In this document: piece after piece, positions 1 to 64,000 of the stretch
Position numbering within the stretch: the first letter of the stretch is position 1
How the letters are laid out: the number at the start of each line of letters is the position of its first letter
From: Selaginella moellendorffii
Lineage: Eukaryota > Plantae > Lycopodiophyta
Length of the DNA: 64,000 nucleotides
Reading direction: 5' to 3'
NCBI RefSeq assembly: GCF_000143415.4
Contig: NW_003314333.1
Span: 1-64,000 of the forward strand
Notes under the pieces: generated by a model
Told to the model about the DNA's origin: nothing
Seen by the model: only the letters and a program-made list of their open reading frames with translations
Database searches by the model: none
Translations under genes and position numbers: made by a program

Positions 1-2201
1 AGTGCGCCACAGACATTTTTCCTCCAACGAAAATCGGGGAAGCCAAGGAAAAGGTTGCTGCGGAAGGTGTTGAAACTGCTGAAGGTGCTCGCGGGAGAAG
101 CTGCGGAAGCTGAGTGTAAAGCAACGAGCGAGGATTGAGCGGAACTCCACAAACCGAACTGTCTGCCGAGGATTTGAAGGATTTGGCTGGAGGATGGGTT
201 GATCCTGATATTGCAGGCAAGAAGAAAGATGAAAGCGTGGAACGCTTGAAAGAATACGAGACTCTTGCAGCGGATACAATAAGTTTGCTCGACAGGCTTC
301 CCATGGAAGGTGCATTGGCAGAAAAGATTGAGAATCTCCTGAAGAAGTATTGCGAGATGACGGGAACTGTTCTTGAAGAGAAAGTGCGAGAGAAGTTCAT
401 GATGCGATCCAAAAGCATGATGAAGCGGGCTTCTGTTGCGCCAGACGGTGCAGGTCCCAAAGTATCGTTTATGGAAGGCAGGCACAGCGAAATGAGGAAG
501 AGCAGGAGGTCGAAAGGAAGCAAAGCAGGACTTCAGCTGAAATCTTACGTGCCTCTTGGATTTTCGAAGATGATGAAGATTTATAATCCGCCGAAAACTG
601 TGAAGTTCTTCAACGTTCGTCAAGTAAGTAACTTCTTTATTCTGCTTGATTTAGAAAAACTTGTTTGAATGTTCAGCTATCGAAGCTCATCGCCTCAGTC
701 CTCTTGAACAAGATTGTAGCGGATTCAGTTGATGATTCCTGCAACAATGAACGTCAAACTTGTTGCGAGTTCGTTTATGACTTCATGCTCAATCAGTATG
801 GACTGAAAGGTCTCAGCGAATCTGCAATCTTCGGCACCTTCAAAACTATCAAAAACGCTGATGGCGAACAAGGAAATAGAGAAGCATCATAAAGTAAGAC
901 CTTGTTTTTTTTTTGTTTTTTCCAATTTTTGTTGTGATTTTGTGTACTTACGACTCTGAAATTCCAACAGGTGAGGCTGTTCAGCCGGTTTGTTGGGATG
1001 GATGAAAACAACAACTACAGCGAACCGGATCTGTACCTCTACTTGAAGATTCTGCAGAAAGCATCAAGCAAAGTCGGAGTGCTTCTACCATCCGACCAAG
1101 ACGACGGTCTGTTTTATCTGAACGCGTCGCAGTACGCTTTCATTGCAGATGAGCCAAATCTAGTTTCCTACTTTGGAAATCAGGCCGCGGCATTGTCGTT
1201 TGTGGAGAAGTACGTTGCCAAAAACGCAGTGACCGAGCGTGCATCACCGGAGGTAAAACTAAACGATCAGTAACATTCTTGTGCTTACGGTTCTAAGATA
1301 TTGTGCGCAGATCAGGAAGCTTGTGAAAGAAAGTGAGGTTAGGAAAGTGGATTGGGATTTGCTTCTGGAGGCCATACTCGCTGTGTATCCCCATAAAATG
1401 GTACTGTTTTTGAAGTTTTTGTGATTTTTTATTTGAAGTCTCTAAACGAGTTGGTTGTTGATTCAGGACACAATTGCAGAAGAAAGAAGGAAGAGCATTC
1501 AAGTGAGCAAACCAGTTCCAAAAGACAAGGTAACAAACATCATGTTCTTACTTCTCAAGACGAGCGTGCGCGATTCTATGCATGCATGCAGGCAACGGAG
1601 CTGGAAAATCTGTTTATTGCTGGAGATGCAAATCAAGATGGAGTTTTGACGTTTAGCGAGTTTCGTGAGATTGTTACAACAGCTGATTCGTCAATCTCGG
1701 CACAGAGCGCAATCCGGATGTTCAGAGAGACGCTGCTGATGATGCCCGACGGAGGAGACAGTATCAGTCCTCAAGCTTTTGCTCAGATTGCTTACAACCA
1801 TGGCATCGATGCTCCTTCCAGCACTGTCTTTGATCTGCTCAAGAAAACATGGACACAGGTACGTTTGCTGGTTTTCTGTTTTCAGTTGAAAAACTCGGCA
1901 TGAAACAAACAAATAGGTGCAAGATGATATTGATCCGGAGAAAGTGAATGCGAACAAGGACGACTATGAATTCTCCAAAGAGGTTCTGCAGGATTTGATG
2001 CAGCAGAAAGTGGACGTGAACTCGACGGTGCAGACATTCAGGCAATTCGTGCTGCGATTCTGTGCACAGGACGAGGAAGAAGAACCGGCGGCTTCACAGG
2101 AGGATCAAGAGCACGATGAGATCGAATCCGAACTCAAACTTACACCGCTTCATGAGGAAACAAATGGGGAATCATCATTCCCCATGTCCCAATGGGACTA
2201 A
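1..2201 (+). CDS. 3' portion of a multi-exon EF-hand-containing protein gene; exons approx ?-623, 677-893, 971-1252, 1311-1400, 1467-1502, 1592-1858, 1917-2201
   Basis: ORF pieces join through short GT..AG introns (624-676, 894-970, 1253-1310, 1401-1466, 1503-1591, 1859-1916). EF-hand loop DANQDGVLTFSEF. There is an apparent +1 A in the homopolymer at 851-855 and a frame problem near 90-135, so either sequencing error or early pseudogenisation. Confidence 0.75.
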
Positions 2202-2435
2202 TACAAAAACTAGATGTGCCGTCCTCTCAAATGAGCTACTCTATGTGATCCTCTTGTGTCACAGCTGGACCTAGTACTGAAGTAGAAGTGGACGTGGTCA
2301 TTGCATTCGAATCACTTTGATGTCCAAGTCTCCCACTTGAGTTGAGTGTAGAATAGAGTCCGAGGGGAGGGGGGGTGTTGCTAGTGAATCTCACCATCTA
2401 CCATTCTGCCAAGGCATGGGAGCCACCTGGACTTC
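2176..2435 (-). mobile_element. Inverted 3'-terminal ~260 bp of LINE family C
   Basis: Reverse complement aligns with the LINE 3' end at ~55115-55370 (e.g. ggtggctcccatgc...gagacttggacatc...accacgtccacttctact...agagtagctcatt...tgtattagtcccattgggacatggggaatg). Confidence 0.85.
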
Positions 2436-5400
2436 TGTATTAGTCCCATTGGGACATGGGGAATGTACATATATGTTTATCGATCTCGCCAGATAGCAGC
2501 AAGGACCTAGCAAAACCCTAATGTTGGATGAATTTTACAGAGACAGTCATGGAAGGCACCCAATACCATGGCTGTTGTGATCAAAGGTGCAGCTAGAGGT
2601 AGAAGAGTGCACAGAGGAGAGCGTGCAATCTCCCCGCACTTGCTACCATCGGCGAGGGCATCTGCCGTAAAATTTAGGGAAGAATTGTTCCCCTTTCTTT
2701 GTTTCTGCTGTGTACTCACTCTCTTTTTAGCAGCATGGAGAATAGCCACAAGGGAGTAATGGCATCCACACCCATCTATCTAAGCTCTCAAGGTCGTGGA
2801 GTGCGAGGTAGGTCGGGGTCCCACGAGGAGGGCTGTTACAAGGTTGGGGTCTTGGAACACGCACAGCAACAAGCCAAGATGGGAAAGGGCCCTCTGTATC
2901 AATGGCTAGGACACTGCTGCACAAGGCAGCAAGTAAGCCACACAAAGCAGCAGCTTAGCAGGATGAGAACCGTGAGATAGAAGTGGTGGACATGTCTAGG
3001 TTGGGGATGGCCAGGTCCTAGAAAAAGCTGGAAGTGTAAGCCGTGCTAGAGGTGAAGTTTCCACTGAGAGTGGAGGAGAGGACAAAGCTACCTGCCCTCA
3101 CCCACTTGCATGGTCACTAGTTGGAGTTTGTAAGCAACCAAAGAGAACGACTTGAGAGATGATCCATAGGGTTCAAATATAAAAGAAAAAGGCCGATGAA
3201 TAATAGTGCACCCCCTTTTCGAATTGGTTAAGGGTCTTGGGATAATTGGGTTTAGTGTCCTTAGGTTTGAATAGTACTAGGCTGGGTGACCTCTCAGGAA
3301 GTTCAAATTCAGGAGCTTACATTTGGTGTCAGCGAGGTTTTGGGTCCGACTCTGTTGGTTCACTAAGGGAATCACACCATATGTTAATTTACACTTGGCA
3401 GGTCCAGTTTGCTCTAGCTGGGCTTGACCCAAGGGGTAGGGTGTCAAAAGAGTAGAGCTCGAGAGAGAGCTATAGCTCTCAACTTCCATTCACAAGGGCA
3501 TGAACTTACAAGCAAGCATGGTGGATTGTAAGCAACCAAAAGAACGATTTGAGAAATGATCCATGGGGTTCAAATATAGAGGGAAAGGGCCCATGAATAA
3601 GAGTGCACCTCCTTTTCAATTGGTTAAGGGTCTTGGGATAATTGAGGTTAAACGTCTTTGAGTTTGAATAGTACTGAACTAGGTGACCTCTCGGGAAGTC
3701 CAAATTCAGGAGCTTATGGAGTGCAAGAGCTTCATAAGAGTCTTAGACTAGTCACAAGTCAAGAAGGCTTACAGGGAATCATCCCAAGCAACTTTGCAGT
3801 TGAGGGGATTCACAGGGATGGATGTCTCATAGAAGCACAAGAGCAGTGCACCAGGGTCAGGTCAGGAGTCACCACCAGAGCAGCAGCATGTGTAGCAGCA
3901 GCAGAGCTAGGGCGTAGGACATGAGAACTCAAGTCTACCCCACCCAAAACGACCAAGAACAGAGAGGAACAAGGCCCTAGCATGGACGCACTTCTTTCCT
4001 ATAGGATCAATATGGAGGCCTCACTAGAAGGTGAGTTCATAATCCCTTATGCAGAGACACAACCAAGCTAGGAGATCTCCAGGGAGACTAACTATTCAGT
4101 CGTGGCTCTAGGGCTGACTAAGGAACAGCCACTCTGAACACTAAAGTTTGCCTACAGATGCTTGTTGGAACTTATGAACAAGCCCAGAGCTTCACTCCCA
4201 TCTTCACCAGCTTATTCCTCAAGTGTGAGGCCCCGATCTAGCTCACAGCCCCCAGTGGCAAGGCTCTACACTGACTCGAGACAGGTTGGAGACAGCACAA
4301 ACTGTCTACACTTGCTCTCGCCAAAGTTCGCAGGTGGTGGTATAGTCTTCTAGAACAGTGAGAGGTTCACGGAACAAGTGCATCGCAAGTCGACACAGCA
4401 TATACAGTAGGAAGTCTTACAACTAACTCACCAACTGGATGACGTGGAAGACATGGGGAATGTCTCACTGTGGGATGCACATCGAGTAGCTCTGGGAATT
4501 CTAATAGAGAACCTCAAGACACGAAAGGACTGGGTAGTTGGCACACTCCCTGTTCACGGGAATGCATCAAGCTCATGCCCAGCTGATGGGAACCTCCTGC
4601 ACCACCCAGAGACTCCTGCAGATGAGGCTGGGCTCATCCCTAACCCAGTATACGCAAGAATGCAGGAGGCAGCACGTCAGGTGGACCTTGCACACCAGCA
4701 ACAAGTGAGGAAATCAGACCCGGAGTCTCTCACAGTTCCCCATGAGGGGCAGAAGGTGTTGCTCCCCTCTCCACTTCTGAGACTTGATGAGGCAGGGATG
4801 TTGGTCTGGGACCCTCACCACTTTGTGGAAAGGATCCAAAGGTCTCCACTTCCAATATGCAAAGAACTCCAATCAACTCTGCTGTCCATTATCAGAGAGC
4901 TGGACCTGAATCCTTTGGCAGAAGACCTCGTGTTGGGACCTACACTACGAGAAGCACAGGAATTAATCATGAAGGTAGTGGTCACAGCAAGCGGATCTGT
5001 TTGATGCATGGACTCAAGAGCAAGGTGGCAAGTTAGATGTCACACCAACTCCAATAGATGATGTGAGACTTGGAGAGCCAGAAACAAAGCTAGAGATGGA
5101 GCACTCACTAAATGAACAGTCAGATGGCACACTTCTATTCCAGGAATGGGATACCTTCAACAAGAGGAAGACCAAACATGAGAAGAAGAAAGTGAAGCGA
5201 GCAACATGGCAGAAGCTTAAAACTCTGGGACTTGCTAAGGAGAGCTTGTCTTGGACAAACACAGTTGAAGCCTTCCTTGAGGAGGAGCAGGCCCCCACTG
5301 ATAAGAGAGCAAGCACGCAGGAGGACCAATGCCAGGAGGTTGACACGTCTAAGCGAGTGGAAAAGGCCTAGTTGAGAGCAGGGAAGACTCGGGGCCGCGG

Positions 5401-7252
5401 AAAGGTGGCAGAAGCACTACACTCCTTGGACGGGAATAGTGATGACAACAAGAAGAATGCCTCCCATAATATGAATGGGGAAACACTTGGACATGCAGAA
5501 GTGCCCAAGGTGGCAGCAGTAGGAGAAGGTGAAAGCGACTTGGTCCATGTTGACACAAGAGGAAAGGCTATCCCTGTTAAGCTGGCCAAGTTTATGCAAA
5601 GAGCAGTGGTAGAGAAGGAAGAAGAACTCCATAAAAAGGCACTAATTGCAGTTTTGAGAGGGAAGTTCCCAACAGGTTGCATGGCTAACAATTGGATCAA
5701 TGCAACGCTGGGACAAGGGATCCTCATGAAGAAGATGCTGCTACACAGGAATGGCTGTTACACAGTTGTCTTTGAGTCAGAAGAGACACAATCTCAAGCA
5801 GAGGCCATGTATGGCATCATTGACGAGAATTGGGTAGTGTCATTGCACCCATGGATCCTGAGGTTCACGGCAAAGGACCAGGCACATCTCAGGGGTGGGA
5901 GCTTTCCAGTGAACATCGCACTGTGGGACCCATGGAAATGTGGATCACAATGGTGATCCAGGAGCTGGTTGAAGGGAGTATCGGCCAGATAGTGGCTGGT
6001 CTTGAAACTGTACAAGCAGAGGGTGTCCTTGGCCCCATCTGACTCAAAGTTTTTGTGTCAGCCTCAGCTGAAATCCTGGCAAAAATTGCAGTGCTAGGCA
6101 AGTATATCAGGATCCAAATGGAGTCCCACTGAGGCGGGAGACTGGCTGATGTGCTGTGGGAGCACAGCCTTCCTAGAGGTCATTACCATTGGCGACTACC
6201 AAACACACATGGAGAGTGCCATCACTGAGTGGATAGGCTTTGCAAAATACACTGTCCAAGGCTTCTCCTGGACAAAGTATAGGGGGGAGATGACTGTGGT
6301 GTGGACCATCTCCATAGAATGGAGGGCAAGACCCTGCAACACCTCACTTTCTTGTAAGTAGGTGGCTCCATGACAACACTCACAATCGTCACTTGGAACT
6401 GTTGAGGACTCAGCTGGACCAGCAATTGACTCAACAAAAGGGCACAGCTCAAGTACCACATCCATGAGATCAGCTTAGAAGGAGCCATCAGCATCCTGTA
6501 TCTGCAAGAGCACAAAATGACCGAGGCCTCAGACTACACCTTTGGTATGAGGGGATGGCTTTGGTGGAACCTGGCCACGCAAGCAGTGCCCAGATCAGGA
6601 GGTGGCACAGCAGTGATAGTCTCAACCAAATGGTCTGCTCAAGTATGAAACCACATTGTCCTGGTTCCAGGAAAGGCTTAGCTGCTTGTCCTTCATCTCC
6701 ACTTCGGAAGGGGGGATAATTAATGTCTATGCACCAACTAGGAAAGAAAGACATGCAGAATTCTAGTTGAGCATGTTGCAATCTACCCAAGGGCAAGCAG
6801 ATGAATGGCTAGTCCTAGGAGACTTCAACATGGTTGAGGACATCTGCGATCGTAAAGGAATGTAGGAAACAATTCAACTACGCAAGCGGGAGCAGCGAAG
6901 TCAGCTCATGGACACACTAGGGATCATGGACCTCCAACATGCAATGGGGTTCACACCTCATGCTCACCCCTTTATGAGGCGGCAGACAATGACCTCCCAG
7001 TCGAGACTGGACCAGATTTATGCCTCAACTCGCATATGGCAGGATGGTGGAAGCCTTAAAATGTGGCTCAGTTTCACCTCCTTCTCAGATCACGACCCCC
7101 TCCGCTGTGTGATCAAGCTTCAAAGGAACAAAGGGACAGCAGTCCAGCATTCAATCACGAGAGACTCGGTGACGATCAGGCTAATACATGACACCCTCGT
7201 GCAAGACAAGATGGGACTGATCCCAATGCTCCTGTCTTGCTCCCAAAACAAT
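2436..7252 (+). mobile_element. Decayed L1-clade LINE (family C), 5' part: leader, ORF1 fragments (4444-6370) and APE endonuclease of ORF2 (from ATG 6370), truncated before RT
   Basis: APE motifs TIVTWN, LYLQEHK, NVYAP, GDFN, SRLDQIY, FSDHDP occur across frameshifts. The 5372-5956 ORF resembles the plant LINE ORF1 RRM/DUF4283 region. 2436-4189 (minus the TRIM) is homologous to the reverse complement of 51974-53122. Confidence 0.8.
3129..3718 (+). mobile_element. Cassandra-type TRIM with 5S rRNA-derived LTRs (LTR1 3129-3321, LTR2 3527-3718)
   Basis: Two ~193-bp direct repeats TGTAAGC...GCTTACA/TG. PBS-like tggtgtcag follows LTR1. LTRs contain gtactaggctgggtgacctctcaggaag, matching the plant 5S rRNA internal control region. 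TSD GAGTT/GAGTG; the empty site is seen in the homologous LINE copy at ~52440. Confidence 0.88.
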
Positions 7253-8011
7253 CCTCCTCATGAATGCTAGGATGATCCTGAGCATGAACACTGCCAAGGC
7301 AGTCGGGATCCTCTGGAAAAACTTCACAAGCTTTGACGATCTCGCTTGATGTTCTTCACGGTGCTCTTCATGATCATCGTGATGACGATCACCTTCACTG
7401 TTTGTCATGAAGTACTTGTAGCCCTCACCGGATACATTCACCAGCATGATGAATGCAAAGCAAATCACTGTGAGGAGAATTCCATCCAAGCCCAGCTGTG
7501 GTCGATCACCCATTGCCTTGTCCCTAGAGAGATTTTGATCCTTCATCATGTACTTGACAGCCTTGACCACGAAAGAGAGCCCATCACAAGCTGGATGCCA
7601 CGAACCACTGGCAATGGCATGATCCAAGCCACGACCCGTGATCAAGCCCGTGACTCCAAGCACAAACACGATCGCAGACACAATGATCCCCGCAGCCATG
7701 ATCTCATCCACACGGAGATGCTTGGATTCGGTGAAGGCCACCACTGTGATGGATTTTGTGGGCTGGACAGGCATTGGCACGCCAAAGAGCACACTAGTGA
7801 GAATGTTGTAGATGCCTGTGGTGATGAGAGACGTACCAAGATCCATGCCATTGATGAGAGCTAGAGCCATGACGATCGGGATGAATGTGCCCAGGTCGCC
7901 CAGCGAGCTGCTGAGCTCCTTCCATGGTCGCCTGCACTGGAGATTGCCGCGCAGCCCTGTGCCATCACTGGGAGAATCCACCACTCCTCCCCCTCGCGCC
8001 TCTTCCTCCAT
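7253..8011 (-). pseudogene. Molybdate transporter (MOT1/MOT2 family) pseudogene, 5' half only
   Basis: ELSSSLGDLGTFIP...PMPVQPTKSI motifs of plant MOT1-type transporters. The 3' half is missing and a frameshift region is present. Confidence 0.85.
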
Positions 8012-8254
8012 GACTGACCTCCAAGAACCCTAAATTTTTATAGTCCAAAAGCTGGCTACCAAGAGACCATTGGAAATGAGCAAAGAATTTTCTCTTTAAT
8101 CATACATGATAATCTGTCAAAGAATACCCTCTTTAATCACGAGGACACAGAATCTACACCCACACTAGTTTCAAACAAAATTACTGCTATTTGCTAGTAG
8201 AATTCCTAGAATCTACACTTAAAGCTTGTTCTAGCACAACACCATGAGATCTTT

Positions 8255-8690
8255 GTCCTCAATTTCTAGACTTTGCTCCCAGCAAGCACATCCAATCCAC
8301 TGAAACTGGCTTATAAGGCATGCTCCTCACAAGTTCCTCGGCCTCTTCCATACACCCAGCTCACCCCAAGCAATCCACCATGCAGCAGTAACCTTGCCTC
8401 AATCCTTGGTAGTGGCAAGATGCCCTTCTTGGGCGTGTGCCAAGAACATAATGACCCACAAGTGGCAATCACATCGCTCCATGGAGTCAAACACTGGTTG
8501 TGTGCGCTGGATCTTGCCCAGCTTGCCATACCAAATGATGACGAGATTGGAGAGGTAGCAGCAATTGCCAGGCAGCATTTTCTTCTGGGCGATCTCAATC
8601 CAGGAATGGGCATCAATTGCCTGCAAGGAATTGGTCACGGAAGTGATGAGATCCACACACTCGGACTTGGACAGCATCAGTTTCACTCGA
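8255..8690 (-). pseudogene. Internally deleted PLS-class PPR gene fragment
   Basis: LSNLVIIWYGKLGKIQR..VFDSMERCD..W, followed in another frame by YCCMVDCLG...EELVRSMPYKP..VDWMCLLGA. Duplicate at 27055-27490. Confidence 0.75.
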
Positions 8691-10048
8691 CACCAAAGCT
8701 AGCCTCTCACGAGATTAGAGAGAAGGGAGAGATTAGGGAAATTCTTGATGGCATCCTTCCAAGGTAGCACTTCCAGGATCCCCTAGCTTGGTTTGTTCAT
8801 TCTAGTGAGTCAATGCATTGCAAAGAGCTTTTCTTAGCTGCCTTCAAACAGTTTCCTTAGGCACTATTCCATCTATGTTCTGTCCAACTGCGATCTTTAG
8901 TCTTAATCATTCCATGGCAAAGTCTCTCCATGGCACTCATCCAAAATGCTAAGGCCTTCAGGGATGGACAAAAGGCTATGATGGGGATAGATCACACCCG
9001 GTATTCAAGTCATGGGAACAGTATTTTACACATTGTGGCCATTCAAGGTACATTTGTGCTGTTTCATTTTCAATCACTTAGGTTTGGACAAGTGAAAGAC
9101 CTAGTCAACGTGTCTCTGGATTCTATTGCAGACATGAGGAAACTAGAAGAGGATCAAAAGATGTATGCATGCAGAATGTTTGGATGGGTTAAGAACACAG
9201 CAATGTGCAAGTATTTGAAGCCAAAGCTTAGTGTGAAAAAGAGTAAGTAAAACTTCATAGTTTGTTCTGTCCACAATCAATTTGAGAATTTTTCTGGACT
9301 ATAGAAGCAAAGCATTTGCCTATATATCTGTGTGTGTGTAGGCTATGATGCCATATACTAATATTAGCATTGTGGGATTTTAGTAGGTGTCAGATTAATT
9401 TCAATCTGGACCATTCACTCCTGTATATAAACTAAGGTTTTTGGGTTAATTGATATTCATATTTTTTGTATTCCCTTTCTATATTCCATGCACTTACGTT
9501 GATGGATGTGAAGGGCACCTTTGATTACCCCTGAAGAATGTTTGAATTTGGGATTTTGGTTTAGATCTAGTTTTTTCCATTTCCTTTCTTTTGTTTTTTC
9601 CTTTCAAGATTTTGGTTTAGATCTAGCTTTTGTATTGTCTAAATCTTCCTTTTCTTCTAGCTTTTCTTTATTTCTCTGTTTTACTCTTTCCTTTCAATTC
9701 ATCTTTATAATAGAGCAATAGTCTCCTCCTCCTTTGACTCTAGAGTAGTAGTTGGTGCAATTGCTTGGTGCTATGTGCTTGCAATTGCACAACCAAACTT
9801 AGTTGATGGCTGCATTCATGGCATATGGTATAGCTCCTCTTGCCCAATTTTTGTGTTCGGCTGGAGTTCTTTCGTGGGAATCTTAAAGATGATGTATACC
9901 ATTAGTTTGATCACTTCACGGTGATTATCACATATCATTCTTGGGATGATGCTTGACATTAGCGTGAGTTTCTTATATGTCTCCAAGGGATGGCACTGCA
10001 ATGGTACAATGGTTTGAGTGCAGCCACTCGTGGGGATTGGAGTGTTCT

Positions 10049-10076
10049 CTAAACCCTAAACCCTAAACCGTAAACC
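10049..10076 (-). repeat. Short interstitial telomeric repeat (CCCTAAA)n
   Basis: ctaaaccctaaaccctaaaccgtaaacc. Confidence 0.75.
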
Positions 10077-10299
10077 GGATGTTTTCAAACGTGCATTCGG
10101 ACATGTTAATAATTGTGATGACACCTTCTAACAGTTGCATCATCTCCATCACGGGCCATCTGAGTCGGTAATGCAATTTGGTGTTTATTTCCGAAGCCTC
10201 TTTCTTTGTGTGGAACTAGATATGTCAGAGAGGATCAAGTTAGGAATGTTGTAGCTAACACTTTGTCAAGATCTTGTCAGACTTGTGTATGTGCTTACT

Positions 10300-12100
10300 C
10301 TAGCTAATCTTGACAATGCTCTTTTCTTGGCACAATGTTATGACACGTCGCCTCTTCCATTTCTCGCTACACGTCCTTGAGCTCCACTTTTTATGGGTGA
10401 TGGTTTTGTTCCAATGGAGGTTGATGCTGGTGCTACTCGAGTCCAAGGACAAAGGCGAGGATGTGGTCATAATTGTGATGTTCACTATTGGGCATATGAT
10501 GAAGTTGGTCACACTTATCGGCATTGTCAATGTTTTCCAGATTGGCAGCCTCCATTTCCTGGGTGGAGACCTTGGCGTCAATAATGTCCTATTGGTGCTA
10601 CTGCAGTGAAAAGTTTGGACACCGAGATGCATTTGGGAAATGAGGAGTCGCACAAGTAATGGAGGGACCTTGCGCAAACAAGTCAATGACCCCTCCATCT
10701 TTCTTTTGGGAGTATCATAAAAGGGTTCATTCGGCACCAATTCATCCAGTGTTTACTTTTTAAGCTTGTTTTTATAACAAGAGGTCTTCTATTATTCTCT
10801 CCGTATTGGTTGATATAGATTCGAGTTTATCTTCTATTGCTCAACTTATTACCATACATTGCTATCTACACTTGCATCTTGCAACAAAGCCAATTTTCAT
10901 TCTTTATGGCAATGGCCATACACATGCATGTGCATGGGATGAGGTGGACTTAATTGTGCATGTGGGCGATTTTGAGCTTGGGTTGTAGTCATTGTGGGTA
11001 GTGCTGAGTCAAGCTTTTGACTTCATCCTTAGTATGGAATGGTTTATAAGCAACCAAAGAGAACGACTTGAGAAACGATCCATGGGGTTCAAATATAGAG
11101 GGAAAAGGCCCATGAACAAGAATACACCCCCTTTTTCAATCGATTAAGGATCTTGGGATACTTGGGGTTAAGCGTCCTTGGGTTTGAATAATACTGGGCT
11201 GGGTGACCTCTCGGGAAGTCCAAATTCAAGAGCTTACATGGTTGTAGTGCAATTATACCAAATGTGACTTTGAGGCTTCTCCCCCTTGTCTCATACTTCC
11301 TTATATTTCATAGATTCCTCTCACTTCTATACTTTTTTGTCCCTCTACTTGAAGCGGTTGAAGTGCGTATTTGGGTTCAAGAACATAACTTATCTTGGGT
11401 ACCATATTTCTCGTGAGGGTTTGTAAGTTAATCCTAACAAACTTGTGGCTATTTTAAAGTTCCCTACTCTAAAGTGTTTGAATGATGTGCAACACTTCCT
11501 GGGCAAGGTGTAATATCTCAGTCATTTTGTGGATCATATTTTTTATTGCACTACACCATTGCGAGCATTGTTGAAGTCATTAATATCATCTTTCATTTGG
11601 TCTCCAGATTATGAGTGGGAATTTATGGATCTCAAAAAGCTATTGATGACTTCTCTAGTTTTAGCATATCTTGACCACACTCGACCTTTCATTTTGTGTG
11701 TGGATGCTTTTCATATTGGTCTTTAAGGAGTGTTGATGCAAGAGAGCCCGAATGTGCCTGGTTAGTGCCATTTCATTGCATATATAAGCCATACATTATA
11801 ACTAACGACGGTGAACTACTCCACGACAAAGAAAGAGTGTTTAGTAGCAGTCTAGAGTTTTGAGAAACTTCATGCATATTTACATGGTTCTCAAAACGTT
11901 ACTAGAAGGTGATCATGCTGCCATTACTTCATTATTAAAGAGGAAGAACCTGGTTAGTCATACTGTTTAGTGGGCCTTGAAGTTTCAGATATATGATTTT
12001 AGTGTTATTCATCCCCCGGGAAGTTCTATGGTTGATGCTAATACCCTTTCTCAAGATCTTCTTCCTTCTTCACTCTCTTCTTATGATTCTAACAAGCATA
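10300..12100 (+). mobile_element. Highly decayed Ty3/Gypsy gag-pol remnant
   Basis: Fragments KCVFGFKNITYLGYHIS (RT end), RPFILCVDAFHIGL*GVLMQ and NYSTTKKECLVAV (RNase H), and a degenerate zinc knuckle near 10470-10530; many stops. Confidence 0.7.
11045..11238 (+). mobile_element. Cassandra-type solo LTR
   Basis: Full 194-bp copy of the 3129 LTR with 5S-like core (gggttaagcgtccttggg...tactgggctgggtgacctctcgggaagtcc). Perfect TSD TGGTT on both sides. Confidence 0.9.
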
Positions 12101-12123
12101 TTGTTCCAACATTTGTGGATTTA

Positions 12124-12409
12124 TGCTTTATTTCGTTAAAGTGGGACTTATTCAGTAAAGTGGGACATTAATTAGCATGTGTCCACATGCTATTTCCTAG
12201 TACTTAATTAATATTTATTAATATTTCTATCAGTTTTTTAATTTATTTTTTTATATTTCACAATATTATAACACAAAATCATATGAAAAGTTTTTAATTT
12301 ATAAATTATAAAGTTAAAACTTCAATTTTTTATTGTTGTTATAAAAATGGCATGTGGCCACACACTATAAGTGGGATAATGAAAAGTCCCACTTTAACGA
12401 AATAAAGCA
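12124..12409. mobile_element. AT-rich MITE with perfect terminal inverted repeats, probable TA TSD (Stowaway/Tc1-mariner-like)
   Basis: TATGCTTTATTTCGTTAAAGTGGGACTT (12122-12149) is the exact reverse complement of 12384-12411. Confidence 0.85.
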
Positions 12410-13649
12410 TATTTTCTAGACAAGGATTCTATGCCATCGGCGGTTGTGAACATGGTCTCCTGTTCATTATTGGACGAATACAAACATCTTACTCCTGTAA
12501 TACATCTGCCCAAGGATCATGTCCTCATAGAGCTCCAATCCCTCCTCCTTCATCACGAGCTGGAGAGATTCCTTGATAGGGCCATTGTGGCAGCAGCGGC
12601 AATATAGCTGATCCATGGAAATCCTGGCCCTCTTGCCTGCAAATGCACTGCTACTAGCTACCATACTGGAGATTGCATATAAGAATGTCTGTCAAAGCCA
12701 TAGCAGCATATCAGCCACACTAATAGTAGCAAGTATATTTGCAAAGTTTTGAAAATGCCAAAACATACCTGTAGTTACAAAAAAGAACTTTGAAACTTTT
12801 ATACATAGAAATTCCTCTAAAGCACTGATGTGACTAACAAGGAAACCATAGACACCAAACATGTTTGTATATTGCTGATTTATATCTAAGGGGCAAAGTG
12901 CTGCTCTTTTGAGACAAAAGTAGCTTCCAAGTCTAACTAGTAGATGATAGTGATGCAGTCAAGTGAGTGGTTGGGGCCATTTATTGAGGCCTTATATCAA
13001 GTATAAAATCTTGACTCCATGTTATTCCATTGTCATTACACAATAGGTGAGAGCTCAAGCTACCCCTAGTGCCCTTTTGTTTGCCAAAGTTGTGGCCTAT
13101 TAAGCACCATCTTTGACCATATATTAAAGTATAGGAACTTGGTTAGGGGAATTTCAAGAAAAGGTGTAGCATAGTTGCTATACAATTTTTGTCTTTTATC
13201 ACCAGATTGTAATATTAGTATTAGAGAAGTTAATTGTGATGGTTGACCAAGAGGAACATTAGAATCTTATTATCGATGGTGGTGCCGATAATATTGCCAA
13301 TAGAGTCATAAAGGTTTGGACTATCCATAATGTTGTTCATAAGATGCAAACCCTCAATCAAATTAGCAAGAAATGCAAGAAGGATGCATATTATAACAGT
13401 TACCATATGTGGGTATGTTAAAGCACTCAAAGCTCACTCCAAATAAGACTTTCTTGGTGGATTGACTCAAGATTCCAACCTTTTTTAATGATTGTGGCAT
13501 GAATAAGTGTCTAGCAATTGCAAAGGGTTCCAAAAGTATAGAAAAGAGAGTGAAGATAAAGACCCACTCTTGAAGGAACTCTTTAGAAGTGCTTTTAAAC
13601 TATGTTAAGGTTAGGGCTAGGGGTTAATAGCTTTAGGTGAGTGAGCATA

Positions 13650-14050
13650 TATTTAAGGGGTGTTAGAGAAGAGTAATACCCACTCTCAGAAGAGAAGTTG
13701 ACTACAATACTTTCATCTGAAATAAAATGGTGCCCCACTTGAGTACTATAAGGTTCATTGGTCCTTGCCCCTTCCTAAAGGCTTAAACCTTCCCTTTGAG
13801 ATGGAAGTGGGGAGTTAGGGTACTTATATTGAATATTTAAACTATGGTGTTTCCCTTTGAGGTCTTGAACTATTATATACACCCCAAGATTTAGGATTTA
13901 GAACAAGTTTTGTTATACCTTAAAAACCTCAAGGATTAGTTGGCTAGCCAAAATTTAAGTTTAGTTTAACTCAAAAAAAGGATTGAAAGAGAGTTTAAGA
14001 ATTTGTGAAGAAATGGTTAACACCCTATTACTTGTGTAGTGAGAGTTGGT
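13650..14050 (+). mobile_element. Decayed fragment of the LTR family seen intact at 55507-56654
   Basis: aatggtgccccacttgagtac...cattggtcct..cccttcct matches 56162-56210; similarity continues to gtgtagtgag. Confidence 0.65.
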
Positions 14051-14880
14051 CTTTTTATAAGTGAAAAATCAAGCTTAATAAACAGAGTTATCTTTAAGCT
14101 TTGAATATGCTTAAATCTCTACACCTCTAATTAAAGAAAAAAATATAAAAAATTAGTGTCTTTGGCAAGATTTCTACCACTAGATTTCTTGAACAAGTTT
14201 GCAATTAATACACAAAAAGCCCTATAACTTCATGCTACCTTGGAATAGGCCCAATCTCATTTCTCATTTGTGCCACTTCTTTAGTGCCAATAGCTGTGTC
14301 ACCACTGCCAAGTGCCCTCTCTTTTCCTGGGTCCAGCCATCCTTATCCCTTACTATTGGACCAAAATCTTCATGATTTCCCAATGGCAAGATTGTGATGG
14401 GGCAAAGGTTACACACTAAATTGAGTGGTAGACCAAGTCCAAGCTATAATGTCATTCCTCCACCATCTTCCTATGCCTATAAGGAAATATTCTATGGCTT
14501 TTGCACATCACTTAGGCATTGAGAGGGCACTTGCTAACTAAAGTGCTTCTTTCTCAGTTGTTACCAGTGTGGGTATGTACTAGCCCTTCCTCAATTTGTT
14601 AAGAGATTTCAGTAGAGTATACAAGAGATAGTGGATACACAAATATTAAGCACTATATTGCTTTAGCACTTGGGTGAGCCAAGCTCCATAGTCCACAACA
14701 ATTGCCTTATCTAGGCATTTGCTGCAAGCAGCAAATCCAACACTTATTTGCTAGGTAGTGGTCCATCTAGAAGGCATTCCAATGTCACTCTTGACACTCT
14801 AGTGAAGGACTAGAGCTTTTCTTACAAGCCAATGTGAAGGATAGGGGAAAACATTCACAATTAGTGTAGTGACAAAAAAT

Positions 14881-15774
14881 TGTAAAGAATTAAAGAGAAC
14901 AACTTGAGGACAACAATTTGAATTTAGATTTCTTAAGAGGTCACCCAACCCAGTATTATTCAAATCCAAAAACACTTAACCCCAAATATCCCAAAACCTT
15001 TAACCAATTGGAAAAGGGAGTGCACTTTTATTCATAGGCCCTTTCCCTTTATATTTGAATTTTATGGATCGTCTCTCAAGTTGTTCCCTTTGGTTGCTTA
15101 CAATCCACTATGCTTTTTTGCAAGTTTATGCCCTCATTAACAAAAGTTGAGAGCCACAACTCTCTTGAGAGCCCCGCTCTCTTGACACCCTACCCCTCGA
15201 ATCAAGCTCAGTCAGAGCAAAATGGATTTGTCAAATGTCAATCAATATATGGTGCAATTTCCTTATCCAACTAACAAAGTCAGATTAGAGACCCTCTTTA
15301 ATACCAAATGTAAGTTCCTGAATTTAGACTTCCCGAGAGGCCATCTAACATAGTATTATTTAAACCGAAGGACATTTAACCCAAATATCTCAAGACCTTT
15401 AACCGATTGGAAAAGGGGGTGTATTCTTATTCATAGGCATTTTCCTTCTATATTTGAACTCTATAAATTATCTTTCAAATTGTTCTTTTTGGTTGCTTAT
15501 ATGGGATTTAAATATAAAGGAAAAATACCTATGAATAAAATTTAGTTAAGGGTATTGAAATACTTGGGGTTAAGTGTCCTTGGGTTTAAATAGTATTGGG
15601 TTGGATGATATTTCGGGAAGTCCAAACTTATAAGTTTACATTTGGTATTAGAGAAGGTCTCAAGTTTGACTCTATTGGTTGGCTAGGGGAATCGCACCAT
15701 ATGTTGATTGACATTTAGCAGTTCCAGTTTGGGTGACCTCTTGAGAAGTCCAAACTCAATCTTAAGAGCTTACA
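14881..15774. mobile_element. Composite Cassandra-type TRIM: minus-strand two-LTR element (~14919-15501) embedded in a fragmented plus-strand copy
   Basis: Reverse-complement LTRs end at 15102 and span 15309-15501. Plus-strand pieces lie at 14881-14910 and 15502-15774, with PBS tttggtattagag at 15641. Outer ends are TGTA...TACA. Confidence 0.75.
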
Positions 15775-16664
15775 TAAATGCTTTTGTGGGGCAATTGCTA
15801 AGGGCTTTGACTTTTAAGGCCCACTTAGTCAAGCTCCACTACAAGAAATAGTGGATGAAGAAATCTCAACATCAACATCAACATGAATTGCTACTTCAAA
15901 TAAATGATCTTTGAAAAAAAATTAATCTCTTTAGGATTTCCTAGAGAAAACAAGAAAATGCCAGCATCACGAGATTGTGAGACATGAATTTCTAAGCCCC
16001 AAAATAGAGCCAAAAGAGTGCTATATGGTAGTGGTTGAAGAAGTCCAACAAACATAATATGTTTGGACTAAAATCTTTAACTTGGAAAGTTGAGAGCAGG
16101 AGTGAAACTCTGAAAAAAATGCTTAAGGAATGAACATGAAGCAATCAATGAATAAGTCTTTAAAAAGGGACACAAGAAGGACTAACACATGGAAGTGTTG
16201 AGATCAAGTCTAAAAAGGAATCTGAGATAGAGTCCAAGAAAGAGTCCGAGATAGAATCCGAGGAGTCTGAGATGGAGTTCGAAGAGTCCGGGAAGGAATC
16301 TAAGACAGGGACCAAGACCAAGACCAAGACTGAGACTAGAGCCAAGACCGGGCCCAAGTCCAAGTCTGAGTCCAAGGGTGAAAGGCCAACGCAATCATCT
16401 CCTAGACCCTAGGGGGTTTGGTGAGCTGCAAAAGTATAGTGTGAGACATAAATCCCTAAGCCCCAAAGTGGAGCCGAAAGGGTGCCACATGGTAGTGGCC
16501 AAAGCAAAAGCCAAATGAGCGTAATACTTTTGGACTAAAAGCTCCGACTTGAAGAGTCGAGAGTGGGAGTGGAACTCCTGTCGGAGTGCTCAAGGAATGA
16601 ACATGAAGTGAGCAATAAAAGAGTCTCTAGAAAAGGGACACAAAAGGACCATTACATGACACGT

Positions 16665-17150
16665 GGTGGAGTCCGAGATGGAGTTTGAAATGGAGTCCAA
16701 GATGGAGTTCGAGATGGACCGAGATGGAGTCCAAGATGGACTGAGATGGAGTTTGAGATGGACCTGAGATGGAGTTTGAGATAGACCCGAGATGGAATCC
16801 GAGATGAACCTGAGATAGAATCCAAGATGGAGTCCGAGATGGACCGAGACGGAGTCTGAGGTGGAGTTCAAGATGGACCCGAGATGGAATCCAAGATGGA
16901 GTCCGAGAAGGACCTGAGATGGAGTCCAAGGTCGAGACCGAGACCGAGACTAGGACTAAGACCAAGACTGAGACTAGGACCATGACCGAGATTGAGACTA
17001 GGACCGAGACCGAGACCGGGACCGAGGCCGAGACCAAGGCCGAGCCCGAGACCAAGGCCGAGCCCGAGACCAAGGCCGAGGTTGAGACCAAGCTCGAGCT
17101 CAAGACCGAGCCCAAGCCCGAGACTAAGCCCAAGCCTGAGTCCGAGTCCA
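16665..17150. repeat. 6- and 12-bp tandem repeat array inside LTR (gagtccgagatg / gagacc units)
   Basis: Visible periodicity. Homologous arrays at 16200-16375 and 30950-31280, and a similar one at 55600-55870. Confidence 0.85.
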
Positions 17151-18377
17151 AGGGTGAAAGCCCAAAGTGTTCGTCTCCCAAACCCTGGGCGGTTTGGTGA
17201 GCTCCAAAAGTATAGTAGGGGGAGGACTCTAGTGGAGCCAATTTCACTAGGAAAGGCCAGTTTGGCCCAGGAAGGCTGTGCCCAAGTGTTGGGTGATGAG
17301 ATAACCACTGGGAAGTCCAAGGCTAGAGTGAATATGAATTGACAAGCGGGGTAGCTTAGTGAAGTGTTCAAGAGCCGGCTTTAGTTCCCCTAGGAGATCA
17401 AATGGCCGATGCTCCCAGTTCAAGTGTGGGTGGCACTACCTACTTGGATACTTGGCATGGCTCAATAGAACCTCGCTCTAAGCCCATGGCTAAAGCACCA
17501 AAATGCGGAAGGTGGGGAGAGTACCCATAAAGCTCACATAATGCCACAGTGTTCCAAAATGTTGTCCCAAAGTCCCAGACTGTGAAAAGGAAGAAGAGCA
17601 ATCCTTTAGTGCAGTGACTAAGGATATGGTCATATGGTGAGGAAGTCCCAAAGGATAATGGGACTTAGAGGTCGGGCCTGTGAGCCTTGTTCCAGTGGCA
17701 ATGTTGACGAACATAGCCATGGACAGAAAGGGACTTGGTGGGGACTGAAAAAGGGATATTGGGGAAGGTTGTTCCCCATGTTTGTGGACATCCTAAGGAT
17801 GCTAAGGAATGGATCTAGGATGACCACTCATGGACGGATGGCCTAGTTTTGAAGAGATAGGATTGTGATCCATATGGTATTGGACCACCAGTGCGGCAAA
17901 GGTGATGGGGCATGGCTTTAGTGTAATGGGCTGATATGCCCATGGTGTCAGGAATCCCCCAATTCTTGCCACATTCTTGACTCTCGCCGGATTCCTGACC
18001 TGCAGACCACATTCCTGACTCTCGAGACACTTCCCGATTCCTGAGTCTCGAGCCACATTCCTGATGATGATGTGGCGCCTCCTCAACCTCAACTATATTT
18101 AGGCCGTCCTCGATCCAAGAGTGGTGGAGCTTCATCAACCTATAGTATATATAGGTTAGCCTTGTTCCATTTCTCCACAATCTGAATCAACGCCAGTCTA
18201 AGGCTTCTTCTTTGTTTTCACTAGCTTTTTCTCTTTGTCTTTAGCATTTTCCAGCCTTGATCTTGTTGGGGGTCTTGACAGTTTGATTCAGATTGTGGTT
18301 TTTGCTTTTCTTTTAGCTCGTTTTGATTATTTGATTGCCTTTGTCTTTTTCCCCCTTTCTTTTCTTTCTTCTTGCCA

Positions 18378-19349
18378 ATGGAGTCTCCAAGCCATCTTGA
18401 TTTCTTTGCTGAAGTCCTTGCAAAAATCCAATCTGAGAATACCGAGCTGAAGGCGACCCTTCTTCGCATGCAGCAGGAGCTTGCTTCACTTTCGGCTCAA
18501 GGATCCAGCAAAGTTCCTGAACCGAAGGTGAGTTTCCCGGCAAAATTTTCAGGCAAGCGTTCGGAGCTTCGTGGATTTTTGAACCAAATGGAGCTGATCT
18601 TTGCACTTCAACATCGGCGGTACCCCACTCCCGAGTCTCAAATCGGCGCGATTGGGACGTTGCTTGAGGGTGCAGCTTTGTCATGGTTTTCTCCTCTTCT
18701 GGAGAAGAGCATGAAAGGGGTCGTGGTTCCGGAGCTAATGGATCTTCAATTGTTCAAAGAGAAGCTCGAAGCATGTTTTGGCGAGATGGATCGGGTTCGG
18801 GCTGCTACCACAAAGATGAGACGTCTCTCTCAGGGGTCTCGTCCTGCCTCGATCTACGCTGCAGAGTTCCAACTCCTTGCCTTGGACACTCAGTGGGATG
18901 AGCGGGCCCTGATTGACCAATTTTGTTTCGGCCTCAACAACGGTGTCAAGGATTTGTTGCTCACCATGGAGGATCCCAAGGACCTGTTGGATGCTATCAA
19001 CAAAGCAGTTCGATGTGACAATCGTCTCTTTGAACGTCGTCAGGAAAGTCGCCACGCCGCTGTTTTTCTGTCCCAAACTCAGGAATCCCAGCTTGAGTCT
19101 TCGGGGCATACTCCTGAACCTACTGCTCTGGTTCCGATGGATATTTCTGGTACTCCCCGACTCATTAGAGGGAAGTTGAGTCCTGCTGAGAAGCAACGTC
19201 GAATATCTCATAATCTTTGCCTCTATTGTGCTGATCCTAATCACAAAGCAGCTGTATGTCCCAAGAAGCCTCCTCGACTGCTCGAGTTCACTCTGCCTCA
19301 AAGTCCACCTCTATTGCAGTCGGGAAACGACCCTGTCCAAACAGAGTAG
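18378..19349 (+). CDS. gag: Gag protein (PEG10/sushi-like capsid + CCHC knuckle)
   Basis: PAKFSGKRSELRGFLNQ, QGSRPASIYAAEF, CLYCADPNHKAAVC; open frame. Confidence 0.9.
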   Translation: MESPSHLDFFAEVLAKIQSENTELKATLLRMQQELASLSAQGSSKVPEPKVSFPAKFSGKRSELRGFLNQMELIFALQHRRYPTPESQIGAIGTLLEGAALSWFSPLLEKSMKGVVVPELMDLQLFKEKLEACFGEMDRVRAATTKMRRLSQGSRPASIYAAEFQLLALDTQWDERALIDQFCFGLNNGVKDLLLTMEDPKDLLDAINKAVRCDNRLFERRQESRHAAVFLSQTQESQLESSGHTPEPTALVPMDISGTPRLIRGKLSPAEKQRRISHNLCLYCADPNHKAAVCPKKPPRLLEFTLPQSPPLLQSGNDPVQTE

Positions 19350-22300
19350 GAGCTGTCTATTTGGACTCCCCGAATAAAAATCACTTTTCTTCTTTATCAA
19401 GCTCCTCACCACCTTTCATCAAAGCCACCACCAATTCCCGCAACTTCCGCGTCCCATGTCTCCTTTCTTTCACCGGACAATCAGGACTCAAGGCTATGGC
19501 GTTATTGGACTCGGGTGCAACTTCCTGCTTCATGGACACGGCCTTTGCTGCCCGACATCACGTTCCTCTTTCTCCTACCATACGGGATTTGAGGGTTGAA
19601 GGCATCGGCGGGCATTTTGTGTCTCCATCTTCTGGACTTAGGGAAACGTTGCCAGTTCGAGTACACATCGGGTCCACCGTCACCGATATTGCCTTCAACA
19701 TCATCAACAGCAAGTCCTCCTCTGTGGTGCATGGTCTTCCTTGGTTCCAACTACATCAGCCTCAAATCTGTTGGAAGGAATTACAGCTCATCTCTCCCAT
19801 GGCTTCCCCTACTGTTCATCGAGTCCGAATCAGGAAAAGTTCCCTAAACTCAAATTGGGGTTCTATTCCTGACTCTATAAAGTTTTCACCCTCTTCTTTT
19901 TCCTCTCTTCCATCTTACATTGGACCGTATCCTCATCTCATCATTCCATTTAGTCGTACGCCTCCTCCTATCTCCACAATCACTATGAAAGAACTCCTTC
20001 ATGAAGAACCTCTTTTTCTTTTTGCTTTGCATGTTTTTCTTGTCAGTCTTCCTGAGAAGTATCATGATTTTGGGGATGTGTTTGACAAGAAAAAAGCTAG
20101 TGTACTGCCTGTTCATCGGCCTTATGATTGTCCCATTGATTTACAAGAAGGAGCGTCACCTCCGTGGGGGCCTATCTACGGGTTATCCCCGTCCGAGCTT
20201 AAGGCCCTCAAAGAGTACGTGGATGAGAACCTTGCCTCGGGCTACATTCAGCATTCGCAGTCCCCGGCTGGAGCGCCTGTCTTCTTTGTCAAGAAGAAGG
20301 ATGGGAGCTTGCGGCTAGTCATCGACTACCGAGGTTTGAACAAGGTGACTGTTCGGAACCGTTATCCGCTGCCCTTGATCTCGGACCTGTTGGAACGTCT
20401 CGGCGGTGCTCGCTTCTTCACCAAGATCGACCTCCGTGGAGCATACAACCTGATCCGGATCCGGCCTGGTGATGAATGGAAGACTGTGTTCCGAACCCGC
20501 TATGGCCACTTCGAGTACACTGTCATGCCATTTGGCTTGACAAATGCTCCAGCAGTTTTCCAACACATGGCAAACGACGTCTTTCGGGAGTTTCTTGATC
20601 AGATGGTGATCGTCTACCTCGATGACATCCTCATCTACTCAAAAACTCAAGAGGAGCATGACAAACATGTACGCAAGGTGCTAGCGAAGCTGCGAGAACA
20701 TAGCCTATACGTGAAGCTTGAGAAATGTTCCTTTGATCAGCAGTCTGTGGAGTTCCTTGGGTACATTGTCACTCCTGAGGGTATCACGATGGATCCTGCC
20801 AAAGTCAAGACTATTCTCTAATGGGAGCCTCCACAATCAATGTCGGACGTTCAGGTTTTCCTTGGCTTCGCCAACTTCTACCGCAAATTCATTGATCACT
20901 ACTCTGACATTGTCCTTCCTCTCACACATCTCACTTGCAAGGATGTTCCCTTCTCTTGGTCTGCTGCTGCCCAGCAGGCCTTCGACACACTTAAGGCGGC
21001 CTTCAGTTCTGCTCCTGTCTTGATCCATGCTGATTCCTCACAACCTTTATTCATCGAGGCTGATGCCTCCGACTTTGCCATTGGTGCTGTGTTGTCTCAA
21101 CTCGGAGCGGATCACGAACTTCATCCGGTCGCTTTCCATTCTCGGAAATTCCAGCCTGCGGAGATCAATTACGAAATCCACGACAAGGAGCTCCTTGCCA
21201 TCGTGGATTCCTTTGGAGAGTGGCGCCGTTTCTTGGAGGGGGCGAGCCATCAAACAACAGTCTAGATGGATCACAAAAATCTCGAGTACTTTGCCACTTC
21301 CCGAGTTTTAAGCCGTCGTCAAGCAAGGTGGGCACAATTCCTAAGTCGGTTTGACTTTGTTATCAAGTACAGACCTGGAAAGTTTCAAGACCTTTCTGAT
21401 GCTCTTTCAAGGCGCTCCTATCTCAGTCTCAGGCCTGGTAATCCTGCCTTCGATCAACAGGATCAAGTTATCCTCGGTCCTGATTGGCTTCAAGTTATGG
21501 CAATTTCCCTAGCCCCTCAGGACTCCTCCTTGATGGATGCAATCAGAAACGATCTTCAATCCGATGATCTCGCTAGCGACATTTTCCCCCATCTTCAGGC
21601 TGGACACCCAGTGACTCCCGACTGCCGGCGATTTGACGAGTTCGAGTTCTTAGATGGTTTATTGTACCGTGGGAAGCAGCTTTACGTTCCTGAAGGTGAT
21701 GCTCGAAGGTTGGTCCTGATGGCGTGCCACGATAGCCTGACTGCTGGTCACTTCGGCATTGTGAAAACCTATGAGCTAGTTGCACGGGACTTTTGGTGGC
21801 CTCACATGGACGACTACATCAAAGCTTTTGTTACCTCCTGTGACACTTGTGCCCGGAATAAGGTACCTCGCCACCTTCCTTCAGGTTTGCTTTGTTCCCT
21901 TCCGGTCCCTTCAGGTCCTTGGGAATCTATCTCCATGGATTTCTTGAGTGATCTTCCGAGTTCTAGAGGCTTCAACAGCATTTTAGTCATGGTGGATCGC
22001 TTCACAAAGATGGCACACTTCTTGCCATGTACCAAGGAGTTTTCGGGCGAGGAAATGGCAAAACTGGTATTCAGGGAAATTTTCCGACTTCATGGGATTC
22101 CTACAGATGTGGTTTCGGATCGAGGGCCTCAGTTCATCTCTCATTTCTGGCAACGGTTTTTGCAGCTGCTTGGAGTGAAGGCCAACCTCTCTTCGGCATA
22201 TCATCCTCAAACTGATGGGCAGTCCGAGCGAACGATTCAGACGTTGGAACAATTCTTGAGGTGCTTCATCAACTATCATCAGGATAACTGGTTCGATATC

Positions 22301-22960
22301 CTTCCTCTTGCTGAGTTCTCCTATAACAACTCTGTTCACTCCTCTCTTCGAGTTTCCCCCTTCTTTGCAAACTCTGGCCGAAATCCCCGATTCAATCTCT
22401 CACTTCCTTCTCCATCTGAATCCTCTCGTTCAAATCCCCGCTCTGAGGCATTTATCTCCAACCTCCAGGAAATCCACAACTCCATCTCCTTCCACCTCCA
22501 TCGTGCTCAGGAATCTCATAAAACATTTGCCAATGTCCATCTTCAGGATTGTCCCCCTTACAATATCGGGGATAAAGTCTGGCTCCTCAGGCGAAATATC
22601 TCCACCACCAGACCCTGTCCAAAACTCGATTTCAAACGCCTTGGTCCTTTCCCTATCACTGCCATCATTAATCCTGTCACTTATCGCCTTGCACTTCCCT
22701 CCTCATATCAAATTCACCCCGTTTTTCACTCCTCTCTCCTTGAGCCTTATATTCCCAGTCCTATTCCAAATCGGGTCATTCCTCCGCCTCCACCAGTGCA
22801 GCTCGAGGATGGGTCTGAGTACGAGGTTCAGGACATCCTTGATTCCAAGATTTCACGGTCTAAACTCTACTATCTGGTGGACTGGAAGGGTTACGGACCT
22901 GAGGAACGCACTTAGGAACCTGTGGACAACCTGATTCATTCTCCTGACCTTGTTCAGGAC
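19322..22960 (+). pseudogene. pol: Pol (protease, RT, RNase H, integrase, chromodomain) in the -1 frame, with in-frame stops at 20819, 21263 and 22913
   Basis: LLDSGAT, YLDD, EADASD, HHCC + ISMDF/SDRG/QSER, EYEVQDILD..YLVDWKGY. Confidence 0.92.
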
Positions 22961-25499
22961 TTCCACCGACGCTATCCTTCTCGTCCCAGTCCTCATTCTT
23001 TTTCTCCATCTCCCATCCCTCGCCGCTCATCTCATCCTCCTCTTCGTTCTCGTTCACATCCTCGTTCCACTCGTTCTTGAGGAGGGGGTGCTGTCAGGAA
23101 TCCCCCAATTCTTGCCACATTCTTGACTCTCGCCGGATTCCTGACCTGCAGACCACATTCCTGACTCTCGAGACACTTCCCTATTCCTGACTCTCGAGAC
23201 ACTTCCCTATTCCTGACTCTCGAGACACTTCCCAATTCCCGAGTCTCGAGCCACATTCCTGATGATGATGTGGCGCCTCCTCGACCTCAGCTATATTTAG
23301 GCCGTCCTCGATCCAAGAGTGGTGGAGCTTCATCAACCTATAGTATATATAGGTTAGCCTTGTTCCATTTCTCCACAATCTGAATCAACGCCAGTCTAAG
23401 GCGTCTTCTTTGTTTTCACTAGCTTTTTCTCTTTGTCTTTAGCATTTTCCAGCCTTGATCTTGTTGGGGGTCTTGACACATGGTACCTTTGAGTGTTGGT
23501 CATAGGATTGGACACGTGGAGCACTTGGATCAAGTGCAAAGGTTGAGTAGTAGGGATGTCATTCTCGGGGCTAGCAAGCCCCAAGTTCGGAATAGGACTT
23601 ATGGAGGTTGTGAGTGAGCTCTTCCAAATAATCGGAGGTGTGGTTAAGTGATTAAAGTGGAATGGAAAATTTAGTTGCTTACATATAGTAGAGGGAGGAT
23701 TCTAGTGGAACAAATTTGGCCAGGAAAGTTCAATGTGAACAAAGAAGGCTATACCCACGTGATGGGTGATGATAGAACCATTGAGGAGTTCAAGGCTAGA
23801 ATGAACATAGATGGACAGGTGGGGTAACTTAGTAAAGTGTTCAAGAGCCAATTTTAACTCCCCTGAGAGAGCAGATGGTTGGATGCTCCCAATCCAAGTG
23901 TGGGTGGCACTCCCTACTTGGATATCTAGTATGGTTCTTTGGAACCTTGCTTTAGCCACATGGCTAAAACATCTAGAAGTGGAAGGTGGGGAGATTACCT
24001 ATAAGGCCTTTTGTTAAGCTGCGGTGTTTCAATAAATCATTCTAAAGTCTTGAATTGTGGAAAAGAAGAAGAGCAATCCTTTTGTGTAGTGATTAAGGAT
24101 ATGGTCACATGGCAAGAAAGTCCTAAAGGTCAATAGGACTTAGTGGTCAGGCCTTCAACCCTTGACCCAATGGTGGTGTTCGTAAGCACAGCTATAAATC
24201 GAAAGAGATTTAGTAAGGACCGAAGAAGGGATATTGGGGAAAAGTGTTCCTTATGTCTCTAGGCATCTTAAGAATGCCAAGGTGTGATCATGGGATGTCC
24301 ACTCATGGATAGATGGCTCAGTCTTTGGGAGATAAAACTATGGTACAGGTGGTCTTGGACTACCTATGGAACAAAAGTGAATGGATATAGCCTTAATATA
24401 ATAGGCTAATATATCAATGGTACCTTTGGGTGTTTATTATAGGATTGAAAACATAAAGCACTTAGACCAAGTGCAAAGACAAAGTGGCATAAATGCTATT
24501 CATGGGATTAGCATGTTCCCGAAGTCGAGAATAAAACTTATGAAGGTTCTGCTCCAAGTGGTCAATTATATGGTTAAGTTGCTAAAGTAGAATAGAAAAT
24601 TTTGTTGTTTACAATTTGGTATCGGAGTTGTTCTTTATTCTGACTCTTATTGGTGGTTAAATATATCACCACTTGATATCAGCATCAGAAGGTCCCAAGA
24701 TTGAGTCTATCCTTAAGAAGTAACATGTCGAAAAGGCATGACTCTCCACTTGAGTTTGTATATGAACATGTATGCAATGTGGTGGATAAAAAGAGGTGGG
24801 AAATATAATTTATACAATATAAGTGTTGGGCCTATTTGCAAACCACATAGTCTGGATCACATACTCAAGGACAAACAAGGTTCTTCTTGCTGACAGCTGA
24901 TTCTACTGCGAGTCTAAAGTTTATGTTGTGAGAATAACGATCCATGGAAACAAGAGTGTTTTGGAGGTCTGTGGTAGTCCATGTGGCAGAAGTACTCACT
25001 CAAATCCCTTGCAGGTGACTGGCGTGCCTAGAGTGCTGCCCATTGTCCATGCGCAAAGCGTTACCCAAAGTTCAAAGAGCATAGCGGCCCCAAGATTATA
25101 CCTGCTATACAGGCCTGAGCCAAGCCAAGTGCTATGACCAAGCGGGACTCGTGGCAAAGGTTGGGATATAGAAGCACACATCCCTCCAATGTTTCACTCT
25201 CTCATTTGCTAGGCCGGGCCGAATTGCTCTCACTCTGCACAGTGAGGAATGGAATCCATTTTACTCTTGAGTGAAAAGTACATAGTTTTTAAATTTACAC
25301 TCTCAATCAATTTCGACATGAAGACCTCGATGAAGCCCCACTTACTCTGCACCGTCTTTGTTGCAGATAACATCCCTGGCTTCATATGCCGCTAACAGTG
25401 GTTGTAGCCAGGCCTCGCAGGCTTTCGAGAAGATGGCATGGACGTGGTTTCAGGCAAGTGTGTTACCATGATGTTCTCCCAAACTTTTCAAAGCTTTAT

Positions 25500-26810
25500 T
25501 TACATTGAGGAACCTCGCAACCAAGAGCTTGCAATCGCCCAACAATCCATCTCTCTCACCTGGAGCAACACATACAAGAGTATGGCACAAACACATCCCA
25601 CTGCGAGATTGGATGCCTGCGAGATGGCAATGCAGCAGTCCCTCCTACTAGTTTGATCTGGGCACGCCATCGCCAGCTCCACCCCGGAGAAGAGCAGCAA
25701 GATCCCCAGCAGTCCCACTGGAAAAGCTGGCAGAATTCTCACCAGTGAGCCCCCCAAGAGAAGCCCCAGCACAAGCTTGCCACCGCTACCCCACTCGTGG
25801 CTCCGAAACGATACTGCCCGGCCAGTCCTCCAGCGCCATGGCAAACCAGGAGAGCTCCAAACCAGCAGCCCACCAAGTTCATGAGCCCCACGCTCACCGA
25901 GACTTTGGTCGGAGTCACGGCGTCCTTCTTGGCCGGGAAGAGATCGCTCAAGAGCTTGCAAACCGCCACCACCGAGTTGAGGATAGTGAGAGGGAGCTGC
26001 GGGATGGCAGCTCTCACAAACCGTCTTCCAGTCGTGGGAAGAGATTCGAGTGATCCGTGGCATGGCCGGGCCAAACTGGAGCTCCTTGAGAATGTGTGGC
26101 CTCCTCACGAATGCAGGATGATCCCGAGCACGAACACTGCCAAGGCAGCCGGGATCCTCTGGAAAAACTTCACGAGCTTTGACAATCTCGCTTGATGTTC
26201 TTCACGGTGCTCTTCATGATCATTGTGATGACGATCACCTTCACTGTTCGTCACAAAGTACTCGTAGCCCTCGCCGGATCCATTCACCAGCACGATGAAT
26301 GCGAAGCAAATCACTGCGAGGAGAATTCCATCCAAGCCCAGCTGTGGTCGATCACCCATTGCCTTGTCCCTTGATCCTTCATCACGTACTTGACAGCCTT
26401 GACCGCGAAAGAGCCCATGCACAAGCTGGATGCCACGAACCACCGGCAATGGCACGATCCAAGCCACGACCTGTGATCAAGCCCATGGTTCCAAGCACAA
26501 ACACGATCACAGACACAGTGATCCCCGCGGCCATGATCTCATCCACACTGAGATGCTTGGATTCGGTGAAGGCCACCGCCGCGATGGATTTCATGGGCTG
26601 GACAGGCATTGGCACGCCAAAGAGCACGCTGGTGAGAACGTTGTAGATGCCCGTGGCGATGAGAGACCAAGATCCATGCCATTGACGAGAGCTACAGCCA
26701 TGACGATCGGGATGAATGTGCCCAGGTCGCCCAGCGAGCCGCTGAGCTCCTGCCATGGCCGCCTGCACTGGAGATTGCTGCGCAGCCCTGTGCCATCACT
26801 GCGCCACTGA
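25500..26810 (-). pseudogene. Molybdate transporter (MOT1 family) pseudogene, near full length but lacking the ATG region and frameshifted
   Basis: GSLGDLGTFIP, PMPVQPMKSIAA, PQLPLTILNSVVAVCKL, GLMNL, CHGAGGLAGQYRFGA, GILLLFSGVELA motifs in several frames. Confidence 0.88.
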
Positions 26811-27054
26811 CCTCCAAGAACCCTAAATTTATATAGTCGGCTCTTGTATTTTACCAAGCGACCATTGGAAATGAGCAAAGAATTTTCTCTTTAATCATAC
26901 ATGATGATCTGTCAAAGAATACCCTCTTTAATCACGAGGACACAGAATCTACACTCACACTAGTTTCAAACAAAATTGCTACTATTTGCTAGTAGAATTC
27001 CTAGAATCTACACTTAAAGCTTGTTCTAGCACAACACCATGAGATCTTTGTCCT

Positions 27055-27490
27055 CAATTTCTAGACTTTGCTCCCAGCAAGCACATCCAATCCACTGAAA
27101 CTGGCTTGTAAGGCATGCTCCTCACAAGTTCCTCGGCCTCTTCCACACACCCAGCTCGCCCCAAGCAATCCACCATGCAGCAGTAACCTTGCCTCGATCC
27201 TTGGTAGTGGCGAGATGCCCTTCTTGGGCGTGCGCCAAGAACATAATGACCCACAAGTGGCAATCACGTCGCTCCATGGAGTCAAACACTGCTAGCGCGC
27301 GCTGGATCTTGCCCAGCTTGCCATACCGAAGGATGATGAGATTGGAGAGGTAGTAGCAATCGCCAGGCAGCATTTGCTTCTGGGCGATCTCGATCCGGGA
27401 ATGGGCATCGATCGCCTGCAAGGAATTGGTCGCGGAAGTGATGAGATCCACACACTCGGACTTGGACAGCATCAGTTTCTCTCGACACCG
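27055..27490 (-). pseudogene. Internally deleted PLS-class PPR fragment (duplicate of 8255-8690)
   Basis: YGKLGKIQRALAVFDSMERRD and YCCMVDCLGRAGCVEEAEELVRSMPYKP motifs. Confidence 0.78.
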
Positions 27491-27877
27491 AAGCTAGCCT
27501 CTCACGAGATTAGAGAGAAGGGAGAGATTAGGGAAATTCTCGATGGCATCCTTCCAAAGTAGCGCTTCCCGGATCCCCTAGCTTGGTTTGTTCATTCTAG
27601 TGAGCCAACCCATTGCAAAGAGCTTTTCCTAGCTGCCTTCAAACAGTTTCCTTAGGCACTATAGATAGGAATAGAAATAAAGTGTGTAACTTGTGAACCT
27701 TAAAGTGAAATAAAAATGACATTACAAATATGGCAATAGCTAAGCAAACATCTAAACGCAGTTTTGCAAGTGTTTGGGGAGCAATCTTGTTTGAACATTT
27801 ACCCCAAAGATGAATTGGCAAGTAAGATTACTCACCTAGACACCTAAAGTAGTAAGAAACAAATGCATATAAATGAA

Positions 27878-28466
27878 TAGCATGAGGCCTCATGCCAAGA
27901 AAATGACTTCATCCCTCCATAATACCTTAATCCAATCTACAAATAGATGGTCCAACCTCACACAAAAACATTAGTGTGAGGCCTCACACCAAGAAAAAAG
28001 GCCCACCCACCTCCTTTAGCTTAGTTTCTCGACACCAATCTCTCTTGCATGCATGTTTATTGCATAAGTGAATAAGATTGTCATCAAGAAACTGAGATAA
28101 ATATCACAAGCAATCTAAGTGTGAGGCCTCATACTAGTAATCTTCATCAACACATTGTGACTGGACTCATGCTTAAGGATTAGCATGAGGCCTTATGCTA
28201 AAGTGCTAAAAAGATTTTGGTTTGTCTAGTTTCTTGATGGTAATCTTGCTCGAATGTCTGTCCATGGGACAAGTAATATTATTATCAAGGAATTGGCAAA
28301 CACACCCCATCCATTCCAAAGTGTGAGGCCTTATGCTAATAACCTCCTATAGAATTACCTCCACTACCCCTTTCATACACCCCATCCATTCTTGAGTCCT
28401 CTTACTATTAACCTCCTATAGAATTACTTCCATTACCCCTTTCACTTAGCATGAGGCCTCACACTA
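27878..28466. repeat. Cluster of six 18-20 bp palindromes AGYRTGAGGCCTYAYRC
   Basis: Copies at 27878, 27972, 28118, 28181, 28320 and 28447. Confidence 0.8.
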
Positions 28467-29913
28467 GGATCCATTCTCTCCCATTTCAAAAATATTTTAA
28501 GTAATTCTAATAAGTTCTTTCATATTTCTAGGCCCAGCAATCTAAAACACTTCTACATGAGTCCATCAGAGTGAAAAGAGGCTGCAACTCCACACAACCA
28601 CAAAAGTGGACATTAGAGATACAAAATGATGATCTAGTGTTGGTGGATCTTACCAACCCAAACAGTCCAATAGTCTATGGGATTGTCATCAAAGAAGAGG
28701 AGATTCCTAACAAAGACATGAACAGGGAAGGAGTGCCATTTATATGGAGCTTCAAAAGACATTCATCAGGAATATTGTTCAAAACTCAGAGTTTATTCCG
28801 TCAACTATAATATAGTCTGCAGAGAAGGAATTGATACAACCTTCACTGCTTATGGAATCCTCAAGGATAGACTAACCTTGTCAAGGGCATTGTTGTTGTG
28901 GACAGTCAACAATAGGATTCTAATTGAGAGACTTTTTGATTAGAGGGAAATAGAAGAATTGGAGCATCCATTCCATGACCTCTCCAATTACAATCCAAAT
29001 GATAGACATAATGTCGATCAAGTTGTTGATGATAAACATACATAAGCAATACATCCTTATTAACATCAACGTCCAATGATTAGGAGAGTGAGGACGATGA
29101 AGACAAGGTACAACACAATGATATGAAGAGGATAATAGTGAGACAAAAAGTGACAAGTGATGAAATTCAAGACAAGAGTCCTTCCTCATCATGAAAAAAA
29201 GAAGAAAATGATGATGAACCACCACAGAAGAGGATTAGATGTGAACTTTGGAGCAAGGTTGCAAGCAATAATGCATGGATGAGCCAGGGACAAAAACCTC
29301 CATACAAGCAAGAAAAAAAAGTGTCACACAATAAATAAACCAAGAGATGGTAGAAATGAAGGCTCCAAAGAGAGGAGCAAAAGGGTGAAATGATGACAGC
29401 ACAATTACAACAATAGGGGTGAAAAAAAAGACCAGTGTCGACAGGACACCCTTGTTGAAGTACAAGCACTACTACTTCAATGATCAAACAATCTACAAAC
29501 TCCTAATGTCTTGGTGCATCATTGATGCAGCTCTTTGTCCATGATGCCCTCAAGGAGCTGATGATTGTACAGGAGAACTCAATGGATCTAGGTGATGCAA
29601 ACCCAATCACTATAGACAAGGATGGTTGGACATTTGTCGAAAGGATAGGCAAGGAAACAACAAAAAATCCAACAGTCAAATTCATTGTCATGTCTAGGCA
29701 GCACTTGACAAAAGCAATGCAAGAGATCTCTTTTGATCTGATATACATAAAGAAGATGCAGGCAAAATTCTCAATATGATACATTTAGATCATGAAGGGG
29801 TCAACACCACAGGATACCATTATTGAGATATTCAATCTTGTGAACACAAAGGCAAAGAACCAGCACAAGAGTAGCCTCAATGACAAGCTTGTACATAGTT
29901 GCCACAACTAGGA

Positions 29914-31511
29914 TGTAAGTGACTAATTTTTCCATTCTATTTTAATTATTTAACCACATCTTCGACCACTTGGAGGAGTTTTATTTACAACCTCCATAAG
30001 TTCCAATTCAGGATTTGGGACTTGCTAGCCCCGAGAATGGCATCCATGCCACTCAACCTTTGGACTTGGTCCAAGTGCTCCACATGTCCGGTCCCATGAT
30101 CAACACCCTAAGGTACTATCGACATACTAGCTCGTTACACTAAGGCCATGCTTATTTACCTTGGTCACACAGGTGGTCCAACACTACTTGCATCGTAGTT
30201 CTGTCTTTCAAAGACTGGGCCATATGTTCATGAAAGACCATCTAAAATCCATTCCCTAGTATCTTTAAGATGCCTATAGATATGAGGAACAGCCTTCCCC
30301 AATATCCCTTTTACAGTCCCCACTAAGTCCCTTTTCTGTCCATGGTTGTGTTCGCCAACACTGCCACTGGAACAAAGCTCACAAGCCCGACCACTAAGTC
30401 CCACTGTCCTTTAGAACTTCCTCACCATATGACCATATCCTTGGTCACTACACCAGAGGACCACTCCTCTTCTTTTTCATAGTCTAGGACTTTGGGACAA
30501 TATTTTGGAACATCATGGCCCTATGCAAGCCTCATGGGTACTCTCCCCACCTTCTACTTTTAAGTGCTCTAGCTATGGGCTTAGAATGAGGTTCCGTTGA
30601 GCCATGCCAGGTATCCAAGTAGGTAGTGCCACCCACGCTTAGACTGGGAGTATCGACCATTCAATCTCCCGGGGGAACTAGAGCCGGCTCTTGAACACTT
30701 TACCAAGTTACCCTGCTTATCAATTCGTATTCACTTTAGCTTTAGATTTCTCAGTGGTTATCTCATCACCCAACAGCTAGGCATGGCTTTCTTGGGCCAA
30801 ACTGGCCTTTCCTGGCCAAACTAGCTCCACTGGGGTCCAACCCCCACACTCTCCCTACTATACTTTTGGAATCCCCCACACGCCCCCCCCCCCCTGGGGG
30901 ATGATCACTTTGGGCTTTCACCCAATAGCCTGTATTAGTATTCGGACCTAGACTTGGACTCGGACTCAGTCTCAGTCTCAGATTTGGACTCGGTCTCAGT
31001 CTCGGACTTGGTCTTGGTCTCGGTCTCGGTCTCAGTCTCGGTCTCAGTTCCATCTCGGACTCCATTTCGGACTCTATCTCGGGTCCATCTTAGCTTCCAT
31101 CTCGGGTCCATCTTGGACTCCATCTCGACTCCATCTCGAACTCCATCTCGGACTCCATCTCAGGTCCATCTTGGACACCATCTCGGGTCCATCTCGGACT
31201 CCATCTCGGGTCCATCTCGGACTCTATCTCAGGTCCATCTTGAACTCCATCTCAGGTCCATCTCGGACTCCTTCTTGGACACTTCCATATGTTATGTGTT
31301 GGTCCTTTTGTGTCCCTTTTCTAGAGACTCACTTATTGCTCACTTCATGTTTGTTCCTCAAGCACTTCGTTGGGAGTTCCACTCCTATTCTCAACTTTTT
31401 AAGTTGGAGCTTTTAGTCCAAACATGTTATGCTTATTTAGCTCTCACTTCAGCCACTACCACGTGGCACCCTTTTGGCTCCACTTTGGGGCTTAAGGATT
31501 TGTGTCTCACA
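29914..31511 (-). mobile_element. LTR of family X, probably a 3' LTR (purine-rich tract upstream on the minus strand)
   Basis: Reverse complement of 16440-17945 + 23479-23683; TG..CA ends. Flanks (tagga/actcc) do not form a TSD. gggtggtggagt precedes it on the minus strand. Confidence 0.82.
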
Positions 31512-32292
31512 ACTCCACCACCCATAGATGAATTTTGATGTCCTCATTGAACGATAAATTATTTTATAAAGTAATATTAGTATGTATTACCCTTTCCATC
31601 TTTGGCACCTAGCCAATATTTGCCAATGGTTTGACACCAAAGGCTCATCATGCCTTGTCCATCCTCCAAAAAGCATAGTTTCTCTAACATAAAGACTCGA
31701 TCGACCACCTATGGTGGTTCTCTCCCTTTCATTAGTTTAGTTTTTGCTAAACTTGCTTGAGACTCTTCCTCTATCTCAATCCCATTACTTATTCTCGAGT
31801 AGTCTCAACTTTTATTGATATAACCATTCCACTTCAGAACTTTTGACAAAAATTCAACAGTCAAAAGGGAAACTTTGTTACATCCATGGACTTAGTTTAA
31901 TATGCCAACTATAAGAGCAAGAAATCTAAAAGATATCAATCAAATGAAGTACCTACATGGCTGCTTGTAAATAATCAAATAGAAGAGAAAGAAATGTTTT
32001 AAGAGAGACACCTAAGCTCAGGCTAAATACATATATATGGATTTACTATATATGACTATACATGAATTTAAAATAACTGAAATAATAATAATTATGACTT
32101 TTTAAACCAAATTTCTTAAATAAACTTAAATATGGATTGTTGTGCACTCAACATCGTCAACACATTATCTATGCCGTTTCCCTTACTGTCACCAATAGAG
32201 AATCCAGTCACCTACCAAAGGAAAACCAGAATCATAAGACTCGCTTTGTATCAAAGTCTAGCTGAATCACACCTGGAAAGCCTCCTTTACCA

Positions 32293-34959
32293 CTAAATAC
32301 TGGTGGTATGCCTTACAGCTGCAATCTGCTCGATCATACCAAAATTGGAGCCGATAATAACACTTGAGGCATATATATCCATCGGATTAGACTTTTGATA
32401 TGAGAGAGCTGATGAATTGTCCTTGTCTGAGAAAAATACATATCCAAAGTTTGTTCGAGCATACTCTACAAAAAACAAAAATTAAAAATAAACGAAAAAT
32501 GTATAACGTATGGACTTACTTTCATCGCCAGGCTGCTCATTGTCCTTGATAGCAATCAGTCTTCGGACATCACTCTTAAGATTTCGAACGACTTCCGACC
32601 AATCCGCAATGGCTGGCTTAAGAGGGTCTCCAGAGCACTTGCTTTGGATGTACAAAAGAAATGGCTCCAAATCAATGCCTTTTACTTCCTCGAGTATCAG
32701 GAAGGTATCAGCCCCGCTGTTCCAAGGTCCACAGATGGCCCAAGTCCCTGACCTTTGAACCTCCTCCTTTGAGCCTGGACTACTGTGTTTGATCCGAAAC
32801 CAAAAAACTAAAAACAAGAACATACCTGGACTCAGTTGCTTGATTGAAACTGGAAAAGTGGGGAACCTGAACTTTCGGTTCTTCAGATTGTCAGGGATGT
32901 ACCAATCGCAAGGCAACACATCCACCAGCATGAAGGTGTCTGAACCCCCCGATAGTAACTGCAAATAACATGTTAGTAACCGAGACTATGAAAGACTATG
33001 AACGTAGAATTCACATACCTTATGAATGTAGATGCTGAAGATCAGAGACAACGAATCGTTGTCTTCCTTCTGCTTCCAATCATCCGTTGACATTGTTGTC
33101 AAATCAAAAGTTGTAGAGCCAAAAAGGTCCTCCCGCTGGAGTGTTAGCTTATGCAGTAACACAGGTGAAAACTCCACCAGAGCCTTTTCTTCGTCAAGAA
33201 CCACAGCCACTACTCCACAACTCTCCAGAGCTTCCCATGTCAAAACATTCTCTCTTGGAAAGGCCTGCAGCAGAACCGGTCCATTCCTTGAGACATGCTC
33301 ACGAAGCATCGATGCTTGAATTGCTCGTAAGAGATAAGAAAATCTCTCATCCCCGGCAAAGCCATTGTAATATTTAAATCTTCTGCATAGGCTCCACACA
33401 CGATCCAGAATCTGCCTTACTTTGTCTCTCAGGAAGGGCTCCTGAATTCTCAGCGCAAGGTTGTCAATGTCAAGGGCCATGTCTGGGTCATCTGAAGCCA
33501 AAGCCTGAACCATGAAGGTAATCAACCTCGGATTCCCTCCGCTCAGCTTGCACAACAGCTGCATGCCATCATTTAAAGCGTGAAGTTCTTCACGGTTTGA
33601 AGTCCTCAGCACCTTGTTAAAGACTTGCAACACCAGCTTCTCCCGATCGCTGCTGCTGAGAGGGTTGACAGGAATATAAATCACTTCAGATGATCCATTG
33701 TCACCGCTCTCTCTCAAAGATGCCGCTGTGAAAAGGTTGGTCGCTCCGAGCATAGTGACAAACGTTTTGCCACCCACGTTCCTGTGCTTCCAAACTATGA
33801 ACTCCCGAAACAGTTTCTGAACAAGGACGTTGCTCCTCCCAATCTCATCAAAGAAGAACGACAGGAAAATGTTTTGGTCTCCGAGCTCGCAGACTTCTCG
33901 CAACAAAGCTATCACGTCATCAAACAGGAGGAACTTCTTCAAATCAGGTGCTTCGGCATCAACAACAGCGACAAGCTCTTGGTAAGGAAAGCGCGTCCAA
34001 GTCCCAGTATCTTTTCTGATGTCATCTTGGCCATCTGCTCTAGAAACAGCTGCATGCAAAGTCCTCAGGGCCAAAACCTGAGCATCACCCAGCCCGGCCT
34101 CGCCATGAAAAGTTGAAATAAAATCATGGTACATGAGCACGTCGAGATGTTCAACGGTGCTCATCATGGCATCCCACGGTCGCACCTCATCGGTTGATGT
34201 ATCGAAAAGTGAGGCAAGTTCTTGAATCCTTAGCCATGGATCACTCCGTTGCCTTCTCATCTCAATGAGTATTTGTGGGAGTGCCTTGCCAAGGGATGTT
34301 TTTCCCGCACCTGGGAATCCAACCACACCCATTATATGGTGGAGGCGCCTAAACACATCCCAGTCTGTGTGTTGACTGCTCATGAATTGCTTGTACAACA
34401 GCCAGTTACCCCTGAGCAAAGCATCCACAGTCTTCTCTCGTCCAACAATGGGAAACTGCTGCCCGATGTCCTTCAGAGACAAGCCAGTTGGCAAAGAAGA
34501 TAATGAATCCCTTTCAAGGCATTTTCTGTACATGCGGGCATGCTTAAGACGAGGTCCAAAGAGCTCCTTCAGCTTGGCAATCCGATCACGGGCGTTTGAC
34601 CAAACAACTCCACTAGAGGGAATGAGCTGCTGACGGAGCTGCTTCTCCTTCTCCATCCAGTGCTTCTGAAGCTCACGGAGCTGGTTCTCCTTCTCACGGA
34701 GCTGCTTTTTCTCCTCCATCCAGTGTTTCTGAAGCTCACCCTGCGTGGAATCCACCTTCTGGTCAGCGCGCTCCACCTTCTGCTCAACCTGCTCAATCGC
34801 TTGTTGCACGGCCCTGATCTCCGATTCCACTTCCTCAATCTGCTGCTGAATCGATCGCTCAGGCCCATCCGCCCTTTGCCGCTTCCCAGCCCTGATATCT
34901 GATTCCAATTCTTCCCCATCCGCCCTTGGCCGCTTCCCATGAGACTGCTCTCGCACCAT
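32293..34959 (-). CDS. Crinkler/RHS-type (CR) protein: N-terminal coiled coil, P-loop NTPase, C-terminal PD-(D/E)xK-like nuclease; exons approx 34959-33019, 32958-32826, 32774-32520, 32465-32293
   Basis: 647-codon first exon with W..E.KQLR repeats, IVGRE, Walker A GFPGAGKT, Walker B FFFDE and GGNPR. In-frame GT-AG introns of 60, 51 and 54 nt. NSGADTF...LYIQSK nuclease-like motif. Confidence 0.8.
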
Positions 34960-35199
34960 GGCGGAACCCTAACCTAGGTACTCTGATTTTTAGGGTTCTA
35001 GCCGTAGAATGGGACATTGTGCGAGGCGAGCTTCGACTGCATTCGATGTGAGGTTGGTAGAAAACACCTGAAACTGCCATTGAGGTATGTTCAGCTGAAT
35101 CTGTGAAATGGTGTAGACTTTACTGAGTTTACCTGCATTCGGGCAGGTAAACTGGAGTAGGTTCACGTAGAAAAGAACTAATGTTGACTACTCATTCAG

Positions 35200-36770
35200 A
35201 GCGGCAGTGAGTATATGGCAGGACAGCTTCAGGCTTATGGCCATCTCGGACTCTCCTCAGAGAGCTGATCTTTGGCTGATCAACACGTAAGTTCAGTATC
35301 AGAAGGAAGAATCTTAAGCTGGATCAATTGTTGCTGCTGTTTTATTCGCAGGTGTACTGTGAAAGCTCCGACAATGGAAACACTGATATGTAAAGGCAAA
35401 GCAGCCTCTATTCCCTTGGTGGATAGCTGGATGCGTTCCTCAGGGTTTAAAAGATCTCGAAGCTGTCAGCGTCATCGGAGTGCAGCAAATACAGCGGGGG
35501 AGACTTTGAAACGCCACGAGGCCCGGCTGCTTCGACGGGATGCTTTACCGCTCTTGATTTGCCAAAAGTTTATAATCTCTTTTGCTGTTGTGTTTTCAGG
35601 TTCGTAAGAACAAGTTTGTCGAGATCATTCCTATCAACGTTGGCTGCTTGGGTGCTTGCACATACTGCAAGACGAAGCATGCTCGCGGGCATCTTGGCAG
35701 CTACACAGTAGACACACTAGTAAGGACCTTCGCCAGTTTCTTTTCTCTGTTACTGAGCTTTATCTACAGGTGCAAAGATTGAAAACCGTGGTGTCTGAAG
35801 GTGTGAAGGAGATATGGCGACACTGGAGCTTACGGTTATGGTTATCTGTTTCAAGCTGGCATTTTTTATTTACTTTTTTCTTTCTTTGCACTACAGGACG
35901 AGACATTGGAGCAAATATACCAGCGCTTCTACGTGCTTTAGTTGCCGCGCTTCCTCATAGACAGAAGTACAATGCTTCGAATCTACATCTTACAGCATCT
36001 GGAGGAAATGGCTGTCACCCCTGCGTGTATTTGTTCCTTCATGTTCTGGTTCAATCTGGAAGGGACTCGGTGTTGCAGGTACCGATGTTCTGGGTGATTG
36101 TTTTGTCTCTGTAAGCTGTTTTCTGTGTTCTTCAGGGCATGAAGAGGGAGTACACGTTTTCCGAGTTTAGAAAAATTGTGGATACTCTCACAAGACTAGT
36201 CCCAGAGGTTCATATCGCTACAGATATTATCTGTTGATTTCCAGGTACACTCGCATGCATGAAAAAGATTGTATCTTATTGAGCTTTTATCCTTGTCAGG
36301 AGAAACATCAGAGGATTTTGACAGGATCATGGAACTAATACGAGAGTACACGTTCCCACAGGTCCACATATCACAGTTTTACCCTCGACCAGGTAGGTAA
36401 TCTCTGTACATGCTACTGAATGGTTCGCTCTGTCACTAGTGTTTATTCTGTCAATATCCTTAGACAGGAACACCAGCGGCTCTAATGAAACGGGTTCCAA
36501 CGCTCGAAGTGAAGAAACGAAGCCGTTCCTTGACAAGTCTGTTCGAATCGTTCACTCCTTACGCAGGAATGGAGGTAAAACGTACCGAGTCTGGGTCACC
36601 AACACTGCTGCTGATGGAATTCATCTGGTATTCTTTCTTTTGTTCTACGTCTCTACAGGTTGGCCTGTGTACAAGTTCTACTTCCAGCTGTACCGGGCCT
36701 TCTTGGAAGCAAGTTAATGTGAAGATTACGTCTGTCGGAAGATGGTCTGTGACTGGTGAGTGGCGAACCA
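35200..36770 (+). pseudogene. tRNA methylthiotransferase (CDKAL1/MtaB-type radical SAM) pseudogene retaining introns
   Basis: [39 protein letters not shown] (CxxxCxxC), IATDIIC*FPGET, VKITSVGRWSV (TRAM domain); stops and frameshifts present. Confidence 0.88.
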
Positions 36771-37797
36771 GATTCCACTCCTGGAGACGATGCTGAGAAA
36801 GTCGGATGCGAGCAGCGGTAAGGAATGCGATCCTCGGGGAGTTCCTGAGAAAGAGATCCCGAGTCCAGGCATCACATTTTCGTTTGTTGAAATTCACCAG
36901 GATCAGAAGCGGCCGGCTCTGTGGTCACTCTTGTGGCTTTCTTTACACACTCCAGAAGAAAACAAGCTCAAGGACGAGTCTGTGCAACGCTCGCACAAAC
37001 TCGACTGGGCGCAACTGGGAGCTCCAACCAGAGTCCAATCTCCGCTATCCCAGACGAGGTGTCTTTACGTCAATGACGGCGAGAGACTTATCTTCATCAA
37101 GACAAGTTTGCAAGCACTGGTACGCTCTGTGTTCATCAGACTGTCTGTGGGAGAAATTCGTCGGCTCAAGTCAAGCCAACTTACCAAGGTACGTGCCTCC
37201 TGACTATACTATTTTCTGGAATTTTTGTTTTCCTTGCTTAAACGTTGAATTTTGCAGATGGCTGGTGCATAAGCACAGCACGCTATTGTCGTCTCGAAGC
37301 ACTCGCGTTTTATATTTCACGAACAGATACATGTTTCTGATTCAAGCCTTGGATGCATGGTGGGAACACGGGATTTACAGCTCCTCTAAGCTGTGTCCTC
37401 TTATATGAGAGCTTACACTGCGCGACTGGTGCGTATTCTATGAAGTGCTAAGCTCCGCTTTTGCGAATCGTGCAGATTTCCTATCTGCCTCACTTCTGCC
37501 AAAGCTTCACGGCAGATTGAATCTGTACGACCTGGAAGGTGTGTGTTTGGATGACGGAGTCACTGGGATGAAAATCTGGAAGGTGCTGCGTGACCTCTGA
37601 CAGCGTTATATCTCATGGGTGAAAGTTTGCCTTCACTGCTCGGACCTGAATTATGCAGTCTCACTCGAGAGAGTCTGGTAAGTGGCATTCCCGCTGGCTG
37701 TTGGATCCTCCACCGTTGGATCGTACAGATCTAACAGCTCAAACGCTCAGCCTTTGAGTTGCCAGAAATTTCTAAGTCCTAGCACTTGGTTTTTTGG
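35293..37797. repeat. Left arm of large inverted duplication (right arm 61524 to >64000)
   Basis: Near-identical reverse complement; identical 200-aa translations at 36806-37408 (+) and 61884-62486 (-). Confidence 0.97.
37050..37680 (+). pseudogene. F-box-like gene fragment
   Basis: RDLSSSRQVCKHWYALCSSDCLWEKF resembles the C-terminal half of an F-box motif and is followed by short introns. Confidence 0.55.
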
Positions 37798-37919
37798 TTA
37801 GACACCCCGCGGTGTTGCAATCTGGCGAGATCGCTTCTCTGGCGTCTTGTGCGGCCCAGCTCCCCTGACTCAAGTCCGGCACAGCAAATGCCCCACAAAG
37901 GGTTTTTGGCCCCCCTTGG

Positions 37920-40900
37920 CCAGACAAAGGCGAGACAGTGGGAAGCATCATCGTCAAGAGGAATCCGGGAAGAGTGCACACCAGAAGTGGTGATATCCCC
38001 GGATGGAAAGCAAGAGCCGGAGACAGGATACCCGAAGGTACTGCCGCAGTACTCAAAAATGTCTGTATGTCCGGATGCACCCATAGTCCCGTTCGGGCCA
38101 CCTCCAGTGAAGATCGAGGAGATAATGCCACCAAGGAAGCCCACGAGAATGCCACATGGACCAGCAAACGACGTATTGGAAGTAGACCCGGAAGAATTCA
38201 TGGAGGAATTAAACAAGCTGCAAGCTAGAAGAGCTGAGGAAACAATACATGTGATAGTGGAAGGAGCAGTTCCGGCAGGATTTGTCATGTCAGATTGGGT
38301 GTGTGCGGTGCTGGCGTATCACGACATGTTGGTCACGGTTTTAGCAGAAGATGTGAAGGACCTGGGGGAAAAGTGCTATAATGTGGTGATCAAGGACGAG
38401 AGAACTCGGCACAAGTTGCTGCGAGTGGATGCATACGCACAGTTGGACTTTCAGCTCTTCTTCAGAGCATACCACAACAACTTCACGCCCCAGAAAAAAA
38501 GGATGCTACTCCCGCCATCTGTGATCATGAACTTTGAGCTACATGGCATGGACGTGGCACTGGCAGAAGACAAGATTCTGGCGGCAATACTGAGGTAGTT
38601 TGCTACGTTTATAAGGATGGAAGGAATGCCAGTGGGAGATAGAGTCACGGTTAAAGTCAGGATTCCGAAAGAAGTACACATCCCCTTCGAGATAGAACTC
38701 AAGCCAGGGAAGGGGGAAGTGCCAAGAAGGATTCGGGTTATGTTGTTACCAAACCCGAGCGTGTGCATTATCTGCCGGCGCATGGGACACATTGGGAAAC
38801 ACTGTTTGGTCAGAGGAGCAAGCATGGGGGGAATGCAGGAAACAGGGGAGGACCGATAGAAAGCAAATAGTGGTTCGGAAGGCAAGAAAAGAGGAGCCAG
38901 AGGGGAAAGGGAAACAACAGAGAAAGCGGCCTCCAGCGGAGAAAGCAAGAAGCCTCGAACCAAAGGACTGAAGGAGGAGGGACAAGGGGAGCAATCAACA
39001 GCAGCCAAGCAGGAAAAAGGACAGTCGGGGGCTTCACGAGGGAAAGAATGGAGGCCGACAGGAAGACTTTTTGAAGGACAAGCCGTGGGGGAGGCAAAGG
39101 GACCTGACACAGAAGTAGAGATTGTCCAGGATAAAGGAGAACTGCCACCACAGCAGGCAACATAGAGGGTGCCGGGGCCAGTAGAAGAACAACAGTCGCG
39201 TTCAAGATCAGGAAGAACGGAAGACTTTGCAAGAGGGAACTGTCCGCCAGGATTCACTCCCCCAAGGAGAGCAGTCTGTGAAATAGAGCTCTATGTCAGT
39301 GGAACGAACCCTCCCAAGTTCCTGGGAGAATGGATCGACAACAGAGTTGGATACGCCCCACCGGCAATTTTGATATCGCCCGGACAAGACATAGGCCGGA
39401 CTCTGGAGGATATTCTGGCCTCCAACTTCAACTGGAACCCGCAGAGGTTCTCAATTCAAGAAGACAATTTCATGGAGCAAGCGCCGAACTCGTTCAGGTT
39501 CCAAGGAACGGTGAGAATCCCAATTGCATGGCCACTTCGACCAATGGGACCATACCATTGGGTGGAGAGACAGTGTCTTGGCAGTGCCCAAGGATTCAGA
39601 AATGGTTAACGTCAACGTGAGAACATGGAACGTGGGAGGCCTGAAGAAGGAGAAGTCAGCACTGAATAACAAAAAGACGAAGTTTAGACAGTACCTTAGA
39701 CAAGTAGAAGGTGTGACTCAATGTTTTGATTTCTTGTGTGTGCAAGAGCATAGGCTCTCAAGTATGGACCTGGTTTATAAGTTTACGAAAGGGAAATATT
39801 TCTGGAATCCGGCAGTATCATGTAGTGGAGGCACATTAATAGTGGTAAAAGGCCCGTGGGAATCCCTGGTCGAAGATCATCCAATACTGGTTCCGGGTAG
39901 AGTGCAGTGTGTCCAGTTTAAGATAGGAGATATGTTAGTGGGCCTCATGAATGTGTATGCACCAGCAGGAAGCTCCTCTGAAAGAGCAGATTTCTGGAAT
40001 GAATTGGTACACCAAATACCTACACAACCCTCAACATGGATGGTCACGGGAGACTTCAACTTTGTGGAAGAAGAGCTAGACAAAGATGGGGGAGAGATGA
40101 GAGACAAAAGGACAAGCAGGGAAAGAGCAATGTGGGCACAACTAGTGCTAGCAATGGGCTAGAAGATACGTACAACATCCCAGGTTTTGTACAACACCAG
40201 CCAAGATTCACATGGCAAGAGCACCAGCAACAGGGAATTCAACGAAGACTGGACCGTTTTTATGTATCACCCGAACTGTGTCAGAATAGTGGAAAATTAG
40301 ATATAACAATGGGATATAGAGACTTCTCGGATCATAACTCGGTGTCATTGATGCTTCCCATCTTAAAGAGGTGGGGAACAAAGCGGTATCTCGGAAAAAC
40401 TTCAAGGATGGGAAACTGAATGACTACATAAAAGAAAAGTGGAATCAGCAAGAAGGAGGAGATCTACACAAGTTCACAATCAAGATAGCCAATGAAATCC
40501 GGAAAAAGACACAGAACAAGCGAAGGAAAGTTTTCAAAAAAGTACAAACAATAAGAAGAAATATTGAAGCTATTAAGAGATTGATCAGGTTGGACCCGCT
40601 GGATACATCACTGAGAACTCAGCTAGCAAGAACCAAAGCCCAACTTTTCACCCTGGAAGCGGAAAAAATGGAGGCATTTATAAGGTCGGGGCACCTCAAA
40701 TGGCATATTAGTGAGAATGCACTAAACAAAGAGTTTTATAAGTCCATAAAAGCAAGAGTTACATCCCTGCCAATGTTCGGGCTCAAGGATGATAAAGGTG
40801 TGATGCACATGAGCCTACAGGAGATGCACAAGATGGCTGAGACATACTACCAAGGACTGTTTAGAGCAGAACCGTGGACAGAAGAAAGGAAAATGGCCAT

Positions 40901-43900
40901 GGAGGAAGTTCTTTAGTCGGTGCCCCAGAAAGTAGATGAATCCTTAGCACGGGCCCTGTGTAGAAACTTCACATTGGAAGAGCTAGAGGATGCAATTAGA
41001 GACTTGAACGATGACAAGATGCCCGGGGAAGATGGGATGCAGCCAGCGTACTATAAAGCAAACTGGGAATGGTTGGGGCCAGTAGTGTTGGACACATGGA
41101 AGGAGGTGATGAGAATGGGACAATGGCCCCCAAAAGCCATAGATGGAATAATTGCGCTCATCCCCAAAAAAGGAGGGGATGCATCCCTAATCAAGAACTG
41201 GAGACCGATATCGATGCTAAATACACTATACAAGATAGTAGCCAAGGTGCTAGCCAAGAGATTAAGGCCGTTATTGCCAGAGACGATACATGACACTCAG
41301 AATGGATTTGTGGAAGGAAGACAACTGGTGGACAACATCTTGACAGTGCTGCTCACACAAGAACAAGTCAAAGACCAAGGATTAGAGATGGCAATAATAC
41401 TCCTGGATTACGAGAAGGCATATGACAGAGTAGACTGGGAATTCCTGCAAATGACAATGAGGAAGATCGGCATCCCAGAAAAGTTTATAGGATGGACGGC
41501 CACCTTATACCAAGGCGCATCAAGCAAGGTCACAATAAACGGGACAGTGGGGAACACGATCAAGCTGCAACGGTCAGTAAGACAAGGGTGTCCACTAGCA
41601 CCGTTTTTATTCCTGTTCGTGGCCGATGCTTTAGCACACTATTTGGCAAGGGCGGACGGGCCGGAAGGGCTGGTATTGCCTGGGTGCAGAGACTCACTAC
41701 AAGACCTGGCAGGGACAGCGGAAAGGCAGTTGAAATCCAGTGCCTTCACAGATGACACAGGAATCATCACGTCAGGCTCCCCGGAGAACATGAGCAAGGT
41801 CAAGAAGGACTTGGACTTCTTCAACCTGGCAGCTGGCTCAAGAATAAACTGGGGAAAATCGGTGGGAATATGGCTGCCGAGCTCTGACCCACCAAATTGG
41901 GGGAGTGAGTGGGATTTTAAGTGGCTGAAACAAAGAGAAACAACAAGGTACTTGGGGTTCCAAATAGGCCAGGCATACGACCCCCTCCCACAGAATCAAA
42001 AAGCAGTCGAAAAACTCAGAGATCAACTGAAATTTTGGGCGTCACGAAAGCTGTCCTTCTCGGCAAGATGTGTAGTGGCGAATAATATAGTGCTAGGGGC
42101 AATCTGGTTCCTGGTGGCATCATGGAACTTGGACAAGAAGATGCTAAAAGAAATGAACAAGCTCATCAGGACATATGTATGGAAGAGTATCAAGAGGAGG
42201 GGCAAAGATTGGATGGAGCTCGGTCACAAGAGCAAAACAGGATGGGGGGATAAACATAATAGATATAGAGGAACAATGCAAGGCAATGCAATCCAATGCA
42301 GTTGCTATTCAAAATCTTTCACCGAATGAACATGCCCGGAAACCAGCCATGGAAACTCCTACTACGCCACCAACTGCTCAAAGTCATTCCGGACAGACTA
42401 GAACACACGAGGCAAAACTGGGAAAAAGATGAAAGGTGGCTGTTCACGGAAGGTGTGCTGAAAATGCCAAAACCAAATACATTCTCTGGGAAACTGTTCA
42501 GATTGTGGAAAGAATTCAAGAGCAAGATGGAAAAAAGAAAACCGACAAACACCTACGAGTTGGACCGACAACCAATATTTCTTAATAAGCTATTTCAATA
42601 TAAGGGGAAATATTTGGGGGAAACAGCGGACAAAGGAATAGACAAAGTATGCCGGGACCTTCACAGTTCTGGGATGAGAACATTTGCAGAAGCTGACTCG
42701 ATGATAAAAGTGGGGGAAACAAAAATGAACAGAGATAGACTAAAAGCTTTCTACAGGCTGGAAATCTCGGCACACAGGCTGAAAAAGTTCGAAACAGCCT
42801 TTGAATACGCATGAGGGAACTGCAAACAGAGCATTAGGGAAGTCAGAGAAACGACACCAGCATGGTGGATAGCCGAGGAAAAGGTGATATATACGGCAAC
42901 TCAAGACCAGGCAAAATGTTTTGTTTTCGAAGTCGGGGTGGCTGGTAGACTATTACCATACAAGGTGCCCGAGGAGAGCCTACGACCGGACATGTCAAGA
43001 GCAGAGCCAATACGAGTTATACGGATAGATAAGAAAACAGCATCAATGGACCCGACAATAACAGAAGGCCAAGTAGCTAGGATGTACTGGTTCAGGCAAC
43101 AAAAATTAAGCGAGCTGGCCTGGGACCCGACAGAATGGAATTGGCAGGGAAGGAAAAAGGAAGAATTTTTTGCTTACGAACCAAGACTGGGGAGAAGGCT
43201 CATTTGGCCATGCAGTGACTCACTACTGGTATCAAGGATGAAACGAGCCAACATACAGGACAAGTCACAACAGGCGATATTGAAAGAACTATGGAAAGGA
43301 CAGTGGGCAGCAAAAACAAGATACTTCATGTGGTTGACAATGCAAGACTGGCTACCATCTAAACGGAACATACACCTCTTGGAGCAAACTTGAGATAAAT
43401 GTGGAGCGAGGGAGACACAAAGGCACATACTATGGGAATGTGAAAGCGCACAAGACGTGTGGAGAAGCATGTGCTGGATGCTACAACAACACTCCAAAAG
43501 ACAAGTGTGCCTCACATATGAAGCGGCAGTGTGGGGCGAAGCTGCCGCAGGAATGCGAAATGGAACAGACTCTTGGAAATGGGCAGCAATAGAAGAAGGG
43601 GCACCATGGTTTGATCAGCTCAACACAACTCGAACAGACATAGAAGGAATTCCAACAGAGATAGTGGACCTATTATGAGGAATTACAATGTGGGAAGTAT
43701 GGAAAGCCCAGTGCAACAGAATCTTTAATGACAGGGAAGAAGGACCAAGGGTGGTGGCGTCATGGGTGTGGACTAGAATGATAACTGCAGCAGCAGCCCG
43801 TGTCCTACAACTGGAAAATAGAGGAGGGAGAAATGGTCCAGAAAAAGCAAAAAAAGAAGCATAGATCTGGCATTTTTTATGGAAGCAAGGGGAGGCAGGT

Positions 43901-44110
43901 ACTCGGGAATGGAGGTGGACACCACCGGACGAATGGTTAGAGGTGACGCATCTCAAAAGACCTTCGGGCGCCAGTTCATGAGCAACCCCCCTTTCTGTAG
44001 GTACTTCCATTGTAGGCTCCTCTAGATAAAGGCTCTTTGCTGGTTTTGTGCCCAATGAAACCATGCCCAGTTTTTTTGGTTTTTTTCTGGAAAATAAAAG
44101 GCCCCGTTTA
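37920..44110 (+). mobile_element. L1-clade LINE (family A), essentially full length, inactivated by stops and frameshifts
   Basis: ORF1 with CIICRRMGHIGKHC. ORF2 from ~39602 with TWNVGG/QEH/NVYAP/GDFN/RLDRFY/SDH (APE), NWRPIS/LDYEKAYD/QGCPL/FTDD (RT), and CGARETQRHILWEC (zf-RVT). Confidence 0.92.
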
Positions 44111-44125
44111 ACCAAGTCGGACCAG

Positions 44126-44341
44126 ATGTTTTTTAGAGGAAGAAGCGAGGCTGGAGAAGAAGAATGGATGTGGAAACCACCAATATGGATTTGGCAGCAC
44201 ATGTTCAGGAACGACGGCACGTGTACCTCCCCAAGTCGACAGAGTTCAACACCAGGAACATTGGAAGCTGGAGGATTGGAGGTCACGGACTTGAGTACCA
44301 GTTCTACTTTGTTCCCCTCGTCACACCCCCCCTAAAAAAAA
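44126..44341 (+). mobile_element. 5'-truncated 3' end of LINE family B, directly upstream of a full copy
   Basis: 44126-44259 matches 51785-51917, then continues to a C-run and short A tract (44334-44341). Confidence 0.8.
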
Positions 44342-45075
44342 TCTTGAAGAGCTCTTTCCGGGTTTCGAGCATGTCGAAATCAGACTCTATGGTTTATAGA
44401 GGATAAATTAATTAAAACCCCATTGACAAAGTCAGACCAAACTGCAGAAAGTGTCATGGCAAGGGGCACACAGGTATGGACTTCAATCAGTAGTTCCACC
44501 TCCAAATCATTTTTCACCTGGTCGAGAGCATCCCTCCCCAAGAATCCATGCTCCGCCCAATCGAAAATTTCTTCCCGCTCAGACAAAGCCCATGCGAGAA
44601 ATGGCTAAGTCCCAAGCACGGTCAGGATCGTCCGAAAAAAGATCCAACGGCCTGGAGCAGACAGCGACAAACACCAAAAAATCACACACAAGGATGACAA
44701 TACACGCACCGAGCCGATCAGCGTCACAACTATTGGATCGCGAGAGGCAAGCTCCAACCGAAGGATCTGCTGCCTCTCCCACGCACAAGTCCCAGCCACG
44801 GCTAAGATCAACTGTGGCAAGATCGCACGGTCCAGAATGGGTGGGAAAGATGACGAAGGAAAAGAAAAATGACGTCACCATCCCCCACGTGTCACCAGGG
44901 AACACTCCCCCATGTCGCCATCACCCCGACAATCATCAAGAGGGCAGTTAAGTGTACAGACTGCCTCGAACCAACACAATGTACGGCGGGAGAATCGCCA
45001 AGATCGCGATACATCATCAAAATCCAAGGCGAACTTAAGAGGGAGCACGTCCATTTAAAGGGGTCAAAATAAATG

Positions 45076-45106
<31 letters not shown>

Positions 45107-48100
45107 AAGAGCAGTGGCAACAACCCTAGACTTGCCCTTGCCCGGAAAAGTTGAATCGTGTTCGCGAGCGGCTGGAGAGCAGAAGAAAACAAACAGAAAA
45201 GAAGAGGAGCATCACACCAGAAACCAAGAGGTCTGTTCTCCTCCCCACCCCCTTGCTCCCCGGTTAGTTTCCTCTCCACCCTCTCGATCACACGCTGACT
45301 TCTCTCCCCTCCCTTCCCCACGGCTTGATCCCCCACACGCCTCCCCCCACACGCCCCCTTCTCCGACTCAAAAAACTGCCAGCAGTACCTAAACAGAACC
45401 ACCGCATCATCCTCGAGGAGTAGCGTTGATCCGTGAACTCTTTGCTGAACACAGGACCAGAACAAAGAAGGAAATGCCGCGTACAAAGAACATGCAAAAA
45501 CGAGGTCCACCACTGGAGGACAAACGGGAAGATCCCCCCCACACGGACACGACTCAGAACACCCCTGATGACGAGGAGAGAGCTGCGGCAGAGCATCGAC
45601 CAGAAACGAGAAGCACGGGGATGAAGCTCTCGATCAAGCTCAAGCAGTGCCCACTGCCGCCCCCGAAGGACAACGAAGCTGCGGAACCAGAACTAGAGGC
45701 AGATGCAGCCCAAGCCCCCCCGCCCCGGCCAACAACAGCAGCAAAAACAACTAGAGAACCGACTCGAGCTGCTCCCTCCTCGTCCACCAACACAGCCAAT
45801 ACCACAAAGAAGAAGAAACCGACTGCGACGGGGGGCAAAAAATCAAAGGGAGTTTCAGAGGCCTCGTCTTCCAGGCAAACAACTACCCCTCCGCCGAACA
45901 CAACACCGCCGGTCAGGGCGTCTGCGCTTTAAAGGATCCCATCGGTCTCAGCTTTGGAAGGAATTGGCAAGTATGTAGATGAAACGCTGGAGGACACGCC
46001 ACAACAGACCTCACCCGGTTCACACTCTTCCTCACCGGGTTTGAGCACGCTGTTCATGGACACACAGCAGAGGGAACGAGTCATCCAAGCGACGACAGAG
46101 GAGAAGCAGGGGAAAGAGGTGGACTTGGAGGGCAACCAGATCGAAAAGACCACCCCAGCAACCACCAAGGCTCCAGAAACACCAGCTTTGAGAGTTTCGA
46201 CCGAGATCAGCAAGGAGAAAGCAATACCAGCCGTCCCGCTCAAGAAGATGAAGGAGTCGGACGTACTCTATCTCGGATGGACAAGGGTGGACAAGCTGTA
46301 CATGGATGTGGAGAAGGCTGTCTCGCCCCGTTCAGCTGCTGCACCGGCAATGTCGGACGTCACAGCACCAGTCCCAGGAGAACTACAAGTGGAGGCAAAT
46401 GAGGTCCTCGTGGAACTGCAGGAACGACAAGCCAAGGCAGCCAAGAACTTGATCCTGGCAATCTTTGAAGGGAACAAACTGGACCGGCAAGTAGCATTGG
46501 AAGGGCTCGAGGAAGGTTTCAAAGAGGCAGGAGTGTCGTTCTGGGGGAGACCAGTCACGTTCCTCAGCCAGAACTGCTACAGCGTGGAGGTGAGCACGGA
46601 GAAAAACCAGCGAGCCCTGGTCCTCAAGCAGAGGGTGACGAGACCAACACACGAGTTGTTCTTCTACAAGTTCCCACCAGGATTCTCTCTGAGCCAGAAG
46701 GACTTGGTTCACCGCCCAACAATGGAGCTGGATCTAATCGTCGAGGACCTGTGTGAGACAGACAACACCCCGGTGTTCCTGGTAATGATGGTGGAGGGCT
46801 TCACACAGTACCTAGGGAAACGGGTGACAAGGGAGGAGTCAAGGGATCAGCTCATCCACGTTCTGTACACTGGAAAGGCGCCAATCCCTAACAAGATCCG
46901 GATCATGGGGAAAGTGCACCCGATCCATATCCAGGAGTCTAGGATGACACCCCCAGAAGCAGCGACACCATCTAAGCTGATGCAGGACCAGGAAAAGAGA
47001 AGGAGAAGCCCATCGGCTCAAGGAGGAACATCTAGGAGACAGTCCGACAGAGCGTCAAAGCGCAAGGAAGAAGCACTGAGGGCCGGACAAGCTTCACCTG
47101 AGATGACAAGAGACCAACGCTCCCCATCCCTGGAACGAGCACAAGTGGAGAGATCCCCGTCAGAGGACCAGGTGCCGAGAGGGCAGGCGTCCTCCTCCCG
47201 ATGATTCATGCGACTCAAAGTCAACTTGTGGCTCCACGTAAGCAGCACACGTCCCCAGAAGTACCTAGCACTATGGAGCGGCCCTCCGGTTGGATATGTC
47301 ACCCCCACATTCCACATGGCGCGCGATCAGCTCCCAGAGAATGGAGTACACAGCTTTCTGGAAGCGTCCAAGGTAATCAAGGATCTTAAGTACCGTGTGG
47401 AAGTAGACAAGGCCACAATCGTGGGCAACAACATGGAGCTGTACGCAGCCCTTCTCACCAAAAGTGGTGTCATCCCCACGAGAGGAGGGAGAGATCGTGA
47501 ATTCTCGTGGGTGGAACGCAATCGGATCACCACAAACATGACTGATCTCAGCGTGCTGTCGTGGAATGTAGGAGGCATTAGTAAGGATGGAGTGCTATGG
47601 AATGACAAGAAGGCGAGGCTACGACAGTACCTTCGCCAGTTAGAAGGAGTGATAGGAAAGTGTGACTTTTTCTGTTTCCAGGAGCAAAGAATGCAAGAAC
47701 ACCAGACAATCTTTAAGTTTTCACAAGGTGAACACTTCTGGAACCCTGCAGTTGGAAGGCGAGGAGGAACCCTCATCATCGCCAAAGGACCATGGCAATC
47801 CTTCGGCACCTCGCACCAAATCCTAATCCCTGGACGTGCTCACATGATAGTGATAAAAGTAAATGCCTGAACCATAGGCCTGTTGAACATCTACGCCCCA
47901 GCATCCTGCTCCACCTCACGAGCACACTTCTTCTGAGTTCTGCAACGTCGCCTTCCAACAGGAATCGATGATTGGATCCTGGCTGGTGACTTCAATTTCA
48001 TGGATCACGAGGAGGATAAACGGGGAGGCATAATCCAGGATAGATGTACACGTGTGGAATGCCTTGCATGGAACTCATTCCTCTTACAAATTGGCACCTG

Positions 48101-51100
48101 CGACGCTTACGAGATCCCGGGTTTTGTGACACATGAACCACGCTTCACATGGCGAGAACGTCAACACAGAGGCTTACAATGTCGTCTGGACCGCTTCTAC
48201 CTCACCATGGACCTGTGCATGCAAGGGGGGAAGTTGGACATCGACAACACTTACACGGACTTCTCGGACCACCATCCGATTAGACTCACACTTCCCTTTC
48301 GAAGATCAAGAGGTCCAAGGAGCCAGTTGCCATACCCAAGAAGTTCTTTGAGGAGCAAGCCAACAATAACCGGGCGCACGAGCAATGGAAGAAACACAAG
48401 GGGAACCTACACTCCTTCACCCTTCAAATCGCTCAAGAGGCTTGAGCCAAGATCCAGAAAGATAGGAGAGGTGTCTTTAACACAGTCCAAAAGGTTCGGA
48501 GTGTCCTAGCCTCAATCAACACTCACCTTCGCAACCCAGATGACCCATGGCTACAAGCTCAAAAAATTCAGGTTAAGCACCAGCTGGAAAGGATAGAGGC
48601 CAACAAGATCAAAGCCTTCCTAAAAGCAGGACACATCAGATGGCACGCAAGTGAGCTCGCGCTGAACAAGGAGTTCTATCAATCCATAAGATCTAAAGTG
48701 GTCTCCCCACTGATGTTCGGATTGAAGGACGAACAAGGGCAATTGCACACAAAGATCAACAACATGCACAACATGGCAGAACACTACTACTCCCAGCTTT
48801 TCAAAGAGGAACCATGGGATGAGGTCAGGCAAGAGAAACTTGAGCGAGTGCTGGAGCATATCCCAACCAAGTACACCCCAGCAATGAACACCAGAGTAAC
48901 GAGACCTTTCACGCTGCGAGAATTAAAGGATGCCCTGGATGACCTCCAGGATGACAAGATGCCAGGGGAGGATGGCATGCCACCAGCCTTCTACAAACAA
49001 AACTGGGAATGGATCAAACCAGAAGTTCTCAAGATGTGGCAAGAAACCATGCGAGCTGGGAAGTGGCTGGAAGGAGCTATGGATGGGATCATTGCGCTGA
49101 TACCAAAGAAAGGAGATATGTCCCACCTCAAGAACTGGAGGCCCATCTCTATGCTGAACACCATGTACAAGATCGTAGCAAAAGCCTTGGCATCACGCCT
49201 CAAACCTCTGCTCCCAGAAATGATCAAGGAGACGCAGAACGGATTCGTGGATGGCAGGCAAATCGTGGACAACCTCCTAACAGTCCTGCTGGCGCAAGAA
49301 CACACCAAAGACATGGCAAAGCAGATCGCAATCATTCTCTTGGACTTCAAAAAAGCCTACGACCGGGTGGATTGGAAAGTTCTTCAGGCCATAATGATCA
49401 AGCAAGGAGTTCCTCTGCAGTTCATGGAATGGATAGCATCCCTATACCACTCGGCATCGAGCAAGGTTACAATCAATGGAACCATGGGACAGTCCTTCAA
49501 ACTTGAAAGATCAGTCCGACAAGGATGCCCCCTCACACCATACCTGTTCCTGTTTGTTGCGGATGCTCTGGCCTACTACCTCACCCGACCAGAGGGCCCG
49601 AAAGGTATGCCCCTTCCAGGCTGCGGCTCTGCTCTTCAGGACATGAACAAAGCCTCAAAGGAGGACCTCCTATCCTCAGCCTTTGCAGACGACACAAGCC
49701 TGATCGTGGAGGGATCACCGGAGAATCTCTCAAATCTCAAAAGGGACCTGGACTTCTTCAATGAGGCCATGGGATCAAAAATAAATTGGCACAAATCAGT
49801 AGGACTATAGCTCCCCCCCGGCAGACCTCCAACATGGGGCATGGAGCTGGGTTTCAAATGGCTGGACACGGAGGAGACCATCCGCTACCTTGGATTCCAA
49901 GTCGGACGCCAGTATGATCCAGAACCTCAGATCCAAAAAGCAGTAACAAAACTAAGGGATCAACTCAAGTTCTGGGCGAGCAGAAAACTATCATTCTCAA
50001 CACGCTGCGTGGTGGCTAACAGCATCCTGCTTGGAGCGATCTGGTTCTTGGCAGCATGCTGGAACATGGACAGGCAAACGATCCAGGAAATGAACCAACT
50101 CATTCGAACCTATGTCTGGAAAGGCTCCTCCTGCGTGTCACGTGGTGGAGCAAAGGTCAACTGGCGGTCAGTAACACTTCCGAAGCACAAAGGGGGCCTC
50201 AATATTATTGACATTGAAGAACAATGCAAGGCTCTCCTCTTCAAGATTTTCACAAGGATGCTCATGCCTGGCAACCAACCATGGAGAATACTGTTGCGAG
50301 CACAACTTTTGAAAGTCCTCTCGGACAGGAACGAGCACACCAGACAAAACTGGGCGATAGACGAACAATGGCTCTTCTCAGACACCAAACTCAAAATGAC
50401 AAAGGCTCACACATTCTCAGGAAATCTGTTCAAGCTCTGGAGGCAATTCAAATGCAAGCTGGAACGCAAACCACTTCGTACCAAAGAACAACTGGACCGG
50501 CAGCCAATTGTCCTGAGCAAACTCTTTTCTGTCAATGGTAAAATCCTCGGAGCTTCAGAGGATCGCGGCCTGGACCAGACATGCAGAGACCTACATAGAG
50601 CAAGGATGAGAACCTTCACAGAGGCAGACACCATGATCCAGCCCAACCAGACGGCTAACAACCGTGACCGAATCAGTGCCTTCTACGGACTAACCATCTC
50701 GGAACACAGGATGCATAAATTCCAAACAGCCTTTTTAGCAGCCAAACACGCATGCCTTGAACGACTAAACCTGCAAGAAGATCAACACCATCGATGGTGG
50801 AAGGTGGACGAGTCGATCGTATGCGCCCTCCCCAACATGGCATCGGGACTAATCTTTGAGGCAGGACAGGCTGGATTTTTGTACCCCATCATCACCCCCG
50901 GGTACGAGGACCTCCCCGATATGAGCAGAGCTAAACCGATCAGAGTGATTCAAATGGACAAAAAAACTGCTAAGGTTGATCCATTGATCCCAGAAAACCA
51001 ATATGCTCGCCTCTACTGGTTCTGCCAACAAACCCTGGATGAACTCAAGTGGGATCCCGCAGAGTGGCATTGGAGAGGAACCACGTGCAAGGACTTCTTC

Positions 51101-51917
51101 CAGTACGAGACCAAGCTGGGCCGAAAACTGATCAAGGTGCCGACTCGATCCTCCCTCATCCGGAAAGCAAAGGCCCAACAGATCCACTCCAGGAACCACT
51201 CACACTGCATCGACAAGATCTGGAAGGGGCACTGGTCAGCTAAGAACCGCTACTTCATGTGGCTGGCCCAACAAGAATGCCTTCCCTCTCTAGCGGCCAT
51301 ACATCTTCCGAACACAGCCTGCAAGACCTATGGTGCCACAGAAACACAGCAACACATCTTATGGGAATGTCCAGCAGCATAGGAAGTATGGGAAGGTGCA
51401 GCAGCGGTACTCAAACGAACGTCATCCGGAGGCACTACAATCACATATGAATGAGTGCTCTGGGTAGCTTCATCCAGGGAAAAACAAAGAATCCTGATGC
51501 TTGGAAGTGGAGACACAACGAGGCCCCACACTTTGATCAACTCAACCAAACTCGGACACACATTAAGCATCTCCACCAGGAGCTCTTCGATGTGCTTTGG
51601 GGATGCACACTAGCAGAGATATGGAAGGCTCGCTGCGCCAGGCTGTTCGAGGACACGGACCCCTTGGCTTGAGCAACTATCTCAAAGGTTTGGTCCAGAA
51701 TGATCGTCTCACTCGCGGCCCGCCTGGACACACTGATCAAACGAGACGAGGAAGGGAAAATAGCGAAGGAGAAGGACCTGTGGCTGTTTTTTAGAGGAAG
51801 AAGGGAGGCTGGAGAAGAAGAATGGACATGGAAGCCACCAATATGGATCTGGCAGCACACGTTCAGGAACGACGGCACATGTACCTCCCCGAGTCGACAG
51901 AGTTCCACACCAGGAAC
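44342..51917 (+). mobile_element. L1-clade LINE (family B), near full length, 3' end replaced by telomeric repeats
   Basis: ORF1 pieces 45426-47204, APE from ~47538 (SWNVGG, QEQ, GDFN, RLDRFY, SDH), RT 48698-49810 (FADD), C-terminal region and zinc finger to ~51900. Confidence 0.92.
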
Positions 51918-51920
51918 TTC

Positions 51921-51973
51921 GGTTTTAGGGTTTAGGGTTTAGGGTTTAAACCCTAAACCCTAAACCCTAAACC
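51921..51973. repeat. Head-to-head interstitial telomeric array (TTTAGGG)3TTT|AAA(CCCTAAA)3
   Basis: Perfect palindrome 51924-51971 centred at 51947/51948. Confidence 0.97.
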
Positions 51974-53122
51974 TCTGGGCTTGTTCGTCAGGTCCGACAA
52001 GCACCTATGGGCAAACGTTAGTGTCCGGAGAGGCAGCTCCTTGTTCAGCCCTAGGACCACAGCTGAACGGTCTGACTCCTTGGAGATCTCCTGGCTTGGT
52101 TGTGTCTCTAAATGAGGGATTGTGAACTCACCTTCTAGTGAGGCTTCCATGTTGAGCCTGCAGGACAGAAGTGCATCCCCACTGGTGTTCTGTTCCCCTC
52201 TGTTTTTGGACATTCTGGGTGGGGCAAACTTGAGTTCTCCTGACCCATGTCCTGGCTTTGCTGCTGCTGCACGTGCTACTACTCTGGTGGTGACCCCTAA
52301 CCTGACCCTGGTGTGCCGCTCTTGGACTTCTGTGAGACAGCCAAACCTGTGGATCCCCTTGACGGTGAAAGTACTCGGGATGATTCCCCGCAAGCCTTCC
52401 TGACTTGTAACTGGCCCAAGACCCTCACGAAGCTCTTGAACTCTAGCCAGTGACCAAGCAAGTGGGTGAGGGGAAGTAGCTTTGTCCTCTCCACCACTCT
52501 CGGCGGGCACCTCATCTCTGGCGTGGCTTTTACTTCCAGCTTTTTCTAGGACCTGGCCATCCCCCAGCCCTGAAACATCCACCACTTCTATCCCATGGTT
52601 CTCATCCTCTGCTGGGTTGCTGCCTTGCGTGGCTCGCTTGCTGCCTTGCACACTAGTGTTCTGGCTGTTGATACAGAGGGCCCTTTCCTGTCCTGGCTTG
52701 CTGCTGTGTGTGTGCCAGAACCCCAACCTTGCAACAGTCCTTGTGGGAGTCGAATACTGAGGTCCCTACCTCGCCCTCCACGACTTTGAGAGCTCAGTTT
52801 GGTGGGCGTGGATGCTGTGATTCCCCTGTGGCTGTTCTCCATGCTGCTAACAGGAGAGTGAGTACACAGTAGAAACAAGAAAAGGGGAACAATGCTTCCC
52901 TGAATCTCACGGCAGAAGCCCCCGCCGACAGTAGCAAGTGTGGGGAGATTGCACGCTCTCCCCTGAGCGCTCTTCTACCTCAGGCTGCACCTCCGATCAT
53001 GGCAGCCATGGTGCTGGGTGCCTTCCACCACTTCCCCTCCAAAAAACGTCCAACATTAGGGTCCGCGCCACTGCGAAAAATCAATCTGGCGAGATCGCTG
53101 AACGTGTATGTACATTCCCCAT
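51974..53122 (-). mobile_element. Inverted 5' segment of LINE family C
   Basis: Reverse complement is homologous to 2455-3128 + 3719-4189. Confidence 0.88.
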
Positions 53123-53189
53123 GCGCACGGAGAATGAGGATTGCACAAAGTGGTGCCGCGATCTTGCCGGATTGTCGGGTACGAACGTC

Positions 53190-55404
53190 AATCCAGAAGT
53201 GGGGTCCCCGGAAACTCGGCTTGCCAGCGAGAGTGGTAGTCGCTAGGAGCATCATTCTGCCCGGCATCTGGTACCACCTCTCCATCTGGCCTGTTCCAGA
53301 ACGCACTCTTAGAAAGGTACGCACGATGGTCCGTCAGTATTTGTGGCGGGGCGCTCTGGTCACAGGGAGGAGCATGGCCAAGGTCGCGTGGCAATCTACA
53401 GCACGTCCGCGAGTCTTGGGAGGACTTGGAGTAATCGATCCAAGCGACATGGCGAAGGCGCTACGGTACAAAATCCTCCTCATGGGCCTTCAACCAGGTA
53501 ATCAACCTTGGAGACTCATGTTTAGGCAGAACTTGTTGGCAATCCGGCCCAAGCACAACACTGCAAGACCGTGGGAAGAAGATCCACGTTGGCTCTTTGC
53601 CGAGGGGCCGAAACAAGTAGTCAAGGGCGGCACTCTAGTCCAGGGGTTTCTTCGGTTATGGAGCACGTTTCCAGTCAGCAGGGAATTGCCAGGGCGAGCG
53701 GAGGACTGGCTGAACCAGCCCCTGTTCTTCAACGACCTCTTCAAACTGGATGACAGGACGCTGGGCAGGGAGGACCACTACACAATCTGGAGAAAGCTAC
53801 ATAGCGCAGGCTTCCGAACTCTCAAGCAGCTGGTGCGGGTTCTGGACAAGGACAGGAGGAAGACTACGAGGCATATGCAGGTCTTTAACCCGGGACGGTG
53901 GAGGAAAGTCCACCTTGATCTTCTTCGCATTATCAGAGCTGTGAGTGAGGCGAAGCAGGGGCAGCTCTGGCCTAGGCGTTGTCTCAAATCTGGAGACTTT
54001 GTGGCTCTGCAACGGGACGTGGAGCCAGACAGGGAACGAGTTAGCTTGGGGGCCTGGACACGGGCGTTTACGGCCCCAACACCAGCTTGGGAGGACAGGG
54101 ATGTGGAGGTATGGTTCGTTGTGTCTCCAGACCAAAATGTTGGGCGTCCTTTTCGAGTCTTGAGAGGCGACATGCTGTTGCCAGCAGGGGACGAACAGGT
54201 CATGCCGATGGTGACGGATGACGAGGTCAAGGGTAGGATTCGAGTAATACGACAGGCTCCGAAGCAGTCGGTGGTGGTTCAATCATTGGCAGCACTAGAG
54301 GGGGAAGGCATTCTTAGATGGTGGCGACAGCAGCTCATCGAGGATCTGGATTGGGACCCCGCAGCATGGAAACGAGGAGCGAGAAGCTTCTTCTCCTTCA
54401 GCGTCAAGGAAGCAAGGGATGGTCTCTTGACCGGCAGGGAGGAGGCCCGAGGGGAGATCCCCAAGCTCTGGAAGAAATGGATCGAGCAAGGAGTTGAAGC
54501 TAATCAGGTGGTGGGCAACACGCTTGCGTTCTGGAAACTACCGGTACAGGAGAAAGTCAAGGCCACCTCTTGGTTGGTGGCAAATAACGGGCTGCCGGTA
54601 GGACAGCGGTTCCAGGAAGAAGCATGCCGACGGTGCAAGGAGTGTGGCGAGCTGGAGACAACGCGACATGTCCTATGGGAATGTGACATGGCAAGAGAAG
54701 TTTGGCGACAGATCTTCAAGGCAACGCAGGAACTCGGCGACATTCCAGAGTTTGAGGCTCGGAGTGGGGATATCCTCCACTGGTTTGAGGGAGCTAGAGG
54801 CCCAGCCATTGGTCCAGCTTGGAGGCGTATTCGCTGCTACGGACGGCACCAATGGAACATGCGAGTCCGGTGGGACGTGACAGGGGCTGAAGTTGGGATG
54901 TCCATCTGGGAGGCGTTGGGCCATGAGCGCTGGTCCATTTGGAGGGCAACAAGACTGCAGGCACTTTGGGAGGCACGGAACCACTGTCGCTTTGATGGGC
55001 AGCAAGCGAGAATATCGGCAGTGGTGGTATCATGGTGGAGACTCACTCTTGCAGCGGTGCATCTTCACTACACCATCCTGAAAGAGCAGGCGAAACCGAG
55101 GCAGCTCGAGGAGTGGAGATCTAGGTGGCTCCCATGCTTCGGCAAATTGGGAGGTGGCGAGATTCGCTGGCAGTGGCGCCCCCCAGACTCTGTTCTAAGA
55201 TCAGCTCATGGGGGAGACTTGGACATCGACATGATTCGCTCGAGACGACCACGTCCACTTCTACTCCAGGACTAGGTCTAGCTGCGGCATATGAGGATCA
55301 CGTAGAGTAGCTCATTGAGAGGGCGGCATGCCAATTTTTTGTATTAGTCCCATTGGGACATGGGGAATGTACATACACGTTCAGCGATCTTGCCGGATTG
55401 TGGG
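53190..55404 (+). mobile_element. 3' part of LINE family C ORF2 (post-RT region and zf-RVT, open to TAG at 55273) plus 3' UTR
   Basis: KLGLPARVVVARSIILPGIWY, KVAW...GGLGVID, CKECGELETTRHVLWEC, LWEARN motifs; ~695 uninterrupted codons. Confidence 0.88.
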
Positions 55405-55408
55405 TCAG

Positions 55409-56978
55409 GAGCGCTGGTCCATTTGGAGGGCAACAGGATGGGAGGCTCAGAACCACTGTCGCTTTGATGGGCAACAAGCGAGAATATTGGCAGTGGTGGC
55501 ATCATGTGTAAGGAACCAACTCGCCGAGGTGTCATAGGCTAAAGGAACCCCGAAAGCATGACCAAAATGACAAAGAGTTCATCGGATGGGACCAAGTCGA
55601 AGATCGAGTCCAAGATCGACTCGGAGATCGAGTTCGAGATAGAGTCCGAAATCGAGTCCGAGGCCGACTCGGGGACCGAGTTTGAGACCGAGTTCGAGAC
55701 CAAGTTCGAGACGGAGTCCGAGATCCGAAATCGGGTCCGAGACCGAGTCCGAAGTCGAGTCCGAGGTCGGGTCCGAGATCGGGTCTGAGATCGAGTCCGA
55801 GATCGAGTCCGAGACCGAATCCGAAGTCGGATTCAAAATCGAGTCCGAGATCGAGCCAGAGACTAAGTCCAAATACTAATATGGGTCGAGGGGTGAAAGC
55901 CCAAAGCATGCGTCTCCCAGGGGGGGGGGGCTGCAGGGGGTTCCAAAAGTATAGTAGGGATAGTGAGGTCCAGGAACCAGTTTTGAAGGGACTCTCCAGT
56001 GGGGCTCCCAAACTGACTTGAGGTTGAGATTGGGACTGAGGGGCCTTGGGTGGGAGTGAGCATGGACTTGGCTGGTGCCAGAGGGGCCATCCAAGGAAGT
56101 GCTCAAGAGCAGCTCCCACTCCCGAATGGGAAACTAATTGCAGTGCTCCCGGCTCATGCGGAATGGTGCCCCACTTGAGTACCATGTGGCTCATTGGTCC
56201 TCGCCCTTCCTAGGGGCTTGGGCCTTCCTTCGGGATGGAAGTGGGGGGGTAGAGGTACCCATACCGGGCCACTAGGCCACGGTGTTTCGCCCCAGTGTCC
56301 CGAAGCAAGTGTTGCACTCAAGACTTGGGATTTAGAGGGTCCCATGATCAAGTCTTGTGGTACTAAGGGATGTTAGGAACCTGGAAGCTTGGTGTGCTTG
56401 GCTGCTTGTGCTTGCGGGGAGTGTAGCCGAACCTTAAGTCCAGTCTAACCCGGGGAGGGGGATTGCGAGTGATTTGGGAATCCATGGAAGGATGGCTAAC
56501 ACTCCGTTGCTCGTGTAGTGAGTAGCTGAAACCAAGTAGTAGCTGGTACCATAGGCGAGAACTTTGGCAAGGGAACTTAGCAAAAGCCAAGGTAGTGTTG
56601 GACGGATAGACGAGGTAAATTAGCAAATTGGAAGGGAAAAATTTGTGGCTTACATCATGGTGGAGACTCACTCTTGCAGTGGTGTGTCTTCACTACACCA
56701 TCCTGAAAGAGCGTGCAAAACCGAGGCAGCTCAAGGAGTGGAGATCTAGGTAGCTCCCATGCTTCGGCAAATTGGGAGGTGGCGAGATTCGCTGGCAGAG
56801 GCGCCCCCCGGACTCTGTTCTAAGGTCAGCTCGTGGGGGAGACTTGGACATCGACATGATTCACTCGAGACAACCACGTCCACTCCAGGACTAGGTCCAG
56901 CTGCGACATATGAGGATCACGTAGAGTAGCTCATTGAGAGGGCGGCACGCCCAATTTTTGTATTAGTCCCATTGGGAC
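55409..56978 (+). mobile_element. Second tandem 5'-truncated copy of the LINE C 3' end, interrupted by a solo LTR
   Basis: 55409-55506 + 56655-56978 duplicate 54925-55359. Confidence 0.88.
55507..56654 (+). mobile_element. Solo LTR (1148 bp, family Y)
   Basis: TGTAAG...CTTACA ends and perfect TSD TCATG (55502-55506, 56655-56659). Confidence 0.9.
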
Positions 56979-57064
56979 CATTGTCGAGACAGCATGATCG
57001 AGAGCAAGTAGAGGAGGCAAGGGAATGAATTTTCATTCATTCGTGAGCAAGGGAGAGGACAAGA

Positions 57065-57120
57065 GACAACCCGAGACCGGTTTCATCCTTTTTGGGACTC
57101 ATCAGCCAGATGTAGTTGTC
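57065..57120 (-). ncRNA. Minimal type I hammerhead ribozyme
   Basis: Minus strand: GACAAC-tacat-CTGG CTGATGA GTCC caaaaa GGAT GAAA CCGG TC^ TCGG-GTTGTC. It has the conserved core, stem II, a palindromic ACCGGT stem III and a bulged stem I. Confidence 0.85.
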
Positions 57121-57454
57121 TAGCATCTACCCTAACCCTAGCTCGGCATCGACTCTACTTATATTCTAGCTCTCTTACTTGGCACAAATCCATGTGGCAG
57201 CCATGCAAGGTGGTGTGGCAGCGTTGGCTCGCGAAGGTGCGAACGTAGAAAAGCTGGAGTGCATTACTCAGCAGCAGTGGTAGTCGCGGAGAATGACTTC
57301 AATGGATTGCCGAAGACAGTAAGCGTTTGTCTAGCAAGTGATGTACCTTTGACGCAAGATAACTTGTAAATGCGGCATTATATGATGCATGCATTACATC
57401 CACAATGCTTGTGTCATTTGTATGTACCCAGAGACGAAAAACAAGGTTCACTTT

Positions 57455-57945
57455 GCAGGGAATATTCTGAGAATATTCTAACGTTGACCGTTGATCCCTA
57501 AACCCTAAACTCGGTCAACAAAAAGACTGTCAAGGAATATTCGGGAATATTCCATTCTGACCGTTGACTTCGCGTTGACCGTGCGTTGACTCGAATGGGA
57601 GGTGGCCTGGAGTGACTGGTACGTACCCGAGGTCCCTAATCAGTCATGCAGAGACGCCCTTTGCCCGCAACATGTTGGCATGTGTGTCGTCGATGTCGCA
57701 TGGCACCATTATAAGATTCGCAAGCTTTCCAAGGTGTGGTGTTCATCGTTAGGAGATGAGACCAACGTAGTCACCCTTGGAAAGAGGTGCAGAATCAAAT
57801 GGTGTAGGCCTTGTTGACTCGGTCAACCATCTGACTGTTGGGGAATATTCAGGAATATTCTGGTTTTGACAGTAGACTGAGCGTTGACCGGGCGTTGACC
57901 GGTGGGGGACGACCTGAGGTGACTGGGACATACCTAGAGTCCGTC
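57455..57945. repeat. Degenerate ~310-bp repeat rich in GTTGAC and GGAATATTC motifs, with (CCCTAAA)2 at ~57496
   Basis: 57510-57635 is similar to 57818-57942. Confidence 0.65.
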
Positions 57946-58170
57946 AGCCAGACCCTGAAGGTCATCAGTTACGTGGAGGAGGATGCAAATGTATCCTTCC
58001 GTCTCTTGTAAAGCGCAGTAGAAGACATGGCTAAGCTCGCAAAGCGAGTTTAGCCCTGACCAGGAACAAACCGGGGTTCGGGAGGCATCTCCAGCATGTG
58101 ATCACTCAGGGGAGTGCATCTGCGAGAGCTTCATCCATCACCTATTTAGGGTTTAGGATGCCCCCCAAGC

Positions 58171-58700
58171 CTAGCTGCATGCTGTGAAGCATGTAGGGCA
58201 GCTTAAAGGCGAGGGTGGCCCGTTGACAAACGCTGCTAGTGCAGTGCAAACGTGCGAGGAGAGCTTGATGTCACTGGTTGTGGGAAATGCCGGAGAAGCA
58301 GTTTGGAGGAAGGAGATCGAGTATCCCCAGGCACGGAAGCAGTGGTAGAACCACGTGCGCATGGCATGGAATCCATTGGCCGTGCTCTTGCAGAGGAGGT
58401 ATCTCCGGAGCTCACTGTGGATGAATGCCACTTTCTGGTGCCATGGGTGAACCAATGTCCAGGGGAGGTACTGGCAGGCGTTGAGGGGCTTCTGGAACGT
58501 GGACGAGTCAAGGCAGCCTGTCTCTTCAAGGCAAGGGCCTTTGAAGAATTGGATATCGAGGAAATCCAACTCCTCGAGCGAGATCACCAGGATGATCTTG
58601 ATCGAGGGACATAGCGTGCCGTATCCTTGGAGCCATCGCTTGAGGCCTGCTCGTGTACCTGTCCAAGTGCTCACTCCGTCATCTATGTACCTCTGTGGAA
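58171..58700 (-). mobile_element. Penelope-like element reverse transcriptase fragment (palm end and thumb)
   Basis: RYIDD...LDFLDI...STFQKP..QYLPW..HPWHQKVAFIHSELRRY is the characteristic PLE RT C-terminal signature. No GIY-YIG motif is visible. Confidence 0.85.
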
Positions 58701-58974
58701 GGGTGATTTGTTGGTTGTGTTGAGGCACTCGTCGAGTCTGTGGGGACAGTGTTGAGTGTGGCATTGTGGACACTGGCTGCTGCTGTCAGTGGGACATGTG
58801 GGCCTGAATCGGACAGACCGCAGAGCAGAGCCAAGTGCAAAGGTGATGGTGGCTGCTGCGCTGGGCCAGGTCCTGGAGAGCATTAAGGCGAGAGGGCTCG
58901 CTGCTCTGTTCCAGTGGCAGGGGCTGGCCTGGGTGGCGATTGCATAGGATTTCTCCCTCCTCCATAGCCACAAG

Positions 58975-61050
58975 AAACAAAAAATCTAAGTGCTGGGACT
59001 TAGAATTTTTTGCACTCAGTGTTTGAGCGTTGTGGGCCACTAGATCAAGAGGATCTGATGGTGGAGGATAAGCAGGAGAGAAATGTGAACGGTTTTTGTT
59101 CTCCTATGGCAGATTAAGTGGATTCTTGGTAGTGTTGTGGCGATGTCTAGGCAGCTTGGGTGCTCTGAGTGGCAGGGAGCGTTCCCATTGGCATCTTTGG
59201 TGAACCTTTGGTGGTGCCAAGGCAACACACCAAAAGGGGGGGCAAAGAGCCTTTGTGAGGGATTTGCTGTGCCAGACCCAAGTCAGGTGAGCTGGGCTGC
59301 ACTAGATGCCAAAAAGACTGCTAAGTGGAGAGTTCAAGCTAGCTCCCAAACTCTTAGTGGCCGTGAGTAGCTCCAGGTGGGGATTTTTTGTGGCACTTTG
59401 GTGGTAGAATGCAGCGTGCAGAGGCCAATGCAAATGCCTGGCCTGGAGACATGCTGTGCCAAACCCATGTGAGGGGAGTGAGAGGCATCGTGGCTCGTTT
59501 CTCTGGATCCAGAGCCATGCTTGGAGTTGTCTTGGCTTGCCATTGGCTTGTCACTGGGGCATGGTCAAGACAGAAATGTCCTGCCGTGACTGCTCCTGCA
59601 AATGTGTCTCCCACAGCAGATTTTGGTGGATCACAGCAACTTTGTGGTGATGTCTGGGTGGCACAAGTACTCTCAACGACAGGGAGCAATCCCCTTAGCA
59701 TTTTTGGAGATCCCTTGGTGGTGCCGAGGCAGCAACCAAGGGGGGCCAAAAAGCCTTTGTGGGGCATTTGCTATGCCGGACCTGAGTCAGAGGAGCTGGG
59801 CCGCACTAGACGCCAGAAAAGCTATTGGGCATTTATGTAGGCCCCTGTGCACTGCACCTCACCGCCAGGATGCCACAGAAAGCCCTGCCTGGAGCCACTA
59901 AGAGTCTCGGAGCTAGCTCGGAAGAGAGAGGAGAGGGAAGCGTGAGTGGGCCTTTGCAATGGCTGTTGCTGTTGCAAAGGCTTCTCCCATGGCAGATTTT
60001 GGTGAGGCACAGCATTTCTATGGTGATCTCTGGGCGGTGTGGGTGCTCTATGTGGCAGGGAGCAGCTCCCTTGGCATTTTTGATGATCTCTTGGTGGTGG
60101 CAAGGCACTGGACCAAAAGGGGGCAAAAAGCCTTTGTGGGGAGTTTGCTGTGCCAGACACAATTCAGGGGAGCTGGGCTGCAGGAAACACCAAAGAGATT
60201 ACTGTGTCGAGAAGCCAAACTAATTCCCGGACTCTTAGTGGCAATGAGCATCTCCAGGCAGGGATTTTTTGTGGCACTGTGGCAGCAAGGTGCGGCACAC
60301 AGGGGCCAACGCAAATGCCTGGCTTGGAGACTTGCTGTGCCAGACCCTGGCGAGGGGAGAGAGGGGCAGCATGGCTGGTTTCTCTGAATCCAGAACCATG
60401 CTTGGAGTTGTCCTGGCTTGCCGTTGGCTTGATGTTGTGGCGTGGTCAAAACAGAATGCCCTGTCGTGACTGCTCCTTGCATCTTTCTCCTCCATAGCCT
60501 AAGTACGATTCAGGCTTGGACCACATGGACCGTTGGATCGGGAGATCTGACGGTGGAGAGGATGCTGGAGAAGCAGAGGCGGGCATTTGCAATTGCGGTT
60601 GCAATTGTGTCTCCCACGGCAGATTCTGGCAGATCACAGCAGCTTTGTGGTGATGTCTTGGTGGTGCGGGTGCTCTCAACAGCAGGGAGCAATCCCCTTA
60701 GCATTTTTGGAGATCCCTTGGTGGGGGGCCAAGGGGGGCCAAAAAGCCTTTGTGGGGCATTTGCTGTGCCGGACTTGAGTCAGGGGAGCTGGGCCGCACT
60801 AGACGCCACAAAAGCTGTTGTGTGGAGAGGCCGAGCTAGCTCCCAGACTCTTAGTGGCGGTTAGCAACTCCAGGCAGGGATTTCTGTGGCGTCCTGGCGG
60901 TGAGGTGCAGCGCGCACAGGGACCTACGGAAATGCCCGGCCTGGGGACTTGCTGTGCCAGACCCGTGTGCAGGGAGTAAGGGGCATCATGGCTGGCTTCT
61001 CCTGTCCCAGAGTCATGTATGGAGTTGTCTTGGTTTGCTGTTGGCACCAG
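58975..61050. repeat. Four degenerate ~400-600 bp tandem units (satellite or non-autonomous element)
   Basis: Motif cctttgtg.gg..tttgct.tgcc recurs at ~59250, 59754, 60131 and 60747. A reverse-complement fragment is at 37836-37920. Confidence 0.8.
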
Positions 61051-61523
61051 GCGGTGCGGGGAGGCGCTAGGCAGGGCGCAGCGGCTCTGGGTGGCATGTG
61101 GCGGCCCTGAAAGGCGTGCGGCGGTGCTTGGCGCTGCTGGGCACCGCGTAGCGTCGTGCGGTGGTGCCTGGCGCAGCGGGGCACTGCTGGGCAGCGCTGG
61201 TGGTGCTGCTGGGCAGCGGCTGGCCGGGACGCAGTGCTAACGGGCTGGGCCACGACGAGCCACAGGGCTGGCGCTTTGGGCGGCGAGTGCTGGCCCAAGT
61301 GCTCGCTGTGGCGGTCGCTGGAGGCCGGCCGTGGCACGGCTGGCTGGCCGGCTGGAGCAGCAGCCGCAGCAGCTGCTGGTGTTGGCAGGCCGCGGGCTGT
61401 TGCAGTGGCTGGCGCTGCCTGCGTCGGCTGCTGCTGCTGCTGCTGGAGCAGCTGGCTGTGGTGACCTGGGCCGTGGCGTGCTCAAGGCGTAGCTGGCATG
61501 CTCACGTAGCTTCCTCTCCATTG

Positions 61524-64000
61524 CCAAAAACCAAGTGCTAGGACTTAGAAACTCAAAGGCTGAGCGTTTGAGCTGTTAGATCTGTACGATCCAACGGTGG
61601 AGGATCCAACAGCCAGGACTCTCTCGAGTCGGACTACATAATTCAGGTCCGAGCAGTGAAGGCAAACTTTCACCCATGAGATATAACGCTGTCAGAGGTC
61701 ACGCAGCACCTTCCAGATTTTCATCCCAGTGACTCCGTCATCCAAACACACACCTTCCAGGTCGTACAGATTCAATCTGCCGTGAAGCTTTGGCAGAAGT
61801 GAGGCAGATAGGAAATCTGCACGATTCGCAAAAGCGGAGCTTAGCACTTCATAGAATACGCACCAGTCGCGCAGTGTAAGCTCTCATATAAGAGGACACA
61901 GCTTAGAGGAGCTGTAAATCCCGTGTTCCCACCATGCATCCAAGGCTTGAATCAGAAACATGTATCTGTTCGTGAAATATAAAACGCGAGTGCTTCGAGA
62001 CGACAATAGCGTGCTGTGCTTATGCACCAGCCATCTGCAAAATTCAACGTTTAAGCAAGGAAAACAAAAATTCCAGAAAATAGTATAGTCAGGAGGCACG
62101 TACCTTGGTAAGTTGGCTTGACTTGAGCCGACGAATTTCTCCCACAGACAGTCTGATGAACACAGAGCGTACCAGTGCTTGCAAACTTGTCTTGATGAAG
62201 ATAAGTCTCTCGCCGTCATTGACGTAAAGACACCTCGTCTGGGATAGCGGAGATTGGACTCTGGTTGGAGCTCCCAGTTGCGCCCAGTCGAGTTTGTGCG
62301 AGCGTTGCACAGACTCGTCCTTGAGCTTGTTTTCTTCTGGAGTGTGTAAAGAAAGCCACAAGAGTGACCACAGAGCCGGCCGCTTCTGATCCTGGTGAAT
62401 TTCAACAAACGAAAATGTGATGCCTGGACTCGGGATCTCTTTCTCAGGAACTCCCCGAGGATCGCATTCCTTACCGCTGCTCGCATCCGACTTTCTCAGC
62501 ATCGTCTCCAGGAGTGGAATCTGGTTCACCACTTCCAGCTGTACCGGGCCTTCTTGGAAGCAAGTTAATGTGAAGATTACGTCTGTCGGAAGATGGTCTG
62601 TGACTGGCGAGTAGAACTTGTACACAGGCCAACCTGCAGAGACGTAGAACAAAAGAAAGAATACCAGATGAATTCCATCAGCAGCAGTGTTGGTGACCCG
62701 GACTCGGTACGTTTTACCTCCATTCCTGCGTAAGGAGTGAACGATTCGAACAGACTTGTCAAGGAACGGCTCCGTTTCTTCACTTCGAGCGTTGGAACCC
62801 GTTTCATTAGAGCCGCCGGTGTTCCTGTCTAAGGATATTGACAGGATAAACACTAGTGACAGAGAGAACCATTCAGTAGCATGTACAGAGATTACCTCCC
62901 TGGTCGAGGGTAAAACTGTGATATGTGGACCTGTGGGAACGTGTACTCTCGTATTAGTTCCATGATCCTGTCAAAATCCTCTGATGTTTCTCCTGACAAG
63001 GATAAAAGCTCAATAAGATACAATCTTTTTCATGCATGCGAGTGTACCTGGAAATCCACAGATAATATCTGTAGCGATATGAATCTCCGGGACTAGTCTT
63101 GTGAGAGTATCCACAATTTTTCTAAACTCGGAAAACGTGTACTCCCTCTTCATGCCCTGAAGAACACAGAAAACAGCTTACAGAGACAAAACAATCACCC
63201 AGAACATCGGTACCTCCAACACCGAGTCCCTTCCAGATTGAACCAGAACATGAAGGAACGAATACACGCAGGGGTGACAGCCATTTCCTCCAGATGCTGT
63301 AAGATGTAGATTCGGAGCATTGTACTTCTGTCTATGAGGAAGCGCGGCAACTAAAGCACGTAGAAGCGCTGGTATATTTGCTCCAATGTCTCGTCCTGTA
63401 GTGCAAAGAAAGAAAAAAGTAAATAAAAAATGCCAGCTTGAAACAGATAACCATAACCGTAAGCTCCAGTGTCGCCATATCTCCTTCACACCTTCAGACA
63501 CCACGGTTTTCAATCTTTGCACCTGTAGATAAAGCTCAGTAACAGAGAAAAGAAACTGGCGAAGGTCCTTACTAGTGCGTCTACTGTGTAGCTGCCAAGA
63601 TACCCGCAAGCATGCTTCGTCTTGCAGTATGTGCAAGCACCCAAGCAGCCAACGTTGATAGCCATGATCTTGACAAACTTGTTCCTACGAACCTGAAAAC
63701 ACAACAGCAAAAGAGATTATAAACTTTTGGCAAATCAAGAGACGGTAAAGCATCCCGTCGACCCAGCCAGGCCTCGTGGCCTTTCAAAGTCTCCCCTGCT
63801 GTATTTGCTGCACTCCGATGACGCTGACGGCTTCGAGATCTTTTAAACCCTGAGGAACGCATCCAGCTATCCACCAAGGGAATAGAGGCCGCTTTGCCTT
63901 TATGTATCAGTGTTTCCATTGTTGGAGCTTTCACAGTACACCTGTGAATAAAACAGCAGCAACAATTGATCCAGCTTAAGATTCTTCCTTCTGATACTGA
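61524..64000 (-). pseudogene. Right arm of inverted duplication: CDKAL1/MtaB-type pseudogene (~62520-64000) and F-box-like fragment
   Basis: Reverse complement of 35293-37797; [16 protein letters not shown] at 63510-63710. Confidence 0.92.

Follow-up and report, generated by a model that had tools for sequence, protein, structure and literature searches.

A scaffold of 981,669 bp from Selaginella moellendorffii contains two near-identical tracts of DNA that face each other in opposite orientation, with telomeric repeats meeting head to head between them. The question raised by this locus is whether the arrangement records the fusion of two chromosome ends, as a first-pass annotation had inferred, or an inverted duplication that arose in place. 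The analysis covered a stretch of 64,000 nucleotides, referred to here as the window, in which the following features are relevant (strand is given where one applies).

32986..34959, minus strand: large first exon of the Crinkler-type NTPase gene LOC9639810 / SELMODRAFT_446505
35293..37797, plus strand: left arm, visible part (from alignment)
36683..36758: 76-bp segment with opposite orientation in the two arms (from alignment)
36765..37655: tract of 891 bp without a difference between the arms, putatively a product of recent gene conversion (from alignment)
37833..37921, minus strand: single left satellite piece, the mirror image of 60727-60815 (from alignment)
37922..44340, plus strand: LINE 1, degenerate (from domain matches)
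45426..51917, plus strand: LINE 2, degenerate (from domain matches)
51924..51971: perfect head-to-head telomeric palindrome, (TTTAGGG)3.4 then (CCCTAAA)3.4
51974..53123, minus strand: element E, the first ~1.15 kb of a LINE
53124..56978, plus strand: two 5'-truncated LINE copies, head to tail
58976..61045, plus strand: satellite array, ~3.5 units of ~520-600 bp
61046..61523: GC-rich, low-complexity DNA that separates the satellite from the right arm
61524..64000, minus strand: right arm, inverted copy of the left arm, truncated where the window ends (from alignment)

The inverted arms and their contents

When aligned in inverted orientation, 35293-37760 and 64000-61550 were 96.4% identical across 2,476 bp, and a global alignment carried the homology on to 37797/61524. 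The near-identical inverted arms described by the first-pass annotation were therefore recovered, although the right arm stops where the window stops, such that all figures for the arms apply to their visible part. Chance cannot account for these arms, and the inverted-duplication structure itself is real. The proposal that the mirror symmetry extends inwards as far as the satellite was likewise borne out, as 37833-37921 and 60727-60815 match in inverted orientation at 96% identity. This left satellite piece is cut at 37921/37922, the start of LINE 1. It is separated from its arm by 35 bp, compared with 708 bp on the right, where the GC-rich stretch at 61046-61523 has no counterpart within the 35 bp of the left side. 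The satellite array holds a small internal inverted piece of its own (59827-59921), and two of its blocks are preceded by a ~90-bp "header" that recurs as the innermost part of both arms.

In the left arm, the exons of a CDKAL1-type pseudogene (~35300-36760) are followed by an F-box pseudogene fragment (~36800-37650), which is the content that had been proposed from the sequence alone. The best NCBIfam match of four exon-sized arm pieces was TIGR01578 (MiaB-like-B, the eukaryote/archaeal model of the CDKAL1/e-MtaB methylthiotransferase type), with colinear matches to profile positions 127-170, 193-259, 261-296 and 295-327 (E values of 4e-14 to 1e-4, from searches conducted exon by exon), and the radical-SAM CxxxCxxC motif is present as "CLGACTYC". 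The 200-aa open reading frame at 36806-37408 matched the F-box-like profile at 5.7e-8, across only positions 12-44 of 47. Further pieces readable by eye to the left of 35293 ("SEYMAGQL" and "ADLWLINT") are presumably 5' exons of the CDKAL1-type gene; these were too short to match any Pfam or NCBIfam profile. The start codon of the NTPase gene lies 334 bp outside the visible left arm, in what we take, from reading by eye rather than from profiles, to be a head-to-head arrangement with these 5' exons.

The arms align without indels over 35551-36682, hence all frameshifts in this segment are common to both, and the arm translations agree save for a few substitutions, as in the disrupted stretch VKEIWRHWSLRLWLSV. 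Two lesions occur in the left arm only: a TGA at 36235-36237, in place of the GGA of "DIICGFPG" on the right, and a gap of 1 bp at 35550/35551 when the two arms are compared. The first-pass annotation had the arms sharing their lesions, which holds for the frameshifts in this segment, but not for the few that are private to one arm. The shared frameshifts indicate that duplication occurred after the death of the gene, with the private lesions arising later. With its reading frame broken by several shared frameshifts and the left TGA, the CDKAL1-type sequence is a pseudogene, and the two arm copies should be annotated as pseudogenes rather than genes, a caution that would be the main value of the locus if it is only a local inverted duplication.

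The divergence between the arms is patchy, at 4.2%, 0.6%, 2.1%, 0.44% and 0% by block, with 31 differences in the 1,390 bp of the outer part as against four in the 982 bp of the inner part (Fisher p = 1.8e-4). This range of 0-4.2%, together with 891 identical bases, suggests gene conversion from arm to arm, with tracts judged from the two arms; part of the pattern could reflect the mixing of near-identical repeats in the consensus of a Sanger assembly. The boundary between the more diverged outer part and the nearly identical inner part is the 76-bp segment at 36683-36758, which matches 62534-62609 on the same strand rather than inverted (82 bp, 98.8%), and is flanked by the imperfect inverted 8-9-mers ACTTCCAG and CTGGTGAGT. 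Indels of 18 bp and 10 bp also differ between the arms, and for these, as for the 76-bp inversion, either arm may be the ancestral one. Profile and structure searches for a TRAM-domain exon at this site gave no match.

These long inverted arms around a unique spacer resemble the ampliconic palindromes of sex chromosomes, which likewise place identical stretches next to diverged ones. However, the arms of such palindromes are >99.9% identical, whereas those described here are 96-100% identical in patches, and their visible parts hold pseudogenes instead of intact genes.

A telomeric palindrome among truncated LINEs

The spacer of ~24 kb (23.7 kb) contains endonuclease, RT and zf-RVT domains from at least three LINEs, and a domain search across it found no others. 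Of the contents listed by the first-pass annotation, among which was a solo LTR, those recovered were the LINE domains, the satellite array and the telomeric tracts, comprising the 48-nt palindrome and two tracts of 14 nt. LINE 1 combines a gag-like zinc knuckle, an AP-endonuclease (39524-40162) and an RT (40920-42329) with a weak zf-RVT match and a 3'-terminal A8 run, while LINE 2 has an endonuclease (47208-47870), an RT (48698-49810) and a zf-RVT (49841-51382). The two head-to-tail copies at 53124-56978 end in the same ~330-bp sequence (55029-55359 and 56654-56978, 92% identity), and a zf-RVT lies in the open reading frame at 52999-55275. No target-site duplications were found for the spacer LINEs, and no continuation of the left satellite piece lies beyond LINE 1; therefore the spacer is not a clean stack of insertions into a small centre.

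The arms of the telomeric palindrome are 24 nt each, and meet at 51947/51948; the further tracts begin at 57496 and 58145. Across the window, nine telomeric 14-mers were observed, compared with 0.04 expected by chance. The repeat at the telomeres of S. moellendorffii is TTTAGGG, and interstitial telomeric bands are known in this species (PMC3400083). On the left, LINE 2 is homologous with the 3' end of LINE 1 as far as 51917, 5-6 nt short of the repeats. On the right, element E is cut exactly at the repeats, where its homology to a fuller copy at 2455-7267 (plus strand) stops, while that copy runs past the break point. As both homologies stop at, or within 6 nt of, the telomeric sequence, the palindrome represents a break-and-join scar.

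Nothing beside this scar is mirrored: no inverted homology was detected between 37922-51923 and 51974-60726, and the LINEs flanking it share ~32% protein identity. Hence sister-chromatid fusion was rejected. A breakage-fusion-bridge product was one of the origins the first-pass annotation had offered, and its simple sister-chromatid form is ruled out by flanks that are not mirror images. Fold-back and breakage-fusion-bridge duplications do similarly consist of inverted copies with a rearrangement junction between them, but such products are symmetric, with a short or absent spacer, whereas this spacer spans 23.7 kb, is asymmetric, and lacks inverted homology around the junction. Telomere-primed addition was also considered for both flanking LINEs, and rejected: their sense strands end in G-strand repeats, whereas an element primed on a telomeric overhang should, given the known mechanism, have C-strand repeats following its 3' end.

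Telomerase can insert short interstitial telomeric repeats during the repair of double-strand breaks, in the findings of Nergadze et al. as they are cited in PMC6410037. Such insertions share with this junction a few exact repeats that interrupt the flanking sequence, and their size range fits. Those described are unidirectional, whereas both ends were apparently extended here to generate a palindrome, which would be an unusual two-sided variant. The almost equal tracts of 24 nt are no less compatible with local break repair, in which telomerase supplies filler, than with the fusion of two eroded telomeres. The palindrome is the more useful part of the locus: its junction is clean and can be dated, and it suggests that both broken ends met with telomerase activity prior to joining.

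Possible origins of the locus

Belief and doubt are evenly matched for the reading we prefer, in which the locus is a young, local inverted segmental duplication within a duplication-prone gene family. An already dead CDKAL1-type gene, the F-box fragment and the start of the satellite would have been copied in inverted orientation, in a block that very probably included the adjoining Crinkler-type NTPase gene, outside the visible arm. Gene conversion between the copies would later have generated the patchwork of 0-4% divergence, one arm would have gained the 76-bp micro-inversion after the duplication, and the DNA between the copies would have been filled with LINE copies. Telomerase may have added a few repeats to both broken 3' ends, with ligation producing the palindrome of 24+24 nt. 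The junction, which joins two different truncated LINEs, may be a local repair scar; alternatively, it may mark one of the breakpoints of the inversion or end-joining that left the copies in opposite orientations.

An end-to-end fusion would instead have two paralogous subtelomeres, or homologues, break within LINEs, become capped by telomerase and fuse head to head, with the arms as a shared subtelomeric block, and the internal position attributable to the fusion or to a later breakage-fusion-bridge cycle. This is unlikely, even though the two telomeric tracts at 51924-51971 are perfect and lie between two truncated LINEs in the head-to-head order that is recognised as the signature of fusion sites (PMC6410037), and the arms point towards each other from either side of the junction, at distances of 14.1 kb and 9.6 kb, with only repeats between arm and junction on both sides. 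The human 2q13 site is a fusion-type interstitial telomeric sequence with the same order of G-strand then C-strand repeats, an internal position and repeat-rich flanks. However, known fusion sites have long, degenerate arrays, whereas these tracts are 24 nt, perfect and near-equal, and what lies directly against them is truncated LINE sequence, not a recognised subtelomeric family. The two LINEs are unrelated, at ~32% protein identity, and mirror homology is absent beside the junction, which excludes the sister-chromatid version. Nothing marks the arm as subtelomeric. Its neighbour is an intact member of a dispersed, multicopy gene family, and a stable product would also require the loss of one centromere, or another break. 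There is a slim prospect that the Selaginella site, known from its sequence, would be the equivalent in a plant of the human 2q13 site, resolved to the base pair, and a possible trace of chromosome-number change in Selaginella.

Somewhat less probable still is that the arms are two separate copies of a transposon cargo (Helitron- or Pack-MULE-like), or of a dispersed segmental-duplication unit, comprising the NTPase gene, the CDKAL1 pseudogene and the F-box fragment, which came to lie in opposite orientations by chance, without any palindrome-forming event. Two unrelated gene fragments end to end on one strand do resemble captured genes, and the adjoining NTPase gene is one of a family whose gene models, at least 14 of them spread over at least eight scaffolds, exceed 92% identity. 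Yet the mirror homology passes beyond the gene fragments into a local satellite that, within the window, is found only here, the inner arm ends showed no recognisable transposon termini, and the 891 identical bases point to exchange between these two particular copies. A word search found no annotated relative of 110-350 aa for the 200-aa F-box open reading frame, which weighs weakly against a dispersed cargo.

We consider it very unlikely that the arms are the two haplotypes of one locus, misjoined in opposite orientation during Sanger assembly. The assembly does hold both haplotypes, at 212.6 Mb for a genome of ~106 Mb (PMC7801247), and the 2-4% divergence of the outer arm is of the order expected between them. 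Against this, the window contains no Ns, and a false join would require a non-palindromic connection of 23.7 kb. The sole palindromic point is the 48 nt of telomeric repeat, where an overlap assembler cannot join sequences, because G-strand and C-strand reads share none; nor do 24-nt tracts resemble the telomeres of S. moellendorffii, which are 1.5-5.5 kb (PMC3400083). Also against it, the outer arm differs whereas 891 bp of the inner part show complete identity, and a closely spaced NTPase pair occurs on both large scaffolds bearing this family, judging by accession numbers only.

The neighbouring NTPase gene family

The family of the neighbouring gene spans 92.6-99.6% protein identity across its models, with three members on this scaffold. 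The identifiers of one paralogue, SELMODRAFT_446508 / D8SS18, closely resemble those of the gene in the window (446505 / D8SS13), and our guess is that D8SS18 is the mirrored NTPase copy. In an identity-based family tree, the paralogues were all about equally distant from the gene in the window (94-98%), and therefore neither an allele nor a mirror partner could be assigned. MOT1-like open reading frame copies elsewhere in the window carry no annotation, according to a word search. Older direct and inverted duplications are also present in the window, and the region is duplication-prone. If the locus is only a local inverted duplication, it provides an example of a fast-duplicating, immune-like gene family being reshuffled with its dead neighbours in a small plant genome.

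Arm identity and its mosaic divergence

A repeat search, self-BLAST and a global alignment all agreed in pairing 35293-37797 with 64000-61524 as reverse complements, bearing out the near-identical inverted arms that the first-pass annotation had described. The BLAST alignment of arm to arm is 96.4% identical over 2,476 bp, and position 35293 is the point at which the mirror image leaves the window, rather than a biological boundary, as 96% identity persists there. When the methylthiotransferase exons in the arms were each searched singly by reference, the best matches of the arm pieces were to TIGR01578 (radical-SAM methylthiotransferase of the CDKAL1/e-MtaB type), in colinear order along the profile. 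The 600 bp that follow these pieces contain a partial F-box (F-box-like, E = 5.7e-8, profile positions 12-44 of 47).

The translated methylthiotransferase fragments of both arms are the same save for a few substitutions, and the repeat alignment contains no indel between the arms across 35551-36682. Hence the frameshifts breaking the methylthiotransferase frame in this interval are all common to both arms, as the annotation's claim of shared lesions implied, and the gene was dead before it was copied. The few lesions that differ between the arms are listed below; profile and structure searches gave no hit that would prove which arm has the 76-bp segment in its original orientation.

Differences between the left and right arms
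35550/35551: 1-bp indel, left arm shorter
36235: TGA in the left arm, GGA in the right ('DIICGFPG')
36683-36758 / 62534-62609: 76-bp segment, opposite orientation between arms, bordered by imperfect inverted 8-9-mers
37676-37693: 18-bp indel, left arm only
37759-37768: 10-bp indel, left arm only

Divergence between the arms is patchy, changing block by block, with the outer arm distinguished from the inner (Fisher p = 1.8e-4).

Arm-to-arm divergence by block
35293-35720: 4.2%
35721-36200: 0.6%
36201-36682: 2.1%
36759-37675: 0.44%, containing 891 identical bases
37694-37758: 0%

One duplication followed by independent decay is expected to leave uniform divergence. The mosaic observed here is the pattern produced by gene conversion between inverted repeats, and suggests that such exchange took place, though part of the patchiness could come from near-identical repeats mixed in the consensus of a Sanger assembly. 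As a scale for these values, self-BLAST puts the two LTRs of the Ty3/gypsy element (18011-23478) at 98.1% identity.

Mirror homology outruns the gene fragments, with 37833-37921 and 60727-60815 96% identical in inverted orientation; the inward symmetry reported from the first reading therefore holds, and the duplicated block took in the start of the satellite. The right-hand piece is part of a ~2-kb array (58976-61045) of ~3.5 units of 520-600 bp, which includes a small inverted piece at 59827-59921. A ~90-bp header precedes two long satellite blocks, and the same header forms the inner end of both arms. The arm lies 35 bp from the satellite piece on the left, as against 708 bp on the right, where the interval comprises the remainder of a satellite unit and a GC-rich low-complexity stretch. 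The left satellite ends at 37921/37922, where a LINE cuts into it with its 5' end, and no resumption of it was found in the window farther along, beyond that element. The original symmetry centre thus lay somewhere within the present spacer.

The spacer and its telomeric palindrome

Features of the ~24-kb spacer
37922-44340 (+): LINE 1
45080-45106: run of 27 C, just before the first ORF of LINE 2
45426-51917 (+): LINE 2
51924-51971: palindrome of head-to-head telomeric repeats
51974-53123 (-): element E, the first ~1.15 kb of a LINE
57496 and 58145: two 14-nt telomere-like tracts

The spacer ORFs contain AP-endonuclease, RT and zf-RVT domains belonging to three or more plus-strand LINEs, and no other domain was found in them; every LINE with these domains is split into several ORFs, and a search for target-site duplications of the spacer LINEs found none. 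The annotation had listed non-LTR retroelements, a solo LTR, satellite and short telomeric tracts as the sole contents, of which the LINE domains, the satellite and the telomeric tracts were found. Both 14-nt tracts fall within repeats, and could simply be telo-box-like motifs of an ordinary sort.

The telomeres of S. moellendorffii consist of TTTAGGG repeats and measure 1.5-5.5 kb, and the species is known to have interstitial telomeric bands (PMC3400083). The palindrome is perfect, with 24+24 nt running from (TTTAGGG)n into (CCCTAAA)n around a centre at 51947/51948. The 3' region of LINE 2 is common to LINE 1 until the homology ends at ...CACCAGGAAC (51917), with TTCGG between that end and the repeats; past the end of the homology, LINE 1 runs on for ~80 bp in unrelated sequence, up to an A8 run. 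Across the palindrome, a fuller copy of element E at 2455-7267 extends past ...AAGCCCAGAG, the point at which the repeats exactly start. Two different LINEs are cut at, or at most 6 nt from, the telomeric repeats, and G-strand repeats come after the free 3' end on each side, a junction that suggests telomerase extension of broken ends and then the joining of both. Telomere-primed retrotransposition leaves C-strand repeats after an element's 3' end, and so, by its known mechanism, would not be expected to give the G-strand repeats that come after these 3' ends.

Self-BLAST of the window found no inverted homology between the left and right flanks of the palindrome, and the LINEs beside it are of different families, with ~32% protein identity in the sole comparable stretch. 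This excludes a fusion of sister chromatids, with which breakage-fusion-bridge cycles classically begin, and the proposal of a breakage-fusion-bridge product formed by that route was not sustained. The palindrome may record a break that was repaired on the spot; alternatively, it may mark one of the breakpoints at which an inversion turned round one member of a tandem pair.

The neighbouring gene and the origin of the arms

Beside the left arm is the Crinkler-type P-loop NTPase gene LOC9639810 (32119-34959, minus strand), the first exon of which (32986-34959) is an intact 657-codon ORF differing from XP_024515870.1 (LOC9639810; older model SELMODRAFT_446505) at one of 648 aligned residues. On our reading, the 5' exons of the methylthiotransferase pseudogene would reach leftward past 35293, to ~100-200 bp from the NTPase start codon; profile searches of the short putative exon pieces left of 35293 gave no confirming match. 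The NTPase family has at least 14 distinct S. moellendorffii gene models on at least eight scaffolds, and their 92.6-99.6% protein identity indicates very recent amplification. Three are on the 981,669-bp scaffold on which LOC9639810 is placed, and a 1.13-Mb scaffold, possibly its other haplotype, has three more; the public assembly represents both haplotypes, at 212.6 Mb for a ~106-Mb genome (PMC7801247). At several positions, residues 242, 421, 636, 659 and 709 among them, the window copy has a substitution that none of five close paralogues shows. The nearly adjacent identifiers of the window gene (SELMODRAFT_446505 / UniProt D8SS13) and a paralogue (SELMODRAFT_446508 / D8SS18) hint that the latter is a second copy a few genes off, possibly the mirrored one.

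The simplest reading that fits everything seen is a real, young inverted segmental duplication, which we favour while judging it about equally likely to be right or wrong. A block joined to the multicopy NTPase gene would have been copied in inverted orientation, the arms would then have exchanged sequence by gene conversion, and LINEs plus at least one break-and-join event would have reshaped the spacer. The annotation's fusion of two paralogous subtelomeres is compatible with both the palindrome and the facing arms, but we consider it unlikely, as a subtelomeric origin of the arms lacks positive support, and two telomeres must have shrunk to 24 nt each and the resulting dicentric chromosome have found a later solution.

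It is distinctly improbable that each arm is a separate copy of a unit that is dispersed or carried by a transposon: this is suggested by the gene fragments lying end to end and by the multicopy gene alongside, but weakened by the mirror homology extending into the local satellite and by the 891 bp identical between arms. An assembly mis-join of haplotypes is very doubtful, since the sequence is gapless, a false join would have to run through 23.7 kb that is not palindromic, and a 48-nt G/C-strand palindrome offers an assembler no joining point. The structure, an inverted segmental duplication that carries a short telomeric scar of the fusion type, is of an already known kind; its modest interest would rise were the palindrome shown to be a chromosome-end fusion point.

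Other duplications and repeats

The region is prone to duplication, irrespective of any telomere scenario. By self-BLAST, it contains an older direct duplication (7253-8867 / 26100-27662, 91-94%) and an older inverted pair (16440-17938 / 31511-30123, 77-80%) in which 12/23-bp tandem repeats (TGGAGTCCGAGA-like) abound, with similar tandem repeats again at 55601-55855, within the LINE stack. The direct repeats, at 7181-8867 and 25500-27662 (-), are fragments of a MOT1-type molybdate transporter, neither annotated as protein; they are probably pseudogene copies, because the best S. moellendorffii MOT1 is just 72% identical to them and on another scaffold.

Two places in the window (2176-4192 and 55369-51970, ~80% identical) share a composite in which a LINE terminal sequence, reverse-complemented, runs into the start of element E; the left copy lacks 2 kb (53124-55119) present in the spacer copy. 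The composite represents a structured element family or else a segmental duplication of some age. A Ty3/gypsy chromovirus (18011-23478, plus strand), with gag, protease, RT, integrase and chromodomain ORFs and 270-bp LTRs, sits between copies of an older repeat family that are 72-82% identical. At 10047-10074 (-), outside the spacer, the telomeric C-strand repeat occurs four times in otherwise unique sequence. A ~190-bp dispersed repeat, possibly a MITE or SINE, has at least five copies in both orientations at 82-88% (3126-3322, 3522-3716, 11040-11239, 14918-15107 and 15308-15501), two of them as insertions within element E's fuller copy.

Follow-up and report, generated by a model that had tools for sequence, protein, structure and literature searches.

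A head-to-head telomere-repeat palindrome between two broken LINEs in Selaginella moellendorffii as a likely scar of break repair

How did two short arrays of telomere repeats come to lie back to back in the interior of a Selaginella moellendorffii sequence, and do they mark a place where two chromosome ends once fused? We examined this question in a 64-kb stretch of DNA, the whole of which we call the window. A preliminary description had reported a perfect 48-bp palindrome, and direct reading of the sequence bears this out: positions 51924-51971 read (TTTAGGG)3TTT followed by AAA(CCCTAAA)3, 24 nt on either side of a TTT/AAA centre at 51947/51948. The G-rich tract T(TTTAGGG)3TTT (51923-51947, + strand, 25 nt) is succeeded by a second tract of 25 nt at 51948-51972, which reads AAA(CCCTAAA)3C on the + strand and G(TTTAGGG)3TTT on the − strand. 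The + strand order across the site is ..ccaggaacttcgg, T(TTTAGGG)3TTT, AAA(CCCTAAA)3C and then tctgggcttgttcg.., placing 3.5 exact telomeric units on each side of a centre that is internal to the window. The symmetry of the arms is lost one position beyond the palindrome, where T stands against G. Telomere 14-mers match the window 9 times against 0.04 expected, and exact telomere tracts of at least 11 nt occur at five places in the window compared with 0-1 in shuffles. As single-stranded DNA, the palindrome region is predicted to fold into a hairpin of −25.3 kcal/mol (z = −6.7).

The left flank consists of LINE B, an L1-type element with broken ORFs on the + strand (44340-51922, 5′ limit approximate), which is delimited by its domains, the tail of a related element and the ends of contigs. 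Domain matches on the same strand locate its Exo_endo_phos (APE) at 47208-47870, RVT_1 (RT) at 48698-49810 and zf-RVT at 49841-51382. The related L1-type LINE A (37921-44338, + strand, limits approximate) retains a 3′ tail (44127-44338) that reveals the part missing from B. Positions 44127-44259 of this tail are 93% identical to 51785-51917 of LINE B, and LINE A then goes on through ..ccaggaacattgg into aagctggagg.., about 75 nt more beyond the break point of B. In other genomic copies of the B family, contig ends continue from 51920-51922 with AAGCTTGGAG.., and the homology of LINE B extends to 51922 (..ccaggaacttcgg). B is indeed truncated where the LINE A copy continues, as first described, but the LINE A tail and the B-family contig ends put its end at 51922, five bases past the 51917 given originally.

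To the right of the palindrome, 51973-53123 holds the first ~1.15 kb of LINE C on the − strand (5′ cassette, 5′ UTR and the start of ORF1), cut after ..CCCAGAG and 80-90% identical to intact copies. The segment is an inverted copy, at 80% identity, of 2455-3128 plus 3719-4192. These positions belong to a + strand sibling (2432-7250, delimited by sequence comparison and tblastx) that runs continuously past the equivalent of the break point, 4189, into ORF1 and APE-like sequence. By tblastx, 6601-7171 of the sibling resembles the APE domains of LINEs A and B, and because this + strand sibling continues into APE-like coding sequence, C is a LINE read on the − strand. Four intact copies are available, namely the window copy at 4189 and those at L001, L124 and L125, which are loci of S. 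moellendorffii GCA_000143415.2 found via homologous proteins. All four continue from ..CCCAGAG into CTTCACTCCC; their consensus reads ..AACAAGCC(C/T)AGAG up to the break point and C(T/C)TCACTCCC after it, and the window changes to repeats straight after ..CCCAGAG. The continuation of the sibling at ~4189 had already been recognized and stands, but by the four intact copies the homology of LINE C ends at 51973 (..aagcccagag) and not at ..aagcccaga.

Head to head with C lie two stacked, 5′-truncated 3′ parts of LINE family C on the + strand, D1 (53176-55403) and D2 (55401-56978), which together span 53176-56978 by sequence comparison. Positions 53176-55403 of the window have a counterpart at 97.8% identity in a D-family copy on GL377641.1, and the protein matches all come from S. 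moellendorffii. Look-ups of five window ORFs as exact proteins found no match, and searches by homology led to paralogues or to nothing. Five loci of this species with paralogous copies at 68-98% identity (L001, L002 and L123-L125) contain no head-to-head junction. Members of the C/D family carry the same ~45-nt sequence (..atggggaatgtacata..gcgatct.gcc.gatt) at both the 5′ start and the 3′ end, beside a small hairpin (gtcccattgggac). This terminal sequence is found at 53083-53190, 55360-55410 and 2176-2500 of the window, at 8000-8070 and 9720-9770 of L001 and at 9724-9766 of L125. Copies are stacked head to tail, as with D1 and D2 in the window and with D then C in L125, and at two window loci the full 5′ end of C is head to head with a 5′-truncated D. 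The sibling of LINE C stops abruptly (~7250) at the edge of a 1.6-kb direct duplication (7253-8867 and 26100-27662, 91% identical) that includes a molybdate-transporter (MFS_MOT1) coding piece.

On both flanks, the sense strand of a 3′-truncated LINE leads into G-rich repeats. The sense strand of B is the + strand and that of C the − strand, in agreement with the original claim that the G-rich strand prolongs the 3′ end of each broken piece. LINE B breaks off after ..CGG and LINE C after ..GAG, both of which resemble seeds, but the first repeat of each tract departs by one letter, with TTTT in the left tract and GG for GGG in the right.

Several other kinds of junction can be set aside. The preliminary description had itself raised the possibility that the palindrome is a fixed internal part of a multicopy element; this is ruled out, as the palindrome is absent from four other C copies, from the LINE A tail and from the B-family contig ends, all of which run past the break points. 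Retroelement priming on a G-overhang gives a sense strand followed by CCCTAAA (PMC8557442). Both sense strands here lead into G-rich repeats and lack ribozymes, an Rfam search having found no hammerhead or Penelope-type terminal units in the window, which rules out a Penelope-type or otherwise G-overhang-primed junction. Insertion of a telomere-repeat-specific LINE of the SART/TRAS type needs an intact 3′ end at the repeats, and B is without its last ~75 nt and C has only its first 1.15 kb. A palindrome formed by sister-chromatid joining or fold-back is likewise ruled out, with symmetry that stops one base past the repeats and flanks that belong to different LINE families.

The sequence records two DNA ends, one in LINE B and one in LINE C, each with ~25 nt of TTTAGGG repeats on its 3′ strand, joined back to back. 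We regard it as fairly likely that this junction is a short head-to-head interstitial telomeric sequence (ITS), the scar of a break that was repaired after telomerase had extended both ends. At each break, a seed of G, GG or AG would let telomerase lengthen the 3′ end by about three and a half repeats. The two G-rich tails would then pair at TA, the sole self-complementary dinucleotide in TTTAGGG, giving the TTT/AAA centre, and gap filling and ligation of the strands by end joining would complete the repair. Tails ending in ..GGGTTTA and paired over TA would give exactly GGGTTTAAACCC. We infer telomerase as the enzyme, TA as the site of pairing and one local event as the source of both ends. 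The earlier proposal that two healed ends were joined here agrees with the polarity, with how cleanly the elements break off and with the G/AG that resembles a seed at each junction, and the role that it gave to telomerase is likewise a putative one. About 75 nt of sequence is missing from B and at least ~3.1 kb from C, the latter being the length carried by the sibling past the break point. The event therefore involved a deletion between two breaks, wide resection of one break or the joining of two separate breaks. Former chromosome ends are unnecessary for it.

Similar junctions are common in metagenome contigs. JGI metagenome contigs scanned for two G-rich units, 0-14 nt and two C-rich units yielded at least 120 loci, representing at least 104 (with 50-nt flanks) to at least 109 non-redundant junctions depending on the flank-length filter. 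Recurrence at least 104 times in unrelated contigs indicates a frequent local repair process and not a rare karyotype event. Among the matches listed, junctions lie internal to contigs of up to 107 kb with a contig GC of 27-63%, and the arms of 104 junctions have median lengths of 21 and 20.5 nt. TTTAAA is the commonest centre, present in 13 of the 109 junctions listed as compared with 2.2 expected under a random arm-end phase (p = 4e-7); three of these 13, among the matches listed, have equal arms. Unselected further junctions in 703 kb of contig sequence number ~10 in the G-to-C order and 1 in the C-to-G order, a small count drawn from loci that were chosen for one G-to-C junction. Such an excess of G-to-C order is what addition to 3′ ends predicts. 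At least one listed locus, L043, has telomere-like inverted arms with a 13-nt spacer (7030-7086) in a phage contig (Phage_capsid ORF at 1132-2487), so not every match to the pattern is eukaryotic and the comparison set is not purely one of eukaryotic telomere biology. In viral contigs, neither the G-to-C nor the C-to-G pattern was found.

The flanks of these junctions are mostly unrelated to each other: 84 of the 104 listed, about four in five, are without a long shared flank repeat. A direct flank repeat of at least 11 nt accompanies 14 of the 104 (null rate 0.45%), and about ten of these look like real duplications of 12-35 nt. At L032, L094, L102, L018 and L051, the junction lies between direct flank duplications of 25-35 nt that resemble long target-site duplications. 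Duplications of this length fit staggered breaks at which both 3′ tails were extended; L094 may be the unit of a tandem array. Inverted flanks are seen at 6 of the 104 junctions listed (~5%). At L044/L092 and L089, the palindrome reaches 13-36 nt into the flanks in inverted orientation, making these true fold-backs around a telomeric centre. Of the 104 junctions listed, 22 have arms whose lengths differ by no more than 1 nt, which is not above random pairing (permutation p = 0.46), and perfect symmetry as a special signal is ruled out, equal arms not being enriched among the junctions listed.

These comparisons bear on each of the other ways in which the Selaginella junction could have arisen. 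One is that its 50 nt are filler without any action of telomerase, captured or copied from telomeric DNA while a deletion was being closed by end joining. Extrachromosomal fragments could have supplied it, or template switching that included a fold-back step. Filler DNA is common in plant end joining. Two arms of exactly 25 nt that together make a perfect palindrome are what copying of one arm by fold-back would produce, and the true fold-backs among the ~5% of listed metagenome junctions with inverted flanks (L044, L089) are examples of such a product. A fold-back copy should nevertheless continue into the inverted flank, and the flanks here are unrelated. Equal arms are not enriched in the comparison set, and its strong G-to-C bias is unexpected from the random capture of double-stranded telomeric fragments. 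We therefore judge the filler explanation to be unlikely.

The reading that had been offered first, a telomere-telomere fusion point like human 2q13, would have long-standing healed or eroded natural chromosome ends joining at a later time, in a karyotype fusion or a dicentric-derived rearrangement. Head-to-head polarity is the signature of fusion, and the 5′ ends of D1 and D2 face the palindrome, which is the polarity of terminal retroelement arrays. An inverted duplication with an F-box exon, 96-100% identical between its arms, also flanks the site, as paralogous subtelomeric blocks would. Its left arm (35293-37794, + strand) is 14 kb from the palindrome, and its right arm (61526-64000, − strand), which runs past the window end, is 10 kb from it. 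Against these likenesses, tracts of 25 undegenerated nucleotides each have nothing like the length expected of a once functional telomere, they directly adjoin broken interspersed LINEs in place of subtelomere, A and B on the left arm are oriented the wrong way for a terminal array, and hammerhead or Penelope-type units are absent by the Rfam search. The same small structure is moreover common elsewhere, making a rare event unnecessary. On the length of the tracts, the nature of the flanks, the lack of terminal arrays and the recurrence of the structure, the claim of a 2q13-like fusion is not upheld, and we consider such an origin quite improbable.

A further candidate is an error of assembly or cloning, by which the junction would be absent from the plant. 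In its favour, public sequencing runs hold 17-29% of sampled window words as short Logan contigs, none of which was seen to bridge 51.9-52.0 kb in a comparison with 5,001 letters of the window; the high contig depth there is due to contigs of pure telomere repeat. Perfect palindromes are also known to cause trouble in cloning and in certain long-read libraries. Two different elements as flanks are nevertheless not what a simple read fold-back would give, an assembler would not be lured into joining telomere-ended contigs by arms as short as 25 nt, and equivalent junctions lie deep within numerous independent contigs, up to 107 kb in length. We think it quite doubtful that the junction is an artefact. 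Finally, it is highly improbable that retrotransposition made the junction, with one or both LINE pieces reverse-transcribed from a C-strand 3′-OH at the edge of a telomeric tract by internal or twin priming and the 3′ gaps as priming sites: C (antisense, full 5′ end) has as its neighbour D1, a sense-strand 3′ part from its own family, which is reminiscent of twin priming, the C/D1 head-to-head topology is seen again at 2176-2465 and S. moellendorffii LINEs stack at a common terminal cassette, but the tract end is not complementary to either element at the junction, C and D1 are set apart by 34 nt of filler and a cassette remnant of 18 nt, B would have to have undergone an equally odd event of its own in mirror-image position, and no RT, APE or integrase similarity was found at any of the metagenome loci examined, among the matches listed.

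The remainder of the window contains further rearranged and repeated sequence. Within the inverted duplication, a 200-aa ORF with the F-box exon is identical in both arms, and an 82-bp piece (36680-36761 and 62531-62612) matches in direct orientation inside the otherwise inverted arms, indicating a small internal flip. A C-rich telomere tract of 15 nt at 57496-57510 lies exactly where the homology of two ~120-nt repeat units (57509-57627 and 57817-57934) starts, adjoining palindromic GTTGAC..GTCAAC motifs. More short telomere-like tracts occur at 10049-10069 and 58145-58157 of the window and at 5293-5305 of L125; the tract at 58145 is probably native to its repeat, because a counterpart sits in the repeat unit of a paralogous S. 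moellendorffii locus. A Ty3/gypsy-type element with gag, protease, RT, integrase and chromodomain occupies 18372-22915; its LTRs are probably two near-identical repeats of 270 nt, at 18011-18280 and 23209-23478. Units like GAGACC/GAGTCC make up arrays of 12-nt (and 23-nt) period that are common to several places (16278-17160, 31038-31300 and 55572-55890), one of them inside LINE D2. No tRNAs were found in the window.

Taken alone, the Selaginella locus would represent an old break plus a deletion or rearrangement between two LINE copies, which is modest as a single locus, and its palindrome is unfit as evidence for chromosome fusion. For annotators, a head-to-head telomere motif is by itself no mark of an ancestral fusion. 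The recurrent, polar and TA-centred class among the metagenome contigs is a more useful outcome than the locus itself. It leads us to propose, tentatively and at a little under an even chance, that head-to-head 'telomerase scars' are left behind widely, and in a form that can be counted, when organisms with TTTAGGG telomeres, such as plants and algae, mend ordinary breaks; the Selaginella palindrome would be one instance. Such scars would carry about three repeats per 3′ end, a preference for TA pairing that results in a TTTAAA centre, and sometimes a 12-35-nt duplication of the flank. If this is true, genomes keep a readable record of telomerase at internal breaks, with the ratio of G-to-C to C-to-G junctions as its measure. 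Should genome-wide censuses bear it out, the part that telomerase plays in mending internal breaks in TTTAGGG lineages is frequent enough to give rise to a class of scars that has so far been described, as far as our literature search goes, for a handful of vertebrate loci. In the same limited search, we found no description of a head-to-head scar class for plant-type repeats.

Among systems already described, vertebrate short ITSs are the closest in kind. In work of the Nergadze/Giulotto group, head-to-head short telomeric stretches at break-repair sites are known from two mouse lemur loci and one Xenopus locus, which make up 3 of 41 TERC-ITS loci (PMC8537989), and a horse locus has head-to-head short interstitial telomeric repeats (PMC7215372). 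Telomerase has been proposed to work at either side of the break in head-to-head ITSs, and the term 'fusion ITS' is kept for sites of the 2q13 type (PMC8537989, PMC7215372). Like the Selaginella junction, these vertebrate loci have few exact repeats, head-to-head stretches and unrelated unique flanks, and some show a deletion or duplication at the site (PMC8537989, PMC7215372). They differ in having TTAGGG repeats, in many cases with a fragment of the telomerase RNA, and in being proven by empty orthologous sites, whereas the Selaginella junction has TTTAGGG repeats in a lycophyte. Human 2q13 shares with it the head-to-head order of G-rich and then C-rich arrays and the inverted duplicated blocks on both sides, which here are 10-14 kb off. 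The arrays at 2q13 are degenerate and much longer than 25 nt, with recognizable subtelomeric domains alongside and a known synteny break. Unlike 2q13, the Selaginella junction has 25 exact nucleotides per side set straight onto broken LINEs.

Two retroelement systems offer partial parallels. Short telomere tracts between retroelement pieces are also a feature of the endonuclease-less, Penelope-like Athena/Coprina elements, which dock on telomere overhangs (PMC8557442), but in those elements reverse-complement repeats and a hammerhead come after the sense strand. In Selaginella the sense strand leads into G-rich repeats, both LINEs lack their 3′ ends and the Rfam search finds no ribozyme. In Magnaporthe, de novo telomere addition from seeds of 1-4 nt takes place onto truncated MoTeR retroelements (PMC7367193), which resemble the Selaginella pieces in that a truncated retroelement is capped by repeats on its 3′ strand. 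MoTeR caps are terminal and become working telomeres, whereas the Selaginella caps stayed at ~25 nt and were joined to each other internally. On the favoured reading, the junction adds a lycophyte case with the plant-type repeat to a known kind of repair scar.
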